In this document: positions 1-22,017 of the stretch, piece by piece | Layout of the letters: each line of letters begins with the position of its first letter | How positions within the stretch are numbered: position 1 is the first letter of the stretch | From: a virus | Lineage: Duplodnaviria > Heunggongvirae > Uroviricota > Caudoviricetes | Reading direction: 5' to 3' (one strand) | Virus record (IMG/VR): IMGVR_UViG_2585427734_000004 | DNA length: 22,017 bases | Position numbers and translations under genes: made by a program | Notes under the pieces: model-generated | What the model saw: only the letters and a program-made list of their open reading frames with translations | What the model was told of the DNA's origin: nothing | Database searches by the model: none

Positions 1-1053
1 TTACGGGGTAATACCAACCGCTGCCGCCACTTTGTCGCCACTTGGCAGCGTTGCCAGAGGATTGAAACGGAGCGCCGTTTCCAGATGATCCGGTGCCAGA
101 TGAGCGTAACGCATAGTCATTTTTATATCGTGATGTCCGAGGATTTTTTGCAAAGCAAGGATATTTCCACCCGACATCATGAAATGCGCCGCAAACGTAT
201 GGCGCAGAACGTGTGTCAGTTGACCGCGAGGGAGCACGATTGACGTTTTTTCCATCACGGATAAAAATTGAAAATAGCAGTCTGTGAAGAAATTGAACCC
301 ATCAAGCGCCATGATCTCTTCGTAAAGCTCTTTACTGATAGGGATGCTTCTGTTTTTCTTCCCCTTCGTTCTTACAAAGGTAATTCGGTATTTGGTCACC
401 TGTGAGCGGGTAAGATTTACGGCTTCTCGCCAGCGTGCGCCTGTGCTTAAGCATATCTTAACTACCAGTGCCAGAATTGGGTCCTGACGTTTGCAATCAG
501 CCAGTAATTCAACAATCTGCTCATGGGTAAGCCATGCCATCTCTTTTTCTGCGATGGTGAATTTTCGCATGTTCTCCAGTGGGTTCGGATACGACCATTC
601 GCCCAGGCGGGATAGTTCGCTAAAAACACTACTTAGATAGCTTTGCTCCAGGTTAATGGTGACCGGGCTTGCTCCTTTCTTCCATTTCTCGCTGAAGTAG
701 ATCTCACCTGTCAGGCGTTTATCTCGATAGTGGGCAAACATTTTAGAGGTTAGATCAGTTGCAAGGGGATTGCCCAGAGCGTCAACCATCAGCAGCAATT
801 TGTCATAGACATGCTGCCCAGCTGTCAGTGATTTACCATGTAGTTTGAACCATAGCTCAACCACGTCTTTCAGTGTTCGACGATCCACTGATTCACCTAG
901 CCAGGGCTTTGCTTCGGTTTCTTCCATCGTGTGACGCTCAAAAGCCAGTGCTTCGCCTTTGGTGGCGAATTGTTTACGCACACGACGCCCACTTCGTCCG
1001 GCGGGGTAACATTCGCAAAGCCATTTCCCTGTGGTGAGTTTTCGTACTGCCAT
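1..1053 (-). CDS. int: Tyrosine recombinase / phage integrase
   Basis: Minus-strand ORF with C-terminal HVLRHTFAAHF...GHHDIKMTMRYAHL (R, HxxR and Y catalytic box). Start set at internal ATG 1053 (MAVRKLTTGKW...), which has a GGAGGG RBS 9 nt upstream; the 402-aa track ORF is an upstream in-frame extension. Confidence 0.9.
   Translation of the reverse strand: MAVRKLTTGKWLCECYPAGRSGRRVRKQFATKGEALAFERHTMEETEAKPWLGESVDRRTLKDVVELWFKLHGKSLTAGQHVYDKLLLMVDALGNPLATDLTSKMFAHYRDKRLTGEIYFSEKWKKGASPVTINLEQSYLSSVFSELSRLGEWSYPNPLENMRKFTIAEKEMAWLTHEQIVELLADCKRQDPILALVVKICLSTGARWREAVNLTRSQVTKYRITFVRTKGKKNRSIPISKELYEEIMALDGFNFFTDCYFQFLSVMEKTSIVLPRGQLTHVLRHTFAAHFMMSGGNILALQKILGHHDIKMTMRYAHLAPDHLETALRFNPLATLPSGDKVAAAVGITP
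19..40. repeat. Putative attL core (cgctgccgccactttgtcgcca)
   Basis: 21 of 22 positions identical to 19163-19184 in direct orientation. Lies inside the 3' end of int, which is common when int abuts attP. Confidence 0.55.
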
Positions 1054-1241
1054 AAAAAATGCCCTCCAGTGGAGAGCATTTTTACTGTATACATAACCAG
1101 TGTCAATGTATGAAATCCTACGACCATACATCTCACTGAAGCCATAATGAAGTTGGCTATTCTTTTTGCTATGTGAGCATGTAACTTTTGCGGTTAACCT
1201 GCGGCTCATTTTTATTTTAGACGCAGATATAAAAACAAAAG

Positions 1242-1433
1242 TTATCGTGAGTTTTTAGTACAGATTTTTTTGGATTTACTAATAGTTCCATCATTGCAAA
1301 CGAATTTGCCATCTGAGGTACAGTGAGAAACACCTCCCTTTTTCCCTGAGCAGGGATAATTTCTAGCATAGGTAGTTAGTGGGTTTAATAACAAAGAACA
1401 TGACAAAACCACAAAAAATACCTTACCAAGCAT
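1242..1433 (-). CDS. Small secreted cysteine-rich protein (63 aa), hypothetical moron
   Basis: GGGAGG RBS 7 nt upstream of the ATG; N-terminal hydrophobic signal-like segment ([23 protein letters not shown]) followed by 6 Cys; AT-rich, unlike the flanking phage genes. Confidence 0.45.
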
Positions 1434-1448
1434 AGTTTCCTCCCGGTA

Positions 1449-2105
1449 CTATTTAACATACTTGACTGTTAAACTTATAATTTTACCAATTATTTCAATG
1501 TCTTCTATCTTGCATTCGAAGGCTCTGTTTCCACCCTCGACGAAGATTCTTCCACCGGGTAAACGAGTAATGTCACGGATCGTTATTTCGCCATCAATAC
1601 TTATTACCCATTTACCATCACGTATATCATCAAATTCTTTATCACAAATAAATTCAGAATTGTTATCTGTGATGACAAAAGGTTTTTTAAACGTAGAGGG
1701 TAGAAATCCCTTATCAAAAATATAAAAACCGTCTTTCTGCAATGCTCCATCAGACAATAAATATTTTTCTACTTCTATAGTATTTGTATTTGCTGATGCT
1801 TGCTTTGAACCATGCCCTGTTGTTAGCCAATTAAGCGAGGTGCCCGTTTCAAGGGCGCACTGGATTACCCAATCTGCTGGAAAAATATCACGCATATAGC
1901 GCGTTGCCATGGTGCTCTTAGAAACACCTAAATGATCACAGAGAGCCTGACGAGTACCGAACCCATATGCTTCAACTAAACGTTCTATGGCTTTCTTACC
2001 GCCGCTATTGAAATCCACAAGTCCTCCAAAGAAATCCAAAATTCGTTGACAGATTCCAAAAGCGATCTTAAAGTTGAACCAGAAGTGTTCTTTTGGAGCC
2101 TTCAC
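1449..2105 (-). CDS. CI-like immunity repressor (HTH)
   Basis: Transcribed divergently from the early operon, directly upstream of int as in phage 186. HTH-like segment QALCDHLGVSKSTMATRYMRD. Apparent GTG start at 2105. Confidence 0.7.
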   Translation of the reverse strand: MKAPKEHFWFNFKIAFGICQRILDFFGGLVDFNSGGKKAIERLVEAYGFGTRQALCDHLGVSKSTMATRYMRDIFPADWVIQCALETGTSLNWLTTGHGSKQASANTNTIEVEKYLLSDGALQKDGFYIFDKGFLPSTFKKPFVITDNNSEFICDKEFDDIRDGKWVISIDGEITIRDITRLPGGRIFVEGGNRAFECKIEDIEIIGKIISLTVKYVK

Positions 2106-2163
2106 TACTAATCACGACAAACAACGGCTCGCCAAAAGCCATATCTAGAAGGAATGTTGCCTT
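2106..2163. promoter_or_regulatory. Divergent lysis-lysogeny switch region (repressor vs early operon)
   Basis: 58-bp intergenic region between divergent cI-like and apl/cox-like starts; operators not resolved. Confidence 0.4.
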
Positions 2164-2367
2164 ATGACACCTAACATTTCAATTACTCTGAATACACCAC
2201 ATGTCACAATCGAACGTTATAGCGAACTGACTGGCCTTTCTATTGATACGATTAACGACATGTTGGCTGATGGCCGACTACCTCGTCATCGTCTTCGTAA
2301 AGACAAAAAACGTGAAAAGGTAATGATTAACCTGGCTGCTCTGACTGTTGATGCTTTGTCTGCTTAA
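2164..2367 (+). CDS. Apl/Cox-like small DNA-binding regulator / excisionase
   Basis: 67-aa basic protein, first gene of the rightward early operon opposite the repressor. Assignment is by position and size. Confidence 0.55.
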
Positions 2368-2431
2368 TAGACGTCTATTTTCGCAATAAGACGCTGAGTT
2401 CGATTTTGCGATAAGTTCGGAGTTGAAAACC

Positions 2432-2941
2432 ATGTTTGATTACCAAGTTTCCAAACATCCACATTTTGATGAAGCCTGTCGTGCATTCGCACTGCGCCAC
2501 AATCTGGTGCAACTGGCAGAACGTGCGGGCATGAATGTGCAGATTCTGCGGAACAAGCTGAACCCAGCTCAACCTCATTTATTAACCGCACCAGAAATCT
2601 GGCTGCTTACCGATCTGACTGAAGATTCAACGTTGGTAGATGGTTTTCTGGCACAGATTCATTGTCTGCCATGTGTACCGATTAATGAGGTAGCAAAAGA
2701 GAAACTGCCACATTACGTCATGAGTGCAACCGCAGAGATCGGGCGTGTTGCTGCAGGTGCGGTATCTGGCGATGTAAAAACCAGTGCAGGTCGTCGTGAT
2801 GCTATCAGCAGCATTAACTCTGTAACACGACTGATGGCGCTGGCGGCTGTTTCATTGCAGGCCCGTTTACAGGCTAATCCTGCGATGGCGAGTGCAGTTG
2901 ATACCGTGACTGGCCTCGGTGCTTCATTCGGTTTGCTGTGA
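2432..2941 (+). CDS. CII-like regulatory protein
   Basis: ORF after apl; ATG at 2432 with GGAG RBS (the track start at 2423 is TTG). Position and size match 186 CII. Confidence 0.55.
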
Positions 2942-2948
2942 GGTGCTT

Positions 2949-3245
2949 ATGCTGACGAAAGAACCATCATTTGCATCGCTGCTGGTAAAACAAAGCCCGG
3001 CAATGCACTACGGTCACGGCTGGATCATGGGTGAGGATGGTAAACGCTGGCATCCGTGCCGTTCACAAGATGAATTGCTGTCTGAATTGACCACGGGGAA
3101 ACGGAGAAAGTCAAAATGTATGCAGCGGAAAGTGAAGTGGATTATCAGTTTCGTTACAGAGGGGAGAGTTATTCAGTACCTGAAGATGATTTGCTCTGTT
3201 GTTATCCGTCGTTGTCGGGCGATGGCAGTTACTTTTTCACGCTAA
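2949..3245 (+). CDS. Hypothetical early protein (its 3' part overlaps the next ORF in another frame)
   Basis: ATG 2949 with GTGAGG RBS. The first ~55 aa look protein-like; the remainder overlaps ORF 3116-3340 and looks like an out-of-frame read. Confidence 0.3.
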   Translation: MLTKEPSFASLLVKQSPAMHYGHGWIMGEDGKRWHPCRSQDELLSELTTGKRRKSKCMQRKVKWIISFVTEGRVIQYLKMICSVVIRRCRAMAVTFSR

Positions 3246-3340
3246 AGGATGGGACGTTTTTACGGGGAGAGCAGGTTAAAGAGACGATACGAAAAAATGT
3301 ATCTCCTCTTGAACGTTACCGTAAGAACAAAGAACGATAG
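3116..3340 (+). CDS. Hypothetical small acidic early protein
   Basis: 74-aa ORF with GGAG upstream and natural composition; sits where fil/orf78-like genes lie in P2/186. Confidence 0.45.
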   Translation: MYAAESEVDYQFRYRGESYSVPEDDLLCCYPSLSGDGSYFFTLKDGTFLRGEQVKETIRKNVSPLERYRKNKER

Positions 3341-3362
3341 TTGCGTTTTGGGGATATGAATT

Positions 3363-3704
3363 ATGGCAATTAATGGCGCTGCGGCGACTGTTCCATTAAG
3401 CCCCGGTGAACGCCTGAATGGACTTAATCACATTGCGGAGTTAAGGGCGAAAGTTTTTGGCCTGAATATTGAGTCAGAGCTTGAGCGGTTTATTAAAGAT
3501 ATGCGTGATCCACGGGATATCAATAGCGAACAAAATAAACGGGCACTGGCTGCCATATTCTTTATGGCAAAAATTCCAGCTGAACGTCATAGCATCAGCA
3601 TTAATGAGCTGACCACTGACGAAAAGCGGGAGTTGATTAAAGCAATGAATCATTTTCGTGCAGTGGTGAGCTTATTTCCCAGACGGCTAACCATGCCGAA
3701 TTAA
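3363..3704 (+). CDS. Hypothetical phage early protein
   Basis: 113-aa ORF with RBS, in the same operon. Confidence 0.55.
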   Translation: MAINGAAATVPLSPGERLNGLNHIAELRAKVFGLNIESELERFIKDMRDPRDINSEQNKRALAAIFFMAKIPAERHSISINELTTDEKRELIKAMNHFRAVVSLFPRRLTMPN

Positions 3705-3771
3705 CCAGCTAATGAAATTAATGGCGTAAACCCGCCGGGCATCCCTTTATCTAAATTCAGGAGAATTGATT

Positions 3772-4005
3772 ATGCGTAATATTGAAACCCTCACGACTAA
3801 AACCGGACCGGATGACGCAGGGCTTAATATTTTACTGACAGAGGCTCGTCTGGAAGAACGCCGGGCAAGGGCTGAAGCAATGGCTGCCCGCCTTGATAGT
3901 CTTGCGTGTCATATCACATCCCGCCAGCTAAACCACGTCGAAGCGGCAGAACTGCTGCGTGTGACCGCTGAAGCAATCCAGAACGAAGCGCAGGAGATCC
4001 ACTAA
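3772..4005 (+). CDS. Hypothetical phage protein (DUF2732-like)
   Basis: ATG 3772 preceded by CAGGAG; helical, Ala/Glu-rich small protein; its stop overlaps the next start (TAATG). Confidence 0.55.
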   Translation: MRNIETLTTKTGPDDAGLNILLTEARLEERRARAEAMAARLDSLACHITSRQLNHVEAAELLRVTAEAIQNEAQEIH

Positions 4006-4232
4006 TGGCTGATGCAATGGATCTCGTACAGCAGCGCGTTGAAGAAGAACGCCAGCGCCATATCCGTGCTGCCCGTGCCAAAACACCGGGCGTGTCTCGC
4101 GTGCTTTGCATTGAATGTGATGCGCCAATTCCGCCAGCACGCCGCCGCGCCATTCCAGGAGTGCAGCTTTGCATTACCTGTCAGGAAATCGCAGAGCTGA
4201 AAGGCAAACATTACGACGGAGGTGCTGTATGA
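4005..4232 (+). CDS. TraR/DksA-family C4 zinc-finger protein
   Basis: C-terminal CIECDAPIP...x17...CITCQ pair of CxxC motifs; typical P2 orf82-like position just before gene A. Confidence 0.75.
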
Positions 4233-4531
4233 CAGGGGCTGTGCGTATCCATCAATTAAAAATTGCACCTAAGTATTTCAACGCTGTGGTTGCAGGTCAA
4301 AAGACGGCTGAACTTCGTAAAGACGATCGTGGCTATAAAGTTGGTGATGTTCTTTCTCTTTGCGAATGGAAGCATGGCGTATTTACGGGTAGGGAATGGG
4401 CCGCGGTTATCTCTCATGTGCTTCCGGTTAATGACGTGATGGCAGTTTCAGAACAATGGGTGATGCTATCAATTCGCTCATTAACCCCATTAGAAGCTTT
4501 AGGATATGTTATTGCAGGAGGTGCTGTATGA
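4229..4531 (+). CDS. DUF3850 / ASCH-like (PUA-fold) protein
   Basis: N-terminus [33 protein letters not shown] resembles the DUF3850 signature; ATG overlaps the upstream stop (ATGA). Confidence 0.6.
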
Positions 4532-5385
4532 GCACCATCCTGAAATGGGCGGGTAATAAAACCACCATTATGTCCGAACTGAAAAAATACCTTCCTGCTG
4601 GCACGCGACTGGTTGAACCTTTCGCGGGTTCTTGTGCTGTGATGATGGAGACGGATTACCCCAGCTATCTGGTTGCGGATATTAATCCTGATTTAATCAA
4701 CCTCTATAAAAAGGTTGCTGCTGATTGTGAGGCGTTTATATCTCGTGCCAGAGCTTTATTTGAGGAAGCAAACAGAGAGGTGGCTTATTACAACATAAGG
4801 CAGGAGTTTAATTACTCCACTGAAATTACTGATTTCATGAAAGCGGTATATTTTCTGTATCTCAATCGTCATGGTTACCGTGGGCTATGTCGCTATAACA
4901 AGAGCGGGTATTTCAACATTCCCTACGGTAATTATAAAAATCCGTATTTCCCTGAAAAAGAAATTCGCGCATTTGCAGAGAAAGCCCAGCGGGCAACGTT
5001 TATCTGCGCCAGCTTTGATGAAACGCTGGCGATGTTGAAGGCGGGGGATGTGGTGTATTGCGATCCGCCTTATGACGGTACGTTTTCCGGCTATCACACT
5101 GATGGCTTCACTGAAGATGACCAGTATCACCTGGCATCCGTTCTTGAACATCGATCATCTGAAGGTCATCCGGTCATTGTTTCTAACAGTGACACATCCC
5201 TGATCCGTTCGCTGTATCGCAATTTTACTCACCACTACATCAAGGCAAAACGCAGCATCGGCGTGGCAGCTGGTGAGAGTAAATCTGCAACAGAAATCAT
5301 CGCTGTTTCCGGGCCGCGCTGCTGGGTAGGATTTGATCCTTCGCGTGGCGTGGATTGTTCCGTCGTGTACGGAGTGCGTGCATGA
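4528..5385 (+). CDS. dam: DNA adenine methyltransferase (Dam-like, N6-adenine MTase)
   Basis: LKWAGNK...[12 protein letters not shown]-binding motif and DPPY catalytic motif; start overlaps the upstream stop. Confidence 0.85.
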
Positions 5386-7796
5386 GCCATGCTGATATGA
5401 ACAACTGCAGCGGCTTTAACGAGGTCGCCGCAGCATTCTCATGGAACAGCCCGAAAAAGGCCATTAACCCTTATCTGGACCCGGCGGAAGTTGCGCCGGT
5501 TTCTGCGCTTTCAAACCTGATCACTCTGTACGCTGCCGATAACGAGCAGGAACAACTGCGCCGCGAGGCACTGAGTGATCAGGTCTGGGAGCGTTATTTC
5601 TTTAATGAATCCCGTGATCCTGTCCAACGCGAAATGGAGCAGGATAAGCTAATTAGCCGGGCAAAGCTGGCGCATGAGCAGCAGCGTTTTAATCCAGACA
5701 TGGCCATTCTGGCGGACGTCAACGCCCAGCCTTCCCATATCAGCAAGCCGCTGATGCAACGTATTAAATACTTCAGCAGCCTGGGCAGGCCAAAGGCTTA
5801 TTCCCGCTATTTGCGTGAGACGATTAAGCCATGCTTGGAACGACTGGAGCATGTACGCGACAGTCAGCTATCCACTTCTTTTCGCTTTATGGCAAGCCAT
5901 GAAGGGCTGGACGGCCTGCTGATCCTGCCTGAAATGAGTCAGGATCAGGTGAAACGCCTGTCCACCTTGGTAGCTGCGCATATGAGCATGTGCCTTGATA
6001 CAGCTTGTGGCGATTTGTATGCCACCGATGATGTTACGCCAGAAGAAATCCGCAAGACATGGGAAAAGGTGGCAGCGGAAACCCTGCGTCTGGATGTTAT
6101 CCCGCCTGCGTTTGAGCAACTCTGTCGGAAAAGAAACCGCCGTAAACCCGTGCCTTATGAACTCATTCCGGGTTCGCTGGCGCGTATGTTATGCGCCGAC
6201 TGGTGGTATCGGAAATTATGGAAGATGCGTTGCGAATGGCGGGAAGAGCAGTTGCGTGCTGTTTGCCTGGTCAGCAAAAAAGCATCTCCCTATGTCAGCT
6301 ATGAAGCTGTGATGCATAAACGTGAGCAGCGCCGTAAGTCGCTGGAGTTTTTCCGTTCTCATGAACTGGTGAACGAAGACGGCGACACGCTGGATATGGA
6401 AGACGTGGTAAACGCCAGCAGCAGCAACCCTGCGCATCGCCGCAATGAGATGATGGCCTGTGTTAAAGGTCTGGAGCTTATCGCGGAAATGCGTGGTGAC
6501 TGCGCCGTTTTCTACACCATCACCTGTCCGTCACGTTTCCATTCCACGCTAAATAACGGCAGGCCCAACCCGACCTGGACAAATGCGACGGTAAGACAAA
6601 GCAGTGATTATCTGGTCGGTATGTTTGCTGCATTTCGTAAGGCGATGCACAAAGCCGGATTACGCTGGTATGGCGTGCGGGTGGCTGAGCCGCATCATGA
6701 CGGTACAGTTCACTGGCACCTGTTGTGTTTTATGCGCAAAAAAGATCGCCGCGCCATTACTGCTTTGTTGCGTAAGTTTGCCATTCGTGAAGACCGCGAG
6801 GAGCTGGGTAATAACACGGAACCACGCTTTAAGTCTGAGCTGATAAACCCGCGCAAAGGTACGCCAACAAGCTACATCGCGAAATACATCAGTAAGAACA
6901 TTGACGGGCGTGGTCTGGCTGGCGAGATCAGCAAGGAAACGGGTAAATCCCTGCGTGATAACGCCGAATACGTTAATGTCTGGGCGTCTCTGCATCGTGT
7001 TCAGCAATTCCGCTTCTTTGGCATTCCGGGGCGTCAGGCTTACCGTGAACTGCGATTGCTGGCTGGTCAGGCGGCAAGGCAACAGGGTGACAAAAAAGCA
7101 GGTGCGCCGGTACTGGATAACCCGCGTCTTGATGCCATTCTGGCTGCTGCGGATGCTGGTTGTTTTGCCACCTACATCATGAAGCAGGGCGGCGTACTGG
7201 TTCCCCGTAAATATCACCTCATCAGAACCGCTTATGAAATCAACGAAGAGCCGACCGCCTATGGCGATCACGGCATTCGTATTTATGGCATCTGGTCACC
7301 CATTGCAGAGGGCAAGATCTGCACTCATGCAGTGAAGTGGAAAATGGTTCGTAAAGCCGTTGACGTTCAGGAGGCGGCAGCCGACCAGGGCGCTTGCGCC
7401 CCTTGGACTCGTGGCAATAACTGTCCCCTTGCTGAAAATTTGAACCAACAGGAGAAAGATAAATCAGCTGATGGGGACACTAGAACGGACATTACCCGCA
7501 TGGATGACAAGGAGTTGCACGATTACCTGCACAGTATGAGCAAAAAAGAGCGCCGGGAACTGGCAGCAAGGTTACGCCAGGTGAAGCCGAAAAGGCGTAA
7601 AGACTACAAACAGCGAATTACAGATCATCAGCATCAGCAGCTCGTCTATGAACTGAAGTCCAGAGGATTTGATGGCAGCGAGAAAGAGGTCGATTTACTC
7701 CTTCGCGGTGGCAGTATTCCGTCAGGAGCAGGCCTGCGTATCTTCTATCGGAACCAGCGTTTGCAGGAAGATGATAAGTGGCGGAACCTGTATTAA
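5382..7796 (+). CDS. A: Replication initiation protein gpA (rolling-circle, HUH endonuclease)
   Basis: ~804-aa ORF. HUH-like VHWHLL motif and paired tyrosines SYIAKYISK, as in P2 gpA; start ATG 5382 overlaps the dam stop. Confidence 0.85.
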
Positions 7797-7888
7797 TTAC
7801 GCAGGTTAACAATTCGTGCTCTTAATAATACCAGGCATATCAGGCTGATGAACGTAAAAAAACGTTTTACATCAGTAAGATTATTATA

Positions 7889-7908
7889 TACTGTAAATAT
7901 AAACAGTG
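7889..7908 (+). promoter_or_regulatory. LexA (SOS) box TACTGTAAATATAAACAGTG
   Basis: CTGT-N8-ACAG with an AT-rich spacer, in an AT-rich promoter region about 40 bp upstream of the ORF at 7950. Confidence 0.65.
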
Positions 7909-7949
7909 GTTATGTATACAGTATTGCTTGTGGTGTTATAGGAGGAAAG

Positions 7950-8138
7950 ATGCAGGACTATTTTTTGGAGTCTTTGAAGCTCCAGCGCATTGATTTTTTT
8001 CTTAAGCTTGTAGCGGCTAGTGAATGTAGTGATGAAGAGAAAGGGCTGGCTCTGCAGTGGGTTTCTGAACTGACAGATGAACTCATGGCAAAAATCAGAA
8101 CCCACGAATACAACCGCTCAATGGATGTCATCAGCTGA
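7950..8138 (+). CDS. SOS-controlled small protein, possible Tum-like antirepressor N-terminal part
   Basis: ATG 7950 with GGAGG RBS, downstream of the LexA box. 186 tum occupies this position after gene A; identity is inferred from position. Confidence 0.4.
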   Translation: MQDYFLESLKLQRIDFFLKLVAASECSDEEKGLALQWVSELTDELMAKIRTHEYNRSMDVIS

Positions 8139-8148
8139 GGTGACTTTT

Positions 8149-8382
8149 ATGCGCATTGAAATAATGATCGATAAAGAGCAGAAGATTAGCCAGTCTACCC
8201 TGGACGCCCTTGAATCCGAGCTTTACCGCAATCTGCGCCCCCTGTATCCCAAAACGGTAATTCGCATTCGCAAAGGTAGCTCTAACGGTGTGGAACTGAC
8301 CGGACTGCAACTGGACGAAGAAAGAAAACAAGTGATGAAAATTATGCAGAAAGTGTGGGAAGACGACAGCTGGCTGCATTAA
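8149..8382 (+). CDS. DinI-like protein
   Basis: MRIEIMIDKEQ...LDALESEL...VWEDDSWLH follows the E. coli DinI pattern (MRIEVTIAK...IDALAGEL...TWESADDW); GAGGTGA RBS. Confidence 0.8.
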   Translation: MRIEIMIDKEQKISQSTLDALESELYRNLRPLYPKTVIRIRKGSSNGVELTGLQLDEERKQVMKIMQKVWEDDSWLH

Positions 8383-8516
8383 GAAACGTTGCTGGCGTCT
8401 GAACTTGCTTCTGGCGCCAGCAAGGTTGAACAACGAGCCGTGCGAGGCGTTAGCTCTGTGGTGCATGTCTATGCCGCATGAGATCGCATGATCGTTTGAG
8501 GATCGTTTTTGCTAAG

Positions 8517-8540
8517 GCCCGCCAGAACTGTCGGGCTTTT
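8517..8540 (+). terminator. Weak intrinsic terminator-like hairpin
   Basis: gcccg-N10-cgggc followed by TTTT; short stem, so low confidence. Confidence 0.3.
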
Positions 8541-8585
8541 GCGTAGATCATGCAGGTGCATGAAAACCACTACATAAAGCGGGCA

Positions 8586-8605
8586 GGCGTGGCGGGGATA
8601 CGAGC
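8586..8605. other. Possible cos-site remnant
   Basis: GGCGTGGCGGGGA matches, from memory, the first 13 nt of the 186/P2 19-nt cohesive end; the next 6 nt diverge. Not verified against a reference. Confidence 0.3.
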
Positions 8606-8612
8606 GCGCGCC

Positions 8613-8641
8613 TTGCCTTATATCTATTTGTTCATTAAAAT
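8613..8641 (+). promoter_or_regulatory. Putative sigma70 promoter for the retron ncRNA/RT operon
   Basis: TTGCCT (8613-8618), 17-bp spacer, TAAAAT (8636-8641). Confidence 0.3.
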
Positions 8642-8647
8642 CATTAT

Positions 8648-8850
8648 GCTCTTTAGTGTAGGAACATTGGTTCCAGCCGGGTGATTAGCCAGGCTTAAAT
8701 TTATTGTCCGGTTTAGGGTTGCGAAAGACACAGATTTCTCCTTCGCATCCCTGCCCGGGGCAGATATGCGAAGGAGAAATCTGTGTCTTTCGCTGTCTTT
8801 AGTGAAGAGTCAAAGCGCTATGTAAAGTTGCATAGCGCTTTGGTTTTAAG
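8648..8850 (+). ncRNA. Candidate retron msr-msd non-coding RNA
   Basis: Structured non-coding region immediately 5' of the RT: small hairpin ggaac-attg-gttcc (8661-8674), the 73-nt perfect palindrome (8721-8793) and a 12-bp-stem hairpin (8811-8842). Boundaries and the a1/a2 repeats are not resolved. Confidence 0.5.
8721..8793. repeat. Perfect 28-bp inverted repeat with nested ctgccc/gggcag palindrome (73-nt hairpin)
   Basis: 8721-8748 gcgaaagacacagatttctccttcgcat is the exact reverse complement of 8766-8793; read directly from the sequence. Confidence 0.9.
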
Positions 8851-8859
8851 AGGGGTTAT

Positions 8860-9795
8860 ATGCAACTAACTTCTAAAATTATCAGTAAGTTTAATTATAA
8901 TAGATTAGCTTTCCAATTACTTTTAAATGAGGCCCCCAAAAAATATAAAGTTTATTATATTCCTAAACGTGGCGCAGGTTTTCGGGTGATAGCTCAGCCG
9001 ACAAAGGAACTAAAAAACGTACAGAGATTTATAGTATCTTTGCTACAGCCAAAGCTGCCTGTTCATCATAAGGCAATGGCATATGAATATAAAAAAAGTA
9101 TTAAAGATAATGCATTGTTGCATAAAGATAATAATTATATTCTTAAAATGGATTTTCAGAACTTCTTTAATAAAATTAAACCTGATATATTTTTCTCGAA
9201 ACTTGAGAACACAGGGCTGAAATTGGATTCATTTGATGAGAACACCCTACGTAATTTGCTTTTTTGGCGTCCGGGAAAAAAGAGAAGTACAACGTTGATA
9301 TTAAGTGTAGGGGCGCCAAGCTCACCATTTATTAGTAATTTTGTTATGTATGACTTTGACAAGAGTCTTGATGATTGGTGCCGTAACAATGGTATCACTT
9401 ATTCAAGGTATGCAGATGATATAACTTTTTCAACTAATATTAAGGATATATTGTGCAGGGTTCCTAAGGTGGTAAAAAAAATGTTGTCGCTCCATGTTCC
9501 CGGTCTATCAATCAATGAATCTAAAACAATTTTTACATCGATGGCTCATAATCGGCACGTGACTGGTGTAACACTTACACCTCAGGGCAATTTATCAATT
9601 GGTCGCGATCGTAAAAGGATGCTGTTTGCAAAGATTCATAAATATTCTTTGGGACTCTTATCTTCCGAAGAAATAAATAAAACCAAAGGGATGATTGCGT
9701 TTGCAAATTATTTGGAGGGTGATTTTTTATTAAGGTTACAAAAAAAATATGGTTGTGAGTTAATAACTAAGTTCCTGATGGAAGGAAACAAATAA
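8860..9795 (+). CDS. Retron-type reverse transcriptase
   Basis: 311 aa; YADD catalytic motif (SRYADDITFS), upstream FQNFFNKI, RT-like GAPSSPFISN; AAGAGGGG RBS; AT-rich codon usage. Confidence 0.85.
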   Translation: MQLTSKIISKFNYNRLAFQLLLNEAPKKYKVYYIPKRGAGFRVIAQPTKELKNVQRFIVSLLQPKLPVHHKAMAYEYKKSIKDNALLHKDNNYILKMDFQNFFNKIKPDIFFSKLENTGLKLDSFDENTLRNLLFWRPGKKRSTTLILSVGAPSSPFISNFVMYDFDKSLDDWCRNNGITYSRYADDITFSTNIKDILCRVPKVVKKMLSLHVPGLSINESKTIFTSMAHNRHVTGVTLTPQGNLSIGRDRKRMLFAKIHKYSLGLLSSEEINKTKGMIAFANYLEGDFLLRLQKKYGCELITKFLMEGNK

Positions 9796-11429
9796 TGATA
9801 AATAAAATGAATTTAGAGACTTGCTATGTTGATTTTTTAGAGTTGGAATCACATGTGATAAACGAGGATTATTTGAAGGAGTCTGTTGAGCTTCAAAAGC
9901 TAATATCTACTTTAAATGAGAGTAAGTTTCATTTAAATAAAATAGGTATACATGATTTTAAACGGATAAGAGAACTACAGATTTCCTTAGAAGATGATTT
10001 GACTGTTTTTGTCGGGGATAACGGATTCGGTAAAAGCACTATTTTGGATGCAATAGCAATTGTTTTGAGTTGGTTGAGATCAAATATTGAAAAGGAGAGT
10101 AAGCCTGGTACTTATATTAAAAGCCATGAAGTTAATAACTCTGTTGATGTTGAGTATGCATCAATTGATGCAAATATAAAACTTAAGGACTTTAATACCA
10201 GTATTTTGATTACTAAAGCGAAAGAGGGGGCATATTATTCTAGAAATAATGAATTGTTGGAGGTAAAAAAACTTGCAAGTATTTATAGACTTGTGAATAA
10301 ATATGTTGATAATGCAAGCTTGCCTTTGATGGCATATTATTCTATTGCGCGTTCTTATATAGGCGGTGGGGTTGATAGGAAAAGAAAAAATGCTAAAACT
10401 AAAACTGTATGGTCAAAATTCGATGTGTATGATGAAATCGAGTTTGACAGAAATGATTTTACCGATTTTTTTCAATGGCTTGTATTTCTTCATAACAGAG
10501 CTTCACAAGAGAAATTGAGTGAGTCACAAACGACAATCAATGCGTTATTTTCAGATATTCAAAGTTTGAAAGCAACATTAACTCAACTATCTGCGATTGA
10601 TAATATTGATTCAACAGTTATAAAAGGTTTAGAGCTTTCGCTTAAAGAAAAATTGAACTACATGAAATCTCTGCAATCAGGAGAACATAAGTTTAATAAT
10701 GCAGTATCACTTTATGATAGTGTTATAAATACCATTCTAAAGTTCTTGCCTGAATTTCAGTGGATTAAGCTTGTTTATGGTGATGATGATTATAAGATTA
10801 TCCTTAAAAAAGGAGAGGTTGAATTAGATGTTCAACAGTTGTCTCAAGGTGAGAAAACTATATTTACTTTAGTTGGTGATTTGGCTCGACGTTTAATTTT
10901 ACTTAATCCAAATTTATCTAATCCTCTATTGGGATATGGGATTGTTTTAATTGATGAAATTGATTTGCATTTGCATCCGCAATGGCAACAGACAATTATT
11001 GAGCGTTTGACATCTACATTCCCAAATGTTCAATTTGTAGTTACTACCCATAGCCCACAGGTTTTATCCACTGTTAGCTCTCGTTCAGTGCGTATTCTAC
11101 AGGAAGTGGAAGTAGATGGTGTTAATGATTTGATAGTGTCTCACCCCGACTATCAAATAAAAGGTGTTAGTAATCAGGATGCACTTTTATATGGAATGAG
11201 AACTGATCCTATACCCTCTACTAAAGAAAATGGTTGGCTTGAAGAATATAAAAAATTGGTTGAGCTTAATCGTTATAGCAGTGACGAGGCTCTTTTGTTA
11301 AGAGAAAAAGTTATTAAACATTTCGGATTAGACCATCCTTTAGTTCAAGAGTGTGATGATCTTATATCTGTTTTGGAGTTCAAAAATAAGATAAATCAGC
11401 ACTTTTCTGGAAGTAAGGATGTAAAATGA
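9795..11429 (+). CDS. ABC-type ATPase (Septu PtuA-like) retron effector component
   Basis: Walker A GDNGFGKST, signature LSQGEK, Walker B VLIDEIDLHLHP, H-loop VVTTHSP, with a long helical insert; start overlaps the RT stop. Confidence 0.8.
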   Translation: MINKMNLETCYVDFLELESHVINEDYLKESVELQKLISTLNESKFHLNKIGIHDFKRIRELQISLEDDLTVFVGDNGFGKSTILDAIAIVLSWLRSNIEKESKPGTYIKSHEVNNSVDVEYASIDANIKLKDFNTSILITKAKEGAYYSRNNELLEVKKLASIYRLVNKYVDNASLPLMAYYSIARSYIGGGVDRKRKNAKTKTVWSKFDVYDEIEFDRNDFTDFFQWLVFLHNRASQEKLSESQTTINALFSDIQSLKATLTQLSAIDNIDSTVIKGLELSLKEKLNYMKSLQSGEHKFNNAVSLYDSVINTILKFLPEFQWIKLVYGDDDYKIILKKGEVELDVQQLSQGEKTIFTLVGDLARRLILLNPNLSNPLLGYGIVLIDEIDLHLHPQWQQTIIERLTSTFPNVQFVVTTHSPQVLSTVSSRSVRILQEVEVDGVNDLIVSHPDYQIKGVSNQDALLYGMRTDPIPSTKENGWLEEYKKLVELNRYSSDEALLLREKVIKHFGLDHPLVQECDDLISVLEFKNKINQHFSGSKDVK

Positions 11430-12109
11430 AATATCTATCTAGGCAAATGCCAGGGCCTTCCGTTCTTAATAAATTTGACTATAGGAGGGATGATTGGAAT
11501 TCCCTATCATCAAATGATAAAAAAGAAATATGGGAAGAAATAATAAAAATGCAAGGTAAATTATGTGCTTATTGCGAGAAAAAAATAGAGCATCATAAAA
11601 GTGGTGACAAAAATAAAGTTGAGAGGCATATTGAGCATTTTTACAGGAAAAGTTATTACAAAAATTTAACTTTCGAGTGGTCTAATTTGTTTGGCTCATG
11701 TGGTGAGCCGCAAAGGTGTGGGTTTTATAAGGATAAGCAAAAATATAACGATGATGATTTAATTAAAGCTGATAGACAAAATCCAGATGTTTTTTTCCAT
11801 TTTTTGGAAAATGGTGATGTTCATATTAGAGAAGGCTTGAATGAGAAAGAACACAAAATGGCAGAGGTTACGTTAAGAGTATTTAACTTAAACCCGTCCT
11901 CAGGAGGAGTCAAGGCGGAAAGAAGACGTGCAATAGAATTAAGCATGACATTAATAAAGGAACTGGTCGGATGTGCATCTCAGCTTATTGAATCAGGATG
12001 TGAAATTGAAGATGTTAGATCTATGGTCTTTGATGAGTTTAAAAAGAATGTAAAAGATAGATGCTTTACCACTGCGATAAAGCATGTTTTTGAGAATAGA
12101 ATGCCTTAA
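11426..12109 (+). CDS. HNH endonuclease (PtuB-like) retron effector component
   Basis: CAYCEKK...HIEHF HNH-like Cys/His motifs; ATGA overlap with the ATPase stop. Confidence 0.75.
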   Translation: MKYLSRQMPGPSVLNKFDYRRDDWNSLSSNDKKEIWEEIIKMQGKLCAYCEKKIEHHKSGDKNKVERHIEHFYRKSYYKNLTFEWSNLFGSCGEPQRCGFYKDKQKYNDDDLIKADRQNPDVFFHFLENGDVHIREGLNEKEHKMAEVTLRVFNLNPSSGGVKAERRRAIELSMTLIKELVGCASQLIESGCEIEDVRSMVFDEFKKNVKDRCFTTAIKHVFENRMP

Positions 12110-12190
12110 AGGTTAGAGGGATGTATATATAATTAATCTATATTATATTCTGAGAAATTGATAATATGCATCCCTATCCACTGATTAAAT

Positions 12191-12652
12191 TCATGGATTT
12201 TTTTTTTGTAGAGGTACTAATTCATTTGTCACAAAAACCTTACTAGCTTTCTCCACATCCCCAAACCCCCCAACATTATTCGGCATAATCCCCATCATTT
12301 GCGGCGGCACACGGTGTGCCGCCATCATGTCGTCCCGGCTCACGTTCTTGATATTCAGAAATTCATCCTTCGCTGCAACTTCTGACAACGGGATGATCTG
12401 AAGCCCGTCCTTTTTGCCGTTAGGCGAGTACATAAACAAGTTACGGAAGTTGCCCGGTCCTTTGGCGCTTTTCATCGCGTTGCGGAGGTTGTTCACATCC
12501 TCCTGGTTCTGCGCGGCGTCAGTCATATACATGATGAAGCCTGCATGACTGCCGTTAATGTAATACTTGCGGCGGAACAGCGTGGCGGACTCGTTGAGCA
12601 GGGCTGACGGAATGGCAGAAAGATAAGTTTTTTCTAACGGAGCACGGCTCAT
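12191..12652 (-). pseudogene. Capsid portal (gpQ-like) C-terminal fragment; terminase gene absent
   Basis: Minus-strand ORF whose 5' end overlaps the O start codon, leaving no P-O intergenic promoter; no Walker A, so not a terminase N-terminus. The Q assignment is by position and elimination. Confidence 0.35.
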
Positions 12653-13484
12653 GACAGTGAAAGCAAAGCGTTTTCGCATCGGGGTGGAAGGTGCCACCAC
12701 CGACGGACGCGAAATCCAGCGTGAATGGCTGGAACAGATGGCAGCCAGCTACAACCCGGCGGTGTACACCGCGCTGATTAACCTTGAGCACATCAAGTCT
12801 TATCTGCCGGACAGCACCTTTAACCGCTACGGCAAGGTGACGGCGCTGTTTGCTGAAGAAATCACGGAAGGTCCGCTGGCAGGCAAGATGGCATTGTATG
12901 CCGACGTTGAGCCAACGGAGTCCCTGGTGGAACTGGTGAAAAAAGGCCAGAAATTATTCACCTCTATGGAAGTCAGCCCGAAGTTCGCTGATACGGGCAA
13001 AGCCTCCCTGGTTGGCCTGGCCGCCACTGATGATCCCGCCAGTCTGGGTACGGAAATGCTGACATTCAGCGCCAGTGCAGCCCATACCCCGCTGGCAAAC
13101 CGCAAGCAGAATCCCGCCAATCTTTTTACCGCTGCAGAGGAAACGGTGATCGAACTGGAAGAAATCCAGGAGGACAAGCCGTCCCTGTTTGCCCGTGTCA
13201 CGGCGCTGTTTACCAAAAAAGAGCAGTCCGATGACGCCCGGTTCTCTGATGTGCATAAGGCCGTGGAGCTGGTCGCCACTGAGCAGCAGAACCTGAGCGC
13301 ACGCACCGAAAAATCCCTGTCTGAGCAGGAAGAACGCCTGTCTGAGCTGGAGACTGCTCTGCAGGAGCAGCAAACCGCCTTAAACGAACTGGTGAATAAG
13401 CTGAGTCATGAAGACAGCCGCCAGGACTACCGCCAGCGTGCAACAGGCGGTAACGCCCCCGCTGACACTCTGACCAATTGCTGA
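12651..13484 (+). CDS. O: Capsid scaffolding protein gpO
   Basis: N-terminus FRIGVEGATTDGREIQ...INLEH...SMEVSPKFADTGK...LVGLAATDDPASLGTE matches recalled P2 gpO (FRIGVEGDTCDGR...INLEH...LVGLAVTDDPASLGTE). Confidence 0.8.
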   Translation: MTVKAKRFRIGVEGATTDGREIQREWLEQMAASYNPAVYTALINLEHIKSYLPDSTFNRYGKVTALFAEEITEGPLAGKMALYADVEPTESLVELVKKGQKLFTSMEVSPKFADTGKASLVGLAATDDPASLGTEMLTFSASAAHTPLANRKQNPANLFTAAEETVIELEEIQEDKPSLFARVTALFTKKEQSDDARFSDVHKAVELVATEQQNLSARTEKSLSEQEERLSELETALQEQQTALNELVNKLSHEDSRQDYRQRATGGNAPADTLTNC

Positions 13485-13500
13485 TGGAGCACAAAACCTG

Positions 13501-13890
13501 ATGAAGAAGAATACCCGCTTTGCTTTTAACGCTTACCTGCAGCAACTGGCACGTCTGAACGGTGTGGCAGTTGAAGAACTGTCCAGCAAGTTCACTGTAG
13601 AGCCGTCTGTGCAGCAGACGCTGGAAGACCAGATCCAGCAGTCCGCCGCTTTCCTGACGCTGATTAACGTCACGCCAGTGCCTGAGCAGTCCGGTCAGCT
13701 GCTGGGGCTGGGTGTTGGCAGCACCATTGCCGGAACCACTGACACCACCGCGAAAGAGCGTGAACCTGTCGATCCGACGCTGATGGTCGATGTGGAATAC
13801 AAATGCGAACAGACCAACTTTGACACGGTGCTGACCTACGCGAAGCTGGACCTGTGGATCAGGCAACGCCGCGCACTAACGGTGATCTGA
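13501..13890 (+). pseudogene. N: Major capsid protein gpN, N-terminal ~120 aa only
   Basis: TRFAFNAYL...NGV...SKKFTVEPSV...LDLW matches the recalled P2 gpN N-terminus (TRFKFNAYL...KKFTVEPSV...LDLW), then diverges and stops; full gpN is ~357 aa. Confidence 0.6.
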
Positions 13891-13974
13891 ACGCGTTGCT
13901 GGATGAAACGGAGGCCGCCTGGGCGGTCTGTGCAGACAAAGTGGACATGATTATTGCGTGTCAGGAGCGAAACA

Positions 13975-14406
13975 GTGAACAAACCACAATCCCTGCGCCA
14001 CGCCCTCAATAAAGCAGTGCCTTATGTCCGCAATAACCCGGACAAACTGCATCTGTTTGTGGATAACGGTTCGCTGGTTGCCACGGGGGCCAGCTCCATG
14101 TCATGGGAGTACCGCTATACCCTGAACGTGGTGATTGAGGATTTCAGCGGCGACCAGAATCTGCTGATGGCCCCGGTTTTGCTGTGGCTGCGGGATAATC
14201 AGCCTGATGCCATCAATAACCCGGCGTTACGGGAAAAGTTATTCACCTTTGAGGTGGATATTCTGCGCAATGATGTCTGTGATATCAGCCTTAACCTGCA
14301 ACTGACGGAGCGTGTGCTGGTCAGCACTGATGGCAGTGTGTCGAGTGTTGAAGCTGTAGCGGAACCCGATGAACCTGAAGAAATGTGGACGGTGAAACGT
14401 GGCTGA
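13975..14406 (+). CDS. R: Tail completion protein gpR
   Basis: GTG 13975 with AGGAG RBS; KPQSLRHALNKAV...NPDKLHLFVDNGS...LWLRDNQPD resembles recalled P2 gpR (KPDSLRRALTDAV...NPDMLRIFVDNGS...AWLRENQPD). Confidence 0.7.
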   Translation: MNKPQSLRHALNKAVPYVRNNPDKLHLFVDNGSLVATGASSMSWEYRYTLNVVIEDFSGDQNLLMAPVLLWLRDNQPDAINNPALREKLFTFEVDILRNDVCDISLNLQLTERVLVSTDGSVSSVEAVAEPDEPEEMWTVKRG

Positions 14407-14845
14407 ATTGCAGAAGGTGGACGGCTGGTTGAGTGCCTTGCTGGCGAATCTGGAGCCAGCCGCAAGAAGCCGTATGATGCGCCAGCTGGCGCAAGAACTG
14501 CGCCGGACACAGCAGCAGAACATCAGGATGCAGCGCAATCCAGATGGCAGTAGTTATGAGCCGCGCAGAGTAACAGCACGCAGCAAAAAGGGGCGCATCA
14601 AACGTCAGATGTTTGCAAAGCTGCGCACCAAAAAATACCTGAAAACTGCCGCCAGCGCCGATTCTGCCAGCGTGCAGTTTGAAGGTAAGGTGCAGCGCAT
14701 TGCCCGCGTTCATCACTACGGCCTGCGTGATCGTGTTAGTCGTAAGGGGCCGGAGGTACGTTATGCTGAGCGGCGGCTATTGGGTTTCAACGATGAAGCT
14801 ACTCTTCAAATTAAGACAATTTTATCTAGTTACTTAATGGGGTGA
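14399..14845 (+). CDS. S: Tail completion / virion morphogenesis protein gpS
   Basis: GTG start overlapping the R stop; LEPAARSRMMRQLAQELRRTQQQNI...PDGS...GRIKRQMFAKLR...IARVHHYG fits the gpS virion-morphogenesis family pattern. The 3' end runs into AT-rich insert sequence. Confidence 0.7.
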   Translation: MAELQKVDGWLSALLANLEPAARSRMMRQLAQELRRTQQQNIRMQRNPDGSSYEPRRVTARSKKGRIKRQMFAKLRTKKYLKTAASADSASVQFEGKVQRIARVHHYGLRDRVSRKGPEVRYAERRLLGFNDEATLQIKTILSSYLMG

Positions 14846-14937
14846 AGATTCATGCTTTTGCTAGCTTCTACAAGGTTTTATGCTTCTAAACACTGTATGT
14901 TTAATTTGACATATAACTATTTGTACAAGCGGTGAGT

Positions 14938-16161
14938 ATGAAAAAGCAAGATGAGTCCCCCAAAGCTGATAAATCAAATTTAGATAAAAGTGAGTCTGAA
15001 CCACCAAAAGCGAACTCTATGGCAGATGCCATGGCCATAGCGGCAGAGGTTGCTACGACAGCAACGTCAGTTCAAACATCAACCTTTGCAATTATCGCGG
15101 ATTTTCTACGTTCAGGTGGTATAGAAAAACTAACTTCAAATGCTATCAAAAATTTAGAAATAAAAGTAAAGGGCCATTCTCAAGCGACAAGAACTACGGT
15201 ATTGAGGAACCTGAAGACCTCTTTCAAAGAGGAGAATTTAGTTCTTGTTTTAGGTGCTGGCATTTCTTTAGATTACAGCATACCAACATGGAGTGAATTA
15301 TTAAAGCGGCTATTGGCAAGAGCTTTGGATGATAAAAATGAAAATCAGAAAATGGTATCGGTTTTGTTTAATGAGGTTTTCGGTCCGAACGCACTCATAG
15401 CAGCCAGATATCTAAAACTACACTTTGATGGTATTAATACTCCCTTGGAAAAAGAAATTCAGCATGTTTTGTATGAATATTATCAGGAGGAAGAAAGCAG
15501 TACATTGAAAGCAATCAAGAAATTGTGCATATCGGCAGGCAAGTCACCAGGTCTAGATTCCGTTATTACATATAACTATGATGATATTTTGGAACAGACA
15601 TTAACTAGAGCTGATGTTGGTATAAAGTATAAGGTGATTTCAAAGACGGGACAGCATGCAAAAAATGATGAACTGCCGATCTACCATGTGCATGGCTATC
15701 TCCCATTGCAGGGGAAAGTTGAACTCGATGACACGCTAGTCCTTTCTGATGAAAGCTATCATAGGCAATACATGGATTTATACCATTGGAGCAATATGGT
15801 TCAGTTGAATAAATTCAAAGATGGTAATTGCCTGTTTGTTGGTCATTCCTTTACAGATCCAAACCTCAGAAGGTTGATGGATACAGCCAAAAAACTTAGA
15901 GGGAATGATTCTAAACCTCATTATTTAATTAAGTGTAGACATTCGAAAGAAGATGTGATTGCTAATATTCAAAGAATTGTTAGTGACTCAAGAAATGGAT
16001 TTGATAATAAACTGAATATTAATGAGGATGCAATCGCGACCTCTCTTTTACAGACAGTGCATACTTTTGAAGAAATCGATGCTAATTCATTTGGCGTGAA
16101 TGTTATTTGGATCGACTCTTACGATGAGATTGCACCAATACTTAATGATCTAACACAATAA
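14938..16161 (+). CDS. SIR2-family (SIR2_2-like) protein, candidate NAD+-depleting defence effector
   Basis: LVLVLGAGISLDYSIPTWSELL (GAGxS), VITYNYDDILEQ (TxNYD) and PIYHVHGYL (HxHG) motifs; low-complexity K/E/S/A/T-rich N-terminal ~90 aa; AT-rich gene in a GC-rich tail cluster. Start could also be GTG 14932 or ATG 15019. Confidence 0.75.
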   Translation: MKKQDESPKADKSNLDKSESEPPKANSMADAMAIAAEVATTATSVQTSTFAIIADFLRSGGIEKLTSNAIKNLEIKVKGHSQATRTTVLRNLKTSFKEENLVLVLGAGISLDYSIPTWSELLKRLLARALDDKNENQKMVSVLFNEVFGPNALIAARYLKLHFDGINTPLEKEIQHVLYEYYQEEESSTLKAIKKLCISAGKSPGLDSVITYNYDDILEQTLTRADVGIKYKVISKTGQHAKNDELPIYHVHGYLPLQGKVELDDTLVLSDESYHRQYMDLYHWSNMVQLNKFKDGNCLFVGHSFTDPNLRRLMDTAKKLRGNDSKPHYLIKCRHSKEDVIANIQRIVSDSRNGFDNKLNINEDAIATSLLQTVHTFEEIDANSFGVNVIWIDSYDEIAPILNDLTQ

Positions 16162-16238
16162 TCTCCCTAAGTTGTGCCAGAAATGGCACAGCTTTAAATC
16201 CTATCCTAATGACGGCAGCATTTGGCAATCTAATTGCC

Positions 16239-16454
16239 ATGAACGCTCAACTAACAGAAATCATGCGCCTTATCACCAATCTGATCCGCACTGGTGTAGT
16301 CACCGAAGTGGACCGGGAAAACTGGCTTTGTCGGGTGAAAACGGGCGACCTTGAAACCAACTGGATTAACTGGCTGACACTGCGCGCGGGCAAATCGCGC
16401 ACCTGGTGGAAAACTCACCATCGACTACGACTACACGCCAGTGCCGCCACTTGA
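16239..16454 (+). pseudogene. V: Baseplate spike gpV, N-terminal fragment
   Basis: [42 protein letters not shown] matches the recalled P2 gpV N-terminus (IRTGIIVETD...CRVQTG...WLQWLTHRAGRSRTWW), then diverges after ~60 aa and stops. Confidence 0.55.
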
Positions 16455-16524
16455 AAATCTGATGCTGCGCCAGCGCATCACCGATCAGTACCTGGTGAAT
16501 TTCGCAAGCCAGGTCAGCGCGTAA
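16387..16524 (+). pseudogene. Possible tail sheath (FI) C-terminal fragment
   Basis: A second frame reads ...[36 protein letters not shown] and stops 10 bp before the FII start with an RBS, the geometry expected for the end of FI. Identity is inferred from position only. Confidence 0.3.
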
Positions 16525-16533
16525 GGGGACAAC

Positions 16534-17049
16534 ATGGCTTTACCACGCAAATTAAAACATCTGAACCTGTTTAACGACGGGAACAACTGGCAGGGGATCG
16601 TTGAGTCGCTGACGCTGCCGAAATTCACCCGCAAATATGAGAAGTATCGCGGCGGCGGTATGCCGGGGGCGGTGGATGTGGATCTGGGACTGGATGACAG
16701 TGCACTGGATACAGAATTTTCCATTGGTGGTACCGAACTGCTGCTGTTTAAGCAGATGGGCAAATCCACGGTGGATGGCATCCAGTTGCGCTTTACCGGC
16801 TCTATCCAGCGTGACGATACCGGGGAAGTGCAGGCCGTGGAGCTTGTGGTGCGTGGACGTCACAAAGAAGTGGATTCCGGCGAGTGGAAGACGGGCGAAA
16901 GCAACACCACCAAAGTGACCAGTACCAACAGCTACGCGAAGCTGACCATCAATGGTGAGGTGCTCTATGAAGTGGACCTTATCAACATGGTGGAAATTGT
17001 GGACGGTGTGGACCTGATGGAAGCGCACCGCAACGCCCTCGGCCTCTGA
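16534..17049 (+). CDS. FII: Tail tube protein gpFII
   Basis: MALPRKLKHLNLFNDG...RGGGMPGAVDVDLGL...RDDTGEV...VRGRHK matches recalled P2 FII; AAGGGGA RBS. Confidence 0.85.
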   Translation: MALPRKLKHLNLFNDGNNWQGIVESLTLPKFTRKYEKYRGGGMPGAVDVDLGLDDSALDTEFSIGGTELLLFKQMGKSTVDGIQLRFTGSIQRDDTGEVQAVELVVRGRHKEVDSGEWKTGESNTTKVTSTNSYAKLTINGEVLYEVDLINMVEIVDGVDLMEAHRNALGL

Positions 17050-17103
17050 TGTATCTGAACGGCGCGGGATACCGCGCCAGAACCCAATTTACAGGACAAC
17101 AAA

Positions 17104-17406
17104 ATGAGCGATAAGCAGACTGAAAAGACCATTCAACTGGATACCCCTATCAAGCGCGGTAAAACGGAAATCACCGAAATTGTGCTGCGTAAGCCGCAGT
17201 CCGGTGCGCTGCGCGGCACGCGCCTGCAGGCCATTATGGATATGGATGTGAACGCGATGATGACCGTGATCCCCCGCATTTCCAGTCCGGTACTGACTGC
17301 ACAGGAAATCGCAGAGATGGACCCGGCAGATCTCACCGCTATGTCGGTTGAGGTTGTCACTTTTTTGTTGAAGAAGTCGGTGCTTGCCGGTTTACCGACA
17401 GCCTGA
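17104..17406 (+). CDS. E: Tail assembly chaperone gpE
   Basis: 100-aa ORF after FII containing the TTTTTTG slippery heptamer near its 3' end, the expected E/E' arrangement. Confidence 0.75.
   Translation: MSDKQTEKTIQLDTPIKRGKTEITEIVLRKPQSGALRGTRLQAIMDMDVNAMMTVIPRISSPVLTAQEIAEMDPADLTAMSVEVVTFLLKKSVLAGLPTA
17361..17367 (+). promoter_or_regulatory. Programmed -1 frameshift slippery site TTTTTTG (E to E')
   Basis: Heptamer located 37 nt before the E stop; the -1 frame is open from here to 17756. Confidence 0.6.
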
Positions 17407-17420
17407 CGGTTGACGATCTG

Positions 17421-17756
17421 GTGGCAGACATCGCCACCATTTTTCACTGGCCGCCATCCGTTACTGACGTTATGCCGCTGGAGCAGATGGCAGAACAGGG
17501 GAAAGCATGGCCTCTGATTGAAGGCAGCGGCACGATTTACGGCATGTATGTGATTGAGGGACTGAATCAGACTAAAACGGAGTTTTTCCGCGACGGTATG
17601 CCGCGCCGGATTGAGTTCACCCTGTCGCTCAAACGGGTGGATGAATCCCTGTCCGATATGTTCGGTGATCTCAGTGCGCAACTGAATAATCTGCAGGAAA
17701 CGGCAACATCTGCTTTAAGCGATATCAGTAAAACGGTGGGAGGGCTGCTGTCGTGA
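17421..17756 (+). pseudogene. E' extension continuing into a tail-protein U-like C-terminal segment; tape measure gene T absent
   Basis: -1 frame relative to E with no stop from 17361 to 17756; ends in a GTGA overlap with the D start. Only ~130 codons lie between the E slippery site and D, where P2 has T (~815 aa) and U. Confidence 0.45.
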
Positions 17757-18853
17757 ATTTCAGCTCTGAACTGCTTAACAAGGGCAACAAAACTCCCGCA
17801 TTCAGCATCAGTATTGAGGGCAGGGATATCACTACTGTCCTGGATAATCGCCTGATGAGTCTGACGCTGACGGACAATCGGGGCTTTGAAGCGGACCAGC
17901 TTGATCTGGAGCTGGACGACGCCGACGGAAAAATCGTGCTGCCGCGCCGTGGTGCGGTCATTACGCTGGCGCTGGGCTGGAAGGGGCAGCCGCTTTTCCC
18001 GAAAGGGGCATTCACGGTGGACGAGATTGAACACACTGGCGCACCGGACCGCCTGACTATCCGGGCGCGAAGTGCTGATTTTCGGGAAACGCTGAATCCC
18101 CGCCGTGAAAAATCGTGGCACAAGACCACGGTTGGGGAAGTGGTGAAGGAAATAGCTGCGCGTCACAAACTGAAGATGGCACTGGGTAAAGACCTGTCGG
18201 ATAAACCCGTGGATCATATAGACCAGACTAATGAGAGTGACGGCAGTTTTCTGATGCGGTTGGCGCGCCAATACGGTGCTATTGCGTCGGTGAAAAATGG
18301 CAATCTGTTATTCATCCGACAGGGACAGGGCAAAAGCGCCACTGGTAAACCACTGCCGGTGATCACTATCACACGCAAGGACGGCGACAGTCACCGATTT
18401 ACCCTGGCAGATCGCGGAGCCTACATGGGCGTAATTGCCAGCTGGTTGCATACCCGCGAACCTGCGAAGAAAGAAAGCACCACGGTGAAGCGTAAGCGCA
18501 GAACTAAGAAGCAGAAGAAAGAGCCGGAAGCGAAGCAGGGCGATTACCTGGTGGGTACGGATGAAAACGTGCTGGTACTTAATCGCACTTATGCCAACCG
18601 GAGCAACGCCGAACGGGCAGCGAAAATGCAGTGGGAACGCCTGCAACGCGGTGTTGCGTCATTCTCGCTACAACTGGCGGAAGGGCGGGCAGATCTCTAC
18701 ACGGAAATGCCAGTGAAAGTCAGTGGCTTTAAACAGCCGATAGATGATGCGGAATGGACTATTACCACCCTGACGCATACTGTCAGCCCGGATAACGGTT
18801 TTACGACCAGTCTGGAGCTTGAAGTGAAGATTGATGATTTCGAAATGGAATGA
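17753..18853 (+). CDS. D: Tail protein gpD
   Basis: LTLTDNRGFEADQLDLELDDADG...FTVDEIEHTGAPDRL...RSADFR...SW, KR-rich central linker and C-terminal TSLELEV match recalled P2 gpD; GTG start with GGTGGGAGGG RBS. Confidence 0.85.
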   Translation: MNFSSELLNKGNKTPAFSISIEGRDITTVLDNRLMSLTLTDNRGFEADQLDLELDDADGKIVLPRRGAVITLALGWKGQPLFPKGAFTVDEIEHTGAPDRLTIRARSADFRETLNPRREKSWHKTTVGEVVKEIAARHKLKMALGKDLSDKPVDHIDQTNESDGSFLMRLARQYGAIASVKNGNLLFIRQGQGKSATGKPLPVITITRKDGDSHRFTLADRGAYMGVIASWLHTREPAKKESTTVKRKRRTKKQKKEPEAKQGDYLVGTDENVLVLNRTYANRSNAERAAKMQWERLQRGVASFSLQLAEGRADLYTEMPVKVSGFKQPIDDAEWTITTLTHTVSPDNGFTTSLELEVKIDDFEME

Positions 18854-18943
18854 TTCTTCGCAATGGAGAACTTTTAAGTTTTCAAAATGGAATAATGCGG
18901 TATCATTATTGTGAATTTAGCAAAAATGGGGAGAACTCGAAAA

Positions 18944-19162
18944 ATGATGATTTGCCCACTGTGTGGAAGTGCCGCCCATACTCGCAGCAGTTTTCAGGTA
19001 TCTTCATTGACCAAAGAGCGTTACAACCAGTGCCAGAACATTAACTGCAGCCATACTTTTGTTACCCATGAAACTTTTGTTCGTTCGATTGCAACGCCAA
19101 AAGAGTCAAATCCGGTTCAGCCGCATCCAATGAAATCAGGACAGGTGGCGCTCTCTCTTTGA
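18944..19162 (+). CDS. ogr: Ogr/Delta-family zinc-finger late transcription activator
   Basis: MMICPLCGSAAHTRSS...ERYNQCQNINCSHTF...RPHP matches recalled P2 Ogr (CPLCQHAAHARTS...ERYHQCQNVNCSATF...RPHP). Confidence 0.8.
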   Translation: MMICPLCGSAAHTRSSFQVSSLTKERYNQCQNINCSHTFVTHETFVRSIATPKESNPVQPHPMKSGQVALSL

Positions 19163-19184
19163 CGCTGCCGCCAATTTGTCGCCA
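19163..19184. repeat. Putative attR core (cgctgccgccaatttgtcgcca)
   Basis: Direct repeat of 19-40 with one mismatch, starting immediately after the ogr stop. Confidence 0.55.
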
Positions 19185-19397
19185 TCATTAAAAAACAGTG
19201 CTTCTAACATCATGATTTTAAAAGGCATAAATTTCAGGCAACAAAAAACCCATCAACCTTGAACCGAAATGGCGGGGGTGATGGGCTCCACAAAATGGGG
19301 ACATCAAAGAAAAGCAGTGGCACTAATTAAGACTGATGCCCTGCGGAAAAGTTCTGCGGTTGTGCAAAAAAATTTCATTTTCAGGGCAACTTCAGTT

Positions 19398-21083
19398 TTA
19401 TCCTAATCCTGGCCATACCATGACGATGATTGTCCCTGCCAGCGTCAGCAGGACGTTGGCGATTGCATAGGTGCCCGCATAGCCCAGCGCCGGGATGTTA
19501 CTGCGAGCTGTATCACTGATGATCTCCATTGCCGGCGCGCAGGTACGTGCGCCCATCATTGCGCCGAACAACAGCGCGCGGTTCATTCGCAATACATAAG
19601 CACCGAACAAGAAACAGATAACCACGGGCACCAGACTGACAATCAATCCGGCAATCAACATCTGACCGCCAATCGCGCCCAGGCCGTTATTAATCCCGCT
19701 ACCGGCGCTCAGACCAACGCCTGCCATAAACACCATCAAGCCGAACTCTTTCACCATGCTTAATGCACCCTGCGGAATGTAACCGAAGGTCGGGTGGTTA
19801 GCACGCATAAAGCCCAGCATAATTCCGGCGAATAACAACCCGGCAGCGTTCCCCATGCCGAAACTGAATGTGCTGAACTGGAAGGTGATCATCCCGATCA
19901 TCAGCCCAATAACAAAGAAGGCGCAGAATGCCAGCAGGTCAGTGACCTGGCTGTGAATCGAGATAAAGCCGATGCGATCGGCGATGGTTTTTACGCGACG
20001 GGCATCACCGCTGACTTGTAAAACGTCACCTTTGTTAAGCACGACGTTGTCATCTATCGGCATCTCAATCTGGCTACGAATGACGCGGTTAAGGAAGCAA
20101 CCGTGATCGGTCAACTTCAGTTGTGCGAGACGTTTACCTACAGCGTTATGGTTTTTAACGACCACTTCTTCAGTGACGATACGCATGTCGAGAAGGTCAC
20201 GATCGAAAACTTCTTTACCGTTACGGAAGCTGGGATCGAGTCGGGCATGGGCGTCGGGATAGCCTACCAACGCTATTTCATCGCCCATTTGTAGCACGGC
20301 ATCACCGTCTGGATTTGCCAGAATCCCGTTACGTCGAATACGTTCAATGTAGCAGCCGGTTTGTCGATAAATACCCAGTTCACGCAGATTTTTGCCGTCG
20401 GTCCAGGCCACCAGCTCCGGGCCGACGCGATAGGCGCGGATCACCGGTAAATAAACCTTACGGTTGGCATCAGTGTCCAGGCCACGTTCGCGGGCGATTT
20501 GCTGGGCGCTGGTCTGTAAGTCCTGATGCTGCAATTTCGGCAAGTAACGCGCACCAACAATCAAACTCACCAGACCGATTAAATAGGTTAAGGCATACCC
20601 GAGGCTCAGATTATCCAGTGCCAGTGAGAGCTGCCTGCTTTCCATGCCGGAATGACGCAGTGTATCGCCAGCACCGACCAGAACCGGTGTCGACGTCATA
20701 GAGCCTGCTAACATACCGGCCGTCAGGCCAATATCCCAGCCAAACAGCTTACCTAACCCTAAGGCGATCACCAGCGCACTGCCAACCATCACCAGTGCTA
20801 ACATTAGGTAATTTTTCCCATCGCGAAAAAAAATGGAAAAAAAGTTCGGTCCGGCTTCAACCCCAACACAGAAAATAAACAGCATAAAGCCAAGATTAAG
20901 CGCATCGGTGTTAATGCTGAAATGTTGTTGGCCTAATAACAGCGATACGACTAAAACGCCAATGGAATTACCCAGTTGGATCGAACCAAGTCGTAACTTT
21001 CCGAGACATAGCCCAAGCGCGAGGACCACAAATAATAACAGAATGTAATTCCCATTTAACAATTCGGCGACGTTTATATTCAC
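19398..21083 (-). CDS. ybjL: Putative transport protein YbjL (AAE transporter family)
   Basis: 561-aa polytopic membrane protein recognised as E. coli YbjL; conserved synteny ybjL-ybjM-grxA. Confidence 0.9.
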
Positions 21084-21352
21084 GGAGGCTAACTTCTTGT
21101 TTACTAGTAAGCTGTTGAAAGAAATGGTAATTTACGATAATGTTTTTTACCAGAATTCAGGGCGCAGATTCATTCAGCGCACCTAAACGATAGTAAAGTA
21201 ACAATATATTTTACTAGTGTAATCACATTAGGTATCAACGGCTATATGAATTGCGTTGGCCTATATTAGCATGGAATGCGAAGCGGCTTTATCTTACTGA
21301 ACGCCACACTGGCGAAAAATGTGTTCGATAGACGCAGTGTCAGGAGGAACGA

Positions 21353-21730
21353 GTGAAACATAAACAACGTTGGGCGGGGGCAATCTGCTGTTTTGTCCTC
21401 TTCATTGTGGTGTGCCTTTTTCTGGCGACGCACATGAAAGGCGCTTTTCGGGCTGCCGGGCATCCTGAAATCGGCTTGCTGTTTTTCATTCTTCCTGGAG
21501 CAGTTGCCAGTTTCTTTTCACAGCGTAGAGAAGTCCTAAAACCTCTGTTTGGCGCAATGCTGGCGGCACCCTGTTCAATGCTTATTATGCGGCTGTTTTT
21601 TTCACCGACCCGCTCATTCTGGCAAGAGCTGGCATGGTTACTAAGCGCGGTGTTCTGGTGTGCGCTGGGGGCACTGTGTTTCTTATTTATCAGTAGTTTG
21701 TTTAAACCACAGCACAGAAAAAATCAGTAA
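21353..21730 (+). CDS. ybjM: Inner membrane protein YbjM
   Basis: 125-aa hydrophobic protein in the expected position between ybjL and grxA. Confidence 0.8.
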   Translation: MKHKQRWAGAICCFVLFIVVCLFLATHMKGAFRAAGHPEIGLLFFILPGAVASFFSQRREVLKPLFGAMLAAPCSMLIMRLFFSPTRSFWQELAWLLSAVFWCALGALCFLFISSLFKPQHRKNQ

Positions 21731-21749
21731 AGCCCTCAACGCGAGGGCT
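21731..21749. terminator. Bidirectional stem-loop between convergent ybjM and grxA
   Basis: agccctc-aacgc-gagggct hairpin immediately after the ybjM stop; on the minus strand it is followed by a T-run. Confidence 0.55.
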
Positions 21750-21759
21750 TGTCAGACGA

Positions 21760-22017
21760 TCAGGCGTCCAGATTTTCTTTCACCCATGCAGCAAAATCGG
21801 TATAGCCGCCGATATGTTGCTGATCGACAAAAATCTGCGGCACGGTTTCTACGGGTTTACCTGCCTTTTGTTGTAGATCTTCTTTAGTGATCCCTTCCGC
21901 ACGAATATCTACATACTGATACTGAAAATCATCGCGTTCATTGCTCAATTTCTCAGCCAGATCTTTTGCACGCACACAGTAAGGGCAACCCGGACGACCA
22001 AAAATAACGGTTTGCAT
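21760..22017 (-). CDS. grxA: Glutaredoxin 1
   Basis: 85-aa protein with CPYC active site (MQTVIFGRPGCPYCVRAK...). Confidence 0.9.
   Translation of the reverse strand: MQTVIFGRPGCPYCVRAKDLAEKLSNERDDFQYQYVDIRAEGITKEDLQQKAGKPVETVPQIFVDQQHIGGYTDFAAWVKENLDA

Follow-up and report, generated by a model that had tools for sequence, protein, structure and literature searches.

The rcdA–ybjL interval of E. coli 8-415-05 (GCA_000713775.1), a genome to which the 22,017-nucleotide stretch of DNA analysed here (the window) is 100% identical, holds a 19.3-kb 186/P2-like prophage remnant integrated in the 3' end of rybB. We are confident, though not certain, that this element is a defective Peduoviridae prophage of about 19.3 kb from attL to attR that carries four recent internal deletions and is inherited within one E. 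coli clone. Comparison with an intact relative shows that, by its gene content, the element is unable to encode a virion or to lyse its host cell; 15,975 bp are lost, and all genes for packaging, the capsid shell, head completion, lysis, the baseplate, the fibres, the sheath and the tape measure are either gone or truncated. A previous, sequence-only reading that the remnant cannot form particles is thereby upheld. The placement of the deletions, together with the existence of independently gutted relatives, fits selection that acts against lytic functions, that favours immunity or cargo, or that does both, but does not tell these apart. The element is otherwise an ordinary defective prophage; the general pattern, its retron and the cargo hotspot were already known.

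Integration site and early arm

The attL core lies 88 bp to the left of the window (L031 position 4532), and the element consequently begins outside it. The attR core AACAAAAAACCCAT (positions 19240-19253) repeats the attL core in direct orientation and overlaps the terminator end of rybB, the host sRNA gene that serves as integration target and is complete at 19240-19318 on the minus strand (RF00110, 100.3 bits). The extent of 19-19184 initially proposed for the remnant therefore needs correction at its left border and ends about 70 bp short at its right border. The empty site, as reconstructed, is found exactly and without interruption in 4294 of 5423 genomes. Since host genes are present on both flanks of the source contig, the missing morphogenesis genes are not located nearby. 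Comparison of gutted copies of the element over 11-18 kb shows 0-1 differing sites once the private changes of the window are set aside, and the clone is, judging by this near-identity, very young. Several A-to-C differences are private to the source assembly, a 2014 draft, and resemble sequencing errors.

The window begins at the stop codon of int, which encodes a full-length P2-type tyrosine integrase (1-1053, minus strand; 350 of 350 aa; Int_N and Phage_integrase domains). On the same strand follow a small YdcA-like ORF of 63 aa between int and cI (1242-1433; NF007463; Pfam YdcA) and the gene for a 186-type CI immunity repressor of 189 aa (1449-2018; Phage_CI_repr and Phage_CI_C), which has the same length in intact relatives and is 33% identical to the CI protein of 186. 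A promoter-like site in the cI/apl intergenic region (2046-2074, plus strand; TTGACA-17-TAAAGT, 10 of 12 matches) is, from its position only, a candidate for the early lytic promoter (the pR equivalent). In the early operon (2164-7796, plus strand), every gene is full length: a 67-aa ORF at the Apl/Cox position, CII, Fil, DUF5347, DUF2732, TraR/DksA, DUF3850/ASCH, the Dam methylase, and the gpA replication endonuclease. Gene-by-gene comparison with the intact relative described below, and for the repressor its domains and its length in intact relatives, bear out the earlier statement that int, the repressor, the early operon, dam, A, and ogr are complete (CII, 169 of 169 aa; Dam, 285 of 285; A, 804 of 804), and DUF5347, DUF2732, TraR, hyp62, and the DinI-like ORF are full length as well.

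The operon is followed by a putative SOS module (7889-8382, plus strand), recognized through sequence comparison with the annotation of 186, in which a near-consensus LexA box TACTGTAAATATAAACAGTG precedes a 62-aa ORF and the DinI-like ORF, the latter sharing 41% identity with the C-terminal portion of the Tum antirepressor of 186. A cos-like site (8573-8611, plus strand) matches the first 13 of the 19 bases of 186 cos and its left flank, and this region is conserved up to about position 8611 in Fels-2, SopEPhi, RE2010, and Klebsiella and Yersinia phages. Backbone homology ends at this site, and variable cargo begins directly after it.

With coliphages 186 (Eganvirus) and P2 (Peduovirus), the element shares the gene order int-cI, apl-cII-fil ... 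A, SOS operon, cos, Q P, O N ... D ogr/B, att, as well as the 186-type CI/CII/Fil/Tum regulation, the LexA-controlled antirepressor module, the gpA replicase, and the Ogr/B activator. However, protein identities amount to only 31-69%, the attB site is rybB instead of the ileY site of 186, the cos 19-mer departs from that of 186 in its last 6 bases, and 16 kb of late genes are absent. The nearest relative by DNA is Elveevirus (Klebsiella phage 4LV2017), with about 95% identity over the shared parts.

Four deletions in the late arm

Deletion endpoints and gene status were established, as the sequence-only reading had proposed, by alignment with a related prophage, namely the intact 36.5-kb element of E. 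coli SC475 (NZ_LR778148.1, 2796116-2832471), which occupies the same rcdA/rybB site and possesses all morphogenesis and lysis genes. Amino acid identities between the two elements are 99.4% for the integrase, 100% for the reverse transcriptase (RT), 99.6% for both PtuA and PtuB, and 100% for the SIR2 protein. At the nucleotide level, the O-to-V blocks are 99.8-99.9% identical; the FII-ogr blocks reach only about 97%, and SC475 is hence not the direct parent but a mosaic proxy for it. Its immunity region also differs (a 293-aa CI and two extra genes), and it lacks the DUF3850 ORF.

Relative to SC475, the four deletions comprise 2420, 3236, 6983, and 3336 bp, and the microhomology of 3-5 bp found at each junction points to illegitimate recombination or end joining. 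Deletion 1 (microhomology TAA, 12624-12626) removed the N-terminus of the portal, the large terminase P, and the pP/pO promoter region. It left a C-terminal portal (gpQ) remnant (12134-12626, minus strand) with a change in T-run length at 12195-12204, and a capsid scaffold gene O (12651-13484, plus strand; 277 aa) that is full length in comparison with SC475, has no promoter, and retains 24 nt upstream of its start codon. Deletion 2 (TGG, 13855-13857) took the rest of the major capsid gene N, M, L, X, holin, lysozyme, LysB, and the N-terminus of LysC; the truncated N' ORF that runs across it (13501-13890, plus strand) consists of 121 aa of N and an out-of-frame tail. Full-length genes for the tail completion proteins R (13975-14406) and S (14399-14845) follow on the plus strand.

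Three of the four late promoters are lost, and the activator palindrome of pV, TGTGCCAGAAATGGCACA (16173-16190, plus strand), is the sole remaining late activator site. Deletion 3 (GGAAA, 16408-16412), across which a truncated baseplate ORF V' with 59 aa of V extends (16239-16454, plus strand), eliminated the rest of V, W, J, I, the fibre gene H, G, the invertible fibre segment with its invertase, pF, and the sheath gene FI except for its last 38 codons. The genes for the tail tube FII (16534-17049) and the tail assembly chaperone E (17104-17406) are full length on the plus strand. Deletion 4 (CTG, 17478-17480) removed the C-terminus of E', the tape measure T, and the N-terminus of U, and created an in-frame E'::U' fusion ORF of 111 aa (17421-17756, plus strand). 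Beyond it, gpD (late control D/tail protein; 17753-18853, plus strand) and the Ogr/Delta zinc-finger late activator (18944-19162, plus strand; 72 of 72 aa) are full length when compared with SC475. In sister strains, a Mu-like prophage has inserted after codon 3 of ogr.

In the gene-by-gene comparison with SC475, no match was found in the element for the large (P) and small (M) terminase subunits, L (head completion), X, holin, lysozyme, LysB, W, J, I, H, G, the invertase, and the tape measure T; only fragments represent the portal (aa 180-342), capsid N (aa 1-121), LysC (aa 31-82), V (aa 1-59), sheath FI (last 38 aa), E', and U (aa 67-161). The losses of terminase, most of portal and capsid, lysis, baseplate, fibres, and tape measure listed previously are all recovered in this way, although that list was silent on the full-length O, R, S, FII, E, and D, which are useless without the lost late genes. 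Intermediate deletion forms were not found.

One might object that the missing genes are real and were merely collapsed or mis-joined by the assembler, since the source is a draft with private differences of the kind mentioned above. The chance that this explains the gaps is negligible. The four junctions are identical in the assemblies GCA_000713775.1, GCA_025315335.1, and GCA_030511025.1, for which separate groups used different pipelines, and they recur unchanged when Logan assembled several unrelated SRA runs; overlaps of 3-5 bp are far too short for assembler mis-joins, and on either side the contig runs on into host genes. A chimeric origin of the window is thus refuted. The exact truncated N' protein is found on 83 contigs.

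The two cargo loci

Both AT-rich cargo loci are intact, as originally noted, with GC contents of 0.34 and 0.37 versus 0.50 for the remainder. Cargo 1 is a type I-A retron operon (8860-12109, plus strand) encoding the RT (8860-9795), the SMC-like ATPase PtuA (9795-11429), and the HNH nuclease PtuB (11426-12109), all full length with respect to SC475 (311 of 311, 544 of 544, and 227 of 227 aa, respectively). It is preceded by a retron non-coding RNA region (msr/msd; 8640-8859, plus strand) with an inverted repeat that forms a 28-bp perfect hairpin at 8721-8793 (predicted MFE of the region −108.6 kcal/mol, z = −10.3). The RT is 100% identical to that of PDB 9n69, and PtuA about 99% (541 of 543 aligned residues), which at the sequence level identifies cargo 1 as the already structurally characterised E. 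coli FORC 82 type I-A retron, an experimentally active defence system (PDB 9n69/9n6b/9n6c; Nat Commun 2025, PMC12475279). In that system, the msDNA scaffolds a PtuA4-PtuB-RT complex; phage flap nucleases degrade the msDNA, and the HNH nuclease, once freed, cuts tRNA and causes translation arrest (PMC12475279). The two retrons share the three-gene operon and the upstream ncRNA hairpin, and their proteins differ in nothing of substance, but the prophage that houses cargo 1 is gutted and not intact. Retron-Eco7/Ec78 and Ec83 are related to cargo 1, with Ec78/Eco7 proper being more distant (RT E-value about 1e-85).

Cargo 2, at the S-V locus (P2 orf30 position), encodes a standalone SIR2_2-domain protein (14938-16161, plus strand) that is full length with 407 of 407 aa compared with SC475. 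When it is aligned with ThsA, its GAGIS, NYD, and HG motifs fall on the catalytic residues, and against validated defence models it obtained weak scores only; an NAD-depleting defence function is likely. The cargo hotspot of such prophages has been described previously (PMC9122126; PMC9519451).

We suggest that the lysogenic element acts as a chromosomal island, in which CI would provide homo-immunity and the type I-A retron anti-phage defence: degradation of the msDNA of PtuA4-PtuB-RT by phage flap nucleases would free the HNH nuclease to cut tRNA and thereby stop translation. The SIR2 protein would likely add an NAD-depleting defence.

Placement of the deletions and its possible causes

In a simulation that was devised post hoc and takes breakpoints to be uniformly distributed, random placement of four non-overlapping deletions with the observed sizes left all of early arm, cos, cargo, and ogr untouched with a probability of about 0.0015. 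Most likely, early arm and cargo were spared through a combination of circumstances: losing lysis and morphogenesis genes would do no harm or even bring a benefit, deleting part of the immunity region would be lethal, and the cargo may be useful. Comparison with the same locus in other E. coli genomes, also proposed at the outset, yielded besides the intact SC475 prophage a differently gutted form in APEC O78 (NC_020163.1, 1629923-1643088) and at least eight other complete genomes. There, too, the early arm is intact, and hotspot cargo (a hypothetical protein and a TIR-domain protein) and the U-D-ogr end are kept while the morphogenesis genes are lost; however, a single large deletion fused a portal fragment to the C-terminus of the tape measure, and no S-V locus is left. 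This gutting is independent of that of the element studied here. In another gutted relative, L026, the early arm is likewise intact and the cargo is AIPR.

A stricter version, domestication proper, in which selection keeps the remnant for its retron and SIR2 cargo (and CI immunity) and the deletions hence stop at the cargo borders, is conceivable, but we rate it as somewhat doubtful. About 0.5 kb separates PtuB from the end of deletion 1 within the portal gene, the SIR2 gene lies untouched between deletions 2 and 3, the retron type is active in defence, and the independent remnants of APEC O78 and L026 also keep hotspot cargo. Yet the cargo-specific probabilities are weak (about 0.07 for no cargo being hit, and about 0.13 for SIR2 being spared given that all four deletions fall in the late arm), and the exact SIR2 protein occurs on 744 contigs, mostly in longer contexts, making it about nine times commoner than the gutted form with its 83. 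Moreover, the late genes O, R, S, FII, E, and D, for which there is no use, have survived as completely as the cargo, so that intactness reflects recency and is no evidence of purifying selection; with a divergence among copies of about zero, too little time has passed since the deletions for conserved sequence to demonstrate that the cargo is under selection. The earlier suggestion that the element is kept for its cargo is therefore plausible but unproven. The old prophage remnants described by Bobay et al. (2014, PNAS) and by Khan et al. are reportedly under measurable purifying selection, whereas the element is too recent for that test. Chance deletions fixed by drift or hitch-hiking in one clone, their late-arm position being a matter of luck in a striking case that was picked, would be in keeping with the youth of the clone, with the many other deletion forms of such prophages present in E. 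coli, and with the choice of this case for its pattern. We nevertheless consider such neutral decay unlikely: all four deletions miss the 9.6 kb of early genes, cos, both cargo loci, and ogr, the same asymmetry recurs in independent remnants, and a published survey of cryptic and domesticated prophages found that lytic, packaging, and release genes are preferentially lost while the integrase and genes that benefit the host are kept (Khan et al. 2020, PMC7744054).

A further reading takes the remnant for a helper-dependent mobile island, a proto-satellite that would excise as a 19.3-kb element upon SOS induction, replicate, and be packaged by a co-resident or superinfecting Peduoviridae phage, a scenario that we regard as improbable. 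Int, both att sites, the predicted SOS antirepressor module, gpA/ori, cos, and Ogr are all present, and everything that excision, replication, and cos recognition require in cis and trans is unmutated, but the same set exists in intact relatives, and these parts would be mere leftovers of the deletions; sid, psu, delta, or primase genes for capsid-size redirection or helper exploitation are absent from the gene content of the element. Furthermore, some sister strains keep the element although the Mu-like insertion destroys ogr. From what is known of P2/P4 packaging, its size would likewise be unfavourable: a 19.3-kb monomer reaches about 53% of the parental genome length, and two copies joined as a dimer would surpass it.

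The deletion map and the integration site

Over positions 3501-22017, the window is 100% identical to contig JOSQ01000083.1 (GCA_000713775.1), and positions 1-17796 are identical to a second stretch of the same contig (L031), which also provides the left flank. The names given at NCBI to the junction-spanning protein place the element in E. coli 8-415-05_S1_C1/C2. No collinear 22-kb match was found when the whole window was compared by megablast with 5,426 complete E. coli genomes; the relatives hold the same sequence spread over 34-39 kb. Between its rcdA and ybjL genes, the best of them, E. coli SC475 (NZ_LR778148.1), harbours a complete P2/186-like prophage, in which a retron operon (cargo 1) is positioned between the DinI-like and portal genes, and a SIR2 gene (cargo 2) between S and V. 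Pairwise BLAST of the window against this locus yielded five collinear blocks and four gaps in the window. Relative to SC475, the deletions comprise 2420, 3236, 6983 and 3336 bp (15,975 bp in sum), and the remnant measures about 19.3 kb, as compared with 36.5 kb in SC475. The sequences overlap at the four junctions by TAA, TGG, GGAAA and CTG, respectively. By our own geometric estimate, the chance of an overlap of at least 3 bp is about 0.05 per junction; since all four junctions possess one, we regard the overlaps as a real signature of microhomology-mediated joining. Four of the eight deletion endpoints (positions 19496, 22730, 25287 and 36672 of L001, the SC475 locus) have GCTGG or the Chi-like sequence CCTGGTGG at a distance of at most 10 nt, an enrichment that is weak and post hoc (P between 0.01 and 0.1, depending on the distance window used) and that we do not claim.

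To determine the status of each gene, all SC475 prophage proteins were compared with the translated window. Int, CII, DUF5347, DUF2732, TraR, Dam, gpA, a 62-aa ORF and the DinI-like ORF are full length, as are RT, PtuA, PtuB, O (scaffold), R, S, SIR2, FII (tube), E, D and ogr. Absent are P (large terminase), M (small terminase), L (head completion), X, the holin, the lysozyme, LysB, W, J, I, H (fibre), G, the invertase segment and T (tape measure). Truncated genes leave residues 180-342 of the portal protein Q, 1-121 of the capsid protein N, 1-59 of V, 67-161 of U and the last 38 residues of the sheath protein FI; LysC and E' are truncated as well. The sequence-only reading had thus correctly described a prophage remnant and named its missing genes, a list that the comparison with SC475 confirms and extends. 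Its view that the early and replication genes and both AT-rich cargo loci are intact is likewise borne out by their full length relative to SC475 and by a GC content of 0.34 and 0.37 in the cargo loci versus 0.50 in the backbone. A run of ten T (12195-12204) in the window corresponds to nine T in SC475 and in all other gutted copies; this difference changes the reading frame in the portal remnant and hence leads to differing ORF calls of 132 and 153 aa.

The affiliation with the Peduoviridae is apparent from a P2-type integrase (Int_N and Phage_integrase domains; 54% identical to 186 Int) that is flanked by direct-repeat att cores, and from a full-length Phage_GPA rolling-circle endonuclease (804 aa) and Ogr_Delta protein (72 aa). 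Protein identities to P2 and 186 range between 31 and 69%, and the nearest deposited phages at the DNA level are Klebsiella phage 4LV2017 and its relatives (Peduoviridae, Elveevirus; about 95% over the shared parts). Because the late gene set (Q P O N M L X lysis R S V W J I H G FI FII E T U D) is incomplete, the element is a defective derivative rather than a functional member of this family: genes for virion assembly and lysis are missing, and it is still integrated, with host genes on both sides. Judged from its gene content, it is a recently gutted Peduoviridae prophage that should be unable to form particles or to lyse its host, and it appears to have kept its immunity, two defence loci and what looks like a complete SOS-excision-replication apparatus.

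The host genes rybB, ybjL, ybjM and grxA are present at the right end of the window. rybB (19240-19318, minus strand; RF00110, 100.3 bits) is the sole Rfam match at the gathering threshold in the window, and no tRNA gene was found within it. A 14-bp direct repeat, AACAAAAAACCCAT, has one copy between rcdA and int and the other at the terminator end of rybB; the attL core lies 88 bp outside the window (position 4532 of L031) and the attR core at 19240-19253. A reconstructed empty site, consisting of the rcdA flank, a single core and the rybB flank, is contiguous in 4,294 of 5,423 genomes. This result confirms the att cores as assigned and shows that about 21% of the complete E. coli genomes have an occupied or disrupted site. 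The integration target is the gene for the host sRNA RybB, whose terminator is overlapped by the att core; a complete rybB gene is regenerated on integration.

Authenticity, age and placement of the deletions

ORFs that span the junctions can only occur together with the deletions and were therefore sought as exact matches. For the N' fusion (129 aa; junction 2), these amount to 156 index blocks and 83 contigs, and the E'::U' fusion (111 aa; junction 4) was recovered in the same way. The exact gpA allele retrieved the remnant's own contig, for which the integrase and DUF3850 proteins are too common. All retrieved loci, which stem from three NCBI assemblies and several unrelated SRA runs, contain the four junctions and are 99.95-100% identical to the window. 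A chimeric assembly, which the sequence-only reading had named as a possible pitfall, is refuted by these identical junctions in independent assemblies and by a source contig that continues into host DNA at both sides; moreover, the junction overlaps are far too short for an assembler mis-join. Its second proviso, that the missing structural genes might reside elsewhere in the contig, is settled by the same flanks: both consist of host genes, and the missing genes are not nearby. Forms with only some of the deletions were found neither among the 5,426 complete genomes nor on the contigs carrying junction ORFs, a search that turned up only differently deleted elements. There is a slim chance that the four microhomology junctions, for which intermediates are missing from the sample, arose in a single multi-break end-joining event.

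At a few positions (13006, 13087, 18098, 18426, 19278 and 19695), in phage and host genes alike, the window differs from all other gutted copies, which there share the SC475 state. Most of these private changes turn an A ahead of CC into C (or a T behind GG into G). They affect rybB and ybjL as well and are likely either sequence-specific sequencing errors or private mutations of the draft genome; they would produce false amino-acid changes in O and D. Within rybB, position 19278 is a G in the window and a T in the other copies. Relaxed selection in the leftover late genes was considered as a reading of the differences in O and D and was rejected, since these are private to the draft and host genes are hit too. 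With the private changes set aside, the gutted copies are essentially identical, and the blocks from O to V are 99.8-99.9% identical to SC475; hence, the deletions are very recent.

This has consequences for the proposal of the sequence-only reading that the element cannot form particles and may be kept for its cargo. The first part is well supported, as essential assembly and lysis genes are missing. The second is plausible, but the intactness of the cargo is no evidence for it: the useless O, R, S, FII, E and D genes are just as intact, and intactness is therefore no sign of purifying selection. The placement of the deletions looks non-random. In a post hoc simulation that assumed uniform breakpoints, four random, non-overlapping deletions of these sizes spared the early arm, cos, cargo and ogr together in about 0.15% of the trials, and the early arm alone or the cargo alone in 7% each. 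A preferential loss of lytic functions has reportedly been noted by Bobay et al. in 2014. Such a loss is a general pattern in prophage remnants (PMC7744054), with which the independently gutted relatives described below agree.

Other gutted relatives are present at the same site. In APEC O78 (L035; NC_020163.1, 1629923-1643088) and at least eight other complete genomes, an intact early arm and a cargo gene for a TIR-domain protein accompany a single portal-to-tape-measure deletion, a layout that arose independently. A further relative at this site (L026) was gutted in a similar manner and independently, with its early arm kept and an AIPR cargo; in both L035 and L026, a single deletion has fused part of the portal gene with the region of the tape measure or U. 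E1433 carries an O-to-E deletion at the ssrA site. Since intact progenitor-like, four-deletion and independently gutted forms share one site, the rybB locus could be used to measure experimentally whether such elements owe their persistence to the cargo, to immunity or simply to a recent origin. Objects of this type are well known, one of the cargo systems had been characterized before, and no new kind of system is involved. The element is of value as a clean and exactly mapped case of the change from a P2/186-like prophage to a chromosomal defence island, in which four small-homology deletions took away all lethal and particle-forming functions and left a circulating E. coli clone with immunity, replication and two anti-phage loci.

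The two cargo loci

Cargo 1 is a type I-A retron: a retron-clade RT gene and adjoining genes for an SMC-like ATPase and an HNH nuclease form one operon. PADLOC reported RT_I-A (4.9e-131), PtuA (2.3e-193) and PtuB (6e-118); with NCBIfam, retron_St85_RT and PtuB exceeded their cut-offs, and PtuA scored 471 bits against a cut-off of 500. The RT is identical to chain E of PDB entry 9n69, the retron of E. coli FORC 82, and 541 of 543 aligned PtuA residues match chain A. In the FORC 82 system, the msDNA acts as the scaffold of a PtuA4-PtuB-RT complex. When flap nucleases of phages (T3, T5, T7) degrade this scaffold, the HNH nuclease goes on to cut tRNA-Ser (PMC12475279). Directly upstream of the RT gene, a 28-bp hairpin with flanking pairing (8640-8859; z = -10.3) represents the putative msr/msd, and the window contains no match to the Rfam retron msr family at the gathering threshold. 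A second perfect hairpin, AAAGCGCTATG ... CATAGCGCTTT (8811-8842), is located between the msd hairpin and the RT start codon and is a candidate for a 3' structure of the ncRNA or a terminator/attenuator.

Comparison with the P2 and 186 records revealed a cos-like site (8573-8598) upstream of the retron, in which 13 of the 19 bases of 186 cos and the left flank are matched and the 3' third is diverged. A presumed P2 cos 19-mer, with up to 3 mismatches allowed, was found neither in the window nor in SC475. The site is conserved in Fels-2, SopEPhi, RE2010 and many Klebsiella and Yersinia phages; homology with these phages crosses it and ends at about position 8611, where the variable cargo starts. 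No records with ends at this site were found. The position of cargo 1 corresponds to the gpA-gpQ hotspot next to cos that Rousset et al. 2022 (PMC9122126) and Vassallo et al. 2022 (PMC9519451) reported.

Cargo 2 encodes a protein of 407 aa with SIR2_2 as its only domain. It is weakly similar to ThsA (1.8e-20), LmuA (9e-21) and Dsr1 (1e-6), and also to KomC. Its GAGIS, NYD and HG motifs align with the region of the catalytic Asn and His of ThsA, and because these catalytic motifs are kept, the protein is predicted to act in the manner of a SIR2 NADase. It fits no named system: Thoeris requires a SLOG domain in ThsA and a TIR-type ThsB partner, both of which are lacking here; DSR1/DSR2 proteins have an architecture of more than 1000 aa; and SIR2-HerA requires an adjacent HerA, whereas the neighbours of cargo 2 are the phage genes S and V'. 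The exact protein is found on 744 contigs and matches no validated defence model. The S-V locus (14846-16238; the position of P2 orf30) adds a third variable site for cargo to the gpA-gpQ and fun(Z) hotspots known from the literature, from which it is distinct, and contains SIR2, DUF6216, DUF6602, IS1 or hypothetical genes in the relatives.

Regulation, late expression and possible mobilisation

The regulatory genes resemble those of phage 186 (CI, 33%; CII, 69%; Fil, 63% identity). A near-consensus LexA box, TACTGTAAATATAAACAGTG, precedes the pair formed by the 62-aa and DinI-like ORFs, a placement that corresponds to that in the p95 SOS operon of 186, and the C-terminal part of the 186 antirepressor Tum is 41% identical to the DinI-like ORF. 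The immunity region (1113-2217) encodes a 189-aa CI protein with both CI Pfam domains and a YdcA-like ORF, whereas SC475 has a 293-aa CI and two hypothetical genes instead and lacks the additional DUF3850/ASCH ORF (4229-4531) present between traR and dam in the window. The early arm is therefore a mosaic relative to SC475, with both the immunity and the DUF3850 variants found in intact relatives. A LexA-like box, CTGTATACATAACCAG (1085-1100), is situated between the -35 and -10 elements of a minus-strand promoter-like site (1078-1106) just upstream of int and hints at SOS control of integrase expression.

There is a slim chance that the remnant could excise and replicate upon DNA damage as a non-lytic circle of 19.3 kb, perhaps packaged by a related helper phage, because both att cores, int, an ORF in the Apl position and the LexA-repressed Tum-like module are present, and gpA/ori, the cos-like site, Ogr and the pV promoter are kept. 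If true, this would mean a transient amplification of the retron and SIR2 genes, and a prophage caught in the process of becoming a defence-carrying satellite. The remnant does not qualify as a P4-like satellite or PICI: among its ORFs there are no sid/psu (capsid size redirection), delta or primase alpha genes, and such satellites have no structural genes of their own, unlike the remnant with its ordinary, helper-type O, R, S, FII, E and D genes. The sequence allows both an inducible, replicating and possibly helper-mobilisable defence island and a single multi-break origin, but lends these two less ordinary readings no support other than the presence of the parts.

SC475 possesses TGT-N12-ACA activator sites between P and O and ahead of V and FI; of these, only the perfect palindrome before V (pV; 16173) has survived in the window. 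Such sites occur at the rate expected by chance overall (5 observed, about 5 expected), and pV is the only one that is credible as a late activator site; another before the SIR2 gene (14894) is probably a chance occurrence. After deletion 1, only 24 nt are left ahead of the O start codon, and deletion 3 brings the tail end of FI, followed by FII and E, behind pV-V'. Deletion 4 created, by happenstance in frame, the E'::U' fusion (17421-17756), which is named an ordinary 'phage tail protein' in NCBI records. In SRR11015007 and SRR11015011, ogr of this gutted element is interrupted after its third codon by a Mu-like prophage with HTH_35, Mu transposase, MuB and Kil (from 11556 onward in L004 and from 11533 onward in L006, the two sister-strain copies; window position 18953), a further decay step that is later than the four deletions.

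What the first reader, a model, noticed from the sequence alone, without database searches (positions are those of the whole stretch)
4218..4531. Identical 15-bp junctions GGAGGTGCTGTATGA flanking the DUF3850/ASCH gene
The same 15-mer (RBS, ATG, overlapping TGA) occurs at 4218-4232 and 4517-4531, so the upstream TraR-like gene and the ASCH gene both end in ...GGAV and the ASCH gene is bracketed by perfect direct repeats. This is a cassette-like arrangement that could allow precise gain or loss by short-homology recombination while keeping translational coupling.
Basis: seen in the sequence. Interest (0 to 1): 0.4.

Follow-up and report, generated by a model that had tools for sequence, protein, structure and literature searches.

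The report
Optional phage gene bracketed by coupling junctions
A small optional gene in an E. coli P2-like prophage is bracketed by two identical 15-base junctions, and over a thousand related prophages lack exactly that 299-base unit and keep one junction copy; this is a clean example of an already known way that phage genomes gain and lose genes.

Summary
GGAGGTGCTGTATGA occurs exactly at 4218-4232 and 4517-4531, with none expected by chance. It forms the TraR->ASCH and ASCH->Dam junctions; each has a ribosome-binding site and an ATG overlapping the upstream TGA, and both upstream proteins end in GGAV.

Of 1243 E. coli complete genomes carrying this region, 77 have the ASCH gene. Nearly all the others, plus Klebsiella and Salmonella phages including Fels-2, have TraR joined directly to Dam through a single copy of the 15-mer, exactly 299 bp shorter.

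The junction belongs to a wider motif, GGnGGnGCnnnATGA. It marks every boundary of a variable slot after TraR in 186/Fels-2-like phages. That slot holds nothing, ASCH, an exonuclease, or exonuclease + small ORF + ASCH.

What is not shown is that the 15-mer is itself the recombination substrate. Linkage is low across the whole region with no dip at the junction. The same precise polymorphism occurs where the two copies match at only 11-13 of 15 positions. No reciprocal tandem duplication was found.

Verdict: a real, tidy but modest finding, and a new member of a known kind (short conserved boundary repeats in phage mosaicism).

The parts
4218..4232 (+). Left copy of the 15-mer, forming the TraR->ASCH junction. 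It holds the last four TraR codons (GGA GGT GCT GTA = G-G-A-V), the TGA stop, the SD GGAGGTG, and the ASCH ATG (4229-4231) overlapping the stop.
   Evidence: the same sequence ends TraR in empty sites and in L008, L117 and L127
4517..4531 (+). Right copy of the 15-mer, forming the ASCH->Dam junction. It holds the last four ASCH codons (G-G-A-V), the TGA stop, the SD, and the Dam ATG (4528-4530).
   Evidence: 43 of 44 E. coli-type occupied loci have both copies exact
4233..4531 (+). The 299-bp indel unit (equally well written as 4218-4516): the ASCH body plus one junction copy. It is absent from most related prophages.
   Evidence: Record span is 842 vs 1141 bp in phage and E. coli hits. The synthetic deletion aligns as one piece to empty prophages.
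4005..4232 (+). TraR/DksA-type zinc-finger gene (homolog of P2 Orf82 and the 186 DksA-like gene). It forms the left border of the variable slot.
   Evidence: Pfam PF01258 E = 4e-11; annotated homologs
4229..4531 (+). DUF3850/ASCH gene (100 aa), the optional cassette. GC3 is 31.7% against 46-47% in its neighbours.
   Evidence: Pfam PF12961 E = 1.1e-23 and PF04266 E = 1.9e-5; PDB 3iuw E = 8e-10; composition
4528..5385 (+). Dam-type D12 N6-adenine DNA methyltransferase, translationally coupled to whichever gene precedes it.
   Evidence: Pfam PF02086 E = 2.3e-76; PADLOC orphan MTase E = 6.4e-111
4515..4542 (+). Predicted RNA hairpin in which the SD half of the right 15-mer (GGAGGUGCU) pairs with Dam codons 2-5 (AGCACC.AUCC), with the AUG in the loop. 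This would make Dam translation depend on ribosomes finishing the upstream ORF.
   Evidence: z = -2.2 in the window and -2.9 at the empty site L001; the left copy shows no structure, z = -0.8. The structure is compatible with 83% of cells in 21 distinct junctions vs 35-46% in slid controls, but covariation is weak. Predicted only.

Best explanation
The ASCH/DUF3850 gene is an optional, promoterless cassette. It sits in a variable slot of the early (replication) operon of a 186/Fels-2-like P2-family prophage, between the TraR-like gene and Dam.

SHOWN:
- Each boundary in this slot is the same kind of translational-coupling junction, GGnGGnGCnnnATGA. It comprises a Shine-Dalgarno sequence inside the last codons of the upstream gene (which therefore ends G-G-A-x) and a start codon overlapping the stop.
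- In the E. coli lineage the two junctions around ASCH are identical over 15 bp.
- The allele without ASCH is exactly the product of collapsing the two copies into one.
- Both alleles are old, and the surrounding flanks recombine freely.

INFERRED:
- The junction acts as a short boundary homology. Either the empty allele arose by deletion between the two copies (replication slippage or short-homology recombination), or ASCH entered by an out-of-register crossover at the junction.
- Both routes automatically preserve the upstream protein's tail, the reading frames and Dam's ribosome-binding context. That context includes a predicted hairpin hiding Dam's SD until the upstream ORF is translated.
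- Once formed, both alleles spread among prophages mainly by ordinary homologous recombination in the flanks.
- Polarity is unresolved. I lean slightly towards ASCH-Dam being the older arrangement and the empty site being a deletion.
For: Exact indel:
- Phage records at 95-97% identity, and 54 of 60 evenly sampled E. coli hits, span 842 bp where the window spans 1141 bp.
- 77 of 1243 E. coli genomes are occupied.
- Empty sites carry one 15-mer with identical outer flanks.
- The synthetic deletion aligns as one piece.

Shared junction:
- The degenerate motif occurs only at the two junctions in the window (0.02 expected).
- It occurs four times in a row in L008 and L107, across TraR-exo-orfX-ASCH-Dam.
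- It is present at TraR->exo and exo->DUF5405 in phage 186.
- 274 of 280 occurrences in 1.97 Mb of fetched DNA lie at slot junctions.

Recurrence:
- Both states occur in three Dam clusters that are about 27-30% divergent.
- In cluster 17, empty sites match occupied L127 up to the junction on both sides, with a 58%-identical ASCH allele.

Age and spread:
- ASCH has 15 haplotypes and pi = 0.015, against 0.031-0.041 in the flanks.
- There is no fixed flank SNP between the two states.
- Fels-2 is mosaic around the junction.

Breakpoints: copying switches of occupied haplotypes are enriched within +-50 bp of the junction, about 16 of 57 against 4.4 expected if uniform.

Coupling:
- ATGA overlaps and the GGAGGTG SD are present at both junctions, and a hairpin is predicted at Dam's start.
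- The 186 record notes that translation to the end of orf84 is needed for A.

Precedent: Pope et al. 2011 describe a gene whose C-terminal end repeats that of its upstream neighbour. They interpret it as deletion or insertion via short boundary sequences (PMC3029335).
Against: - LD among empty sites is uniformly low (r2 0.05-0.15) with no dip at the junction.
- The enrichment of copying switches reduces to a few founder events, mostly L152-like on the left and L223/L224-like on the right.
- No occupied/empty pair has near-identical flanks on both sides. The nearest empty prophage to the window is 97.4% identical, against 99.9% for the nearest occupied one. No recent de novo event was therefore caught.
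- No tandem ASCH duplication was found.
- Lineages with imperfect repeats (8-13 of 15) show the same architecture and, in two clusters, the same polymorphism. Perfect identity is therefore not needed.
- Much of the 15-mer is functionally constrained anyway: the SD, the ATG and TGA, and pairing with Dam codons. Within the E. coli lineage its invariance is not statistically remarkable: about 2.6 segregating sites are expected in 30 nt from the insert's rate, and 1 is observed.
Confidence: 0.6

Rival explanations
1. Function-only junctions. The two 15-mers are alike because each must supply a strong SD, correct spacing, an ATGA overlap and (for the right copy) pairing with Dam's first codons. The indel itself arose once by illegitimate recombination that selection placed at gene boundaries (the Hendrix model). 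It has since moved only by homologous recombination in the flanks. The repeat plays no part in recombination.
For: - GGAGGTG is a perfect 7-nt anti-SD complement, and the ATGA overlap fixes 4 more bases.
- A hairpin with Dam codons 2-5 is predicted for both TraR->Dam and ASCH->Dam.
- Where the G-G-A tail is broken (GGAAGTG, GGGAGTG, AAGGGGG), SD-likeness is retained.
- There is no LD dip at the junction.
- Fels-2 looks as though it imported an empty junction patch by flanking recombination.
Against: - The four spacer bases (CTGT) are also identical in the two copies.
- Other ATGA or TAATG junctions in the same operon (DUF2732->TraR, DUF5405->PAPS reductase, PAPS reductase->A, all P2 junctions) do not use this motif.
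- The motif tracks exactly the variable genes.
- Variation at wobble positions 3, 6 and 9, with positions 1, 2, 4, 5, 7 and 8 near-invariant, looks like descent from a common unit rather than independent convergence.
Confidence: 0.3
2. Secondary homogenisation. ASCH-Dam is ancestral with diverged junctions, as in other lineages. In E. coli, frequent recombination or gene conversion with the far commoner empty allele overwrote the ASCH 3' junction with the TraR->Dam sequence. The perfect repeat is then a consequence of the polymorphism and not its cause.
For: - Only the lineage in which empty alleles dominate (about 94% of E. coli carriers) has 15 of 15 identity. Lineages sampled only as occupied have 8-13 of 15.
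- The TraR tail GGAGGTGCTGTATGA is widespread whatever gene follows it, whereas the ASCH tail varies.
- ASCH residues just upstream (YVIA|GGAV vs YVIS|GGAI) are orthologous, so only 3 substitutions separate the junction types.
Against: No intermediate junctions were seen apart from one 14-of-15 variant, L095. Conversion tracts ending inside 15 bp of homology are themselves a form of short-homology recombination, so this overlaps with the best explanation.
Confidence: 0.08
3. A mobile-element insertion with a 15-bp target-site duplication, caused by a transposon, homing element or site-specific cassette.
For: Formally, one copy at empty sites and two copies flanking the insert is the signature of a target-site duplication.
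Against: - The 284 bp between the repeats is just the ASCH ORF. There are no terminal inverted repeats and no transposase or homing nuclease.
- The right-hand 'duplication' encodes the last four codons of ASCH. Those codons are conserved as G-G-A-x in ASCH orthologs with diverged junctions, so they belong to the gene.
- A real IS insertion is seen in L128 (IS1 inside ASCH) and looks quite different.
Confidence: 0.02

Closest known systems
Short conserved boundary ('linker') sequences in phage mosaicism, notably mycobacteriophage Island3 gene 68 vs Brujita (Pope et al. 2011, PMC3029335)
   Same: An extra small gene is present in one phage and absent in a close relative. The 3' end of the extra gene repeats the 3' end of the upstream gene at both nucleotide and protein level. 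It is interpretable either as an intramolecular deletion or as an intermolecular insertion.
   Different: - The repeat here is 15 bp, not about 50 bp.
- It coincides exactly with an SD-ATGA coupling junction.
- The same motif recurs at every boundary of a multi-gene variable slot.
- The polymorphism is documented in more than a thousand genomes.
Deletion between short direct repeats (RecA-independent replication slippage or short-homology recombination; named from established knowledge, not from a paper read here)
   Same: Two perfect direct repeats 299 bp apart. The short allele retains exactly one copy.
   Different: No de novo event or rate was measured here. The alleles are old and are spread by homologous recombination.
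Morons (extra genes between conserved phage genes)
   Same: The gene is optional, sits between two conserved genes, and has a lower GC3 than its neighbours.
   Different: It has no promoter or terminator of its own and no intergenic space. It is translationally coupled on both sides.
Integron gene-cassette arrays
   Same: Promoterless genes lie in series, each followed by a similar short boundary element, and the number of cassettes varies.
   Different: There is no attC-type imperfect palindrome and no IntI integrase. The boundary is a 15-nt coding and SD element. This is an analogy only.
Known P2-like variable hotspots (old/tin after gpA, Z/fun, tail-to-CI)
   Same: These are variable accessory content at fixed positions of P2-family genomes (10.1101/2024.10.15.618418). 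The window itself carries a retron/Septu-type module in the post-A hotspot.
   Different: This slot lies inside the early operon, holds single small genes fused by 4-nt overlaps, and is not among the hotspots those papers list.

Membership tests
Indel bounded by short conserved boundary repeats (linker model) | Two direct repeats flank the variable segment | tested here: met
   15 of 15 identity, spacing 299
Indel bounded by short conserved boundary repeats (linker model) | The allele lacking the segment keeps exactly one repeat copy with the same outer flanks | tested here: met
   L001, L002 and L006; more than 100 IMG/VR loci; E. coli spans of 842 vs 1141 bp; one-piece alignment of the synthetic deletion
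Indel bounded by short conserved boundary repeats (linker model) | The repeats lie at gene boundaries, so both alleles keep intact ORFs | tested here: met
   TraR, ASCH and Dam are intact in both states
Indel bounded by short conserved boundary repeats (linker model) | Recombination actually takes place within the repeats | tested here: inconclusive
   No LD dip at the junction. Copying switches are enriched near the junction but trace to few independent events. No duplication product found.
Moron | An extra gene absent from close relatives | tested here: met
Moron | Own promoter and terminator flanking the gene | tested here: not met
   4-nt overlaps on both sides. No + strand promoter-like site around ASCH; the only + strand terminator-like site (4090-4102) lies inside TraR, and site counts equal the shuffled expectation.
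Integron cassette | attC recombination site and a neighbouring IntI integrase | tested here: not met
   There is no inverted-repeat element at the boundary. The only integrase is the prophage integrase at 1-1209.
Transposable element with target-site duplication | Terminal inverted repeats and/or a transposase within the insert | tested here: not met
   No terminal inverted repeats. The insert is a single DUF3850 ORF.
Translationally coupled overlapping genes | Start codon overlaps the upstream stop (ATGA), with an SD inside the upstream ORF | tested here: met
   Sequence at both junctions
Translationally coupled overlapping genes | Downstream translation depends on upstream translation | not testable with these tools
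   Support is indirect only: a predicted SD-sequestering hairpin, and the 186 record's note for orf84->A.
ASCH / DUF3850 (PUA-like fold) | Pfam DUF3850 and ASCH matches above the gathering score | tested here: met
   83.6 bits vs a cut-off of 22.9, and 25.7 bits vs 21.2; PDB 3iuw E = 8e-10; 47% identity to P2 Orf91
ASCH as partner of N6-adenine methyltransferases (Iyer et al., PMC4738411) | Operonic linkage or fusion with an N6A methyltransferase | tested here: met
   ASCH is immediately upstream of Dam in every Fels-2-like locus recovered. The link is not general, though: P2 Orf91 and the sampled Firmicutes loci lack a methyltransferase neighbour.

The most novel reading that the evidence does not exclude
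The GGnGGnGCnnnATGA junction is a portable adaptor. It serves both as a translational-coupling signal and as a recombination linker. This would let promoterless genes (TraR-like, DnaQ-like exonuclease, a 61-aa ORF, ASCH, Dam) be shuffled, inserted and deleted in register. In effect this would be an integrase-free, integron-like cassette array inside the early operon of 186/Fels-2-like phages.

A still more speculative corollary: the Gly-Gly-Ala-x C-terminus shared by four unrelated proteins, which is preserved through synonymous changes, could itself be a functional peptide signal.
Probability: 0.3. Interest if true: 0.6.

Novelty: new member of a known kind. Interest (0 to 1): 0.4.

Why it matters
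It gives an unusually clean, population-scale example of how a phage operon can gain or lose a single gene without disturbing its neighbours. The boundary element carries the upstream protein's tail, the stop codon, the ribosome-binding site and the next start codon. Any exchange at that element is therefore automatically in frame and keeps expression coupled.

It bears on the old debate about phage mosaic joints: whether they come from short conserved linkers or from random illegitimate recombination filtered by selection. The system here is experimentally tractable, since E. coli lysogens carrying either allele are common.

It also flags a small variable slot in P2-family early operons that hotspot surveys have not listed. 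The constant ASCH-Dam adjacency fits the proposal that ASCH domains read adenine methylation.

Tried and rejected
- L128 first looked like a divergent ASCH allele plus a remnant. It is simply IS1 inserted into the E. coli-type ASCH.
- I looked for empty sites in the second Dam lineage (Dam starting ATGACCACT), which would have shown an independent deletion with a chimeric junction. None were found in IMG/VR.
- I tested whether the junction is a recombination hotspot using an LD profile in 80 distinct empty haplotypes. There was no dip.
- A Li-Stephens-style copying model gave an apparent enrichment of switches at the junction. Most of it traces to one founder combination, so I do not count it as strong evidence.
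- I searched for a very recent indel, meaning an empty prophage nearly identical to the window. The nearest is 97.4% identical.
- I searched for the tandem-duplication junction in IMG/VR, the JGI metagenomes and E. coli genomes. None was found; the E. coli listing showed only 12 of 76 records, so that search is not exhaustive.
- RNAalifold did not return the SD hairpin as its consensus. Explicit pair counting shows conservation but little covariation.
- I checked whether DUF3850 genes outside the Peduoviridae neighbour methyltransferases. They did not do so consistently.
- The transposon, integron and moron readings were rejected on their defining features.
- The third near-copy of the 15-mer, at 16956, lies inside a tail-tube ORF and is chance.

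Full report
OBSERVATION

The 15-mer GGAGGTGCTGTATGA is present exactly at 4218-4232 and 4517-4531 on the + strand. None of 100 dinucleotide-preserving shuffles produced any match, even allowing 2 mismatches. The repeat finder returns the same pair, 15 nt long with a 299-nt spacing. The identity stops at the edges of the 15-mer, and local alignment of the 60 nt on either side finds only 6-nt chance matches.

Pfam assigns the genes as follows:
- 3772-4005: DUF2732
- 4005-4232: TraR/DksA zinc finger
- 4229-4531: DUF3850/ASCH
- 4528-5385: D12-class Dam methylase

These are followed by a P2 gpA-type replication endonuclease that runs to 7796. Both junctions are ATGA overlaps preceded by GGAGGTG, a perfect 7-nt Shine-Dalgarno sequence. 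Both upstream proteins end in GGAV.

CONTEXT

The window is an E. coli prophage of the 186/Fels-2 branch of the Peduoviridae, 99.9% identical to strain C51 across the early region. In this copy the late region is largely missing, but the early operon is intact.

THE PREDICTED POLYMORPHISM EXISTS AND IS EXACT

- Among deposited phages, 55 of 56 matching records cover the query in two pieces spanning 842 bp instead of 1141 bp, a difference of exactly 299 bp.
- In Klebsiella phage ST11-VIM1phi8.4, Escherichia phage Cartapus and Fels-2, TraR is annotated as directly overlapping Dam.
- Those sites read ...CATTACAAC-GGAGGTGCTGTATGA-GCACCATCCTG.... That is one copy of the repeat, with the window's left flank before it and the window's right flank after it.
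- In 5426 complete E. coli genomes, 1243 carry the region and 77 carry ASCH.
- An evenly spaced sample of 60 hits contained 4 occupied sites (1141 bp), 54 empty sites (842 bp), one divergent empty site and one fragment.
- A synthetic window with 4233-4531 removed aligns as a single ungapped piece to the empty prophages.

THE JUNCTION BELONGS TO A WIDER MOTIF THAT MARKS A VARIABLE SLOT

I recovered about 80 viral contigs and 50 genome contigs encoding ASCH relatives and mapped the neighbouring genes with tblastn. In every Peduoviridae context ASCH lies immediately upstream of Dam. The interval after TraR holds one of:
- nothing
- ASCH
- a DnaQ/RNase T-type exonuclease (Salmonella phage SEN8)
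- exonuclease + a 61-aa ORF + ASCH (L008, L107)

In ESSI2_ev040 the order is DUF2732-exo-ASCH-Dam.

Every one of these boundaries fits GGnGGnGCnnnATGA. As a result TraR, the exonuclease, the small ORF and ASCH all end in G-G-A-x. L008 and L107 have four such junctions in a row. Phage 186 has the motif at TraR->exo and exo->DUF5405 but not at its later junctions. P2 has none.

The degenerate motif occurs twice in the window against 0.02 expected. In 1.97 Mb of fetched DNA, 274 of 280 occurrences lie at junctions of this slot. Other overlapping junctions in the same operon, such as DUF2732->TraR, use different sequences.

Perfect 15-of-15 identity between the two copies is specific to the E. coli-type ASCH, where 43 of 44 loci have it. 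Other lineages have 8-13 of 15.

POPULATION STRUCTURE

I compared 43 occupied and 109 empty IMG/VR loci of the E. coli type.
- No flank SNP is fixed between the two states. The best discriminator, at -136, has frequencies of 0.81 vs 0.17.
- Divergence between states (0.042-0.045) barely exceeds diversity within them.
- ASCH has 15 haplotypes, 25 segregating sites in 284 nt, and pi = 0.015 against 0.031-0.041 in its flanks. The polymorphism is therefore old.
- Individual flanks are shared across states. Occupied L098 has a left flank identical to empty L207, and occupied L072 has a right flank 1 of 850 different from empty L223.
- LD among empty haplotypes is uniformly low, with no dip at the junction.
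- A copying model places about 16 of 57 switches within +-50 bp of the junction, against 4.4 expected if uniform and about 6 of 45 in an empty-vs-empty control. Most of these reflect one founder combination, so this is weak evidence.
- No empty prophage is nearly identical to the window.
- No tandem ASCH duplication was found.

DISTRIBUTION ACROSS LINEAGES AND POLARITY

Both states occur in three Dam clusters that differ by about 27-30% in protein sequence.
- In cluster 17, empty sites L216 and L227 match occupied L127 up to the junction on both sides. Yet L127's ASCH is only 58% identical to the window's, and its junction copies match at 13 of 15.
- Fels-2 (cluster 13) is mosaic. Its TraR 3' end, the 15-mer and the first 60 nt of Dam resemble the E. 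coli empty type, while the rest resembles the ASCH-bearing L003/L100 type. This suggests the empty junction was imported by flanking recombination.
- More divergent Klebsiella phages have empty sites with synonymous variants of the junction, such as GGGGGTGCTGTATGA.

ASCH-Dam adjacency extends to phages whose Dam is only about 50% identical (L005, L112), which favours an old ASCH-Dam pair. Against that, ASCH has a distinctly lower GC3 (31.7% vs 46-47%), which is typical of an acquired gene. I regard the polarity as unresolved.

COUPLING

At the junction before Dam, in both the occupied and the empty form, the SD half of the 15-mer is predicted to pair with Dam codons 2-5, with the AUG in the loop. 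The z-scores are -2.2 and -2.9. The TraR->ASCH copy shows no such structure, with z = -0.8.

Across 21 distinct junctions the structure is compatible with 83% of cells, against 35-46% for slid controls. Only one pair shows a change on both sides, and RNAalifold did not select the structure itself. The hairpin is therefore plausible but unproven.

The phage 186 record states that translation to the end of orf84 appears necessary for translation of A. Coupling in this operon is thus already documented.

INTERPRETATION

Shown:
- a precise, old and widespread presence/absence polymorphism of a promoterless gene
- boundaries formed by a shared coupling junction that is specific to the variable slot

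Inferred:
- the junction acts as a short boundary homology at which the cassette was inserted or deleted
- spread thereafter is by ordinary homologous recombination

The main rival is that the junctions are alike only because of functional constraint (SD, overlap, hairpin). On that view the indel arose by illegitimate recombination unrelated to the repeat. Against it, the spacer bases are also identical, the motif is confined to the variable genes, and the variation follows a wobble-position pattern. None of these points is decisive.

A mobile-element origin is rejected. There are no terminal inverted repeats and no transposase, and the 'duplicated' right copy encodes a conserved part of ASCH.

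The moron label also fails. The gene has no promoter, terminator or intergenic space of its own.

COMPARISON WITH WHAT IS KNOWN

The closest precedent is mycobacteriophage Island3 gene 68. Its C-terminal 18 residues, about 50 bp, repeat those of the upstream gene. Pope et al. interpret this as either a deletion or an insertion through short conserved boundary sequences (PMC3029335).

Papers on P2-like hotspots list old/tin, Z/fun and a tail-to-CI locus, not this early-operon slot. ASCH domains have been noted as repeatedly fused to, or operonically linked with, N6-adenine methyltransferases, and have been proposed as readers of modified bases (PMC4738411). The ASCH-Dam adjacency here fits that proposal. 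DUF3850 genes elsewhere (P2 Orf91 downstream of A, and the Firmicutes loci) lack such a neighbour.

VERDICT

It is a well-documented new member of a known kind, not a new mechanism. Interest is moderate (0.4). It would rise if experiments showed that the junction acts as a true recombination adaptor.

Noticed in passing
window 8860-12109: The cargo after gpA, at the old/tin-type hotspot position, is a type I-A retron / Septu-like module. It comprises a reverse transcriptase (PADLOC RT_I-A, 4.9e-131), a PtuA ATPase (2.3e-193) and a PtuB HNH protein (6e-118). GC is about 33%. No retron ncRNA reached an Rfam gathering score.
   Followed up: partly
window 12651-18853: The prophage is defective. 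A lone GPO scaffold gene (12651-13484) is followed by a SIR2-like gene (14932-16161; weak ThsA/LmuA-like hits) and then FII, E and D tail genes. Portal, terminase, capsid and most tail genes are missing, whereas the closely related C51 prophage has at least portal, terminase, scaffold and major capsid genes.
   Followed up: partly
window 19240-19318 (-) and 19398-21083 (-): The chromosomal flank holds the RybB sRNA (Rfam, 100 bits) and an Asp-Al_Ex/TrkA_C permease.
   Followed up: no
window 4515-4542: A predicted hairpin sequesters Dam's SD against Dam codons 2-5, which resemble the anti-SD sequence (CACCAUCC). It is present at both occupied and empty sites. It is conserved mainly through sequence conservation, and covariation is weak.
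   Followed up: partly
window 5371-5385: The Dam->gpA junction GGAGTGCGTGCATGA resembles the 15-mer with a one-base shift. In Klebsiella relatives it reads GAGGTGCGCGCGTGA. This may be a more distant relative of the same junction type.
   Followed up: no
L128 3150-3920 (IMGVR_UViG_643348545_000015): An IS1 element (InsA/InsB ORFs) is inserted in the E. coli-type ASCH gene. The gene can therefore be inactivated without loss of the prophage.
   Followed up: partly
L008 2813-2998 and L107 (same position): A 61-aa ORF lies between the exonuclease and ASCH. It has no Pfam match, ends in GGAV, and is bounded by the junction motif on both sides.
   Followed up: no
L262 317-646 (phage P2 Orf91): P2 carries its DUF3850 gene downstream of gene A rather than upstream of a methylase. 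It is 47% identical to the window ASCH over 75 aa. The same small gene family therefore occupies two different positions in Peduoviridae genomes.
   Followed up: partly
L012 2032-3294: In Lachnospiraceae contigs DUF3850 is the C-terminal domain of a 420-aa protein next to a ParA-type ATPase. This is a context unrelated to the phage early operon.
   Followed up: no
window 16956-16970: A 2-mismatch copy of the 15-mer (TGAGGTGCTCTATGA) lies inside the tail-tube (FII) ORF, not at a gene junction. It is a chance match.
   Followed up: yes

Follow-up and report, generated by a model that had tools for sequence, protein, structure and literature searches.

How a prophage with a repressor of the 186 type could be tied to the SOS response is the question raised by a short two-gene unit in the DNA analyzed here, a stretch of 22,017 nucleotides from a tailed virus (hereafter, the window). 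The original prediction recognized a LexA site of the form CTGT-N8-ACAG at 7889-7908 in front of two ORFs at the position of the tum gene of phage 186. It called the second ORF DinI-like, noted that the first, of 62 aa, lies in a different frame, and, as 186 Tum is a single larger protein with DinI similarity, suggested a split or remodelled tum that would connect SOS to derepression of the prophage or to modulation of RecA. From the sequence anatomy, homologies, operator conservation and repressor type observed in this study, we read the region as the SOS operon of a Fels-2-like, 186-type P2-family prophage, and we assign the full antirepressor induction model a probability of about 0.82. The features on which this reading is built are the following.

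1449..2105, minus strand: 186-type CI repressor (Phage_CI_repr + Phage_CI_C), the presumed target of TumA
5355-7796: replication gene A (Phage_GPA, E 5.7e-128)
7866..7871, plus strand: -35-like hexamer TTTACA of the predicted SOS promoter (equivalent of 186 p95), 17 nt 5' of TACTGT (7889-7894)
7889..7908, plus strand: LexA box 1 (distal), TACTGTAAATATAAACAGTG, over the -10 position, 17/20 matches to the consensus
7904..7923, plus strand: LexA box 2 (proximal), CAGTGGTTATGTATACAGTA, with a 16-nt core that has one base in common with the core of box 1
7950..8138, plus strand: tumA (ORF1), 62 aa, orthologue of Fels-2 STM2728, antirepressor-type, phrog_698
8149..8382, plus strand: tumB (ORF2), 77 aa, DinI family (PF06183)
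8389..8423, plus strand: stable hairpin directly 3' of the tumB stop codon, lacking a U-tract (RNA fold)
8513..8548, plus strand: probable intrinsic terminator at the end of the SOS operon (RNA fold, U-run)

The unit begins 70 nt past the stop codon of gene A, which bears out the predicted location; the same arrangement, with tum following gene A and outside the immunity region, is common to this window, 186, PSP3 and Fels-2. ORF1 starts with ATG 41 nt after box 1, is preceded by the Shine-Dalgarno sequence AGGAGG (7940-7945) and has 62 codons. ORF2, also with an ATG start, has the Shine-Dalgarno sequence GAGGTG at 8137-8142 and 77 codons. With their starts separated by 199 nt, the ORFs are in different frames; the gap from the end of the first to the second is 10 nt. 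Of 5426 complete E. coli genomes, 1125 carry the 604-bp tumA-tumB unit, and among the matches listed its genes have the RefSeq names 'DinI-like family protein' and 'hypothetical protein'.

The assignment of ORF2 is straightforward. It matches the DinI family PF06183 over the entire profile (positions 1-63 of 63) with E 6.6e-23 and 81.3 bits, against a gathering cutoff of 24.2, and the original call of a DinI-like second gene is thereby upheld. It is 78% identical to PSP3 TumB, and its alignment to 186 Tum covers Tum residues 71-145 (75 aa, 41% identical, E 3e-24); the match to the structure of E. coli DinI (1GHH) is weak (E 2.7e-6). In phrog_189, a profile of 151 positions, ORF2 covers positions 71-148, so this family must include fused proteins of Tum length. 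The 186 record indeed describes Tum as one polypeptide of 146 aa, as the original prediction had it, and ORF2 corresponds to its C-terminal half.

The assignment of ORF1 is less direct. This protein belongs to phrog_698 (E 3.6e-38), a PHROG of unknown function, and is 98% identical to Fels-2 STM2728; it had no matches in Pfam, PDB sequences or PADLOC. Alignment of both ORFs to 186 Tum and E. coli DinI, which the original prediction had proposed as a check, gave matches of ORF2 to both proteins, whereas pairwise BLASTP detected no similarity of ORF1 to either 186 Tum or PSP3 TumA. An ungapped Smith-Waterman alignment, however, placed residues 7-41 of ORF1 on residues 7-41 of Tum with a score of 57, compared with 24.9 +/- 4.2 for shuffled sequences (z about 7.7), and none of 5000 shuffles reached this score. 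We also compared two profiles, one of the diverse ORF1 family, collected in a search of 1.84 billion representatives, and one built from the first 70 residues of 186 Tum and of proteins related to it. Compared by hhalign, residues 2-46 of the one profile fell on residues 2-46 of the other, hence in the same register, at a probability of 96.6% and with E 4.9e-10; the two share the pattern E-x5-(Q/E)R(I/V)-x-(L/M/F)-x3-L-x5-C-x3-(D/E)(K/R)-x2-A(L/I)-x-(W/L)(I/V)(A/S)E(L/I). As judged from these profiles, ORF1 is homologous to the non-DinI half of Tum, though diverged from it, and the proposal of a split or remodelled tum stands for both genes.

PSP3 TumA, the only split TumA to have been tested functionally, matched the profile of the 186 Tum N-terminal region with 82% probability (E 1e-5) and that of the ORF1 family only weakly (6.9% probability, E 0.005). 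Because the direct match is weak, the connection of ORF1 to the PSP3 protein runs via the 186 family. The profile search of 1.84 billion representatives yielded 87 hits to ORF1, nearly all of them stand-alone proteins of 50-75 aa, and no fused Tum-like protein at E <= 0.001. Among close relatives of the 186 Tum N-terminal domain (at least 67% identical), many of the named hits are likewise stand-alone, each a 'Tum protein' of 63-78 aa. Split and fused forms of tum evidently interconvert often, to judge from these families. An AlphaFold2 model built from the ORF1 family alignment is a two-helix hairpin (residues 2-23 and 28-61, pLDDT 89.7), for which a Foldseek search of the PDB returned generic helical hairpins only, all with E > 1. 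The 62-aa product, named 'hypothetical' in the RefSeq matches listed, would be better annotated as a putative tumA-type antirepressor.

The two genes need not travel together. At 19 of the 40 genomic loci with tumA, i.e., about half, tumB is absent; TumB is therefore not an obligate partner of TumA, which should work without it.

We then consider the operator. The 22 kb window has one occurrence of CTGT-N8-ACAG (7891-7906), where 0.28 per window would be expected by chance, and the surrounding 20-mer, TACTGTAAATATAAACAGTG, agrees with the LexA consensus, TACTGTATATATATACAGTA, at 17 of 20 positions; the originally predicted site and its coordinates are thus right. No other site in the window comes as close to the consensus, and none did in 100 shuffles of the window. 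For comparison, we collected the regions upstream of ORF1 homologues from 40 loci (about 40 other enterobacterial species), together with those of the window, Fels-2 and one phage, which gave 42 distinct regions. A LexA box is present in 41 of them, with a perfect core in 32 and a core one base off in 9, and a TT(T/C)ACA-like hexamer lies 16-18 nt before the box in all 41. TACTGT, with which the box begins, takes the -10 position, as annotated for 186 p95 (NC_001317), where TTCACA and TACTGT are separated by 18 nt; the window has TTTACA, 17 nt and TACTGT. The sequence around the conserved hexamer and box otherwise diverges among related loci, which argues for selection on the geometry of these two elements.

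It could be supposed that the box is a fortuitous AT-rich palindrome and that the ORFs are constitutive or expressed on the gene A transcript, and a generic sigma-70 promoter scan indeed made no call at the tumA promoter. The missing call is accounted for by the weak -10 element, since TACTGT matches TATAAT at only three of six positions. The closeness of the box to the consensus, the retention of its position in 41 of 42 loci amid diverging flanks, and the TACTGT geometry annotated for p95 all speak against a fortuitous site. So does expression of the orthologous operon: in a microarray study of Fels-2-positive Salmonella, the STM2726-STM2727-STM2728 operon was induced by the mutagen MX (PMC2225428). 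STM2727, which from its position is probably the DinI-like gene, was up 5.5-, 11.1- and 14.8-fold with MX and appears in the LexA regulon table of that study, with the lowest p-value among the entries legible there (PMC2225428). Such positional conservation means, on the sequence comparison, that box 1 is not a chance match, and the idea of a fortuitous palindrome has hardly any prospect of being correct.

A second LexA box, which was not part of the original prediction, overlaps the first. The core of the distal, near-consensus box spans 7891-7906 and that of the proximal box 7906-7921, so that one base is shared. Box 2, CAGTGGTTATGTATACAGTA, matches the consensus at 15 of 20 positions by manual count and is degenerate in its left half-site, which reads GTGG for CTGT. 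Among the 42 related loci, 26 have the double arrangement and 15 a single box. When the 88-nt leader was compared with plasmids by blastn, 227 records gave matches. The best partial ones include several small mobilizable plasmids, 86-88% identical over 7883-7925, and in two plasmids that were inspected, both small Col plasmids, the match lies just upstream of the colicin N (cna) and cloacin genes. The predicted operator is a colicin-type double pair of overlapping SOS boxes, which adds to what is known of this system. In colicin operons, two LexA dimers bind and repression is very tight (PMC2994835). By analogy with what has been reported for those operons, the double box would make induction of tumA-tumB tighter and later.

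Downstream of tumB, the hairpin at 8389-8423 is present in both the MFE and the centroid folds, and in the PSP3 sequence, too, tumB seems to be followed by a comparable hairpin in the corresponding position. Farther on, at 8513-8548, RNA folding gave a stem GGCCCGCC...GUCGGGC followed by UUUU. A terminator pattern scan made no call there, because the loop exceeds the limit of the pattern; the structure is probably an intrinsic terminator ending the SOS operon. The scan did flag a hairpin at the tumA/tumB junction (8127-8144) as terminator-like. This hairpin, which could sequester the tumB Shine-Dalgarno sequence, was considered as a candidate element and rejected, as relatives do not conserve it. 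Beyond the terminator lies a type I-A retron, in the place held by orf97 in 186 and Fels-2, with the components listed here.

8613-8641: promoter-like site of the retron, separate from the SOS promoter
8648-8712: msr (Rfam RF00170)
8714-8851: STnc400-like segment (Rfam RF02058)
8860-9795: reverse transcriptase (PADLOC RT_I-A)
9795-11429: PtuA-like ATPase (PADLOC)
11426-12109: PtuB/HNH (PADLOC)

The prophage itself, about 19 kb in length, is a remnant: it contains a portal fragment and a truncated capsid gene, no terminase gene was found in it, and the tail genes detected are a subset only (gpR, gpS, tube, chaperone and gpD). Without terminase and with portal and capsid broken, induction cannot yield virions. 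Intact copies of CI, apl/cox, cII and gene A remain, and induction of the remnant could derepress excision and replication functions; by its sequence, this prophage remnant appears to be still wired to the SOS response. The prophage also carries a SIR2-like cargo gene, and a host permease gene lies after it.

These circumstances invite another interpretation, in which tumA-tumB no longer serves phage induction and is a domesticated SOS module, kept for the tuning of host RecA/SOS by TumB, and perhaps by TumA, or for LexA-controlled read-through into the retron defence cassette. Operon and operator are intact even though terminase is absent and portal and capsid are only fragments, a type I-A retron stands where Fels-2 and 186 have orf97, and TumB is highly conserved (78% identity to PSP3). 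However, the same cassette occurs at 95% identity or more in intact phages of an inducible type (vB_EcoM-813R9, Klebsiella phages and Fels-2), so that no special selection is required to explain why it is found in the window. TumA also keeps its circuit, since CI, apl/cox, cII and gene A are intact, and read-through would meet the hairpin and the terminator between tumB and a retron that has a promoter-like site of its own. We regard domestication as improbable.

The antirepressor model makes sense for the repressor encoded in the window. At E <= 0.001, CI has two Pfam matches, Phage_CI_repr (PF07022, E 3.3e-31) and Phage_CI_C (PF16452, E 4.7e-29), and no others; a peptidase domain is not among them. 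A CI of the 186 type lacking such a domain needs an antirepressor for SOS induction. The protein is 33% identical to 186 CI, 38% to Fels-2 CI and 57% to the CI of vB_EcoM-813R9, and its true start codon is probably near 2021.

Under this model, the full circuit would work as follows. In undamaged cells, LexA would sit on the double operator (7889-7923) over the -10 region of the promoter that has its -35 hexamer at 7866-7871, and tumA-tumB would be silent. Upon DNA damage, RecA-stimulated cleavage of LexA would free the promoter, a step for which damage induction of the Fels-2 operon serves as the precedent. TumA, a predicted helical hairpin of 62 aa, would then bind the non-cleavable 186-type CI and block its binding to operators, and the early lytic operon would be derepressed; here the antirepressor activity is carried over from published work on 186 Tum and PSP3 TumA, and we infer that the TumA of the window acts on the CI of the window. 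TumB, made from the same transcript, would modulate RecA/SOS in the manner of the short C-terminal Tum products of 186.

If TumA acts on CI, the two proteins might be expected to co-vary as a cognate pair. We examined this in the Fels-2-type family by Spearman correlation of protein identities (34 loci, 561 pairs), and the expectation was contradicted. TumA identity tracks that of gpA, CII and TumB (Spearman 0.65-0.74) and shows no correlation with that of CI (rho -0.10). Neither half of CI gave a significant correlation with TumA: the N-terminal domain had rho 0.135 (permutation p about 0.1) and the C-terminal domain -0.05. Within the family, TumA can be 100% identical beside CI proteins that are only 37-57% identical; between Fels-2 and the window, the values are 98% for TumA and 38% for CI. 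Since CI varies independently of CII and gpA as well, it behaves as a shuffled immunity module, and a strictly cognate antirepressor-repressor pair would not be expected to show such decoupling, which is compatible with antirepressor activity as well as with its absence.

This raises the possibility that TumA of the Fels-2 type is SOS-induced, yet has a target other than CI, such as Apl/Cox, RecA, TumB or another phage or host protein. The lack of co-variation with CI, combined with the co-variation with gpA, CII and TumB, would fit such a target. A literature search on TumA/TumB returned nothing relevant, and the searchable literature yielded no biochemical characterization of TumA from the Fels-2 group. 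Homology points the other way: TumA is related to the N-terminal half of 186 Tum, which is annotated and published as an inhibitor of CI DNA binding (PMC3121763). In addition, the N-terminal DNA-binding domain of CI is conserved relative to the C-terminal domain (median pairwise identity 64% versus 34%), and a conserved TumA could recognize a conserved surface on it. Action of antirepressors on non-cognate repressors is documented in Gifsy phages (PMC3121763), and, given the loci with TumA and no TumB (19 of 40), TumB cannot be the obligate partner of TumA. A target other than CI is thus unlikely.

Returning to CI as the target, the simplest reconciliation is that TumA recognizes a surface conserved among CI N-terminal domains and would thus be a broad-range antirepressor. 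A conserved antirepressor combined with a shuffled repressor would allow cross-talk among P2-like prophages of differing immunity, as in the Gifsy phages. One may go further and suppose that Fels-2-type TumA is a generalist that cross-induces co-resident P2-like prophages of other immunity, even from a defective remnant, and that the double LexA operator, possibly acquired in an exchange with Col plasmids, restricts firing to severe or prolonged damage. We put this extension forward as a tentative idea, with the odds somewhat against it.

The element is already known. Tum has the appearance of an antirepressor joined to DinI, and Fels-2 and PSP3 carry a tum split in two, of which the upstream half is the antirepressor (Lemire et al. 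2011, PMC3121763). The same paper, citing Bunny, Liu and Roth 2002, credits the upstream gene of PSP3 with antirepressor activity (PMC3121763).

Among these systems, Fels-2 is the closest to the window. Its unit also follows gene A, with an identical box 1, a double-box operator and a 10-nt junction. Its CI is also of the 186 type, its TumA is 98% identical, and ORF2 is 100% identical by tblastn to the DinI-family STM2726.1, whose record bears the note 'similar to TumB of PsP3'. The two differ in immunity type (CI 38% identical), in the gene that follows tumB (an orf97-like gene of 732 bp in Fels-2, the type I-A retron in the window), and in that Fels-2 is an intact phage whereas the window prophage is a remnant.

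PSP3 likewise has two genes after gene A behind a LexA box, which its record describes as tumA ('similar to 5' end 186 tum; UV induction of prophage') and tumB ('similar to dinI and 3' end of 186 tum'), with TumB 78% identical. In contrast, TumA is only about 22% identical in a multiple alignment, the operator has a single LexA box, and tumA and tumB are in one frame, split by a stop codon plus 3 nt, whereas those of the window are in different frames, 10 nt apart.

In 186, location, LexA box over the -10 element, the succession of an N-terminal antirepressor-type and a C-terminal DinI-like segment, and the CI type are shared. The differences are that its tum encodes one fused polypeptide of 146 aa, lies behind one LexA box only and has orf97 as its downstream neighbour. 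The 186 record lists p95, the LexA site and a full-length Tum that 'inhibits CI DNA binding', as well as three nested, shorter in-frame products, the shortest of which, DinI-like and of 76 aa, 'modulates SOS induction'. With these nested products annotated, 186 too makes a TumB-like protein separately, from internal starts, and this part is functionally like tumB.

Outside the P2 family, colicin and cloacin promoters share about 43 nt of operator at 86-88% identity, TATACTGTA.ATA.AA.CAGTGGTTATGT.TACAGTATT, and their box cores likewise have one base in common. Their downstream genes are unrelated (bacteriocin versus antirepressor), and the -35 region and leader differ. Compared with E. coli DinI, TumB is a full-length family member with the conserved acidic/tryptophan C-terminal helix, and differs in being phage-borne and predicted to share one transcript with an antirepressor-type gene. 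The dinI-gfoA/gftA operons of the Gifsy phages are also LexA-controlled, lie outside the immunity region, and pair a DinI homologue with a small antirepressor that acts against a non-cleavable repressor (PMC3121763). They differ in gene order (dinI first), in belonging to lambdoid phages, and in the repressor family, and it is by operon logic that GfoA/GftA have been likened to TumA (PMC3121763).

Thus, the tumA-tumB element of the window is a standard member of a published and annotated system, represented by the tumA-tumB genes of Fels-2 and PSP3 and by tum of 186. To this system, the present data add the double, colicin-type operator, the decoupling of TumA from CI, and the absence of tumB from about half of the related loci.

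The prophage in the window (1-19044) is a defective remnant whose regulatory and replication region is still intact. It measures only about 19 kb: int stands at the left end, and the right end, at about 19 kb, holds gpD together with a small ORF that is possibly ogr. No terminase gene was found within it (window 1-19044), and sheath, tape-measure, baseplate, fibre and lysis genes were likewise absent among the ORFs scanned there. The following features belong to the decayed region, its cargo and the flank:

12191-12700, minus strand, portal gene fragment of 169 aa
13501-13890, major capsid gene truncated to 129 aa
14932-16161, SIR2_2-domain ORF of 409 aa (E 3.2e-20)
19398-21083, minus strand, feature of the flank

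Inserted between the tail genes gpS and FII, the SIR2_2 ORF probably represents a second cargo gene directed against phages. The same defective prophage is probably carried by a contig of Escherichia sp. MOD1-EC7003 (L006, NZ_PTRE01000033.1), in which CI, Apl, CII, gpA, TumA and TumB are 99-100% identical to those of the window. More distant TumA homologues (P0146, P0157, P0158, P0176, P0177, P0182, P0186 and P0188) have in common a C-terminal tail, K-(N/S)-P-x-x-G-G...G-x-(L/F)-Q, which is missing from the window TumA.

Across the TumA-bearing loci (L002 and L006-L045), about 5-6 kb separate tumA from the upstream gene for the 186-type repressor CI. Of the two domains of CI, the N-terminal one is far more conserved than the C-terminal one. 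CI identity in these loci shows no correlation with that of TumA, CII or the replication protein gpA (rho about 0), the behaviour of an immunity cassette that is shuffled freely. The tumA operator, which comprises two overlapping predicted LexA boxes, has close counterparts outside phages: over about 43 nt (7883-7925) it is 86-88% identical to the operators, likewise with double SOS boxes, of the colicin N and cloacin genes. Its counterparts in two small Col plasmids are:

L046, 1501-1543
L047, 58-99

This identity seems to exceed what the constraints of LexA binding alone require, and its source may be a promoter module exchanged between phages and Col plasmids.

Directly 3' of the SOS operon (tumA and tumB) lies a complete type I-A retron (8613-12109), composed as follows:

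8613-8641, promoter-like site
8648-8712, msr (RF00170, 45.9 bits, under the gathering score)
8714-8851, match to STnc400 (RF02058, 73 bits against a gathering score of 80, E 8.6e-14)
8860-9795, reverse transcriptase (RT_I-A, E 4.9e-131)
9795-11429, PtuA-like ATPase
11426-12109, PtuB/HNH protein

STnc400 is described in Rfam as a gammaproteobacterial sRNA family; since the match falls exactly between msr and the reverse transcriptase, in the position expected of msd, the family may in fact represent a retron msd. In the related P2-like phages 186 and Fels-2, the place held here by the retron is occupied by orf97.

Follow-up and report, generated by a model that had tools for sequence, protein, structure and literature searches.

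A type I-A retron of the E. coli FORC_82 type as probable anti-phage cargo of a decayed P2/186-like prophage

Introduction

Which defence system is encoded between the cos site and the portal gene remnant of the prophage studied here, and is this copy likely to be functional? The window, i.e., the whole stretch of DNA analysed, comprises 22,017 nucleotides (IMG/VR record IMGVR_UViG_2585427734_000004). A first-pass annotation of the sequence had described a reverse transcriptase (RT) gene with ATPase and HNH nuclease genes behind it, and had proposed a Septu-associated retron of type I-A next to a possible cos site. Class membership is used here in the sense of the classification of Mestre 2020.

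The block at 8860-12109 very probably represents the type I-A retron of E. coli FORC_82, in a copy that looks functional and is carried as anti-phage cargo by a decayed P2/186-like prophage. This analysis established what each part of the cassette is and that it is intact, as well as the architecture of the non-coding RNA (ncRNA) with covariation, and the genomic setting. A retron of the FORC_82 type is already published with structure and mechanism (George et al., Nat Commun 2025, PMC12475279), and the finding in the window is thus not new. Its discovery value is small, as cryo-EM structures are available for the same retron and its trigger and target are defined. The main value is that of a positive control: sequence alone sufficed for the correct recognition of a type I-A retron with its ncRNA, of the cos site and of the setting in a hotspot.

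Genome setting

The cassette lies where it had been placed at first reading, with the genes for gpA (5355-7796, Phage_GPA 5.7e-128) and DinI (8077-8382, 1.3e-22) on its left and a portal remnant on its right. The suspected cos site is real, as judged by homology to phages 186 and P2, and is located at 8586..8604, just left of the point at which the block had been taken to begin. The 19-nt cohesive-end sequence of the window, GGCGTGGCGGGGATACGAG, matches the annotated cos of phage 186, GGCGTGGCGGGGAAAGCAT, at 15 of the 19 bases, the first 13 being identical. In collinear order, the window follows the right end of 186 through 8585 and the left end of 186 from 8586. The retron cargo starts about 10-20 nt to the right of cos.

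Other P2-like phages are homologous to the window up to about 8611-8625 and again from about 12173-12201. The contrast between an AT-rich block and a GC-rich phage backbone, which had also been remarked on, is seen in a G+C content of 0.31-0.36 across 9001-12000 versus 0.52-0.58 in the flanking phage genes. The cos-proximal hotspot between gpA and gpQ of P2-like phages has been defined and is known to carry retrons (Rousset 2022, PMC9122126). The cassette is cargo of this hotspot; the foreign composition and the breaks in homology agree with the earlier description of a region that carries variable defence genes.

The right border of the hotspot, outside the retron, is formed by a remnant of the portal gene (gpQ) on the minus strand at 12191..12626, of which only the C-terminal part is left. 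Only part of the Phage_portal model is matched by the corresponding open reading frame (12191-12700, minus strand), with a score that stays under the cutoff of Pfam. Its homology to the portal genes of other P2-like phages begins at about 12173-12201 and extends to 12626, where it is truncated in comparison with intact prophages, and the reading frame of the remnant is shifted by an extra T at 12198. Relative to E. coli SC475, a deletion joint at 12624-12626 has removed the N-terminus of the portal protein together with the large terminase.

In total, four deletions have cost the prophage about 16 kb of morphogenesis genes. Genes for packaging, head, lysis and tail are gone from the 19-kb remnant, in which the retron and a SIR2 gene survive. 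As a weaker point, the fact that four independent deletions spared both defence cargos makes the prophage look like one domesticated as a defence island. The FORC_82 retron occupies the same position, on the right side of cos, and its P2-like prophage is likewise found at the rcdA/ybjL site. The FORC_082 prophage has a full portal gene and a TIR gene, in place of the truncated portal and the SIR2 gene of the window, and the two sets of deletions differ.

Non-coding RNA and promoter

The region upstream of the RT gene, which had been noted as highly structured, folds far better than expected from its composition. The minimum free energy of the leader (8640-8860) is -108.6 kcal/mol, versus -59.9 +/- 4.8 kcal/mol for shuffled sequences (z = -10.3; 0 of 200 shuffles as good). 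A search with covariance models, as had been suggested, returned matches to the Rfam families msr (RF00170; 8648-8712, 45.9 bits, gathering score 52, E 5.3e-6) and STnc400 (8714-8851, 73 bits, gathering score 80, E 3.3e-13), with both scores just under the gathering scores. Since RF00170 is limited to the msr and derives from other types of retron, the assignment of the ncRNA is carried by a covariation test. This test used an alignment of the window with nine other type I-A loci (ten in all). Bases were paired in 94.8% of the cells, and compensatory changes were found in 23 of 41 pairs, a level reached by none of 500 shuffles; slid controls were far lower, with 39-48% paired.

The retron ncRNA (msr-msd) was thus located at 8648..8810 on the plus strand, on the combined evidence of Rfam, the fold, covariation and identity to FORC_082. 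Its a1 repeat (8648-8655) pairs with the a2 repeat (8803-8810). The branching or priming G at 8656 lies directly 3' of a1 and is invariant in all ten loci. Two msr stem-loops follow (8661-8674 and 8675-8695), and then the msd template (about 8713-8802), within which a long hairpin spans 8721-8792. If the RNA starts at C8649, A8655 becomes position 7 and G8656 position 8, in agreement with the 'A7/G8' of PMC12475279; the msd is predicted to be about 90 nt long, which likewise agrees with the msDNA of about 90 nt reported there. Rfam mir-2068 also matched the msd hairpin on its minus strand (29 bits, gathering score 99); this was rejected as a chance match to a long hairpin.

A consensus scan found a sigma-70-like promoter candidate at 8613..8641 on the plus strand (TTGCCT, 17-nt spacer, TAAAAT; 9 of 12 matches). 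Transcription from this candidate would begin at about 8648, which fits the start of a1. The published FORC_82 construct relied on native promoters within about 550 bp upstream (PMC12475279).

Terminator-like hairpin

Between a2 and the RT ribosome-binding site (GAGGGG, 8850-8855, plus strand), the fold contains a terminator-like hairpin of 15 bp followed by GTTTT (8811..8844, plus strand). Nine of ten related type I-A loci have a counterpart, unrelated in sequence, and the STnc400 model of Rfam takes in this hairpin. The hairpin with its U-tract may be a partial intrinsic terminator, an attenuator that yields a discrete ncRNA of about 200 nt in excess over the mRNA for RT, PtuA and PtuB; this suggestion is tentative and somewhat less probable than its opposite. 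If it is true, the attenuator would set the stoichiometry in a system that is lethal when msDNA is too scarce. The Salmonella STnc400 precursor of about 190 nt would then be the same kind of transcript, and STnc400 of Rfam would be a retron ncRNA wrongly classed as an sRNA. The record of use for STnc400 is Sittka 2008; the full text of PMC5001712 was found to contain STnc4000 only, and not STnc400. The hairpin between ncRNA and RT goes undiscussed in the structural paper (PMC12475279).

Protein-coding genes

Three intact open reading frames on the plus strand make up the coding part of the cassette, exactly as first described: a YADD-type RT of 311 aa (8860..9795), an ATPase of 544 aa (9795..11429) and an HNH nuclease of 227 aa (11426..12109). 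RT and ATPase genes overlap by 1 nt (TAATG), ATPase and HNH genes by 4 nt (ATGA).

The RT carries the retron-specific motifs NAxxH (NALLH, residues 84-88) and VTG (234-236) along with its YADD catalytic site (184-187). It is 100% identical to chain E of PDB 9N69. Its best PADLOC profile is RT_I-A (4.9e-131), followed by RT_II-A (5.2e-111), and it scores 321 bits against the NCBIfam model retron_St85_RT (cutoff 235). A reading as a DRT- or Abi-type defence RT in an operon with Septu, behind a hairpin that is not reverse-transcribed, is scarcely credible; it can point to the generic RVT_1 domain of the protein and to nothing else. The Drt2, Drt3a, Drt4 and AbiA models reach only 22-44 bits (cutoffs 200-450), far under their cutoffs, so that the RT does not fall with the non-retron families that had been named as the alternative. 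Both retron motifs and a canonical, covarying msr/msd architecture are present, and gels as well as cryo-EM showed msDNA for this very sequence (PMC12475279). The NCBIfam scores and the published msDNA for an identical RT and ncRNA refute this reading.

The second gene encodes a PtuA-type ATPase of the SMC/ABC family with Walker A (74-81), LSQGE (349), Walker B (D387) and Q454. It matches the PADLOC profiles PtuA (2.3e-193) and ATPase_I-A (1.1e-151) as well as Pfam AAA_15, AAA_21 and SMC_N. Because its score of 471 against the NCBIfam Ec78-PtuA equivalog stays under the cutoff of 500, the ATPase is classified, as far as profiles go, as a member of the PtuA family and not as an Ec78 equivalog. 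The third gene encodes a PtuB-type HNH nuclease with CAYC (47-50), HIEH (68-71) and the catalytic H71. It scores 160 bits against NCBIfam PtuB (cutoff 150) and 106 bits against TIGR02646 (cutoff 52), and matches PtuB (6e-118) and HNH_I-A (5.2e-57) in PADLOC.

Type I-A models are the top PADLOC match for all three proteins, which, together with the canonical msr-msd ncRNA and near-identity to PDB 9N69, bears out the proposed type I-A retron. A type II-A retron, suggested by the second-best RT profile, was rejected on account of the PtuA and PtuB effectors and the higher score of the RT_I-A model. A stand-alone Septu system (PtuAB) was rejected because an RT with an msr-msd ncRNA lies directly upstream, the RT gene overlapping the ATPase start. 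Proteins of the cassette are already labelled as retron components in NCBI naming.

Comparison with characterised type I-A retrons identified the system as that of FORC_82 (PDB 9N69). Over 3.67 kb of DNA (8532-12197), only 10 SNPs separate the window from E. coli FORC_082, none of them in the ncRNA or the promoter region. At the protein level (PDB 9N69/9N6B/9N6C), the RT agrees at 311 of 311 residues and the HNH nuclease at 226 of 227, with D61 in the window and G in FORC_82 (9N69 chain F). The ATPase differs by three substitutions over 543 aligned residues (2-544), namely E156, V346 and V416 in the window versus G, I and I in FORC_82 (9N69 chain A). All residues whose mutation mattered in PMC12475279 are kept under the same numbering (YADD; ATPase D387, Q454 and V73; HNH H71 and G44). 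Public contigs with the exact protein alleles number 149-718 (about 150 for ATPase and HNH, 718 for the RT). No near-identical match to the cassette was found in the INPHARED phage collection. This result carries no information, since bacterial genomes, in which it is prophage cargo, are the only place where the element is known.

By analogy, the window allele with its four conservative-looking substitutions is presumed to behave as the FORC_82 allele. It is improbable that the retron, although known by descent, is a silent or inactive passenger here, disabled by the substitutions or by loss of context. Such a passenger would fit a prophage with internal deletions and a frameshifted portal remnant, and expression of the window allele in its own host is not guaranteed because the surrounding prophage is decaying. 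It would also fit the amino-acid differences from the tested allele, among them G156E of the ATPase. Against these points stand the intact, overlapping reading frames with conserved catalytic and tested residues, and an ncRNA, promoter-like site and 300 bp of upstream sequence that are identical or nearly so to those of the active construct. The wide occurrence of the alleles is unlike that of a private degenerate copy. Moreover, loss of RT activity was reported to be toxic in the FORC_82 system (PMC12475279), and partial decay would therefore be selected against.

The G156E change alters the charge in the msDNA-facing IS1 region of the ATPase. Single alanine substitutions in this region had no effect (PMC12475279). 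The natural allele, with four substitutions relative to the tested FORC_82 allele, is of minor interest in its own right.

Proposed mode of action

Production of msDNA, assembly of the complex, trigger and target are borrowed from the near-identical system of PMC12475279 and would apply to the window by analogy. The FORC_82 retron, whose ncRNA and RT are identical to those of the window, produces an msDNA of about 90 nt, seen on urea-PAGE and in cryo-EM. Its complex consists of four ATPase, one RT and one HNH subunits (about 364 kDa). It defends against T3 and T5, and the mutations D387A and H71A abolish defence. Phage flap nucleases trigger the system by degrading the msDNA, after which the HNH nuclease cleaves tRNA-Ser (all PMC12475279).

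In the window, a promoter just right of cos would drive an ncRNA of about 200 nt and the three genes. The RT would prime from the 2'-OH of the branching G (8656) and copy the msd template from about 8802 down to 8713 into a hairpin msDNA of about 90 nt. This msDNA 'harpoon' would recruit two homodimers of the PtuA ATPase, which would keep one PtuB HNH nuclease inactive. Upon infection, phage flap exonucleases (that of T3; D15 of T5) would degrade the msDNA, and the HNH nuclease would become active and cleave tRNA-Ser. Translation would stop and phage replication would be aborted.

A canonical Septu-like action, in which the released PtuB nuclease degrades phage or host DNA and loss of tRNA-Ser is secondary, is very improbable. 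Homology of PtuA and PtuB to the PtuAB of type I Septu (PDB 8EE4, 8EE7; ATPase E 2e-38, HNH E 3e-5) lends it some weight, as the Septu HNH nuclease is a reported DNase with a structure almost identical to that of the retron HNH nuclease. In addition, tRNA-Ser decreased only about two-fold, and the authors allow tRNA cleavage to be a mere first step (PMC12475279). Microscopy with the near-identical protein, however, showed nucleoid compaction and not DNA degradation, and HNH-dependent cleavage of tRNA-Ser was observed by tRNA-seq and Northern blots (PMC12475279); the related Ec78 PtuAB cleaves tRNA-Tyr. Cleavage of tRNA-Ser is thus the preferred reading for the HNH nuclease of the window. Type I Septu shares the C-terminal 'claw' that holds the HNH nuclease, but is without RT, ncRNA and msDNA.

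Comparison with known retrons

The window RT belongs to the 'retron St85 family' of NCBIfam. Retron St85 (Retron-Sen2) is from Salmonella, and its ncRNA is filed in Rfam as STnc400, the model matched by the msd and the downstream hairpin of the window. St85 has a different effector, the RcaT toxin, and is without PtuA and PtuB; no gene for an effector of this kind was found in the window cassette.

A locus of Vibrio cholerae ATCC 14035, presumably retron Vc95, shares the architecture of RT, ATPase and HNH genes, with an RT 47% identical to that of the window. The same architecture is found in retron Ec83 (PDB 9E8Z; RT E 5e-79). Both have the same ncRNA plan, with a conserved msr and a covarying msd hairpin, but differ from the window in the sequence and length of the msd and in their hosts.

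Retron Ec78 (Retron-Eco7; PDB 9KJX, 9L7P, 9NNB, 9VHE) is of type I-A with the same gene order and type of complex. Its RT is about 49% identical to that of the window (288 aligned columns), and PtuA and PtuB match with E values of 1e-74 and 1e-31 to 1e-35, respectively. The Ec78 HNH nuclease likewise targets a tRNA, with tRNA-Tyr depleted, whereas the FORC_82 type cleaves tRNA-Ser. Ec78 is evaded by T5 through its tRNAs and ORF75, while the retron of the FORC_82 type is not evaded in this way.

Cassette genes and protein identity

The three consecutive plus-strand genes proposed in the first-pass annotation agree exactly with a six-frame ORF list: a reverse transcriptase (RT) of 311 aa (8860-9795), an ATPase of 544 aa (9795-11429) and an HNH protein of 227 aa (11426-12109). 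The layout is that of translational coupling, as had been claimed; the RT stop and ATPase start overlap as TAATG, and the ATPase stop and HNH start as ATGA. The block is indeed AT-rich, with a GC content of 0.31-0.36 over 9001-12000 versus 0.52-0.54 in the phage replication gene A (gpA) and 0.54-0.58 in capsid genes. The cassette, as an observation, is confirmed and far beyond chance.

The best PADLOC models were RT_I-A for the RT (4.9e-131), PtuA (2.3e-193) and ATPase_I-A (1.1e-151) for the ATPase, and PtuB (6e-118) and HNH_I-A (5.2e-57) for the HNH protein. Pfam domains were RVT_1 in the RT and AAA_15/AAA_21/SMC_N in the ATPase. The RT scored 321 bits against NCBIfam retron_St85_RT (cutoff 235) and the HNH protein 160 bits against NCBIfam PtuB (cutoff 150); the ATPase reached 471 against the NCBIfam Ec78-PtuA equivalog, slightly under the cutoff of 500. 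At the sequence level, the PDB matches to 9N69, the structure of the published type I-A retron of Escherichia coli FORC_82 (FORC_082), are decisive for identity. The RT is identical to chain E (311/311), the ATPase differs from chain A by three substitutions, and the HNH protein differs from chain F by one. The coding differences from FORC_082, window residue first, are E156/G, V346/I and V416/I in the ATPase and D61/G in the HNH protein. All residues mutated in the published work (PMC12475279) are kept with the same numbering: RT YADD; ATPase D387, Q454 and V73; HNH H71 and G44.

Among 5,426 complete E. coli genomes searched, FORC_082 and three others carry DNA 99.7% identical to 8600-12150. 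A base-by-base comparison of 8532-12197 with FORC_082 gave only 10 SNPs, none of them in the ncRNA or promoter region. In public collections the exact window RT occurs on 718 contigs, the ATPase allele on 149 and the HNH allele on 158; related members are carried by Salmonella enterica.

Non-coding RNA

The region 5' of the RT had been described as highly structured, and its 221 nt fold at -108.6 kcal/mol, against -59.9 +/- 4.8 for dinucleotide shuffles (z = -10.3). In a covariance-model search upstream of the RT, 8648-8712 matched Rfam msr (45.9 bits, E 5.3e-6) and 8714-8851 matched STnc400 (RF02058, 'Gammaproteobacterial sRNA'; 73 bits, E 3.3e-13), with both scores slightly under the respective gathering scores. 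In the fold, the a1 stem (8648-8655) pairs with a2 (8803-8810) and is followed directly by an unpaired G (8656), two msr hairpins (8661-8674 and 8675-8695) and an msd hairpin of 28 + 5 bp (8721-8792), all on the plus strand.

For an independent test, twelve loci with RTs 45-50% identical were fetched from Vibrio cholerae, Shewanella, Cellvibrio, Methylococcaceae and others, and the upstream regions of nine of these were aligned with the window. The msr core does not vary, nor does the G after a1; the msd hairpin varies in sequence with its pairing kept. Paired cells make up 94.8% of the total, and 23 of the 41 pairs show both-sided changes; none of 500 shuffles attained any of these measures, and shifting the 3' partners by 1-3 columns reduced pairing to 39-48%. 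The template from msr to a2 spans about 90 nt (about 8713-8802), in agreement with the published ~90-nt msDNA, and an RNA start at C8649 would make A8655 and G8656 positions 7 and 8, which fits 'A7' and 'priming G8' (PMC12475279). From a sigma-70-like site on the plus strand (8613-8641; TTGCCT, 17-nt spacer, TAAAAT), at the right distance 5' of the ncRNA, we infer a candidate promoter.

Between a2 and the RT ribosome-binding site, the plus strand has a 15-bp hairpin and then GTTTT (8811-8844). At the equivalent place, nine of 10 related type I-A loci have a hairpin, unrelated in sequence, scored as a strong hairpin and T-rich tract just 5' of the RT start (the window and the fetched loci L005, L009-L013, L015 and L016). 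The element looks like a putative attenuator or partial intrinsic terminator, which would free a discrete ncRNA of ~200 nt, and a reasonable hypothesis is that such a partial terminator would set the ncRNA:mRNA ratio. No terminator is mentioned in the FORC_82 structural paper (PMC12475279). The STnc400 match takes in both the msd hairpin and this downstream one. Salmonella STnc400 maps between STM3844 and STM3845 and yields a precursor of ~190 nt and a stable RNA of ~55 nt (PMC2515195), a pattern in line with a retron ncRNA that is freed as a discrete transcript before processing. The Rfam family appears to be an St85-type retron ncRNA filed as an sRNA.

Relation to known systems

By sequence analysis, the cassette shows every type I-A retron hallmark that in silico methods can check, the only misses being the Rfam msr and NCBIfam PtuA equivalog thresholds, each narrowly unreached. 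The Septu-associated type I-A reading of the first-pass annotation is upheld by the PADLOC I-A models and the 9N69 identity, and the system is already known: the closest known system, the FORC_82 retron, is the same retron. Ec78, a homologue, has the same architecture (RT about 49% identity, PtuA E 1e-74, PtuB E 1e-31 to 1e-35) but a specificity for tRNA-Tyr, versus tRNA-Ser in the FORC_82 type. Two more type I-A relatives are Ec83 and a V. cholerae locus. Septu has the effectors in common but lacks RT and msDNA. The St85 family belongs to the same RT clade and has the same ncRNA plan but different effectors.

The mechanism is that published for the near-identical FORC_82 system (George et al. 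2025, PMC12475279) and would hold for the window cassette by analogy. There, the RT produces an msDNA 'harpoon' on which four ATPase subunits (two homodimers) assemble, and a single HNH protein is gripped by the C-terminal claw of one ATPase dimer. RT active-site mutants were unclonable, which points to toxicity of unleashed effectors. Defence against T3 and T5 was abolished by ATPase D387A or HNH H71A, and T3 escape mutations fall in the phage exonuclease. Flap nucleases of T3, T5 and T7 degrade the msDNA, leading to HNH-dependent growth arrest; T7 escapes. Activated HNH cuts tRNA-Ser, and the nucleoid is compacted, not degraded (all PMC12475279).

Insertion site

The 19 nt at 8586-8604, GGCGTGGCGGGGATACGAG, match the cos annotated in phage 186, GGCGTGGCGGGGAAAGCAT, as well as the cos of P2. 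Up to 8585 the window runs collinear with the right end of 186, and from 8586 on with the left end of 186, so the suspected cos site is real. Homology to other P2-like phages ends at ~8611-8625 and returns inside the 3' end of gpQ, the portal gene, at ~12173-12201, which places a cargo of about 3.55 kb between cos and gpQ, an interval of only about 170 bp in P2 and 186. The cos-proximal gpA-gpQ interval is a defence hotspot of P2-like phages, retrons included (Rousset et al. 2022, PMC9122126), consistent with the variable cargo site proposed earlier. Within the 3' end of the HNH gene, an 11-bp hairpin (12061-12085) reads on the minus strand as a terminator followed by a T-run; by analogy with tQ/tW of P2/186, it could terminate the convergent portal operon.

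Prophage remnant

The same retron is found in E. coli SC475, where it lies on a ~36.5-kb prophage, apparently complete, in the rcdA/ybjL interval. Four clean internal deletions set the window's prophage apart from that of SC475; they measure about 2.4, 3.2, 7.0 and 3.3 kb, each joint with a 3-5 nt overlap. Lost at the joints are the portal N-terminus and large terminase (12624-12626), the capsid C-terminus through lysB (13855-13857), baseplate, fibres and sheath (16408-16412) and the tape measure (17478-17480); together the deletions cost packaging, head, lysis and tail genes. The remnant retains int, the CI repressor, Dam methylase, gpA, DinI, cos, the retron and a 409-aa SIR2 gene. The deletion set of the FORC_082 prophage differs. 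Near the 3' end of the portal gene remnant, a homopolymer run has one extra T at 12198 (10 T versus 9 in FORC_082), which shifts the frame; this may reflect either true decay or a sequencing error in the homopolymer.

The SIR2_2-domain ORF (14932-16161, plus strand) follows gpS and is AT-rich (GC 0.37-0.39). Its PADLOC matches, to SIR2 modules of the LmuA and ThsA types, are weak (about 1e-20), and it has no partner gene. In SC475 this gene is also present, flanked by virion morphogenesis and baseplate V genes. The ORF looks like a second defence cargo, consisting of one gene, at another variable prophage site. The Dam-type orphan DNA adenine methylase (4456-5385, plus strand; PADLOC oMTase 6.5e-111) lies directly 5' of gpA in the early operon, as is usual in this phage group. 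In the SC475 prophage, the integrase-CI interval (1335-3060 of the SC475 locus, L004) holds two additional hypothetical genes of 173 and 400 aa, absent from the window and FORC_082, and is possibly a further variable cargo site.

What the first reader, a model, noticed from the sequence alone, without database searches (positions are those of the whole stretch)
8721..8793. 73-nt perfect palindrome upstream of the RT, with no recognisable a1/a2 inverted repeats
Two 28-nt arms are exact reverse complements, enclosing a second palindrome (ctgccc g gggcag). Retron msd stems are usually long but imperfect, so a perfect 28-bp stem is unusual. I could not find the a1/a2 inverted repeats expected to flank msr-msd. 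Instead a 9-bp direct repeat tctttagtg occurs at 8650-8658 and 8796-8804, on either side of the element. The ncRNA organisation may therefore be non-canonical, or the palindrome may have another role (for example a recombination or cruciform site).
Basis: seen in the sequence. Interest (0 to 1): 0.55.

Follow-up and report, generated by a model that had tools for sequence, protein, structure and literature searches.

The report
Known retron's msDNA hairpin template

Summary
The palindrome is real. Arms 8721-8748 and 8766-8793 are perfect 28-nt complements. They are followed by a CC/AT mismatch and a 6-bp tip, so the full 73 nt is near-perfect, not perfect. It is the msd (DNA-template) part of a canonical retron ncRNA (about 8648-8810), directly upstream of an RT / PtuA-like ATPase / PtuB-like HNH operon, i.e. 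a type I-A retron in a P2-like prophage.

The region is 100% identical to E. coli FORC_082, and all three proteins are identical to PDB 9n69. George et al. 2025 (Nat Commun 16:8459) showed this retron makes a ~90-nt msDNA "harpoon" that scaffolds four ATPases and the HNH. Phage flap nucleases degrade the msDNA, which releases tRNA-Ser cleavage.

The a1/a2 repeats exist. GCUCUUUA (8648-8655) pairs with UGAAGAGU (8803-8810), 8 bp with two G·U wobbles, and the priming G is 8656. Sixteen relatives share this stem with covariation, and Ec78 also has 8-nt repeats. Long perfect stems (14-30 bp) are the norm in this family, and 23 of 26 aligned stem pairs covary.

The 9-nt direct repeat is real. Its two copies are different functional pieces: a1 plus the priming G, and the template for the msDNA 5' end. 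The palindrome never occurs away from this RT.

Verdict: already known, low interest.

The parts
8613..8641 (+). Candidate sigma-70 promoter of the ncRNA/retron operon (-35 TTGCCT 8613-8618, 17-nt spacer, -10 TAAAAT 8636-8641). It would start transcription around 8648-8649.
   Evidence: only promoter-like site in 8380-8900, 9/12 matches. Position fits the a1 start. Consensus match only, not shown experimentally here.
8648..8810 (+). Retron ncRNA (msr-msd), from a1 to a2.
   Evidence: Rfam msr RF00170 at 8648-8712 (45.9 bits, E 8.7e-7) and STnc400 RF02058 at 8714-8851 (73 bits, E 5e-14). MFE fold. Homologous ncRNAs in 16 other loci.
8648..8655 (+). a1 inverted repeat, GCUCUUUA.
   Evidence: Pairs with 8803-8810. 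Columns 1-8/183-190 of A4 are 98.5% paired, with 3 pairs changed on both sides.
8656..8656 (+). Priming (branching) guanosine. It equals G8 of George et al. if the RNA is numbered from C8649 (A7 = A8655).
   Evidence: Invariant UUUAG in all 17 ncRNAs. PMC12475279 Fig. 2 legend names A7 and priming G8.
8661..8674 (+). Variable msr stem-loop (GGAAC-AUUG-GUUCC). The equivalent stem-loop I is removed from the mature complex in Ec78.
   Evidence: fold. Length-variable region in A4. Ec78 processing: PMC12819146.
8675..8695 (+). Conserved msr stem-loop AGCCGGGUGAUUAGCCAGGCU, the handle held by the RT thumb.
   Evidence: 100% paired in 17 sequences, with one covarying pair UA/CG 9:8. Role taken from PMC12475279 (SL-1) and PMC12673091 (SL2) by homology.
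8696..8705 (+). 10-nt linker/clamp (UAAAUUUAUU), nearly invariant.
   Evidence: Invariant columns in A2/A4. Assignment to the paper's 'clamp' is my inference.
8706..8801 (-). Predicted msDNA (the cDNA, i.e. minus-strand sequence): 5'-TAAAGACA-[hairpin]-AACCCTAAACCGGAC-3', 96 nt, or 92 nt after loss of the 5' TAAA.
   Evidence: The start follows the retron rule that copying begins 5' of the opposing G. The end is set by homology to Eco7/Ec78, where termination is 10 nt 3' of the conserved stem-loop, at bG+50. DNA fold -41.1 kcal/mol, z -14. The paper reports a ~90-nt msDNA. Exact ends are inferred.
8721..8793 (+). The finding: msd palindrome. 5' arm 8721-8748, 2x2 mismatch 8749-8750/8764-8765, tip hairpin 8751-8763, 3' arm 8766-8793.
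   Evidence: 23 of 26 aligned stem pairs have compensatory changes.
8796..8804 (+). 3' copy of the direct repeat UCUUUAGUG: the template of the msDNA 5' end (UCUUUA gives TAAAGA), the opposing G8802, and the first two bases of a2.
   Evidence: (u)gUCUUUA-G precedes a2 in all P2-borne relatives and diverges in distant ones. Ec78 msDNA loses dT1-dA4.
8803..8810 (+). a2 inverted repeat, UGAAGAGU (relatives: UAAAGAG[C]).
8810..8843 (+). Hairpin between a2 and the RT start (15 bp, then GUUUU). Present in nearly all relatives with unrelated sequences. Candidate leaky terminator or 3'-end stabiliser.
   Evidence: (I3). Part of the Rfam STnc400 model. Function not tested.
8860..9795 (+). Retron reverse transcriptase, 311 aa (NALLH 84-88, YADD 184-187, VTG 234-236). 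SD AAGAGGGG at 8848-8855.
   Evidence: PADLOC RT_I-A 4.9e-131. Pfam RVT_1. 311/311 identical to PDB 9n69_E.
9795..11429 (+). PtuA-like SMC-family ATPase (544 aa) that binds along the msDNA hairpin.
   Evidence: PADLOC PtuA 2.3e-193 / ATPase_I-A. Identical over residues 2-544 to 9n69_A.
11426..12109 (+). PtuB-like HNH nuclease (227 aa), the effector.
   Evidence: PADLOC PtuB 6e-118 / HNH_I-A. Matches 9n69_F over 1-227, 522 bits.

Best explanation
The palindrome is the msd region of the ncRNA of a canonical type I-A retron, specifically the E. coli FORC82 retron carried in the cargo hotspot of a P2-like prophage. Likely mechanism, step by step. (1) The ncRNA (about 8648-8810) is transcribed from its own promoter. 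(2) Its ends pair (a1 8648-8655 with a2 8803-8810), which places G8656 at the RT active site. (3) The RT holds the conserved msr stem-loop (8675-8695) and primes from the 2'-OH of G8656. (4) It copies the template from A8801 through the 3' arm, tip and 5' arm, and stops near G8706. (5) RNase H removes the template. (6) The cDNA folds on itself into a hairpin of about 34 bp, the 'harpoon'. (7) As in Ec78, the first four nucleotides (TAAA) and the branch are removed. (8) The double-stranded shaft is bound, mainly through electrostatic contacts, by two dimers of the PtuA-like ATPase, which hold the HNH nuclease inactive. (9) Phage flap nucleases (T3 exonuclease, T5 D15, T7) degrade the msDNA. (10) The released nuclease cleaves tRNA-Ser, which arrests translation and aborts the infection. 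Shown experimentally on this exact sequence by George et al. 2025: complex composition, ~90-nt msDNA, ~40-nt RNA, the triggers and the tRNA-Ser target. Shown here: identity to that system, the a1/a2 stem, and covariation. Inferred here: the exact window coordinates of priming, termination and debranching.
For: Identity: window 8600-8870 is 100% identical to E. coli FORC_082. RT, ATPase and HNH are identical to PDB 9n69 chains E, A and F. The RT residues mutated in the paper (S217, N219, E220) are at those positions in this protein. Family: PADLOC RT_I-A, PtuA/ATPase_I-A and PtuB/HNH_I-A. RNA: msr and STnc400 Rfam hits abut at 8712/8714. The MFE fold gives a1/a2, two msr stem-loops and the long hairpin. 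Comparative: in 17 ncRNAs, 96.7% of cells are paired against 74.8% when shuffled (0/500) and 39-45% when slid. 23 of 26 msd pairs and 3 of 8 a1/a2 pairs show compensatory changes. DNA-level selection: the msd helix has 10 C·A (which are G·T in the cDNA) against 1 G·U. The RNA-only helices have 11 G·U against 1 C·A. Fisher p = 1e-4, though cells are not phylogenetically independent. Linkage: every exact occurrence of the arm in the E. coli, viral and metagenome collections lies upstream of the same RT. Literature: PMC12475279; Ec78/Eco7 architecture in PMC12819146 and PMC12673091.
Against: No evidence contradicts it. Caveats: both Rfam hits in the window fall below the curated gathering scores (45.9 vs 52; 73 vs 80). 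The msDNA ends, priming base and debranching site in window coordinates are assigned by homology and were not read from the deposited nucleic-acid chains, which these tools cannot access. The window as a whole is not identical to the FORC_082 prophage; the best complete-genome match covers 92% at 97.8%. Only the retron cassette is identical.
Confidence: 0.97

Rival explanations
1. The palindrome acts in double-stranded chromosomal or prophage DNA as a cruciform or recombination site, for example a cargo-exchange or integration site in the P2 hotspot, independently of the RT.
For: A 73-bp near-perfect palindrome could in principle extrude a cruciform. It sits in a variable cargo region of P2-like prophages. 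One relative (L022) carries a centre-deleted version of the L015-type palindrome, which shows such palindromes can be unstable.
Against: The arm sequence is never found away from the RT. Relatives in unrelated genomic contexts (Vibrio, Shewanella, Cellvibrio, methanotroph MAGs) keep a stem of different sequence at the same place in the ncRNA. The mismatch spectrum is strand-asymmetric, C·A on the RNA-sense strand and so G·T on the cDNA strand. A symmetric cruciform would not produce that asymmetry. The cargo junction lies upstream, near 8611, where the conserved P2 sequence ends, not at the palindrome. msDNA from this sequence has been purified and imaged (PMC12475279).
Confidence: 0.01
2. The ncRNA is non-canonical. 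It lacks a1/a2, and the 9-nt direct repeat provides an alternative way to position the primer.
For: No long perfect inverted repeat flanks msr-msd. The direct repeat TCTTTAGTG is over-represented, 3 copies against 0.14 expected.
Against: An 8-bp a1/a2 stem with two wobbles is present and closes the MFE structure. The same stem, mostly CUCUUUA/UAAAGAG, is in all 17 ncRNAs with compensatory changes. Ec78 has 8-nt IRa1/IRa2. George et al. describe the stem formed by the 5' and 3' ends (SL-3) with priming G8 for this very RNA. The 3' copy of the direct repeat is not conserved in distant relatives (UCUGAG, UCGAUG, UUAAGG), whereas a1/a2 is.
Confidence: 0.01
3. The hairpin functions only as RNA, for instance as a regulatory sRNA (Rfam STnc400) or as a transcription attenuator for the RT operon, and is not used as a DNA template.
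For: The best Rfam hit over the palindrome is the 'sRNA' family STnc400. In Salmonella, STnc400 was detected as a stable RNA of about 55 nt with a 190-nt precursor.
Against: STnc400 maps between STM3844 and STM3845, directly upstream of the Salmonella St85/Sen2 retron genes (the gene identities are from my own knowledge). So that 'sRNA' is itself a retron ncRNA. The stem has almost no G·U pairs but tolerates C·A, the opposite of an RNA-selected helix. msDNA of about 90 nt was purified from this system.
Confidence: 0.01

Closest known systems
Type I-A retron of E. coli FORC82 (George et al., Nat Commun 2025;16:8459; PDB 9n69, 9n6b, 9n6c)
   Same: It is the same element. The ncRNA region is 100% identical and RT, ATPase and HNH are identical. 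The gene order and the P2-like prophage context are also the same.
   Different: Nothing within the retron cassette. The surrounding prophage in the window differs somewhat from the sequenced genomes that carry the cassette.
Retron Ec78 / Retron-Eco7 (type I-A; PDB 9l7p, 9kjx, 9vhe and others)
   Same: Same architecture: short (8-nt) a1/a2, priming G after UUA, a conserved msr stem-loop plus 10-nt linker, a long msd hairpin, and PtuA/PtuB effectors. The msDNA is debranched with loss of dT1-dA4, and T5 D15 acts as a trigger.
   Different: The RT match is much weaker than the identical 9n69 match (288 bits against 698 bits). The Ec78 stem is 22 bp and its msDNA 77 nt, against 28+6 bp and a predicted 96 nt here. 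Ec78 targets tRNA-Tyr and FORC82 targets tRNA-Ser.
Retron Ec83 / Eco4 and Vibrio cholerae Vc95-type retrons (type I-A)
   Same: Same operon type and ncRNA plan. The V. cholerae ATCC 14035 locus L011 has CUCUUUA-G ... a 30-bp perfect stem ... UAAAGAG.
   Different: The stem sequence is different and the proteins are diverged (for L011; Ec83 RT 9e8z_H 269 bits).
Retron Ec86 / Eco1 (type II-A3)
   Same: A related msr, and the same priming and termination logic.
   Different: From my own knowledge, Ec86 has longer a1/a2 (about 12 nt), an imperfect msd stem, and a branched msDNA that is retained. The papers report a different effector (an N-glycosidase that hydrolyses NAD(P)+) and filament assembly.
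Rfam RF02058 STnc400 and RF00170 msr
   Same: The two models together tile the ncRNA: msr 8648-8712, STnc400 8714-8851.
   Different: Both hits are below the gathering thresholds in the window. STnc400 is catalogued as an sRNA, but it corresponds to a retron msd plus the downstream hairpin.

Membership tests
Retron (bacterial msDNA-producing retroelement) | RT with the retron-specific motifs NAxxH and VTG plus catalytic YADD | tested here: met
   NALLH 84-88, YADD 184-187 and VTG 234-236, read from the translated RT. Pfam RVT_1 3.7e-30.
Retron (bacterial msDNA-producing retroelement) | ncRNA with inverted repeats a1/a2 flanking msr-msd | tested here: met
   8648-8655 pairs with 8803-8810 (8 bp, 2 G·U). 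98.5% paired across 17 homologues, with 3 covarying pairs.
Retron (bacterial msDNA-producing retroelement) | Conserved priming guanosine immediately 3' of a1 | tested here: met
   G8656 lies in the invariant UUUAG. It corresponds to the published A7/G8. The chemistry (2'-5' branch) is not testable here.
Retron (bacterial msDNA-producing retroelement) | Match to the curated msr covariance model (RF00170) at gathering score | tested here: inconclusive
   45.9 bits against a cut-off of 52 in the window, E 8.7e-7. 10 of the 11 relatives scanned pass the cut-off at the homologous position; E. coli N10 scores 47.0.
Retron (bacterial msDNA-producing retroelement) | msd stem-loop that templates a hairpin msDNA | tested here: met
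   28+6 bp hairpin. 23 of 26 pairs covary. Mismatch spectrum indicates DNA-level selection.
Retron (bacterial msDNA-producing retroelement) | Actual production of msDNA | not testable with these tools
   Reported for the identical cassette: a ~90-nt msDNA on urea-PAGE and in cryo-EM (PMC12475279).
Type I-A retron (retron-Septu: RT + PtuA ATPase + PtuB HNH) | RT of clade I-A followed by an SMC/AAA_15-type ATPase and an HNH nuclease in one operon | tested here: met
   PADLOC RT_I-A 4.9e-131, PtuA 2.3e-193 / ATPase_I-A 1.1e-151, PtuB 6e-118 / HNH_I-A 5.2e-57. The ORFs overlap or abut at 9795 and 11426-11429.
Type I-A retron (retron-Septu: RT + PtuA ATPase + PtuB HNH) | Short (~8-nt) a1/a2, with a TAAA-type msDNA 5' end that is removed on debranching | tested here: inconclusive
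   The short a1/a2 is met. The template UUUA 8798-8801 predicts a dT-dA-dA-dA 5' end, as in Ec78 dT1-dA4. Debranching itself is not testable here.
E. coli FORC82 retron (PDB 9n69) | Sequence identity of the ncRNA region and all three proteins | tested here: met

The most novel reading that the evidence does not exclude
The most novel reading not excluded concerns the flanks, not the palindrome. First, the hairpin immediately 3' of a2 (8810-8843) may be a leaky intrinsic terminator or 3'-end stabiliser. It is conserved in position and structure but not in sequence in nearly all type I-A relatives, and it is often followed by a U-tract. It could set a high ncRNA to RT/effector ratio. Second, the 3' copy of the 'direct repeat' may be conserved because it encodes the TAAA(G) 5' leader needed for ExoVII-dependent debranching. 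In addition, the strand-asymmetric mismatch spectrum (C·A tolerated, G·U excluded) could serve as a general sequence-only test of whether a retron stem is selected as DNA or as RNA.
Probability: 0.4. Interest if true: 0.2.

Novelty: already known. Interest (0 to 1): 0.08.

Why it matters
For the scan, this closes the item. The palindrome is the msd template of a retron whose structure, triggers and effector activity were published in 2025, so it offers no new biology. The practical lessons are for annotation. (1) In type I-A retrons the a1/a2 stem is only 7-8 bp and can contain G·U wobbles, so a search for perfect inverted repeats misses it. (2) A long, perfectly paired msd stem is normal for this type, because the stem works as a double-stranded DNA scaffold for SMC-like ATPases. 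(3) The Rfam 'sRNA' family STnc400 is in fact a retron msd plus its downstream hairpin. The cassette is rare, present in 4 of 5426 complete E. coli genomes, and occupies a P2 prophage cargo hotspot.

Tried and rejected
1. Phage (INPHARED) and plasmid (PLSDB) collections searched with the ncRNA or palindrome gave no match, so they added no context.
2. The Rfam miRNA hits over the palindrome (MIR7533, mir-2068, mir-254) are generic long-hairpin matches far below their gathering scores. I rejected them.
3. My first automatic a2 finder picked spurious sites inside the stem for L011, L009 and L027, and the downstream terminator hairpin for L014. I corrected these by hand before building alignment A4, so one search's total counts should not be used; one search has the correct ones.
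4. I considered that the msDNA 5' end (TAAAGA) might pair with a1 (UCUUUA) after synthesis. I rejected this on geometry, because the DNA is attached to the G immediately 3' of a1 and no loop is possible.
5. I considered that the 3' repeat copy forms an alternative hairpin with a2 (UCUU/AAGA). It is not favoured in the MFE or centroid structures, and I did not pursue it.
6. The paper's supplementary files are not held, so I could not read the exact published ncRNA and msDNA boundaries.
7. The third TCTTTAGTG at 21881-21889 has no retron context and is probably chance.

Full report
OBSERVATION. Positions 8721-8748 (GCGAAAGACACAGATTTCTCCTTCGCAT) and 8766-8793 are exact reverse complements (28 nt). 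Between them lie CC (8749-8750), the small palindrome CTGCCC-g-GGGCAG (8751-8763), and AT (8764-8765). CC faces AT, so the 73 nt as a whole is a near-perfect palindrome (36-nt arms, 94%), not a perfect one. It is the longest inverted repeat in the window and far beyond chance. A perfect 28-bp short-spaced inverted repeat is expected about 1e-11 times in 22 kb by my arithmetic. The ncRNA folds with z = -11.6 as RNA, and the predicted cDNA folds with z = -14.0 as DNA. The direct repeat TCTTTAGTG at 8650-8658 and 8796-8804 is also real, with 3 copies in the window against 0.14 expected.

CONTEXT. Immediately downstream are three co-oriented, overlapping or abutting ORFs:
- an RT (8860-9795; PADLOC RT_I-A 4.9e-131; Pfam RVT_1)
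- a PtuA-like SMC/AAA_15 ATPase (9795-11429)
- a PtuB-like HNH nuclease (11426-12109)

This is the type I-A (retron-Septu) operon. It lies between the replication gene A / DinI-like genes and the portal/scaffold genes of a P2-like prophage, which is integrated near ybjL.

IDENTITY. Window 8600-8870 is 100% identical to E. coli FORC_082, and only 4 of 5426 complete E. coli genomes carry it at 99% or more. The RT is 311/311 identical to PDB 9n69 chain E. The ATPase is identical to chain A and the HNH to chain F. [quoted passage not shown] The RT residues they mutated (S217, N219, E220) sit at exactly those positions in this protein.

That paper reports the following for this sequence:
- a ~90-nt msDNA and a ~40-nt RNA co-purifying with RT, four ATPase subunits and the HNH
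[quoted passage not shown] - T3 exonuclease, T5 D15 and the T7 flap nuclease degrading the msDNA and activating the HNH
- the HNH cleaving tRNA-Ser
- truncation of the hairpin tip having no effect on defence

ANATOMY IN WINDOW COORDINATES (my assignments).
- Promoter: the only sigma-70-like site in 8380-8900 is TTGCCT-17-TAAAAT (8613-8641), which would start transcription at about 8648.
- Rfam: msr is placed at 8648-8712 and STnc400 at 8714-8851. Both are below gathering score but have E of 9e-7 and 5e-14.
- MFE structure of 8649-8810: a closing stem CUCUUUA (8649-8655) / UGAAGAG (8803-8809), extendable by G8648·U8810; unpaired G8656; stem-loops at 8661-8674 and 8675-8695; and the long hairpin. 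Numbering from C8649 makes A8655 = A7 and G8656 = G8, as published.
- G8802 is the 'opposing G' described for Eco7.
- Copying therefore starts at A8801.
- In Eco7/Ec78, termination lies 10 nt beyond the conserved msr stem-loop, at bG+50. Here that is G8706, the invariant G of UUAUUG.
- The predicted msDNA is the complement of 8706-8801 (96 nt): 5'-TAAAGACA, then the 73-nt hairpin, then AACCCTAAACCGGAC-3'. This is compatible with the reported ~90 nt.
- Ec78 msDNA loses dT1-dA4 on debranching, and the template here predicts the same TAAA.

The a1/a2 stem and the covariation are tested. The exact priming, termination and debranching coordinates are inferred by homology.

THE 'MISSING' a1/a2 AND THE DIRECT REPEAT. 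I collected sixteen further distinct ncRNAs upstream of related RTs, from three sources:
- E. coli N10 and AREA_497
- eight genome or MAG loci including V. cholerae, Shewanella and Cellvibrio
- six IMG/VR viral contigs

The msr model scores above its gathering cut-off in 10 of the 11 relatives scanned. All share C-Y-C-U-U-U-A-G at the 5' end and U-A-A-A-G-R-G after the hairpin. In the 17-sequence alignment A4 the a1/a2 helix is 98.5% paired, with both-sided changes at three pairs: GC/UA at 1:190, CG/UA at 2:189 and UA/CG at 3:188. Ec78 likewise has only 8-nt IRa1/IRa2. In this window a2 reads UGAAGAGU instead of UAAAGAGC, so two of the eight pairs are G·U. That, plus the short length, explains why a reader looking for exact complements missed it.

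The direct repeat is made of two different functional pieces. The 5' copy is a1 plus the priming G. The 3' copy is the template for the first six msDNA bases, plus the opposing G and the first two bases of a2. The 3' copy is conserved ((u)gUCUUUA-G) in the P2-borne E. coli-type elements but not in distant relatives (UCUGA-G, UCGAU-G, UUAAG-G). It is therefore not a universal requirement, and it does not replace a1/a2.

IS A PERFECT STEM UNUSUAL? Not in this family. Most full-length relatives have perfect Watson-Crick runs of 14-30 bp, for example 30 bp in V. cholerae and 28-29 bp in L010, L009 and L024; L026 has no perfect run that long, and L014 and L022 carry truncated msd stems. Only the base of the stem (GCGRAAG...CUUYCGC) is conserved in sequence. 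The interior differs completely between lineages yet stays complementary: 23 of 26 aligned pairs show both-sided changes and none varies on one side only. For the whole structure, 96.7% of cells are paired, against 74.8% for column shuffles (0/500) and 39-45% when partners are slid by 1-3 columns.

One further signature fits the stem acting as DNA. In the two RNA-only helices (a1/a2 and the msr stem-loop) the non-Watson-Crick cells are 11 G·U and 1 C·A. In the msd helix they are 1 G·U and 10 C·A (Fisher p = 1e-4). Restricting to the basal 23 pairs gives 0 against 6 (p = 4e-4). A C·A in the RNA is a G·T wobble in the cDNA, whereas a G·U in the RNA would be a C·A mismatch in the cDNA. The cells are not phylogenetically independent; I count about six independent events. 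The signal is therefore supportive, not decisive.

LINKAGE TEST. Exact scans for the variable part of the arm (GACACAGATTTCTCCTTCGCAT) found 5 viral and 2 metagenome contigs. In each, the palindrome lies at the same 139-nt offset upstream of the same RT. Six loci show at least 99.8% nucleotide identity, and the seventh locus is cut short. There are no hits in plasmids or in deposited phage genomes. Close copies differ by only two SNPs, both outside the palindrome (8647 T>C; 8834 A>G, which keeps the downstream hairpin paired through G·U).

RIVALS. A chromosomal cruciform or recombination role is not supported, for four reasons: the strict RT linkage, the conservation of a stem (not a sequence) in unrelated genomic contexts, the strand-asymmetric mismatch spectrum, and the published msDNA. 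A priming mechanism without a1/a2 is contradicted by the covarying stem. An RNA-only 'sRNA' role rests on the Rfam name STnc400. But STnc400 maps between STM3844 and STM3845 in Salmonella, directly upstream of what I know from memory to be the St85/Sen2 retron genes. That family is therefore itself a retron msd.

NOVELTY AND SCORE. The element, its product, its structure and its mechanism are already published for this exact sequence. The remaining open points are minor: the role of the conserved hairpin between a2 and the RT start, and whether the conserved UCUUUA-G template specifies debranching. Interest is low.

Noticed in passing
window 8810-8843 (and the homologous position in L015, L021, L023, L024, L026, L011, L010, L009, L008, L027, L013, L003, L007, L014): A stable hairpin sits 0-12 nt after a2 in nearly every type I-A relative. 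The sequences are unrelated and about half are followed by a U-rich tract (window GUUUU; L010 UUUUUU; L013 UUUAUUUUUU; L014 UUUUU). It looks like a leaky intrinsic terminator or a 3'-end stabiliser between the ncRNA and the RT, and it is part of the Rfam STnc400 model. Its function is untested.
   Followed up: partly
window 8714-8851; Rfam RF02058: The Rfam family 'STnc400, gammaproteobacterial sRNA' matches the msd plus downstream hairpin here and in V. cholerae, Shewanella and E. coli N10. The original Salmonella STnc400 lies between STM3844 and STM3845, upstream of the St85/Sen2 retron. The family therefore appears to be a retron msd catalogued as an sRNA.
   Followed up: partly
A4 columns 93-118/147-172 (window 8721-8746/8768-8793): The mismatch spectrum is strand-asymmetric. 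The msd stem has 10 C·A and 1 G·U, while the RNA-only helices have 11 G·U and 1 C·A (Fisher p 1e-4). This fits selection on the cDNA hairpin and could be a sequence-only test of DNA-level versus RNA-level function of retron stems.
   Followed up: yes
L022:1119-1146 versus L015:3081-3156; L014:1392-1412; L025 hairpin tip: There are palindrome variants. L022 carries a centre-deleted msd (GCGAAAGCGACGAATTCGTCGCTTTCGC), which looks like L015's stem collapsed between its two GAATTC sites. L014 has only an 8-bp msd stem. L025 has NN at the hairpin tip. These may be real deletions of an unstable palindrome or assembly artefacts.
   Followed up: no
L001:5213 (E. coli N10, WP_235835336.1): The annotated RT start (327 aa) lies right after a2, inside what is the conserved downstream hairpin in the near-identical L021/L028 ncRNAs. 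The true start is probably the ATG about 48 nt downstream, which gives the usual 311 aa.
   Followed up: no
window ~8560-8611: The conserved P2-backbone sequence (CATGAAAACC...GGGGATACGAGCGCGCG) ends at about 8611 in the window and in L001, L021-L023, L025, L026 and L028. After that point the retron cargo, including its own promoter, diverges. This marks the left junction of the cargo hotspot. Other prophages at the same chromosomal site carry other cargo, for example a P-loop NTPase in strain LR-50.
   Followed up: partly
window 5506-5529 / 5570-5593: A 24-nt inverted repeat (83% complementary, 40-nt spacer) lies inside the gene A (replication endonuclease) ORF. It might relate to the P2-type origin, which from memory lies within gene A. 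I did not examine it.
   Followed up: no
window 21881-21889: A third exact copy of TCTTTAGTG lies far from the retron. It has no evident relation to the retron and is probably chance.
   Followed up: no
window 8647 and 8834 (L016, L017): Two IMG/VR copies with an RT of identical protein sequence differ only by T8647C (just 5' of a1) and A8834G. The second keeps the downstream hairpin paired as U·G. The palindrome itself is invariant.
   Followed up: yes

Follow-up and report, generated by a model that had tools for sequence, protein, structure and literature searches.

A portal pseudogene, very probably left by a microhomology-associated deletion, in a decayed P2-like prophage of Escherichia coli

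The minus-strand open reading frame that runs across the start of the capsid scaffold/protease gene gpO, in the 22,017-nt stretch of viral DNA analysed here (hereafter the window), is almost certainly a non-functional portal pseudogene of a P2-like prophage, left behind by a 2420-bp microhomology deletion. The arrangement is ordinary prophage decay of a known kind, with neither a new gene nor a new regulatory layout. Three further deletions occur in the same element, and the four together have cost the prophage its ability to package DNA, to build capsids or tails and to lyse its host.

The window derives from an E. coli draft assembly (GCA_000713775.1), in which a 267-kb contig (JOSQ01000083.1) carries a decayed P2-like prophage adjoining ybjL, ybjM and grxA. 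Comparisons were made by megablast against 5426 complete E. coli genomes, the GTDB species-representative genomes were queried with the exact 42-nt junction sequence (GACGGAATGGCAGAAAGATAAGTTTTTTCTAACGGAGCACGG), and the window was scanned for domains with Pfam, NCBIfam and PADLOC. The prophages of E. coli SC475 (NZ_LR778148.1) and strain 98208 (NZ_CP173533.1) served as intact references. Both sit, like that of the window, at the ybjL site, share its gene order and have its retron cassette, separated by 23 bp from the stop codon of the portal gene, and near the feature under study their identity to the window is 99.8–100%. They differ from it in keeping the 2420 bp, the other ~13.5 kb of late genes, and a T9 homopolymer near the end of the portal gene. 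In both references the order is ptuB, 23 bp, the portal gene (342 aa) and the terminase ATPase gene (588 aa), the latter two on the minus strand, a 142-bp intergenic region and gpO, and BLAST alignment finds the window collinear with these intact prophages except for four gaps. The features around the remnant are as follows, with positions given in the window.

8860–9795: retron reverse transcriptase (RT_I-A)
9795–11429: PtuA ATPase
11426–12109, plus strand: ptuB, encoding the HNH effector in a type I-A retron system (Ec78-type), converging on the portal gene
12133–12626, minus strand: portal remnant (gpQ homologue), codons 180–342 of the intact 342-codon gene
12191–12700, minus strand: the open reading frame under study, 169 aa with a GTG start, 153 aa with the ATG start at 12652–12650
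12627–12650, plus strand: residual gpO leader, 24 nt, with a Shine–Dalgarno sequence (GGAG) at 12639–12642
12651–13484, plus strand: gpO capsid scaffold/protease gene, an intact 277-codon open reading frame
13501–13890, plus strand: truncated P2-type major capsid gene N′, its first 119 codons within a 129-aa open reading frame
14932–16161, plus strand: stand-alone SIR2_2-domain gene, 409 aa, low GC
19240–19318, minus strand: RybB sRNA gene (Rfam RF00110, 100 bits)

The identity of the fragment is clear from its homology. Residues 26–167 of the open reading frame are 100% identical (142 aa) to residues 180–321 of the intact 342-aa portal protein of 98208 and SC475, and the fragment aligns to residues 178–319 of P2 gpQ at 63% identity (E = 2e-66). 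Against the TIGR01540 (portal_PBSX) profile it scores 204.7 bits (E = 2e-60), covering positions 153–304 of 320 where the intact relative covers 1–316, and against Pfam PF04860 (Phage_portal) it reaches 34.6 bits, below the gathering cut-off of 39.1, as compared with 61.5 for the intact protein. Over the portal remnant the window differs from 98208 and SC475 by zero substitutions and one extra T. The original prediction, made from the letters alone, had proposed alignment to both gpQ and gpP as the means of settling the matter: BLASTP of the fragment against P2 gpP gives no meaningful similarity (best E = 0.036, 23% identity, gapped), and no terminase Pfam family matches the fragment, whereas the intact relative's gpP matches Terminase_6N, Terminase_6C and Terminase_5. 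A terminase remnant was rejected in the light of this lack of similarity to gpP. A sequence search of the PDB and the PADLOC scan each returned no match to the fragment.

The same prediction had named an intact small gene family as the outcome that would overturn it. The fragment is identical to the C-terminal half of an intact portal, its exact 153-aa product is recorded on one contig only, and an exact look-up of the 169-aa GTG-start product finds none on record. The junction itself is absent from all 5426 complete E. coli genomes and, as the exact 42 nt, from the GTDB species representatives. We rejected an independent small gene family on the strength of the single contig with the exact product and of the absence of the junction from the 5426 complete E. 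coli genomes.

The left side of the breakpoint is defined by four complete E. coli genomes (of the 5426 searched by megablast) that hold ptuB together with a full portal gene: they match window positions 11900–12626 at 99.9% identity, and homology ends abruptly at 12626. The right side is defined by the O genes of phages and prophages, which match the window from 12624 onward. The segment missing between the two is the interval 13462–15881 of the retrieved SC475 segment, with TAA on both sides, and its flanks are 99.8–100% identical to SC475; in particular, positions 12624–13857, which hold gpO, differ from SC475 by 3 substitutions in 1234 bp with no indel. With it went portal codons 1–179, all 588 codons of the terminase ATPase gene and ~115 bp of the 142-bp P–O intergenic region. 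It had been noted that only a ~150–170-aa fragment remains in place of Q plus P, and alignment to the intact P2-like prophages, the comparison that had been suggested, bears this out as 2420 bp missing, namely the N-terminal half of the portal and the whole gene for the 588-aa gpP. We suggest that the route was one illegitimate, RecA-independent, microhomology-mediated deletion; it joined portal codon ~180 to a point 24–27 nt upstream of the gpO start and cost the element the N-terminal half of the portal, the whole gpP gene and, with its Ogr-type activator site, the late promoter region that P and O share.

The apparent 5′ end of the open reading frame is a product of the junction. The CATG at 12650–12653, described in the original prediction as common to the minus-strand frame and O, is present in the sequence, where it joins the O ATG (starting at 12651) to an antisense ATG. 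The description of a portal-like fragment overlapping the gpO start holds only for residues 26–167, which are portal; the overlapping part (12627–12700, residues 1–25) reads the opposite strand of the O leader and of O codons 1–17. By chance the portal frame is open across the junction into antisense O, which creates an apparent start: a 25-codon open frame such as that beyond the junction occurs in 38% of 25-codon stretches on this strand, and intact relatives already have, in their O leader, the CAT that forms part of the CATG. Since the CAT is native and the open frame is at chance level, the CATG overlap is a by-product, and a designed divergent overlapping start was rejected on the same two grounds.

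The 3′ end of the frame is likewise displaced, and the following elements lie between ptuB and the body of the portal remnant.

12117–12128 and 12164–12175: inverted repeat AGGGATGTATAT / ATATGCATCCCT, 12-nt arms, 11/12 complementary, 35-nt loop
12176–12207, plus strand: small hairpin of 8 base pairs and one bulge, then the T10 run
12198–12207: run of ten T (T10; A10 when read in the portal sense), where every intact relative has T9

The extra T is evident from the alignment of 727 query bases to 726 record bases in the four genomes; it shifts the frame after ...PLQKK, so that the last 21 portal residues are replaced by NP-stop. The intact portal goes on past PLQKK with IHEFNQWIGMHIINFSEYNID, which aligns to the P2 gpQ tail (RIREINGWLGQEVIRFKNYSLD), and positions 12133–12190 in the intact gene encode the conserved portal tail KIHEFNQWIGMHIINFSEYNID, with the true stop at 12133–12135. 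The T10 may be either a slippage mutation or a homopolymer sequencing error in the draft assembly. As a second lesion it accounts for what had been read as an 82-bp AT-rich spacer between the HNH gene and the fragment. The length and composition of that spacer stand (81–82 bp from the ptuB stop to that of the open reading frame, 26% GC), but it is mostly frameshifted portal tail: given the frameshift it consists of ~58 bp of displaced portal coding sequence plus the true gap, 23 bp from the ptuB stop (12107–12109) to that of the portal. The last ~20 portal codons (12133–12200) are thus written in ~26% GC DNA, while the protein is conserved with P2 gpQ. Homology to the portal genes of prophages with other cargo stops 8–20 nt before the portal stop (12143–12155), which places the cargo/core boundary essentially at the portal stop codon.

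The 7-bp inverted repeat reported in this stretch (agggatg/catccct) is indeed present and extends to the 12-nt arms given above, with the true portal stop lying between them. In shuffles of the 82-bp stretch a perfect 7-bp repeat of this sort arises in 36% of cases and is not significant, whereas a 12-nt repeat with one mismatch arises in 1.65%, and the RNA fold of the region on the plus strand has z = -3.7. The intact prophages have the identical repeat, in an AT-rich stretch that is identical throughout, and the repeat was rejected as a deletion or recombination site for this reason and for its distance of ~450 bp from the junction. The neighbouring hairpin and T10 plausibly form a weak intrinsic terminator of the RT-ptuA-ptuB operon inside the 3′ end of the portal gene; a consensus scan did not pick up the hairpin at 12176–12207. 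A terminator-like hairpin for the minus-strand P-Q operon lies within ptuB (12061–12085, minus strand), and it seems that each of the two convergent operons has its terminator within the 3′ coding end of the other.

Loss of the divergent late-promoter region, which had been suspected from the overlapping starts, appears directly in the alignment to intact relatives. In P2 the annotation between P and O comprises the P start site, one shared activator site and the O start, and O transcription begins 40 nt before the ATG. The SC475 activator site (TGT-N12-ACA) lies at 15810–15827 of the retrieved segment, and its O start, predicted from the P2 spacing at ~15874, falls within the deleted interval 13462–15881, so that only 24–27 nt of O leader is left in the window. 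A TGT-N12-ACA site is absent from 12000–12800, and a sigma-70-like site from 11800–13000, while no Shine–Dalgarno sequence precedes either candidate start (GTG or ATG) of the fragment. The gpO gene is structurally intact but without its promoter, and read-through from the plus-strand retron operon could transcribe it. Normally gpQ follows P in the P-Q operon and is transcribed from the P late promoter; in the window neither P nor the P/O promoter region is left.

A functional portal is a dodecamer and needs the full-length protein (~340 aa, profile positions 1–320). Here residues 1–179 are deleted and residues 322–342 frameshifted away, and the fragment cannot form a portal. It resembles P2 gpQ in homology and in its position and orientation relative to gpO and the cos-proximal cargo locus, and differs from it in lacking the first 179 codons, start codon, promoter and last 21 residues. 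We call it a pseudogene for its truncation relative to an intact orthologue, with mapped breakpoints, and for the further lesions in the same element. It is presumably silent and does nothing, because it has no promoter and no ribosome-binding site and half of the protein is missing.

The four deletions, listed here by their junctions in the window, together remove ~16 kb, and the overlaps at their junctions are 3–6 bp.

12624–12626: deletion 1, 2420 bp, TAA microhomology
13855–13857: deletion 2, 3236 bp, TGG microhomology
16408–16412: deletion 3, 6983 bp, ~5 bp (BLAST overlap)
17478–17480: deletion 4, 3336 bp, CTG microhomology

Deletion 2 removed capsid, terminase small-subunit and lysis genes (the rest of N, M, L, X, the holin and lysozyme genes and most of lysB); deletion 3 the genes from baseplate to sheath (most of V, W, J, I, the tail fibre genes and most of the sheath gene); and deletion 4 the tape measure gene and part of U. 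Two fusion frames resulted, N′-lysB′ (129 aa) and E-U′ (112 aa). Where late-gene segments survive, 3 substitutions in 1234 bp and 6 in 2558 bp, without indels, set them apart from SC475, and the remaining late genes (O, R, S, tube, D and ogr) carry no further inactivating mutations, which fits very recent decay and is also compatible with some retained use. The deletions grounded the prophage and left its cargo, the retron Ec78-type RT-PtuA-PtuB cassette and the SIR2 gene, intact.

It is possible, and we suggest it tentatively, that the deletions were selectively kept because a grounded prophage would hold the retron and SIR2 genes in the chromosome as a non-inducible island of defence. All four deletions strike morphogenesis, packaging or lysis genes, and the retron cassette and SIR2 gene show no indels and only ~0.2% substitutions against SC475. 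Late genes make up most of the prophage, however, and random deletions would mostly strike them anyway; four events in one lineage make statistics impossible; and the junction is found in none of the complete E. coli genomes searched, which gives no sign of spread. Such selection, doubtful as we hold it to be, would be compatible with the reading of the fragment as a scar and would differ from it in evolutionary cause only; any selective reason for the retention of the defence genes is something that we infer.

It is very improbable that the junction is an artefact of the draft assembly, with Q-P-O intact in the strain itself. In favour of an artefact, the sequence comes from a draft contig, the junction was not found in complete genomes or species representatives, and many E. 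coli hold several P2-like prophages (at a median of 2 places per genome), which can confuse assemblers. Yet the two sides share 3 bp only, far below any assembler overlap, the four separate junctions bear the same microhomology signature in perfectly collinear order and orientation, and the 267-kb contig has normal chromosomal flanks and is recorded for two samples; an assembly chimera was rejected as unlikely given junction overlaps of 3–6 bp. We consider it just as hard to credit that the scar is not inert, in that read-through of the retron operon past the weak terminator drives gpO and makes an RNA antisense to the portal remnant; either product could then impair capsid assembly of superinfecting P2-like phages or P4-like satellites, which would add a decoy layer to the grounded defence island. 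Least credible of all is an expressed, functional truncated portal, dominant-negative against superinfecting P2-like phages or a partner of the retron, for although the frame is open for 153–169 codons with an in-frame ATG, adjoins the defence operon and has zero substitutions in its portal part, the region has no promoter-like site and the native P promoter is deleted, neither candidate start has a Shine–Dalgarno sequence, the first 25 residues come from antisense O, the frameshift has removed the conserved C-terminal tail, PADLOC gives no match, the exact product is on one contig only, and recency explains the zero substitutions, the flanks being equally unchanged.

The gpA–gpQ cos-proximal region of P2-like phages is a described defence hotspot, retrons included (PMC9122126), and there is a published account of defective P2-like elements whose core genes are pseudogenised and whose defence genes are conserved (PMC13586616). 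The present element resembles those of both reports in having lost core mobility or morphogenesis genes while its gpA–gpQ cargo is intact, and differs in nothing essential, save that here the breakpoints are exactly mapped. A search for the P2 cos pattern (GGCGAGGCGGGGAAAGCAC) with up to 3 mismatches found none in the window or in the retrieved 98208 segment. By eye, a cos-like sequence (GGCGTGGCGGGGATACGAG) at 8586–8604, upstream of the retron, matches P2 cosL (GGCGAGGCGGGGAAAGCAC) at 14 of 19 positions; such a site would put the whole retron cassette at the left end of the packaged genome, with cos on one side and the stop codon of the portal gene on the other, unlike the old/tin cargo of P2, which lies on the other side of cos. 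Positions 8532–9170 have zero differences from the intact SC475 prophage. The presumed retron msr-msd region (8640–8850) holds a long, perfect-looking hairpin (inverted repeat 8721–8793) just upstream of the reverse transcriptase gene, and Rfam reports no family at gathering score at 8640–8850.

Downstream of N′ come gpR and gpS, then the SIR2_2-domain gene and further tail genes. The SIR2_2 protein has weak PADLOC matches to the SIR2 domains of LmuA and ThsA, and its gene, between gpS and gpV as in SC475, occupies the position of the nonessential orf30 of P2, which may be a third cargo or defence slot of P2-like phages. SC475 and a few other E. coli prophages have this gene in intact form; strain 98208 lacks it. 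At the ogr end the prophage adjoins the RybB gene, near ybjL, in an attachment region common to 98208 and SC475. The early region (4232–4517 and 1200–2200) is mosaic relative to both intact relatives, with an extra gene for a ~100-aa DUF3850/ASCH-type protein between the TraR-like and Dam genes and a divergent CI/immunity segment.

For annotation, the open reading frame is best recorded as a portal pseudogene and gpO as promoterless. More broadly, the element provides a well-resolved example of prophage decay via short-microhomology deletions, and illustrates the published pattern in which packaging, lysis and tail genes are lost while cos-proximal defence cargo stays intact. Since the element can no longer form particles, the retron and SIR2 genes of this strain have ceased to be phage-borne.

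Follow-up and report, generated by a model that had tools for sequence, protein, structure and literature searches.

How the beginning of one tail gene came to stand directly before the end of another, and whether the composite is still a gene, are the questions raised by positions 16239 to 16530 of the DNA analyzed here, a 22,017-nt stretch referred to as the window. An earlier note had read this region as an N-terminal fragment of gpV joined to a short piece of FI that ends before the ribosome-binding site of FII, and both protein and DNA matches confirm this arrangement, with coordinates that are right to a few bases. An identical sequence is found within contig JOSQ01000083.1 of the draft genome GCA_000713775.1 (E. 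coli 8-415-05_S1_C2); the window begins at the end of a phage integrase gene, extends to grxA and includes a P2-like prophage adjoining ybjL. The region very probably resulted from a single illegitimate deletion, mediated by microhomology, in a P2-like prophage of the Cartapus/Elveevirus type inserted at rybB/ybjL. It is composed of the following elements.

16239–16412, plus strand: gpV', codons 1–58 (M1–K58) of V, the gene of the baseplate spike; covers only part of the N-terminal OB domain
16408–16412, plus strand: junction J3, a 5-nt microhomology (GGAAA) common to V and the closest FI relatives
16413–16454, plus strand: out-of-frame tail of the V' open reading frame (ORF), 13 codons of misread FI DNA followed by TGA (16452–16454)
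16408–16524, plus strand: 'FI relic, the last 38 codons and the TAA of the tail sheath gene FI
16525–17049, plus strand: native FI–FII spacer, with a GGGGA ribosome-binding site at 16525–16529, and FII

The best complete relative of the element is the SC475 prophage (NZ_LR778148.1; locus L002), which lies between rcdA and ybjL and displays the full P2 gene order. The ATG at 16239 maps to the start of its V coding sequence. Residues 3–57 of gpV' align with residues 5–59 of P2 gpV at 51% identity (E 2e-19), and the fragment matches the Pfam family Phage_base_V (PF04717) over profile positions 1–48 of 75 (31 bits; cut-off 23.8). At the DNA level, positions 13855–16412 are 99.77% identical to the S–SIR2–V stretch of the SC475 prophage, which includes lysB/C, R, S, SIR2 and the beginning of V. 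The homology of V to SC475 ends at 16412, directly after the codons for R-T-W-W-K, in agreement with the loss of similarity that had been placed after RTWW at about 16413. A full-length gpV (approximately 192–211 aa) contains a complete OB domain and a C-terminal spike/apex, and the intact relatives encode a gpV of 192 aa with Phage_base_V and Apex; V', by contrast, holds 58 V codons only.

On the other side of the junction, the segment 16408–16521 encodes a sequence 74% identical to residues 358–395 of P2 FI (E 1e-19), the extreme C-terminus of the protein; the alignment that had been proposed as a check thus returned 38 matching codons. The V and FI similarities lie well outside what chance would produce. 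The DNA from 16408 onwards, covering the FI 3' end and FII, is 97% identical to SC475 and Cartapus and 99.5% identical to strain 504237. The translated piece covers profile positions 79–104 of 104 of Phage_sheath_1C with 16.4 bits, under the cut-off of 26.9, and its sequence match assigns it to the sheath C-terminal domain. A complete sheath gene would include a start codon, the promoter P_F, the N-terminal and middle domains and some 390 aa, none of which the relic displays. As neither a start codon nor an ORF of at least 40 aa exists in its frame, it is presumably untranslated. The FI stop codon (TAA, 16522–16524) is followed by the ATG of the tail tube gene FII at 16534, which is intact (16534–17049, 171 aa, PF04985 Phage_tube). 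Since V' and 'FI carry the sequence signatures of their families yet lack those of complete genes, both are, judged on sequence, pseudogene fragments, that is, dead gene pieces, and probably neither is functional. The 71-aa ORF and the 'FI piece should be annotated as pseudogene debris.

The exact course of the junction emerged from a three-way comparison including the V gene of SC475. The V parent reads TGG-TGG-AAA-CCG, and the FI parent, represented by 504237 and Cartapus, GCC-GGA-AAA-CTC. In SC475, the V side consists of CACCTGGTGGAAA followed by CCGTCT; in the closest FI relatives (strain 504237 and Cartapus), the FI side consists of AAAGCCGGAAA followed by ACTCACC; the window reads CACCTGGTGGAAAACTCACC across J3. 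The phase of GGAAA is [T]GG-AAA in V versus GGA-AA[A] in FI, an offset of one base. As the two copies lie in different codon phases, V' and 'FI are joined out of frame (+1). The V-frame ORF (16239–16454) encodes 71 aa, and this product is present in GenBank as KEO13303.1, with the name 'phage baseplate assembly V family protein'. The different frame that the earlier note had followed to a stop just before FII is the FI frame, +1 with respect to V.

Other ways of drawing the junction were considered. A 2-nt overlap with the FI of SC475, which reads GGGAAAC, was dropped because the FI genes of 504237 and Cartapus read GGAAAAC, which yields one clean 5-nt event, and a 6-nt in-frame crossover followed by slippage of one additional A was rejected on the same GGAAAAC sequence. 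A metagenome scan permitting either A count at J3 returned the four-A form only.

The content of the missing interval can be read from the SC475 prophage, whose genes are arranged as follows.

First half: int, repressor, early genes, methylase, gpA, retron-type reverse transcriptase (RT), AAA ATPase, PtuB, Q, P, O, N, M, L, X
Second half: holin, lysozyme, lysB/C, R, S, SIR2, V, W, J, I, fibre genes, invertase segment, FI, FII, E, E', T, U, D, ogr

SC475 carries a complete V through FI, and both flanks of the window are collinear with it; the comparison with intact relatives thereby supports the earlier proposal that the remainder of V, W, J, I, H, G, the variable G–FI (Z/fun) region and most of FI are missing. 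The loss at J3 amounts to 6,983 bp when measured on SC475 and to about 5.6 kb on a relative that lacks the invertase segment; its size and exact microhomology depend on the relative used, and the true ancestor is not among the sequences compared. Removed were the V remainder, W, J, I, the genes for tail fibres and their assembly, the invertible fibre segment together with the invertase, P_F, and 352 of the 390 FI codons. The V-operon terminator, which follows G in P2, was presumably removed as well.

No extra bases and no IS element are found at J3, and no direct repeat of at least 14 nt links the breakpoints at 24287 and 31266 of the SC475 locus (L002). The region hence combines collinear flanks and a seamless join with a few shared bases, and is free of any long repeat, IS element or recombinase site, as expected for a microhomology deletion scar. 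In the mechanism that we propose, the GGAAA in gpV codon 57/58 would have recombined with the GGAAA located 38 codons before the end of FI, with loss of the intervening DNA, probably through RecA-independent slippage or end-joining at the microhomology. What is left is a V' pseudogene that loses its frame after 58 V residues and runs through 13 nonsense residues to a stop, and behind it a presumably untranslated FI relic that still carries the native ribosome-binding site of FII.

The junction is one of four in the prophage. The other three are located as follows.

12624–12626: junction J1, TAA microhomology; portal gene Q (minus strand) shortened and fused to the DNA 27 nt upstream of gpO
13855–13857: junction J2, TGG microhomology; capsid gene N cut after about 119 codons and joined into lysB/lysC
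17464–17480: junction J4, exact overlap of approximately CTG inside an imperfect match of 17 nt; in-frame fusion of E' to the C-terminal portion of U

All three are seamless, with overlaps of about 3 nt each. With respect to SC475, J1 lost 2,420 bp, including the terminase gene P (ATPase) and both P_P/P_O dyads; J2 lost 3,236 bp, comprising the rest of N, M, L, X, the holin and endolysin genes and most of lysB; and J4 lost about 3.3 kb, including the tape-measure gene T. The J4 fusion produces a chimeric ORF, E'::U (17418–17756, plus strand, 112 aa), that combines positions 1–21 of the GpE profile with positions 63–120 of the GpU profile. An exact look-up of the E'::U protein as a called gene returned no record; its DNA is present in other assemblies. 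The E'::U sequence could be appended to gpE via the natural E/E' -1 frameshift.

Altogether, the four deletions remove approximately 16 kb of head, lysis and tail genes, and the prophage, measured from the candidate att core AACAAAAAACCCAT, is reduced from about 36.5 kb in SC475 to about 19.3 kb. Lacking the genes for portal, terminase, capsid, lysis, baseplate, fibre, sheath and tape measure, the element can neither assemble particles nor lyse its host. Still present are the integrase, the early/regulatory and replication genes (gpA), cos, ogr, a retron-type system and SIR2. The cos site (8554–8611) is 98% identical to the annotated cos of Cartapus, and its retention means that the defective element still has a packaging site. 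The gene for the RybB sRNA (19240–19318, minus strand; 100 bits with Rfam) lies directly outside the prophage. The 14-nt repeat AACAAAAAACCCAT occurs at the rybB 3' end (19240–19253) and also at the left end of the SC475 prophage, and its presence in both places suggests that the phage integrates into the 3' end of rybB. The Rfam search found no family inside the prophage, only the chromosomal RybB.

The retained retron-type system occupies the A–Q (tin/old) site and consists of three genes.

8860–9795: RT
9795–11429: AAA ATPase
11426–12109: HNH PtuB-like protein

In the SC475 annotation, the RT is assigned to the retron St85 family and the PtuB gene is named as the PtuB effector of retron Ec78. 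A self-complementary stretch of 73 nt (8721–8793) upstream of the RT is probably the msd hairpin, and matches no Rfam family. The immunity/early region is a mosaic with respect to SC475, with segments of no or poor match at 1113–2149, 3105–3362 and 4233–4516. The repressor also differs: the window has a 218-aa ORF (1449–2105, minus strand), and SC475 an 882-nt CI gene.

We further analyzed the occurrence of the junctions in other collections. All four 50-nt junction sequences were found exactly in three independent assemblies (L005, L007 and L009), namely the Logan assemblies SRR27204195 and SRR11015007 and the human-gut metagenome contig OWZV01000006, with 99.96% identity over 11–18 kb. This exact recurrence implies that the junctions are real and are inherited in a lineage. 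The truncated capsid protein produced by J2 is present on 83 contigs. J3 was found in none of 5,426 complete RefSeq E. coli genomes, and neither its exact 28-mer nor a relaxed pattern with three or four A's matched the GTDB representative genomes, which means only that the lineage is not a species representative. The scar is restricted to one lineage, in which it is inherited. Intermediates with fewer deletions were found neither among 24 contigs read for the truncated capsid, which represent three places, nor in the two sequences from other samples, which carry J1–J4, nor among the places shown for the SIR2 protein, which are intact but for one unrelated deletion. In SRR11015007, similarity ends at the start of ogr (from position 11555, about 18952 of the window), and genes for a Mu transposase, MuB and Kil follow; this suggests that a Mu-like prophage is inserted into ogr in that sample.

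The deletions also bear on the transcription of the remaining late genes, for which one candidate promoter element remains upstream of V.

16173–16190, plus strand: dyad TGTGCCAGAAATGGCACA (TGT-N12-ACA), the presumed Ogr/activator site of P_V, centred 57 nt upstream of the V ATG

In SC475, TGT-N12-ACA dyads are found upstream of V, upstream of FI (L002 30116–30133) and, in two copies, between P and O. Of these four late-promoter dyads, the window has only the one at V; the P/O copies were lost with J1 and the FI copy with J3. The P_V region is identical to that of SC475; its alignment to P2 is too diverged for the activator site to be transferred base by base. In the P2 RefSeq record, the activator site of pV is located 42–69 nt upstream of V and transcription starts at the first base of V, producing a leaderless mRNA, and a second activator site and the F-operon start are located between Z/fun and FI, with the V-operon terminator after G. 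The motif occurs five times in the window versus 5.5 expected by chance; being no commoner than chance, it leaves the P_V assignment to rest on position and on the P2 annotation. No terminator-like site was found between 16239 and 16534. If Ogr is made, transcription from P_V would therefore be expected to cross V' and the FI relic and to continue into FII–E–E'::U–D, which would now be transcribed from this promoter alone. These genes are thus placed, by position and P2 annotation, under the putative control of the surviving P_V.

Immediately upstream of V lies the second retained defence locus.

14938–16161, plus strand: SIR2_2-domain cargo gene, 407 aa, intact, in the S–V slot, outside the deletion

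The S–SIR2–V arrangement is present in four complete E. coli genomes at 99.6–99.7% DNA identity, where the features include baseplate assembly protein V. The exact 407-aa SIR2 protein occurs in 1,616 blocks of a public collection. Among 25 contigs read, six distinct places are shown, the remaining contigs having been collapsed as similarly neighboured, and in all six SIR2 stands between gpS and a full-length gpV (192–202 aa as called). The late-gene clusters around SIR2 are otherwise complete in these places, barring one unrelated deletion (GCA_949281675.1), and the cargo at A–Q differs between them. It follows from the S–SIR2–V order of intact relatives that SIR2 was in place before the deletion and independently of it. 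Elsewhere the same slot is occupied by orf30 in P2, a 176-aa gene (gp14) in Cartapus and a 283-aa gene in strain 504237. The S–V gap is a recurrent, genuine cargo slot of intact P2-like phages. A match to TGT-N12-ACA, TGTATGTTTAATTTGACA, is located at 14894–14911, 27 nt before the start codon of SIR2 (ATG, 14938), and is shared with SC475; it could be a late-promoter-like site for SIR2 or, with the motif count at the level of chance, a chance match.

Several other explanations of the locus were weighed against a microhomology deletion. If the draft contig had collapsed or skipped tail genes, the true genome would be intact from V to FI, and it is the case that JOSQ01000083.1 belongs to a draft assembly and that no complete E. 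coli genome has J3. The recurrence of an identical J3, together with the other three junctions, in three independent assemblies from other samples speaks against such an artefact; moreover, a 5-nt overlap is far under any assembler k-mer and the 267-kb contig has normal chromosomal flanks, so that we give this possibility practically no weight. The interval that was lost encodes a serine recombinase with inverted crossover repeats, which brings to mind a site-specific deletion by this Gin-like invertase, or else one left by a departed IS element. Nevertheless, the breakpoints fall within V and FI, at distances of 3.3 kb and 1.8 kb from the invertase crossover repeats (L002 27574–27600 and 29419–29445), J3 is seamless with neither an IS remnant nor a target duplication, and three further junctions with the same type of 3-nt overlap affect genes unrelated to the invertase. 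An origin of this kind is hardly conceivable.

A functional chimera would be either a V'–FI protein made through +1 recoding or a 71-aa V' with a new function, for example, P2-like baseplate interference. V' may well be translated, since P_V and the V start are intact and the V mRNA of P2 is leaderless, and the lineage retains the V' ORF. The copies of the lineage, however, are about 99.96% identical, so the retention of the ORF says nothing on selection; V' holds just positions 1–48 of the 75 of the OB profile, no recoding signal was recognized by eye for the +1 FI frame, and the phase of the junction is simply dictated by the GGAAA microhomology. We regard a function of this type as very unlikely. 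Still less can be said for the idea, raised in the earlier note, that SIR2 came to lie at an 'atypical' place between S and V because the Z/fun cargo site was lost. The deleted interval does include the variable G–FI region, and tin/old and Z/fun are named as the two classical P2 hotspots (PMC9122126; bioRxiv 10.1101/2024.10.15.618418). However, the same S–SIR2–V order accompanies a full-length V in the four complete genomes and the six distinct places, contrary to the expectation that SIR2 would occupy S–V only, or preferentially, where G–FI is deleted. The same slot holds P2 orf30, Cartapus gp14 and the 283-aa gene of 504237, the G–FI region of intact SIR2-carrying relatives is a tail-fibre invertase segment rather than defence cargo, and a 2026 survey describes defence hotspots within P2 tail genes besides the classical ones (PMC13586616). 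This explanation is contradicted by the intact relatives and extremely improbable. An explicit mention of orf30 or of the S–V slot was not found in the P2 hotspot literature (PMC9122126, bioRxiv 10.1101/2024.10.15.618418 and PMC13586616). A tempting inference on the position of SIR2 is thus removed, as S–V is a real cargo slot for orf30, SIR2 and others.

The microhomology deletion at J3 is accordingly best seen as one part of a wider decay. The prophage provides an example of rapid prophage grounding, in which all the virion and lysis modules have been lost by four deletions at small microhomologies and two defence loci have been kept. Grounding by deletion is a well-known phenomenon, and the pattern fits prophage domestication. 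Alternatively, the trimmed element of about 19 kb might be a selectively retained defence island or a helper-dependent, satellite-like derivative of P2, which we consider unlikely. With integrase, gpA, cos and ogr kept and the head, lysis and tail genes lost, a superinfecting P2-like helper might package the element, for example, as a dimer. If the satellite or defence-island reading were true, the V'–'FI junction would also rewire FII–E–E'::U–D under P_V.

A comparison with known systems places the deletion scar in a familiar context. Phage Cartapus (NC_070909.1; Peduoviridae, Elveevirus) has the backbone of the SC475 prophage, and the two resemble the element of the window in insertion site, gene order and the retron-type cargo at A–Q, with segments that are 97–99.8% identical; SIR2 at S–V is shared with SC475. 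They differ from the window in having the full V, W, J, I, fibre genes, invertase, FI, T, P, M, L, X and lysis genes. The prophage in GCA_949281675.1 (L015) is also P2-like, carries SIR2 at ybjL, and has lost FI, FII and fibre genes with retention of SIR2 and V. Unlike the window, it has, at 13726–17112, an 85-aa N-terminal fragment of a fibre protein followed directly by an intact tape-measure gene, and has lost G, the invertase, FI, FII and E. Its deletion arose independently and does not represent an intermediate in the lineage of the window, and this different deletion in a prophage at the same site indicates that losses in the tail region recur.

The P2 remnant of K-12 is a defective P2-type prophage that keeps ogrK and a fragment of gpD. 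Cryptic P2-type remnants and the element described here are alike in the loss of morphogenetic genes by internal deletions, the presence of pseudogene fragments, the retention of genes on the ogr/D side and of cargo, and vertical inheritance. In the window, by contrast with such remnants, the decay is recent, with parts that are 99.7–99.8% identical to intact prophages; the four deletions are separate and clean; and about 19 kb are left, among them the integrase, the replication genes, cos and two defence loci. Deletions in E. coli arise through microhomology-mediated illegitimate recombination, or alternative end-joining. The junctions of the window, here characterized from sequence alone, share with such deletions a seamless join, 3–5 nt common to the two parental sites, and the absence of any longer repeat, IS element or site-specific recombination site. 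The V'–'FI junction is an ordinary deletion scar of a decaying prophage, a known kind of event.

Follow-up and report, generated by a model that had tools for sequence, protein, structure and literature searches.

Cryptic prophages of Escherichia coli arise by deletional decay, the P2 remnant ogrK-yegZ of K-12 being an example. In phage P2 itself, E and E+E' are reportedly a chaperone pair made via -1 frameshifting, as described by Christie et al. in 2002 and by Xu, Hendrix and Duda in 2004. The shift takes place at TTTTTTG, and a single start serves both products, which are 91 aa (E) and 142 aa (E+E') long (PMC3091744). The window examined here, the whole 22,017 nucleotide stretch of IMG/VR record IMGVR_UViG_2585427734_000004, contains a locus that resembles the P2 pair in the PF10109 domain of E, in the T TTT TTG phase near the 3' end of that gene, in the conserved ...DDLxADIAxIFHWPPS... 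at the start of the -1 extension and in its place directly after the tail tube gene FII. It differs from P2 in that the extension, 19 residues short at its end, runs on into 91 residues of U, in that the tape-measure gene served by the chaperone is missing, and in the length of the predicted product, which is 217 aa rather than 142-145 aa.

We conclude, with a probability of about 0.85, that the segment 17355-17756 is the scar of a 3336 bp deletion in a defective P2-like (Peduoviridae) prophage that lies beside ybjL in E. coli. A deletion scar in a defective prophage is a known kind of feature, and by itself this one adds a further pseudogenised tail module to those on record. Its wider interest lies in the recurrence, precise to the nucleotide and in unrelated E. 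coli strains, of the break from which it was formed. The features on which the argument draws are as follows, in window coordinates.

12624-12626, no strand: deletion junction 1, with 2420 bp lost (the 5' part of the portal gene Q and the terminase gene P); microhomology TAA
13855-13857, no strand: deletion junction 2, with 3236 bp lost (most of the capsid gene N through lysB); microhomology TGG
16173-16190, + strand: TGT-N12-ACA dyad TGTGCCAGAAATGGCACA, a candidate Ogr-dependent late promoter element, found by pattern match
16408-16412, no strand: deletion junction 3, with 6983 bp lost (V' through most of the sheath gene FI)
16534-17049, + strand: tail tube gene FII, intact, 171 aa; Pfam PF04985 over its full length (E=1e-59), collinear with the intact relatives
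17104-17406, + strand: gene E, tail assembly chaperone, intact, 100 aa; Pfam PF10109 (Phage_TAC_7)
17361-17367, + strand: slippery heptamer T TTT TTG, the -1 frameshift site of P2-type E and E+E', from sequence and phase
17367-17480, + strand: retained E' extension in the -1 frame, E+E' residues 89-126 ending ...SVTDVMPL; PF06528 profile positions 1-21 of 37, identity with ZH48
17478-17480, + strand: deletion junction, CTG common to both parental sequences, from alignments to loci L001 and L002
17481-17756, + strand: 3' part of U, residues 71-161 and stop, in frame with E'; PF06995 profile positions 62-120 of 120, identical to ZH48 U
17753-18853, + strand: gene D, baseplate hub, intact, GTG start; Pfam PF05954 and the ORF list
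18944-19162, + strand: ogr, late-gene activator, the last prophage gene before RybB and ybjL; mapped from the ogr/Delta-like gene of L002, with Pfam Ogr_Delta in the L003 equivalent

The whole window matches E. coli chromosomes, and the best match is SC475 (NZ_LR778148), which has an intact prophage of ~36 kb with the same cargo between rcdA and ybjL. Compared with SC475, the window has undergone four clean deletions of 2420, 3236, 6983 and 3336 bp, each with 3-5 nt of shared sequence at its ends, and only the 3336 bp deletion is a multiple of 3. The blocks that were retained share 96-99.9% DNA identity and the same gene order with the prophages of SC475 and ZH48 and with phage 4LV2017, from which the window differs in lacking about 16 kb, T included, in four deletions. 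The genes lost are P, most of Q and N, M, L, X, Y, K, part of lysB, most of V, W, J, I, H, G, most of FI, T and part of U, and with them went the terminase, most of the portal and capsid, head completion, lysis genes, baseplate and fibre, most of the sheath and the tape measure. The integrase, repressor, early genes, A, a retron system, O, R, S, a SIR2 gene, FII, E, D and ogr were kept. A prophage that has no terminase, baseplate, sheath or tape measure and has lost most of its capsid gene cannot build a particle.

The prophage occupies a known P2-like att site, with the integrase ORF ending at window position 1 and ogr at the other end. At 18944-21083, ogr, RybB and ybjL succeed one another as they do in SC475 and ZH48 (NZ_CM137833). 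The RybB small RNA gene (19240-19318, - strand; Rfam RF00110, 100 bits) sits between the prophage end at ogr and ybjL, and the att site therefore adjoins it. RybB was the only match when the window was scanned with Rfam. The immunity region at 1112-2218, which encodes a 218-aa CI-like repressor on the minus strand, is without a match in SC475, and the left end of the prophage is mosaic relative to this best overall relative.

The retron defence system is of the Ec78/St85 type and lies at 8860-12109 (+ strand), in a hotspot for cargo that is flanked by gene A and the portal gene. It is made up of a reverse transcriptase (311 aa), a PtuA-like ATPase (544 aa) and a PtuB HNH nuclease (227 aa), preceded by a non-coding stretch at about 8466-8860 in which no Rfam family reached the gathering threshold. 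A 73-nt inverted match at 8721-8793 in this stretch is probably part of the retron msr-msd RNA. The SIR2-family gene (14932-16161, + strand; a 409-aa ORF, with Pfam SIR2_2 in relatives) lies between S and V and was kept despite the deletion of neighbouring virion genes. Both the Ec78-type retron and the SIR2 gene are also present in the intact SC475 prophage, and their retention while virion genes were lost accords with the idea that defective prophages serve as defence islands. Like cryptic prophages such as ogrK-yegZ, the window has kept its attR-proximal late genes and ogr, has lost morphogenesis genes and has been inherited vertically. Its decay differs from theirs in being recent, in having proceeded in several clean steps and in using break points that recur across strains.

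The deletion that concerns us here was defined by comparison with four intact relatives, Klebsiella phage 4LV2017 and the prophages of E. coli SC475, ZH48 and IAI39. When the window was compared with phages using megablast, Klebsiella P2-like phages matched it in two separate places. In 4LV2017 the gene order is FI, FII, E, E', T (3078 bp), U, D, ogr, and alignment revealed that window positions 16408-17480 correspond to its FII-E-E' block and positions 17478-19353 to its U-D-ogr block. The two collinear blocks meet at 17478-17480 and share only CTG, and between 17480 and 17481 the 3336 bp (1112 codons) found in the intact relatives are absent. Lost at this junction were the last 19 codons of E', the whole of T and the first 70 of the 161 codons of U (43%). 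The chaperone locus is thus not situated between tube and tape-measure genes as it is in the four intact relatives, FII being present and T absent. The initial annotation had recognised from the sequence that the tape-measure gene is missing, and this is borne out by the four comparisons. Its statement that most of U had gone as well was too strong, as the loss amounts to under half of the gene, and the loss of the end of E' is an addition to its account.

Neither of the partial genes at the junction is complete. E' lacks the end of the PF06528 profile, its last 19 residues having been swapped for U sequence, and U, where a full domain takes up 120 profile positions in ~160 aa, has lost residues 1-70 and is without a start of its own. 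In the -1 frame, a truncated GpE domain (PF06528, 1-21 of 37) is followed directly by a truncated GpU domain (PF06995, 62-120 of 120). The predicted frameshift product of 217 aa is equal, residue for residue, to residues 1-126 of ZH48 E+E' followed by residues 71-161 of ZH48 U, and the fusion in frame of the E' extension to a U-like C-terminal segment, suspected earlier, is therefore exact. The E+E' and U proteins of P2 align to the same two halves of the predicted product, while P2 T and ZH48 T gave only background alignment scores. The alignment to P2 E', T and U that had been proposed as a check thus agrees with a chimera, and the outcome named beforehand as refuting it, a complete distinct gene at 17421-17756, did not materialise. 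In intact phages E' and U lie in one codon phase and, as the deletion is a multiple of 3, they were joined in frame.

Gene E begins with an ATG at 17104 and stops at 17404-17406, and its PF10109 match (E=1.1e-18) covers residues 9-88. At the heptamer the zero frame of E reads ACT TTT TTG, which is the X XXY YYZ phase for a -1 slip, and in ZH48 and P2 the heptamer occupies the identical place near the 3' end of E. The identification of TTTTTTG at 17361-17367 as the P2-type slippery site is upheld by this position and phase. After a TGA at 17349-17351, the -1 frame is open from 17352 until the TGA at 17754-17756, giving 134 codons in total and 129 beyond the slip site, in agreement with the ~130 codons estimated before. 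In the GTGA at 17753-17756 its stop overlaps with the GTG from which the 366-aa D ORF begins. The chance of a 134-codon opening in a random frame is ~(61/64)^134, or roughly 0.002. The long open -1 frame is made up of two genuine coding frames joined in phase, and only the phase of the join was left to chance. The segment containing the whole of E and the retained part of E' (17100-17480) was found to be 100% identical in 19 complete E. coli genomes.

The E' break, ...GTTATGCCGCTG/ACCGAAGTG... (the slash marks the break, which has the sequence CTG/ACC), lies at 17480/17481 in the window, a position equivalent to 2664/2665 in L009 and 31838/31839 in L002, and has been reused to the nucleotide. 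When a 40-aa E' ORF was used as a query, at least 45 distinct chimeric 'GpE family' proteins from E. coli and Shigella were found that break at E+E' L126/T127. Fourteen of these retain the left part and run on into T (in several frames), U or D, and in 31 the right part follows pieces of N, X, LysB, LysC, the sheath protein and other genes. The chimeras were picked for ~50% coverage, a class that dominates the best 120 matches, where uniformly spread break points would give coverages of 50 to 100%. Junctions at the E' site are also present in two complete genomes, IAL7255 (W'/E') and EC581 (FII'/E'). Some truncated E' matches from other genera likewise end in ...DVMPL, for example P0185 of Salmonella Typhi, a partial protein found in 15 contigs.

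Two further chimeras of E' and U were found. The first, P0004 (...DVMPL/AEQGKAW), is 9 nt shorter, falls in the 90% cluster of the window ORF and is present in two other ybjL remnants of different architecture, one reduced to int-CI...FII-E-E'U-D-ogr (L006) and one with different cargo and an intact sheath gene (L007). The other, P0016 (...DVMPL/PEITGG...), was returned by a protein search and is part of remnant L012. In all three variants the left break is identical (...GTTATGCCGCTG/), and the U part starts at codon 58, 71 or 74.

The right-hand end points cluster in U codons 58-76, corresponding to about 5962-6019 in L009, of which window positions 17481-17500 represent the right part. Other in-frame partners of the U C-terminus are O, N, L, S, an invertase, a CII-like gene, FII and E. 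Eighteen of the 20 distinct U-side junctions are in or just beyond codons 55-85, and two are upstream of codon 55. Four different partners are joined at ATG/CCGGAG (P58), and others at E71, A74 and Q76. DNA was retrieved for three of the four P58 joins (L012, L013 and L014), and these are on three different haplotypes. Other junction sites of the window are reused too in independent remnants, the junction 1 site in Q in the P0251 remnant and the right-hand site of junction 2 in lysB/lysC in the P0249 remnant, and a site in T is common to P0200 and IAL7255. Among the 21 partner sites that were mapped, 18 end in TG, and the microhomology is mostly 2-3 nt, occasionally 4-8 nt around TGACC. The ybjL remnants of IAL7255 (L018) and EC581 (L019) each contain several clean deletions, for example K'/S, W'/E' and T'/D' in one prophage, and multi-step or burst-like deletion seems typical of this phage family.

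All of the E'-U variants could have descended from one ancient deletion that was modified by small slippage deletions and by recombination with intact phages at ybjL. Every remnant examined sits at ybjL, the left break point is common to the three variants, and the 9-nt and 39-nt differences between them lie between short TG/CTG repeats, all of which would suit such a history. However, the window is closest to ZH48 over more than 1 kb on each side of the junction, and L006 and L007 are closest to IAI39 over the same extent, with 1-7 mismatches over about 3 kb in each case. The ZH48 and IAI39 haplotypes are 3.2% divergent, with diagnostic SNPs as close as 52 nt to the left and 24 nt to the right of the junction. 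In L012 the right-hand haplotype is a third one, and L012, L013 and L014, which share the P58 break, already diverge from one another within 28 nt to its right. Moreover, the E' site has been joined to dozens of unrelated partners. A single origin is thus improbable, and as the variants sit on different haplotypes, their independent origin appears to be the simpler reading of these sequences. The exact recurrence of the E' break is beyond what generic microhomology of 2-3 nt explains, and the comparisons suggest that it is a fragile site.

Several possible causes of this recurrence were considered. The E' and U break regions were compared and share no longer homology or inverted repeats, only 8-mers at the level expected by chance. 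A direct repeat, TTATGCCG, was rejected because it is out of register with the junction. Nicking by gpA at a pseudo-origin was also set aside, the nick site in the P2 origin (GCGCCTCG/GAGTCC) being unlike the E' site, as were quasi-sites for a serine invertase, given that no half-sites of the AAACC..GGTTT type were seen. On inspection, no Chi sites were seen at the hot sites. DNA folding placed the E' break at the 5' transition from stem to loop in a weak quasi-palindrome (z=-0.2 for the region). In the U hot region the top strand is more stably folded than shuffled sequences (z=-3.2), and the P58 and E71 breaks lie in loops. The predicted folds are suggestive of hairpin-provoked breakage.

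Gyrase trapped by quinolones cleaves each strand just before a G, and the two cuts are staggered by 4 nt (PMC6379681). According to an established proposal, gyrase mediates illegitimate recombination by exchanging subunits or interfaces (PMC11164529), and Ikeda and co-workers described gyrase-associated illegitimate recombination that has hot spots and needs little or no homology (reviewed in PMC11164529). The junctions described here resemble such events in that precise, recurrent breaks are joined pairwise with ~2 nt shared (T/G). From its sequence alone, the E' site, CT/GACC/G, with G first and C fourth in the 4-nt stagger, would be compatible with quinolone-trapped gyrase. The partner sites fit the symmetric G..C pattern of gyrase poorly, and some junctions, in contrast to gyrase recombination, have 4-8 nt of microhomology that is a better fit to end joining.

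It is conceivable, though on present evidence doubtful, that the decay of P2-like prophages in E. coli is generally non-random, proceeding through a few nucleotide-precise fragile sites that are rejoined pairwise at T/G. The strongest would be the E' site (...GCCGCTG/ACCGAAG), and others would lie in U codons 58-76, T, lysB/lysC, N and Q, with a site-preferring activity, possibly quinolone-trapped DNA gyrase or hairpin cleavage, making the breaks. If so, the same in-frame E'-U chimera and the other junction sites of the window would arise repeatedly in unrelated strains, and prophage inactivation would be predictable and possibly antibiotic-driven. Should deletions reuse the same nucleotides across lineages, prophage domestication would have a measurable mechanistic bias.

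For the window, we propose that the deletion would have been formed by illegitimate, microhomology-associated joining at the recurrently broken E' site. The slippery site would have been kept simply because it lies 113 nt upstream of the break. Were late transcription to be activated by Ogr, most of the ribosomes translating E would stop at 17404-17406, and a minority would slip into the -1 frame and produce a 217-aa E-E'(delta C19)-U(71-161) protein. Only the slipped ribosomes would reach the start of D by coupling at GTGA. The chimera would have no role of its own, with the slippery site a passive survivor. A promoter may still be present, as TGT-N12-ACA is presumably the motif of Ogr-dependent late promoters and a copy of it is found at 16173-16190, 49 nt upstream of the ATG of the V' stub. 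It is possible that this surviving dyad could still drive transcription of FII-E-E'U'-D, a suggestion to be read beside the five matches to the pattern in the window against 5.5 expected by chance, which is no enrichment.

The uninterrupted frame needs no selective explanation either. In these genes, TG falls on codon positions 2-3 in 52-56% of cases overall, a share that rises to 69% in U, and the codon directly before the E' break is CTG. Most TG-to-TG joins of E' and U will consequently preserve the frame, and the naive expectation of 1/3 becomes about 0.5-0.7 when the TG bias of the junctions is allowed for. With the tape measure, sheath and baseplate gone, there is nothing to assemble, and the E'-U fusion is most likely a non-functional scar.

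Domestication of the fusion under selection is very improbable, and it could take either of two forms. A hybrid of chaperone and tube initiator might act as a dominant-negative against incoming P2-like phages, poisoning tail assembly after Ogr or Delta of the invader has activated the late promoter of the remnant. Alternatively, frameshift-dependent coupling might serve as a device that keeps D translated. Selection of this kind could be read into the existence of at least three in-frame E'-U variants on different haplotypes and in different remnant architectures, in all of which FII, E, D and ogr are intact. The retention of the defence cargo (the Ec78-type retron and SIR2) and of the upstream TGT-N12-ACA dyad points the same way. 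The deletion was sized for two of the variants, at 3336 and 3345 bp, both multiples of 3. However, the in-frame deletions and the intact late genes FII, E, D and ogr of the window remnant, while open to a selectionist reading, are explained by the phase bias of TG together with recency. Out-of-frame joins at the same E' break are numerous (P0193, P0196, P0200, P0203-P0208, P0213 and P0222), and the site thus recurs regardless of the product. The TG bias by itself predicts that about 0.5-0.7 of joins will be in frame, and the window junction was found in none of 5426 complete E. coli genomes. The sequences flanking it show only 1 and 6 mismatches to the intact ZH48 prophage over 3 kb, from which it follows that the deletion is recent and that divergence is too small for selection on the chimera, purifying selection included, to be revealed.

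In addition to its absence from the complete E. coli genomes, the exact junction string had no match in the GTDB species representatives, which comprise one genome per species, and a gapped junction pattern had no match in the GTDB representatives or in IMG/VR. These absences might be taken to indicate an error of sequencing or assembly, of which we see scarcely any likelihood. In metagenomes the gapped pattern returned one match of the window type, in a human gut metagenome contig. The exact 111-aa ORF that extends from a GTG at 17421 to 17756 was found in at least 20 contigs from NCBI drafts and Logan assemblies, among them the NCBI draft genome GCA_025315335.1 and Logan assemblies of several runs. 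The carrier loci L003-L005 are 99.95% identical to the window. Carriers share the deletion architecture and have all four deletions wherever the locus extends far enough. The junction is therefore present in independent assemblies that came from different pipelines (NCBI drafts, Logan and an ENA metagenome), assemblers do not collapse on overlaps of 2-5 nt, and two complete genomes carry other junctions at the same E' site. We conclude that the window junction is genuine and has been passed on vertically within one E. coli lineage. In one carrier, L004 (SRR11015011), homology to the window stops inside ogr from position 11532 (window 18952) and unrelated ORFs follow; this break may represent an insertion or further rearrangement in that isolate.

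That 17421-17756 might be a complete, distinct gene for a short U-like protein and no chimera, as the label 'phage tail protein' given by NCBI to the 111-aa ORF would allow, can be dismissed with near certainty, given that E' supplies its first 20 residues and U 71-161 the remainder, each identical to the intact ZH48 protein, that both Pfam domains are truncated at the junction and that the flanking DNA segments are 3336 bp apart in the four intact relatives. Entries annotated in this way should be read with caution, as the 111-aa 'phage tail protein' in NCBI is the E'-U chimera.
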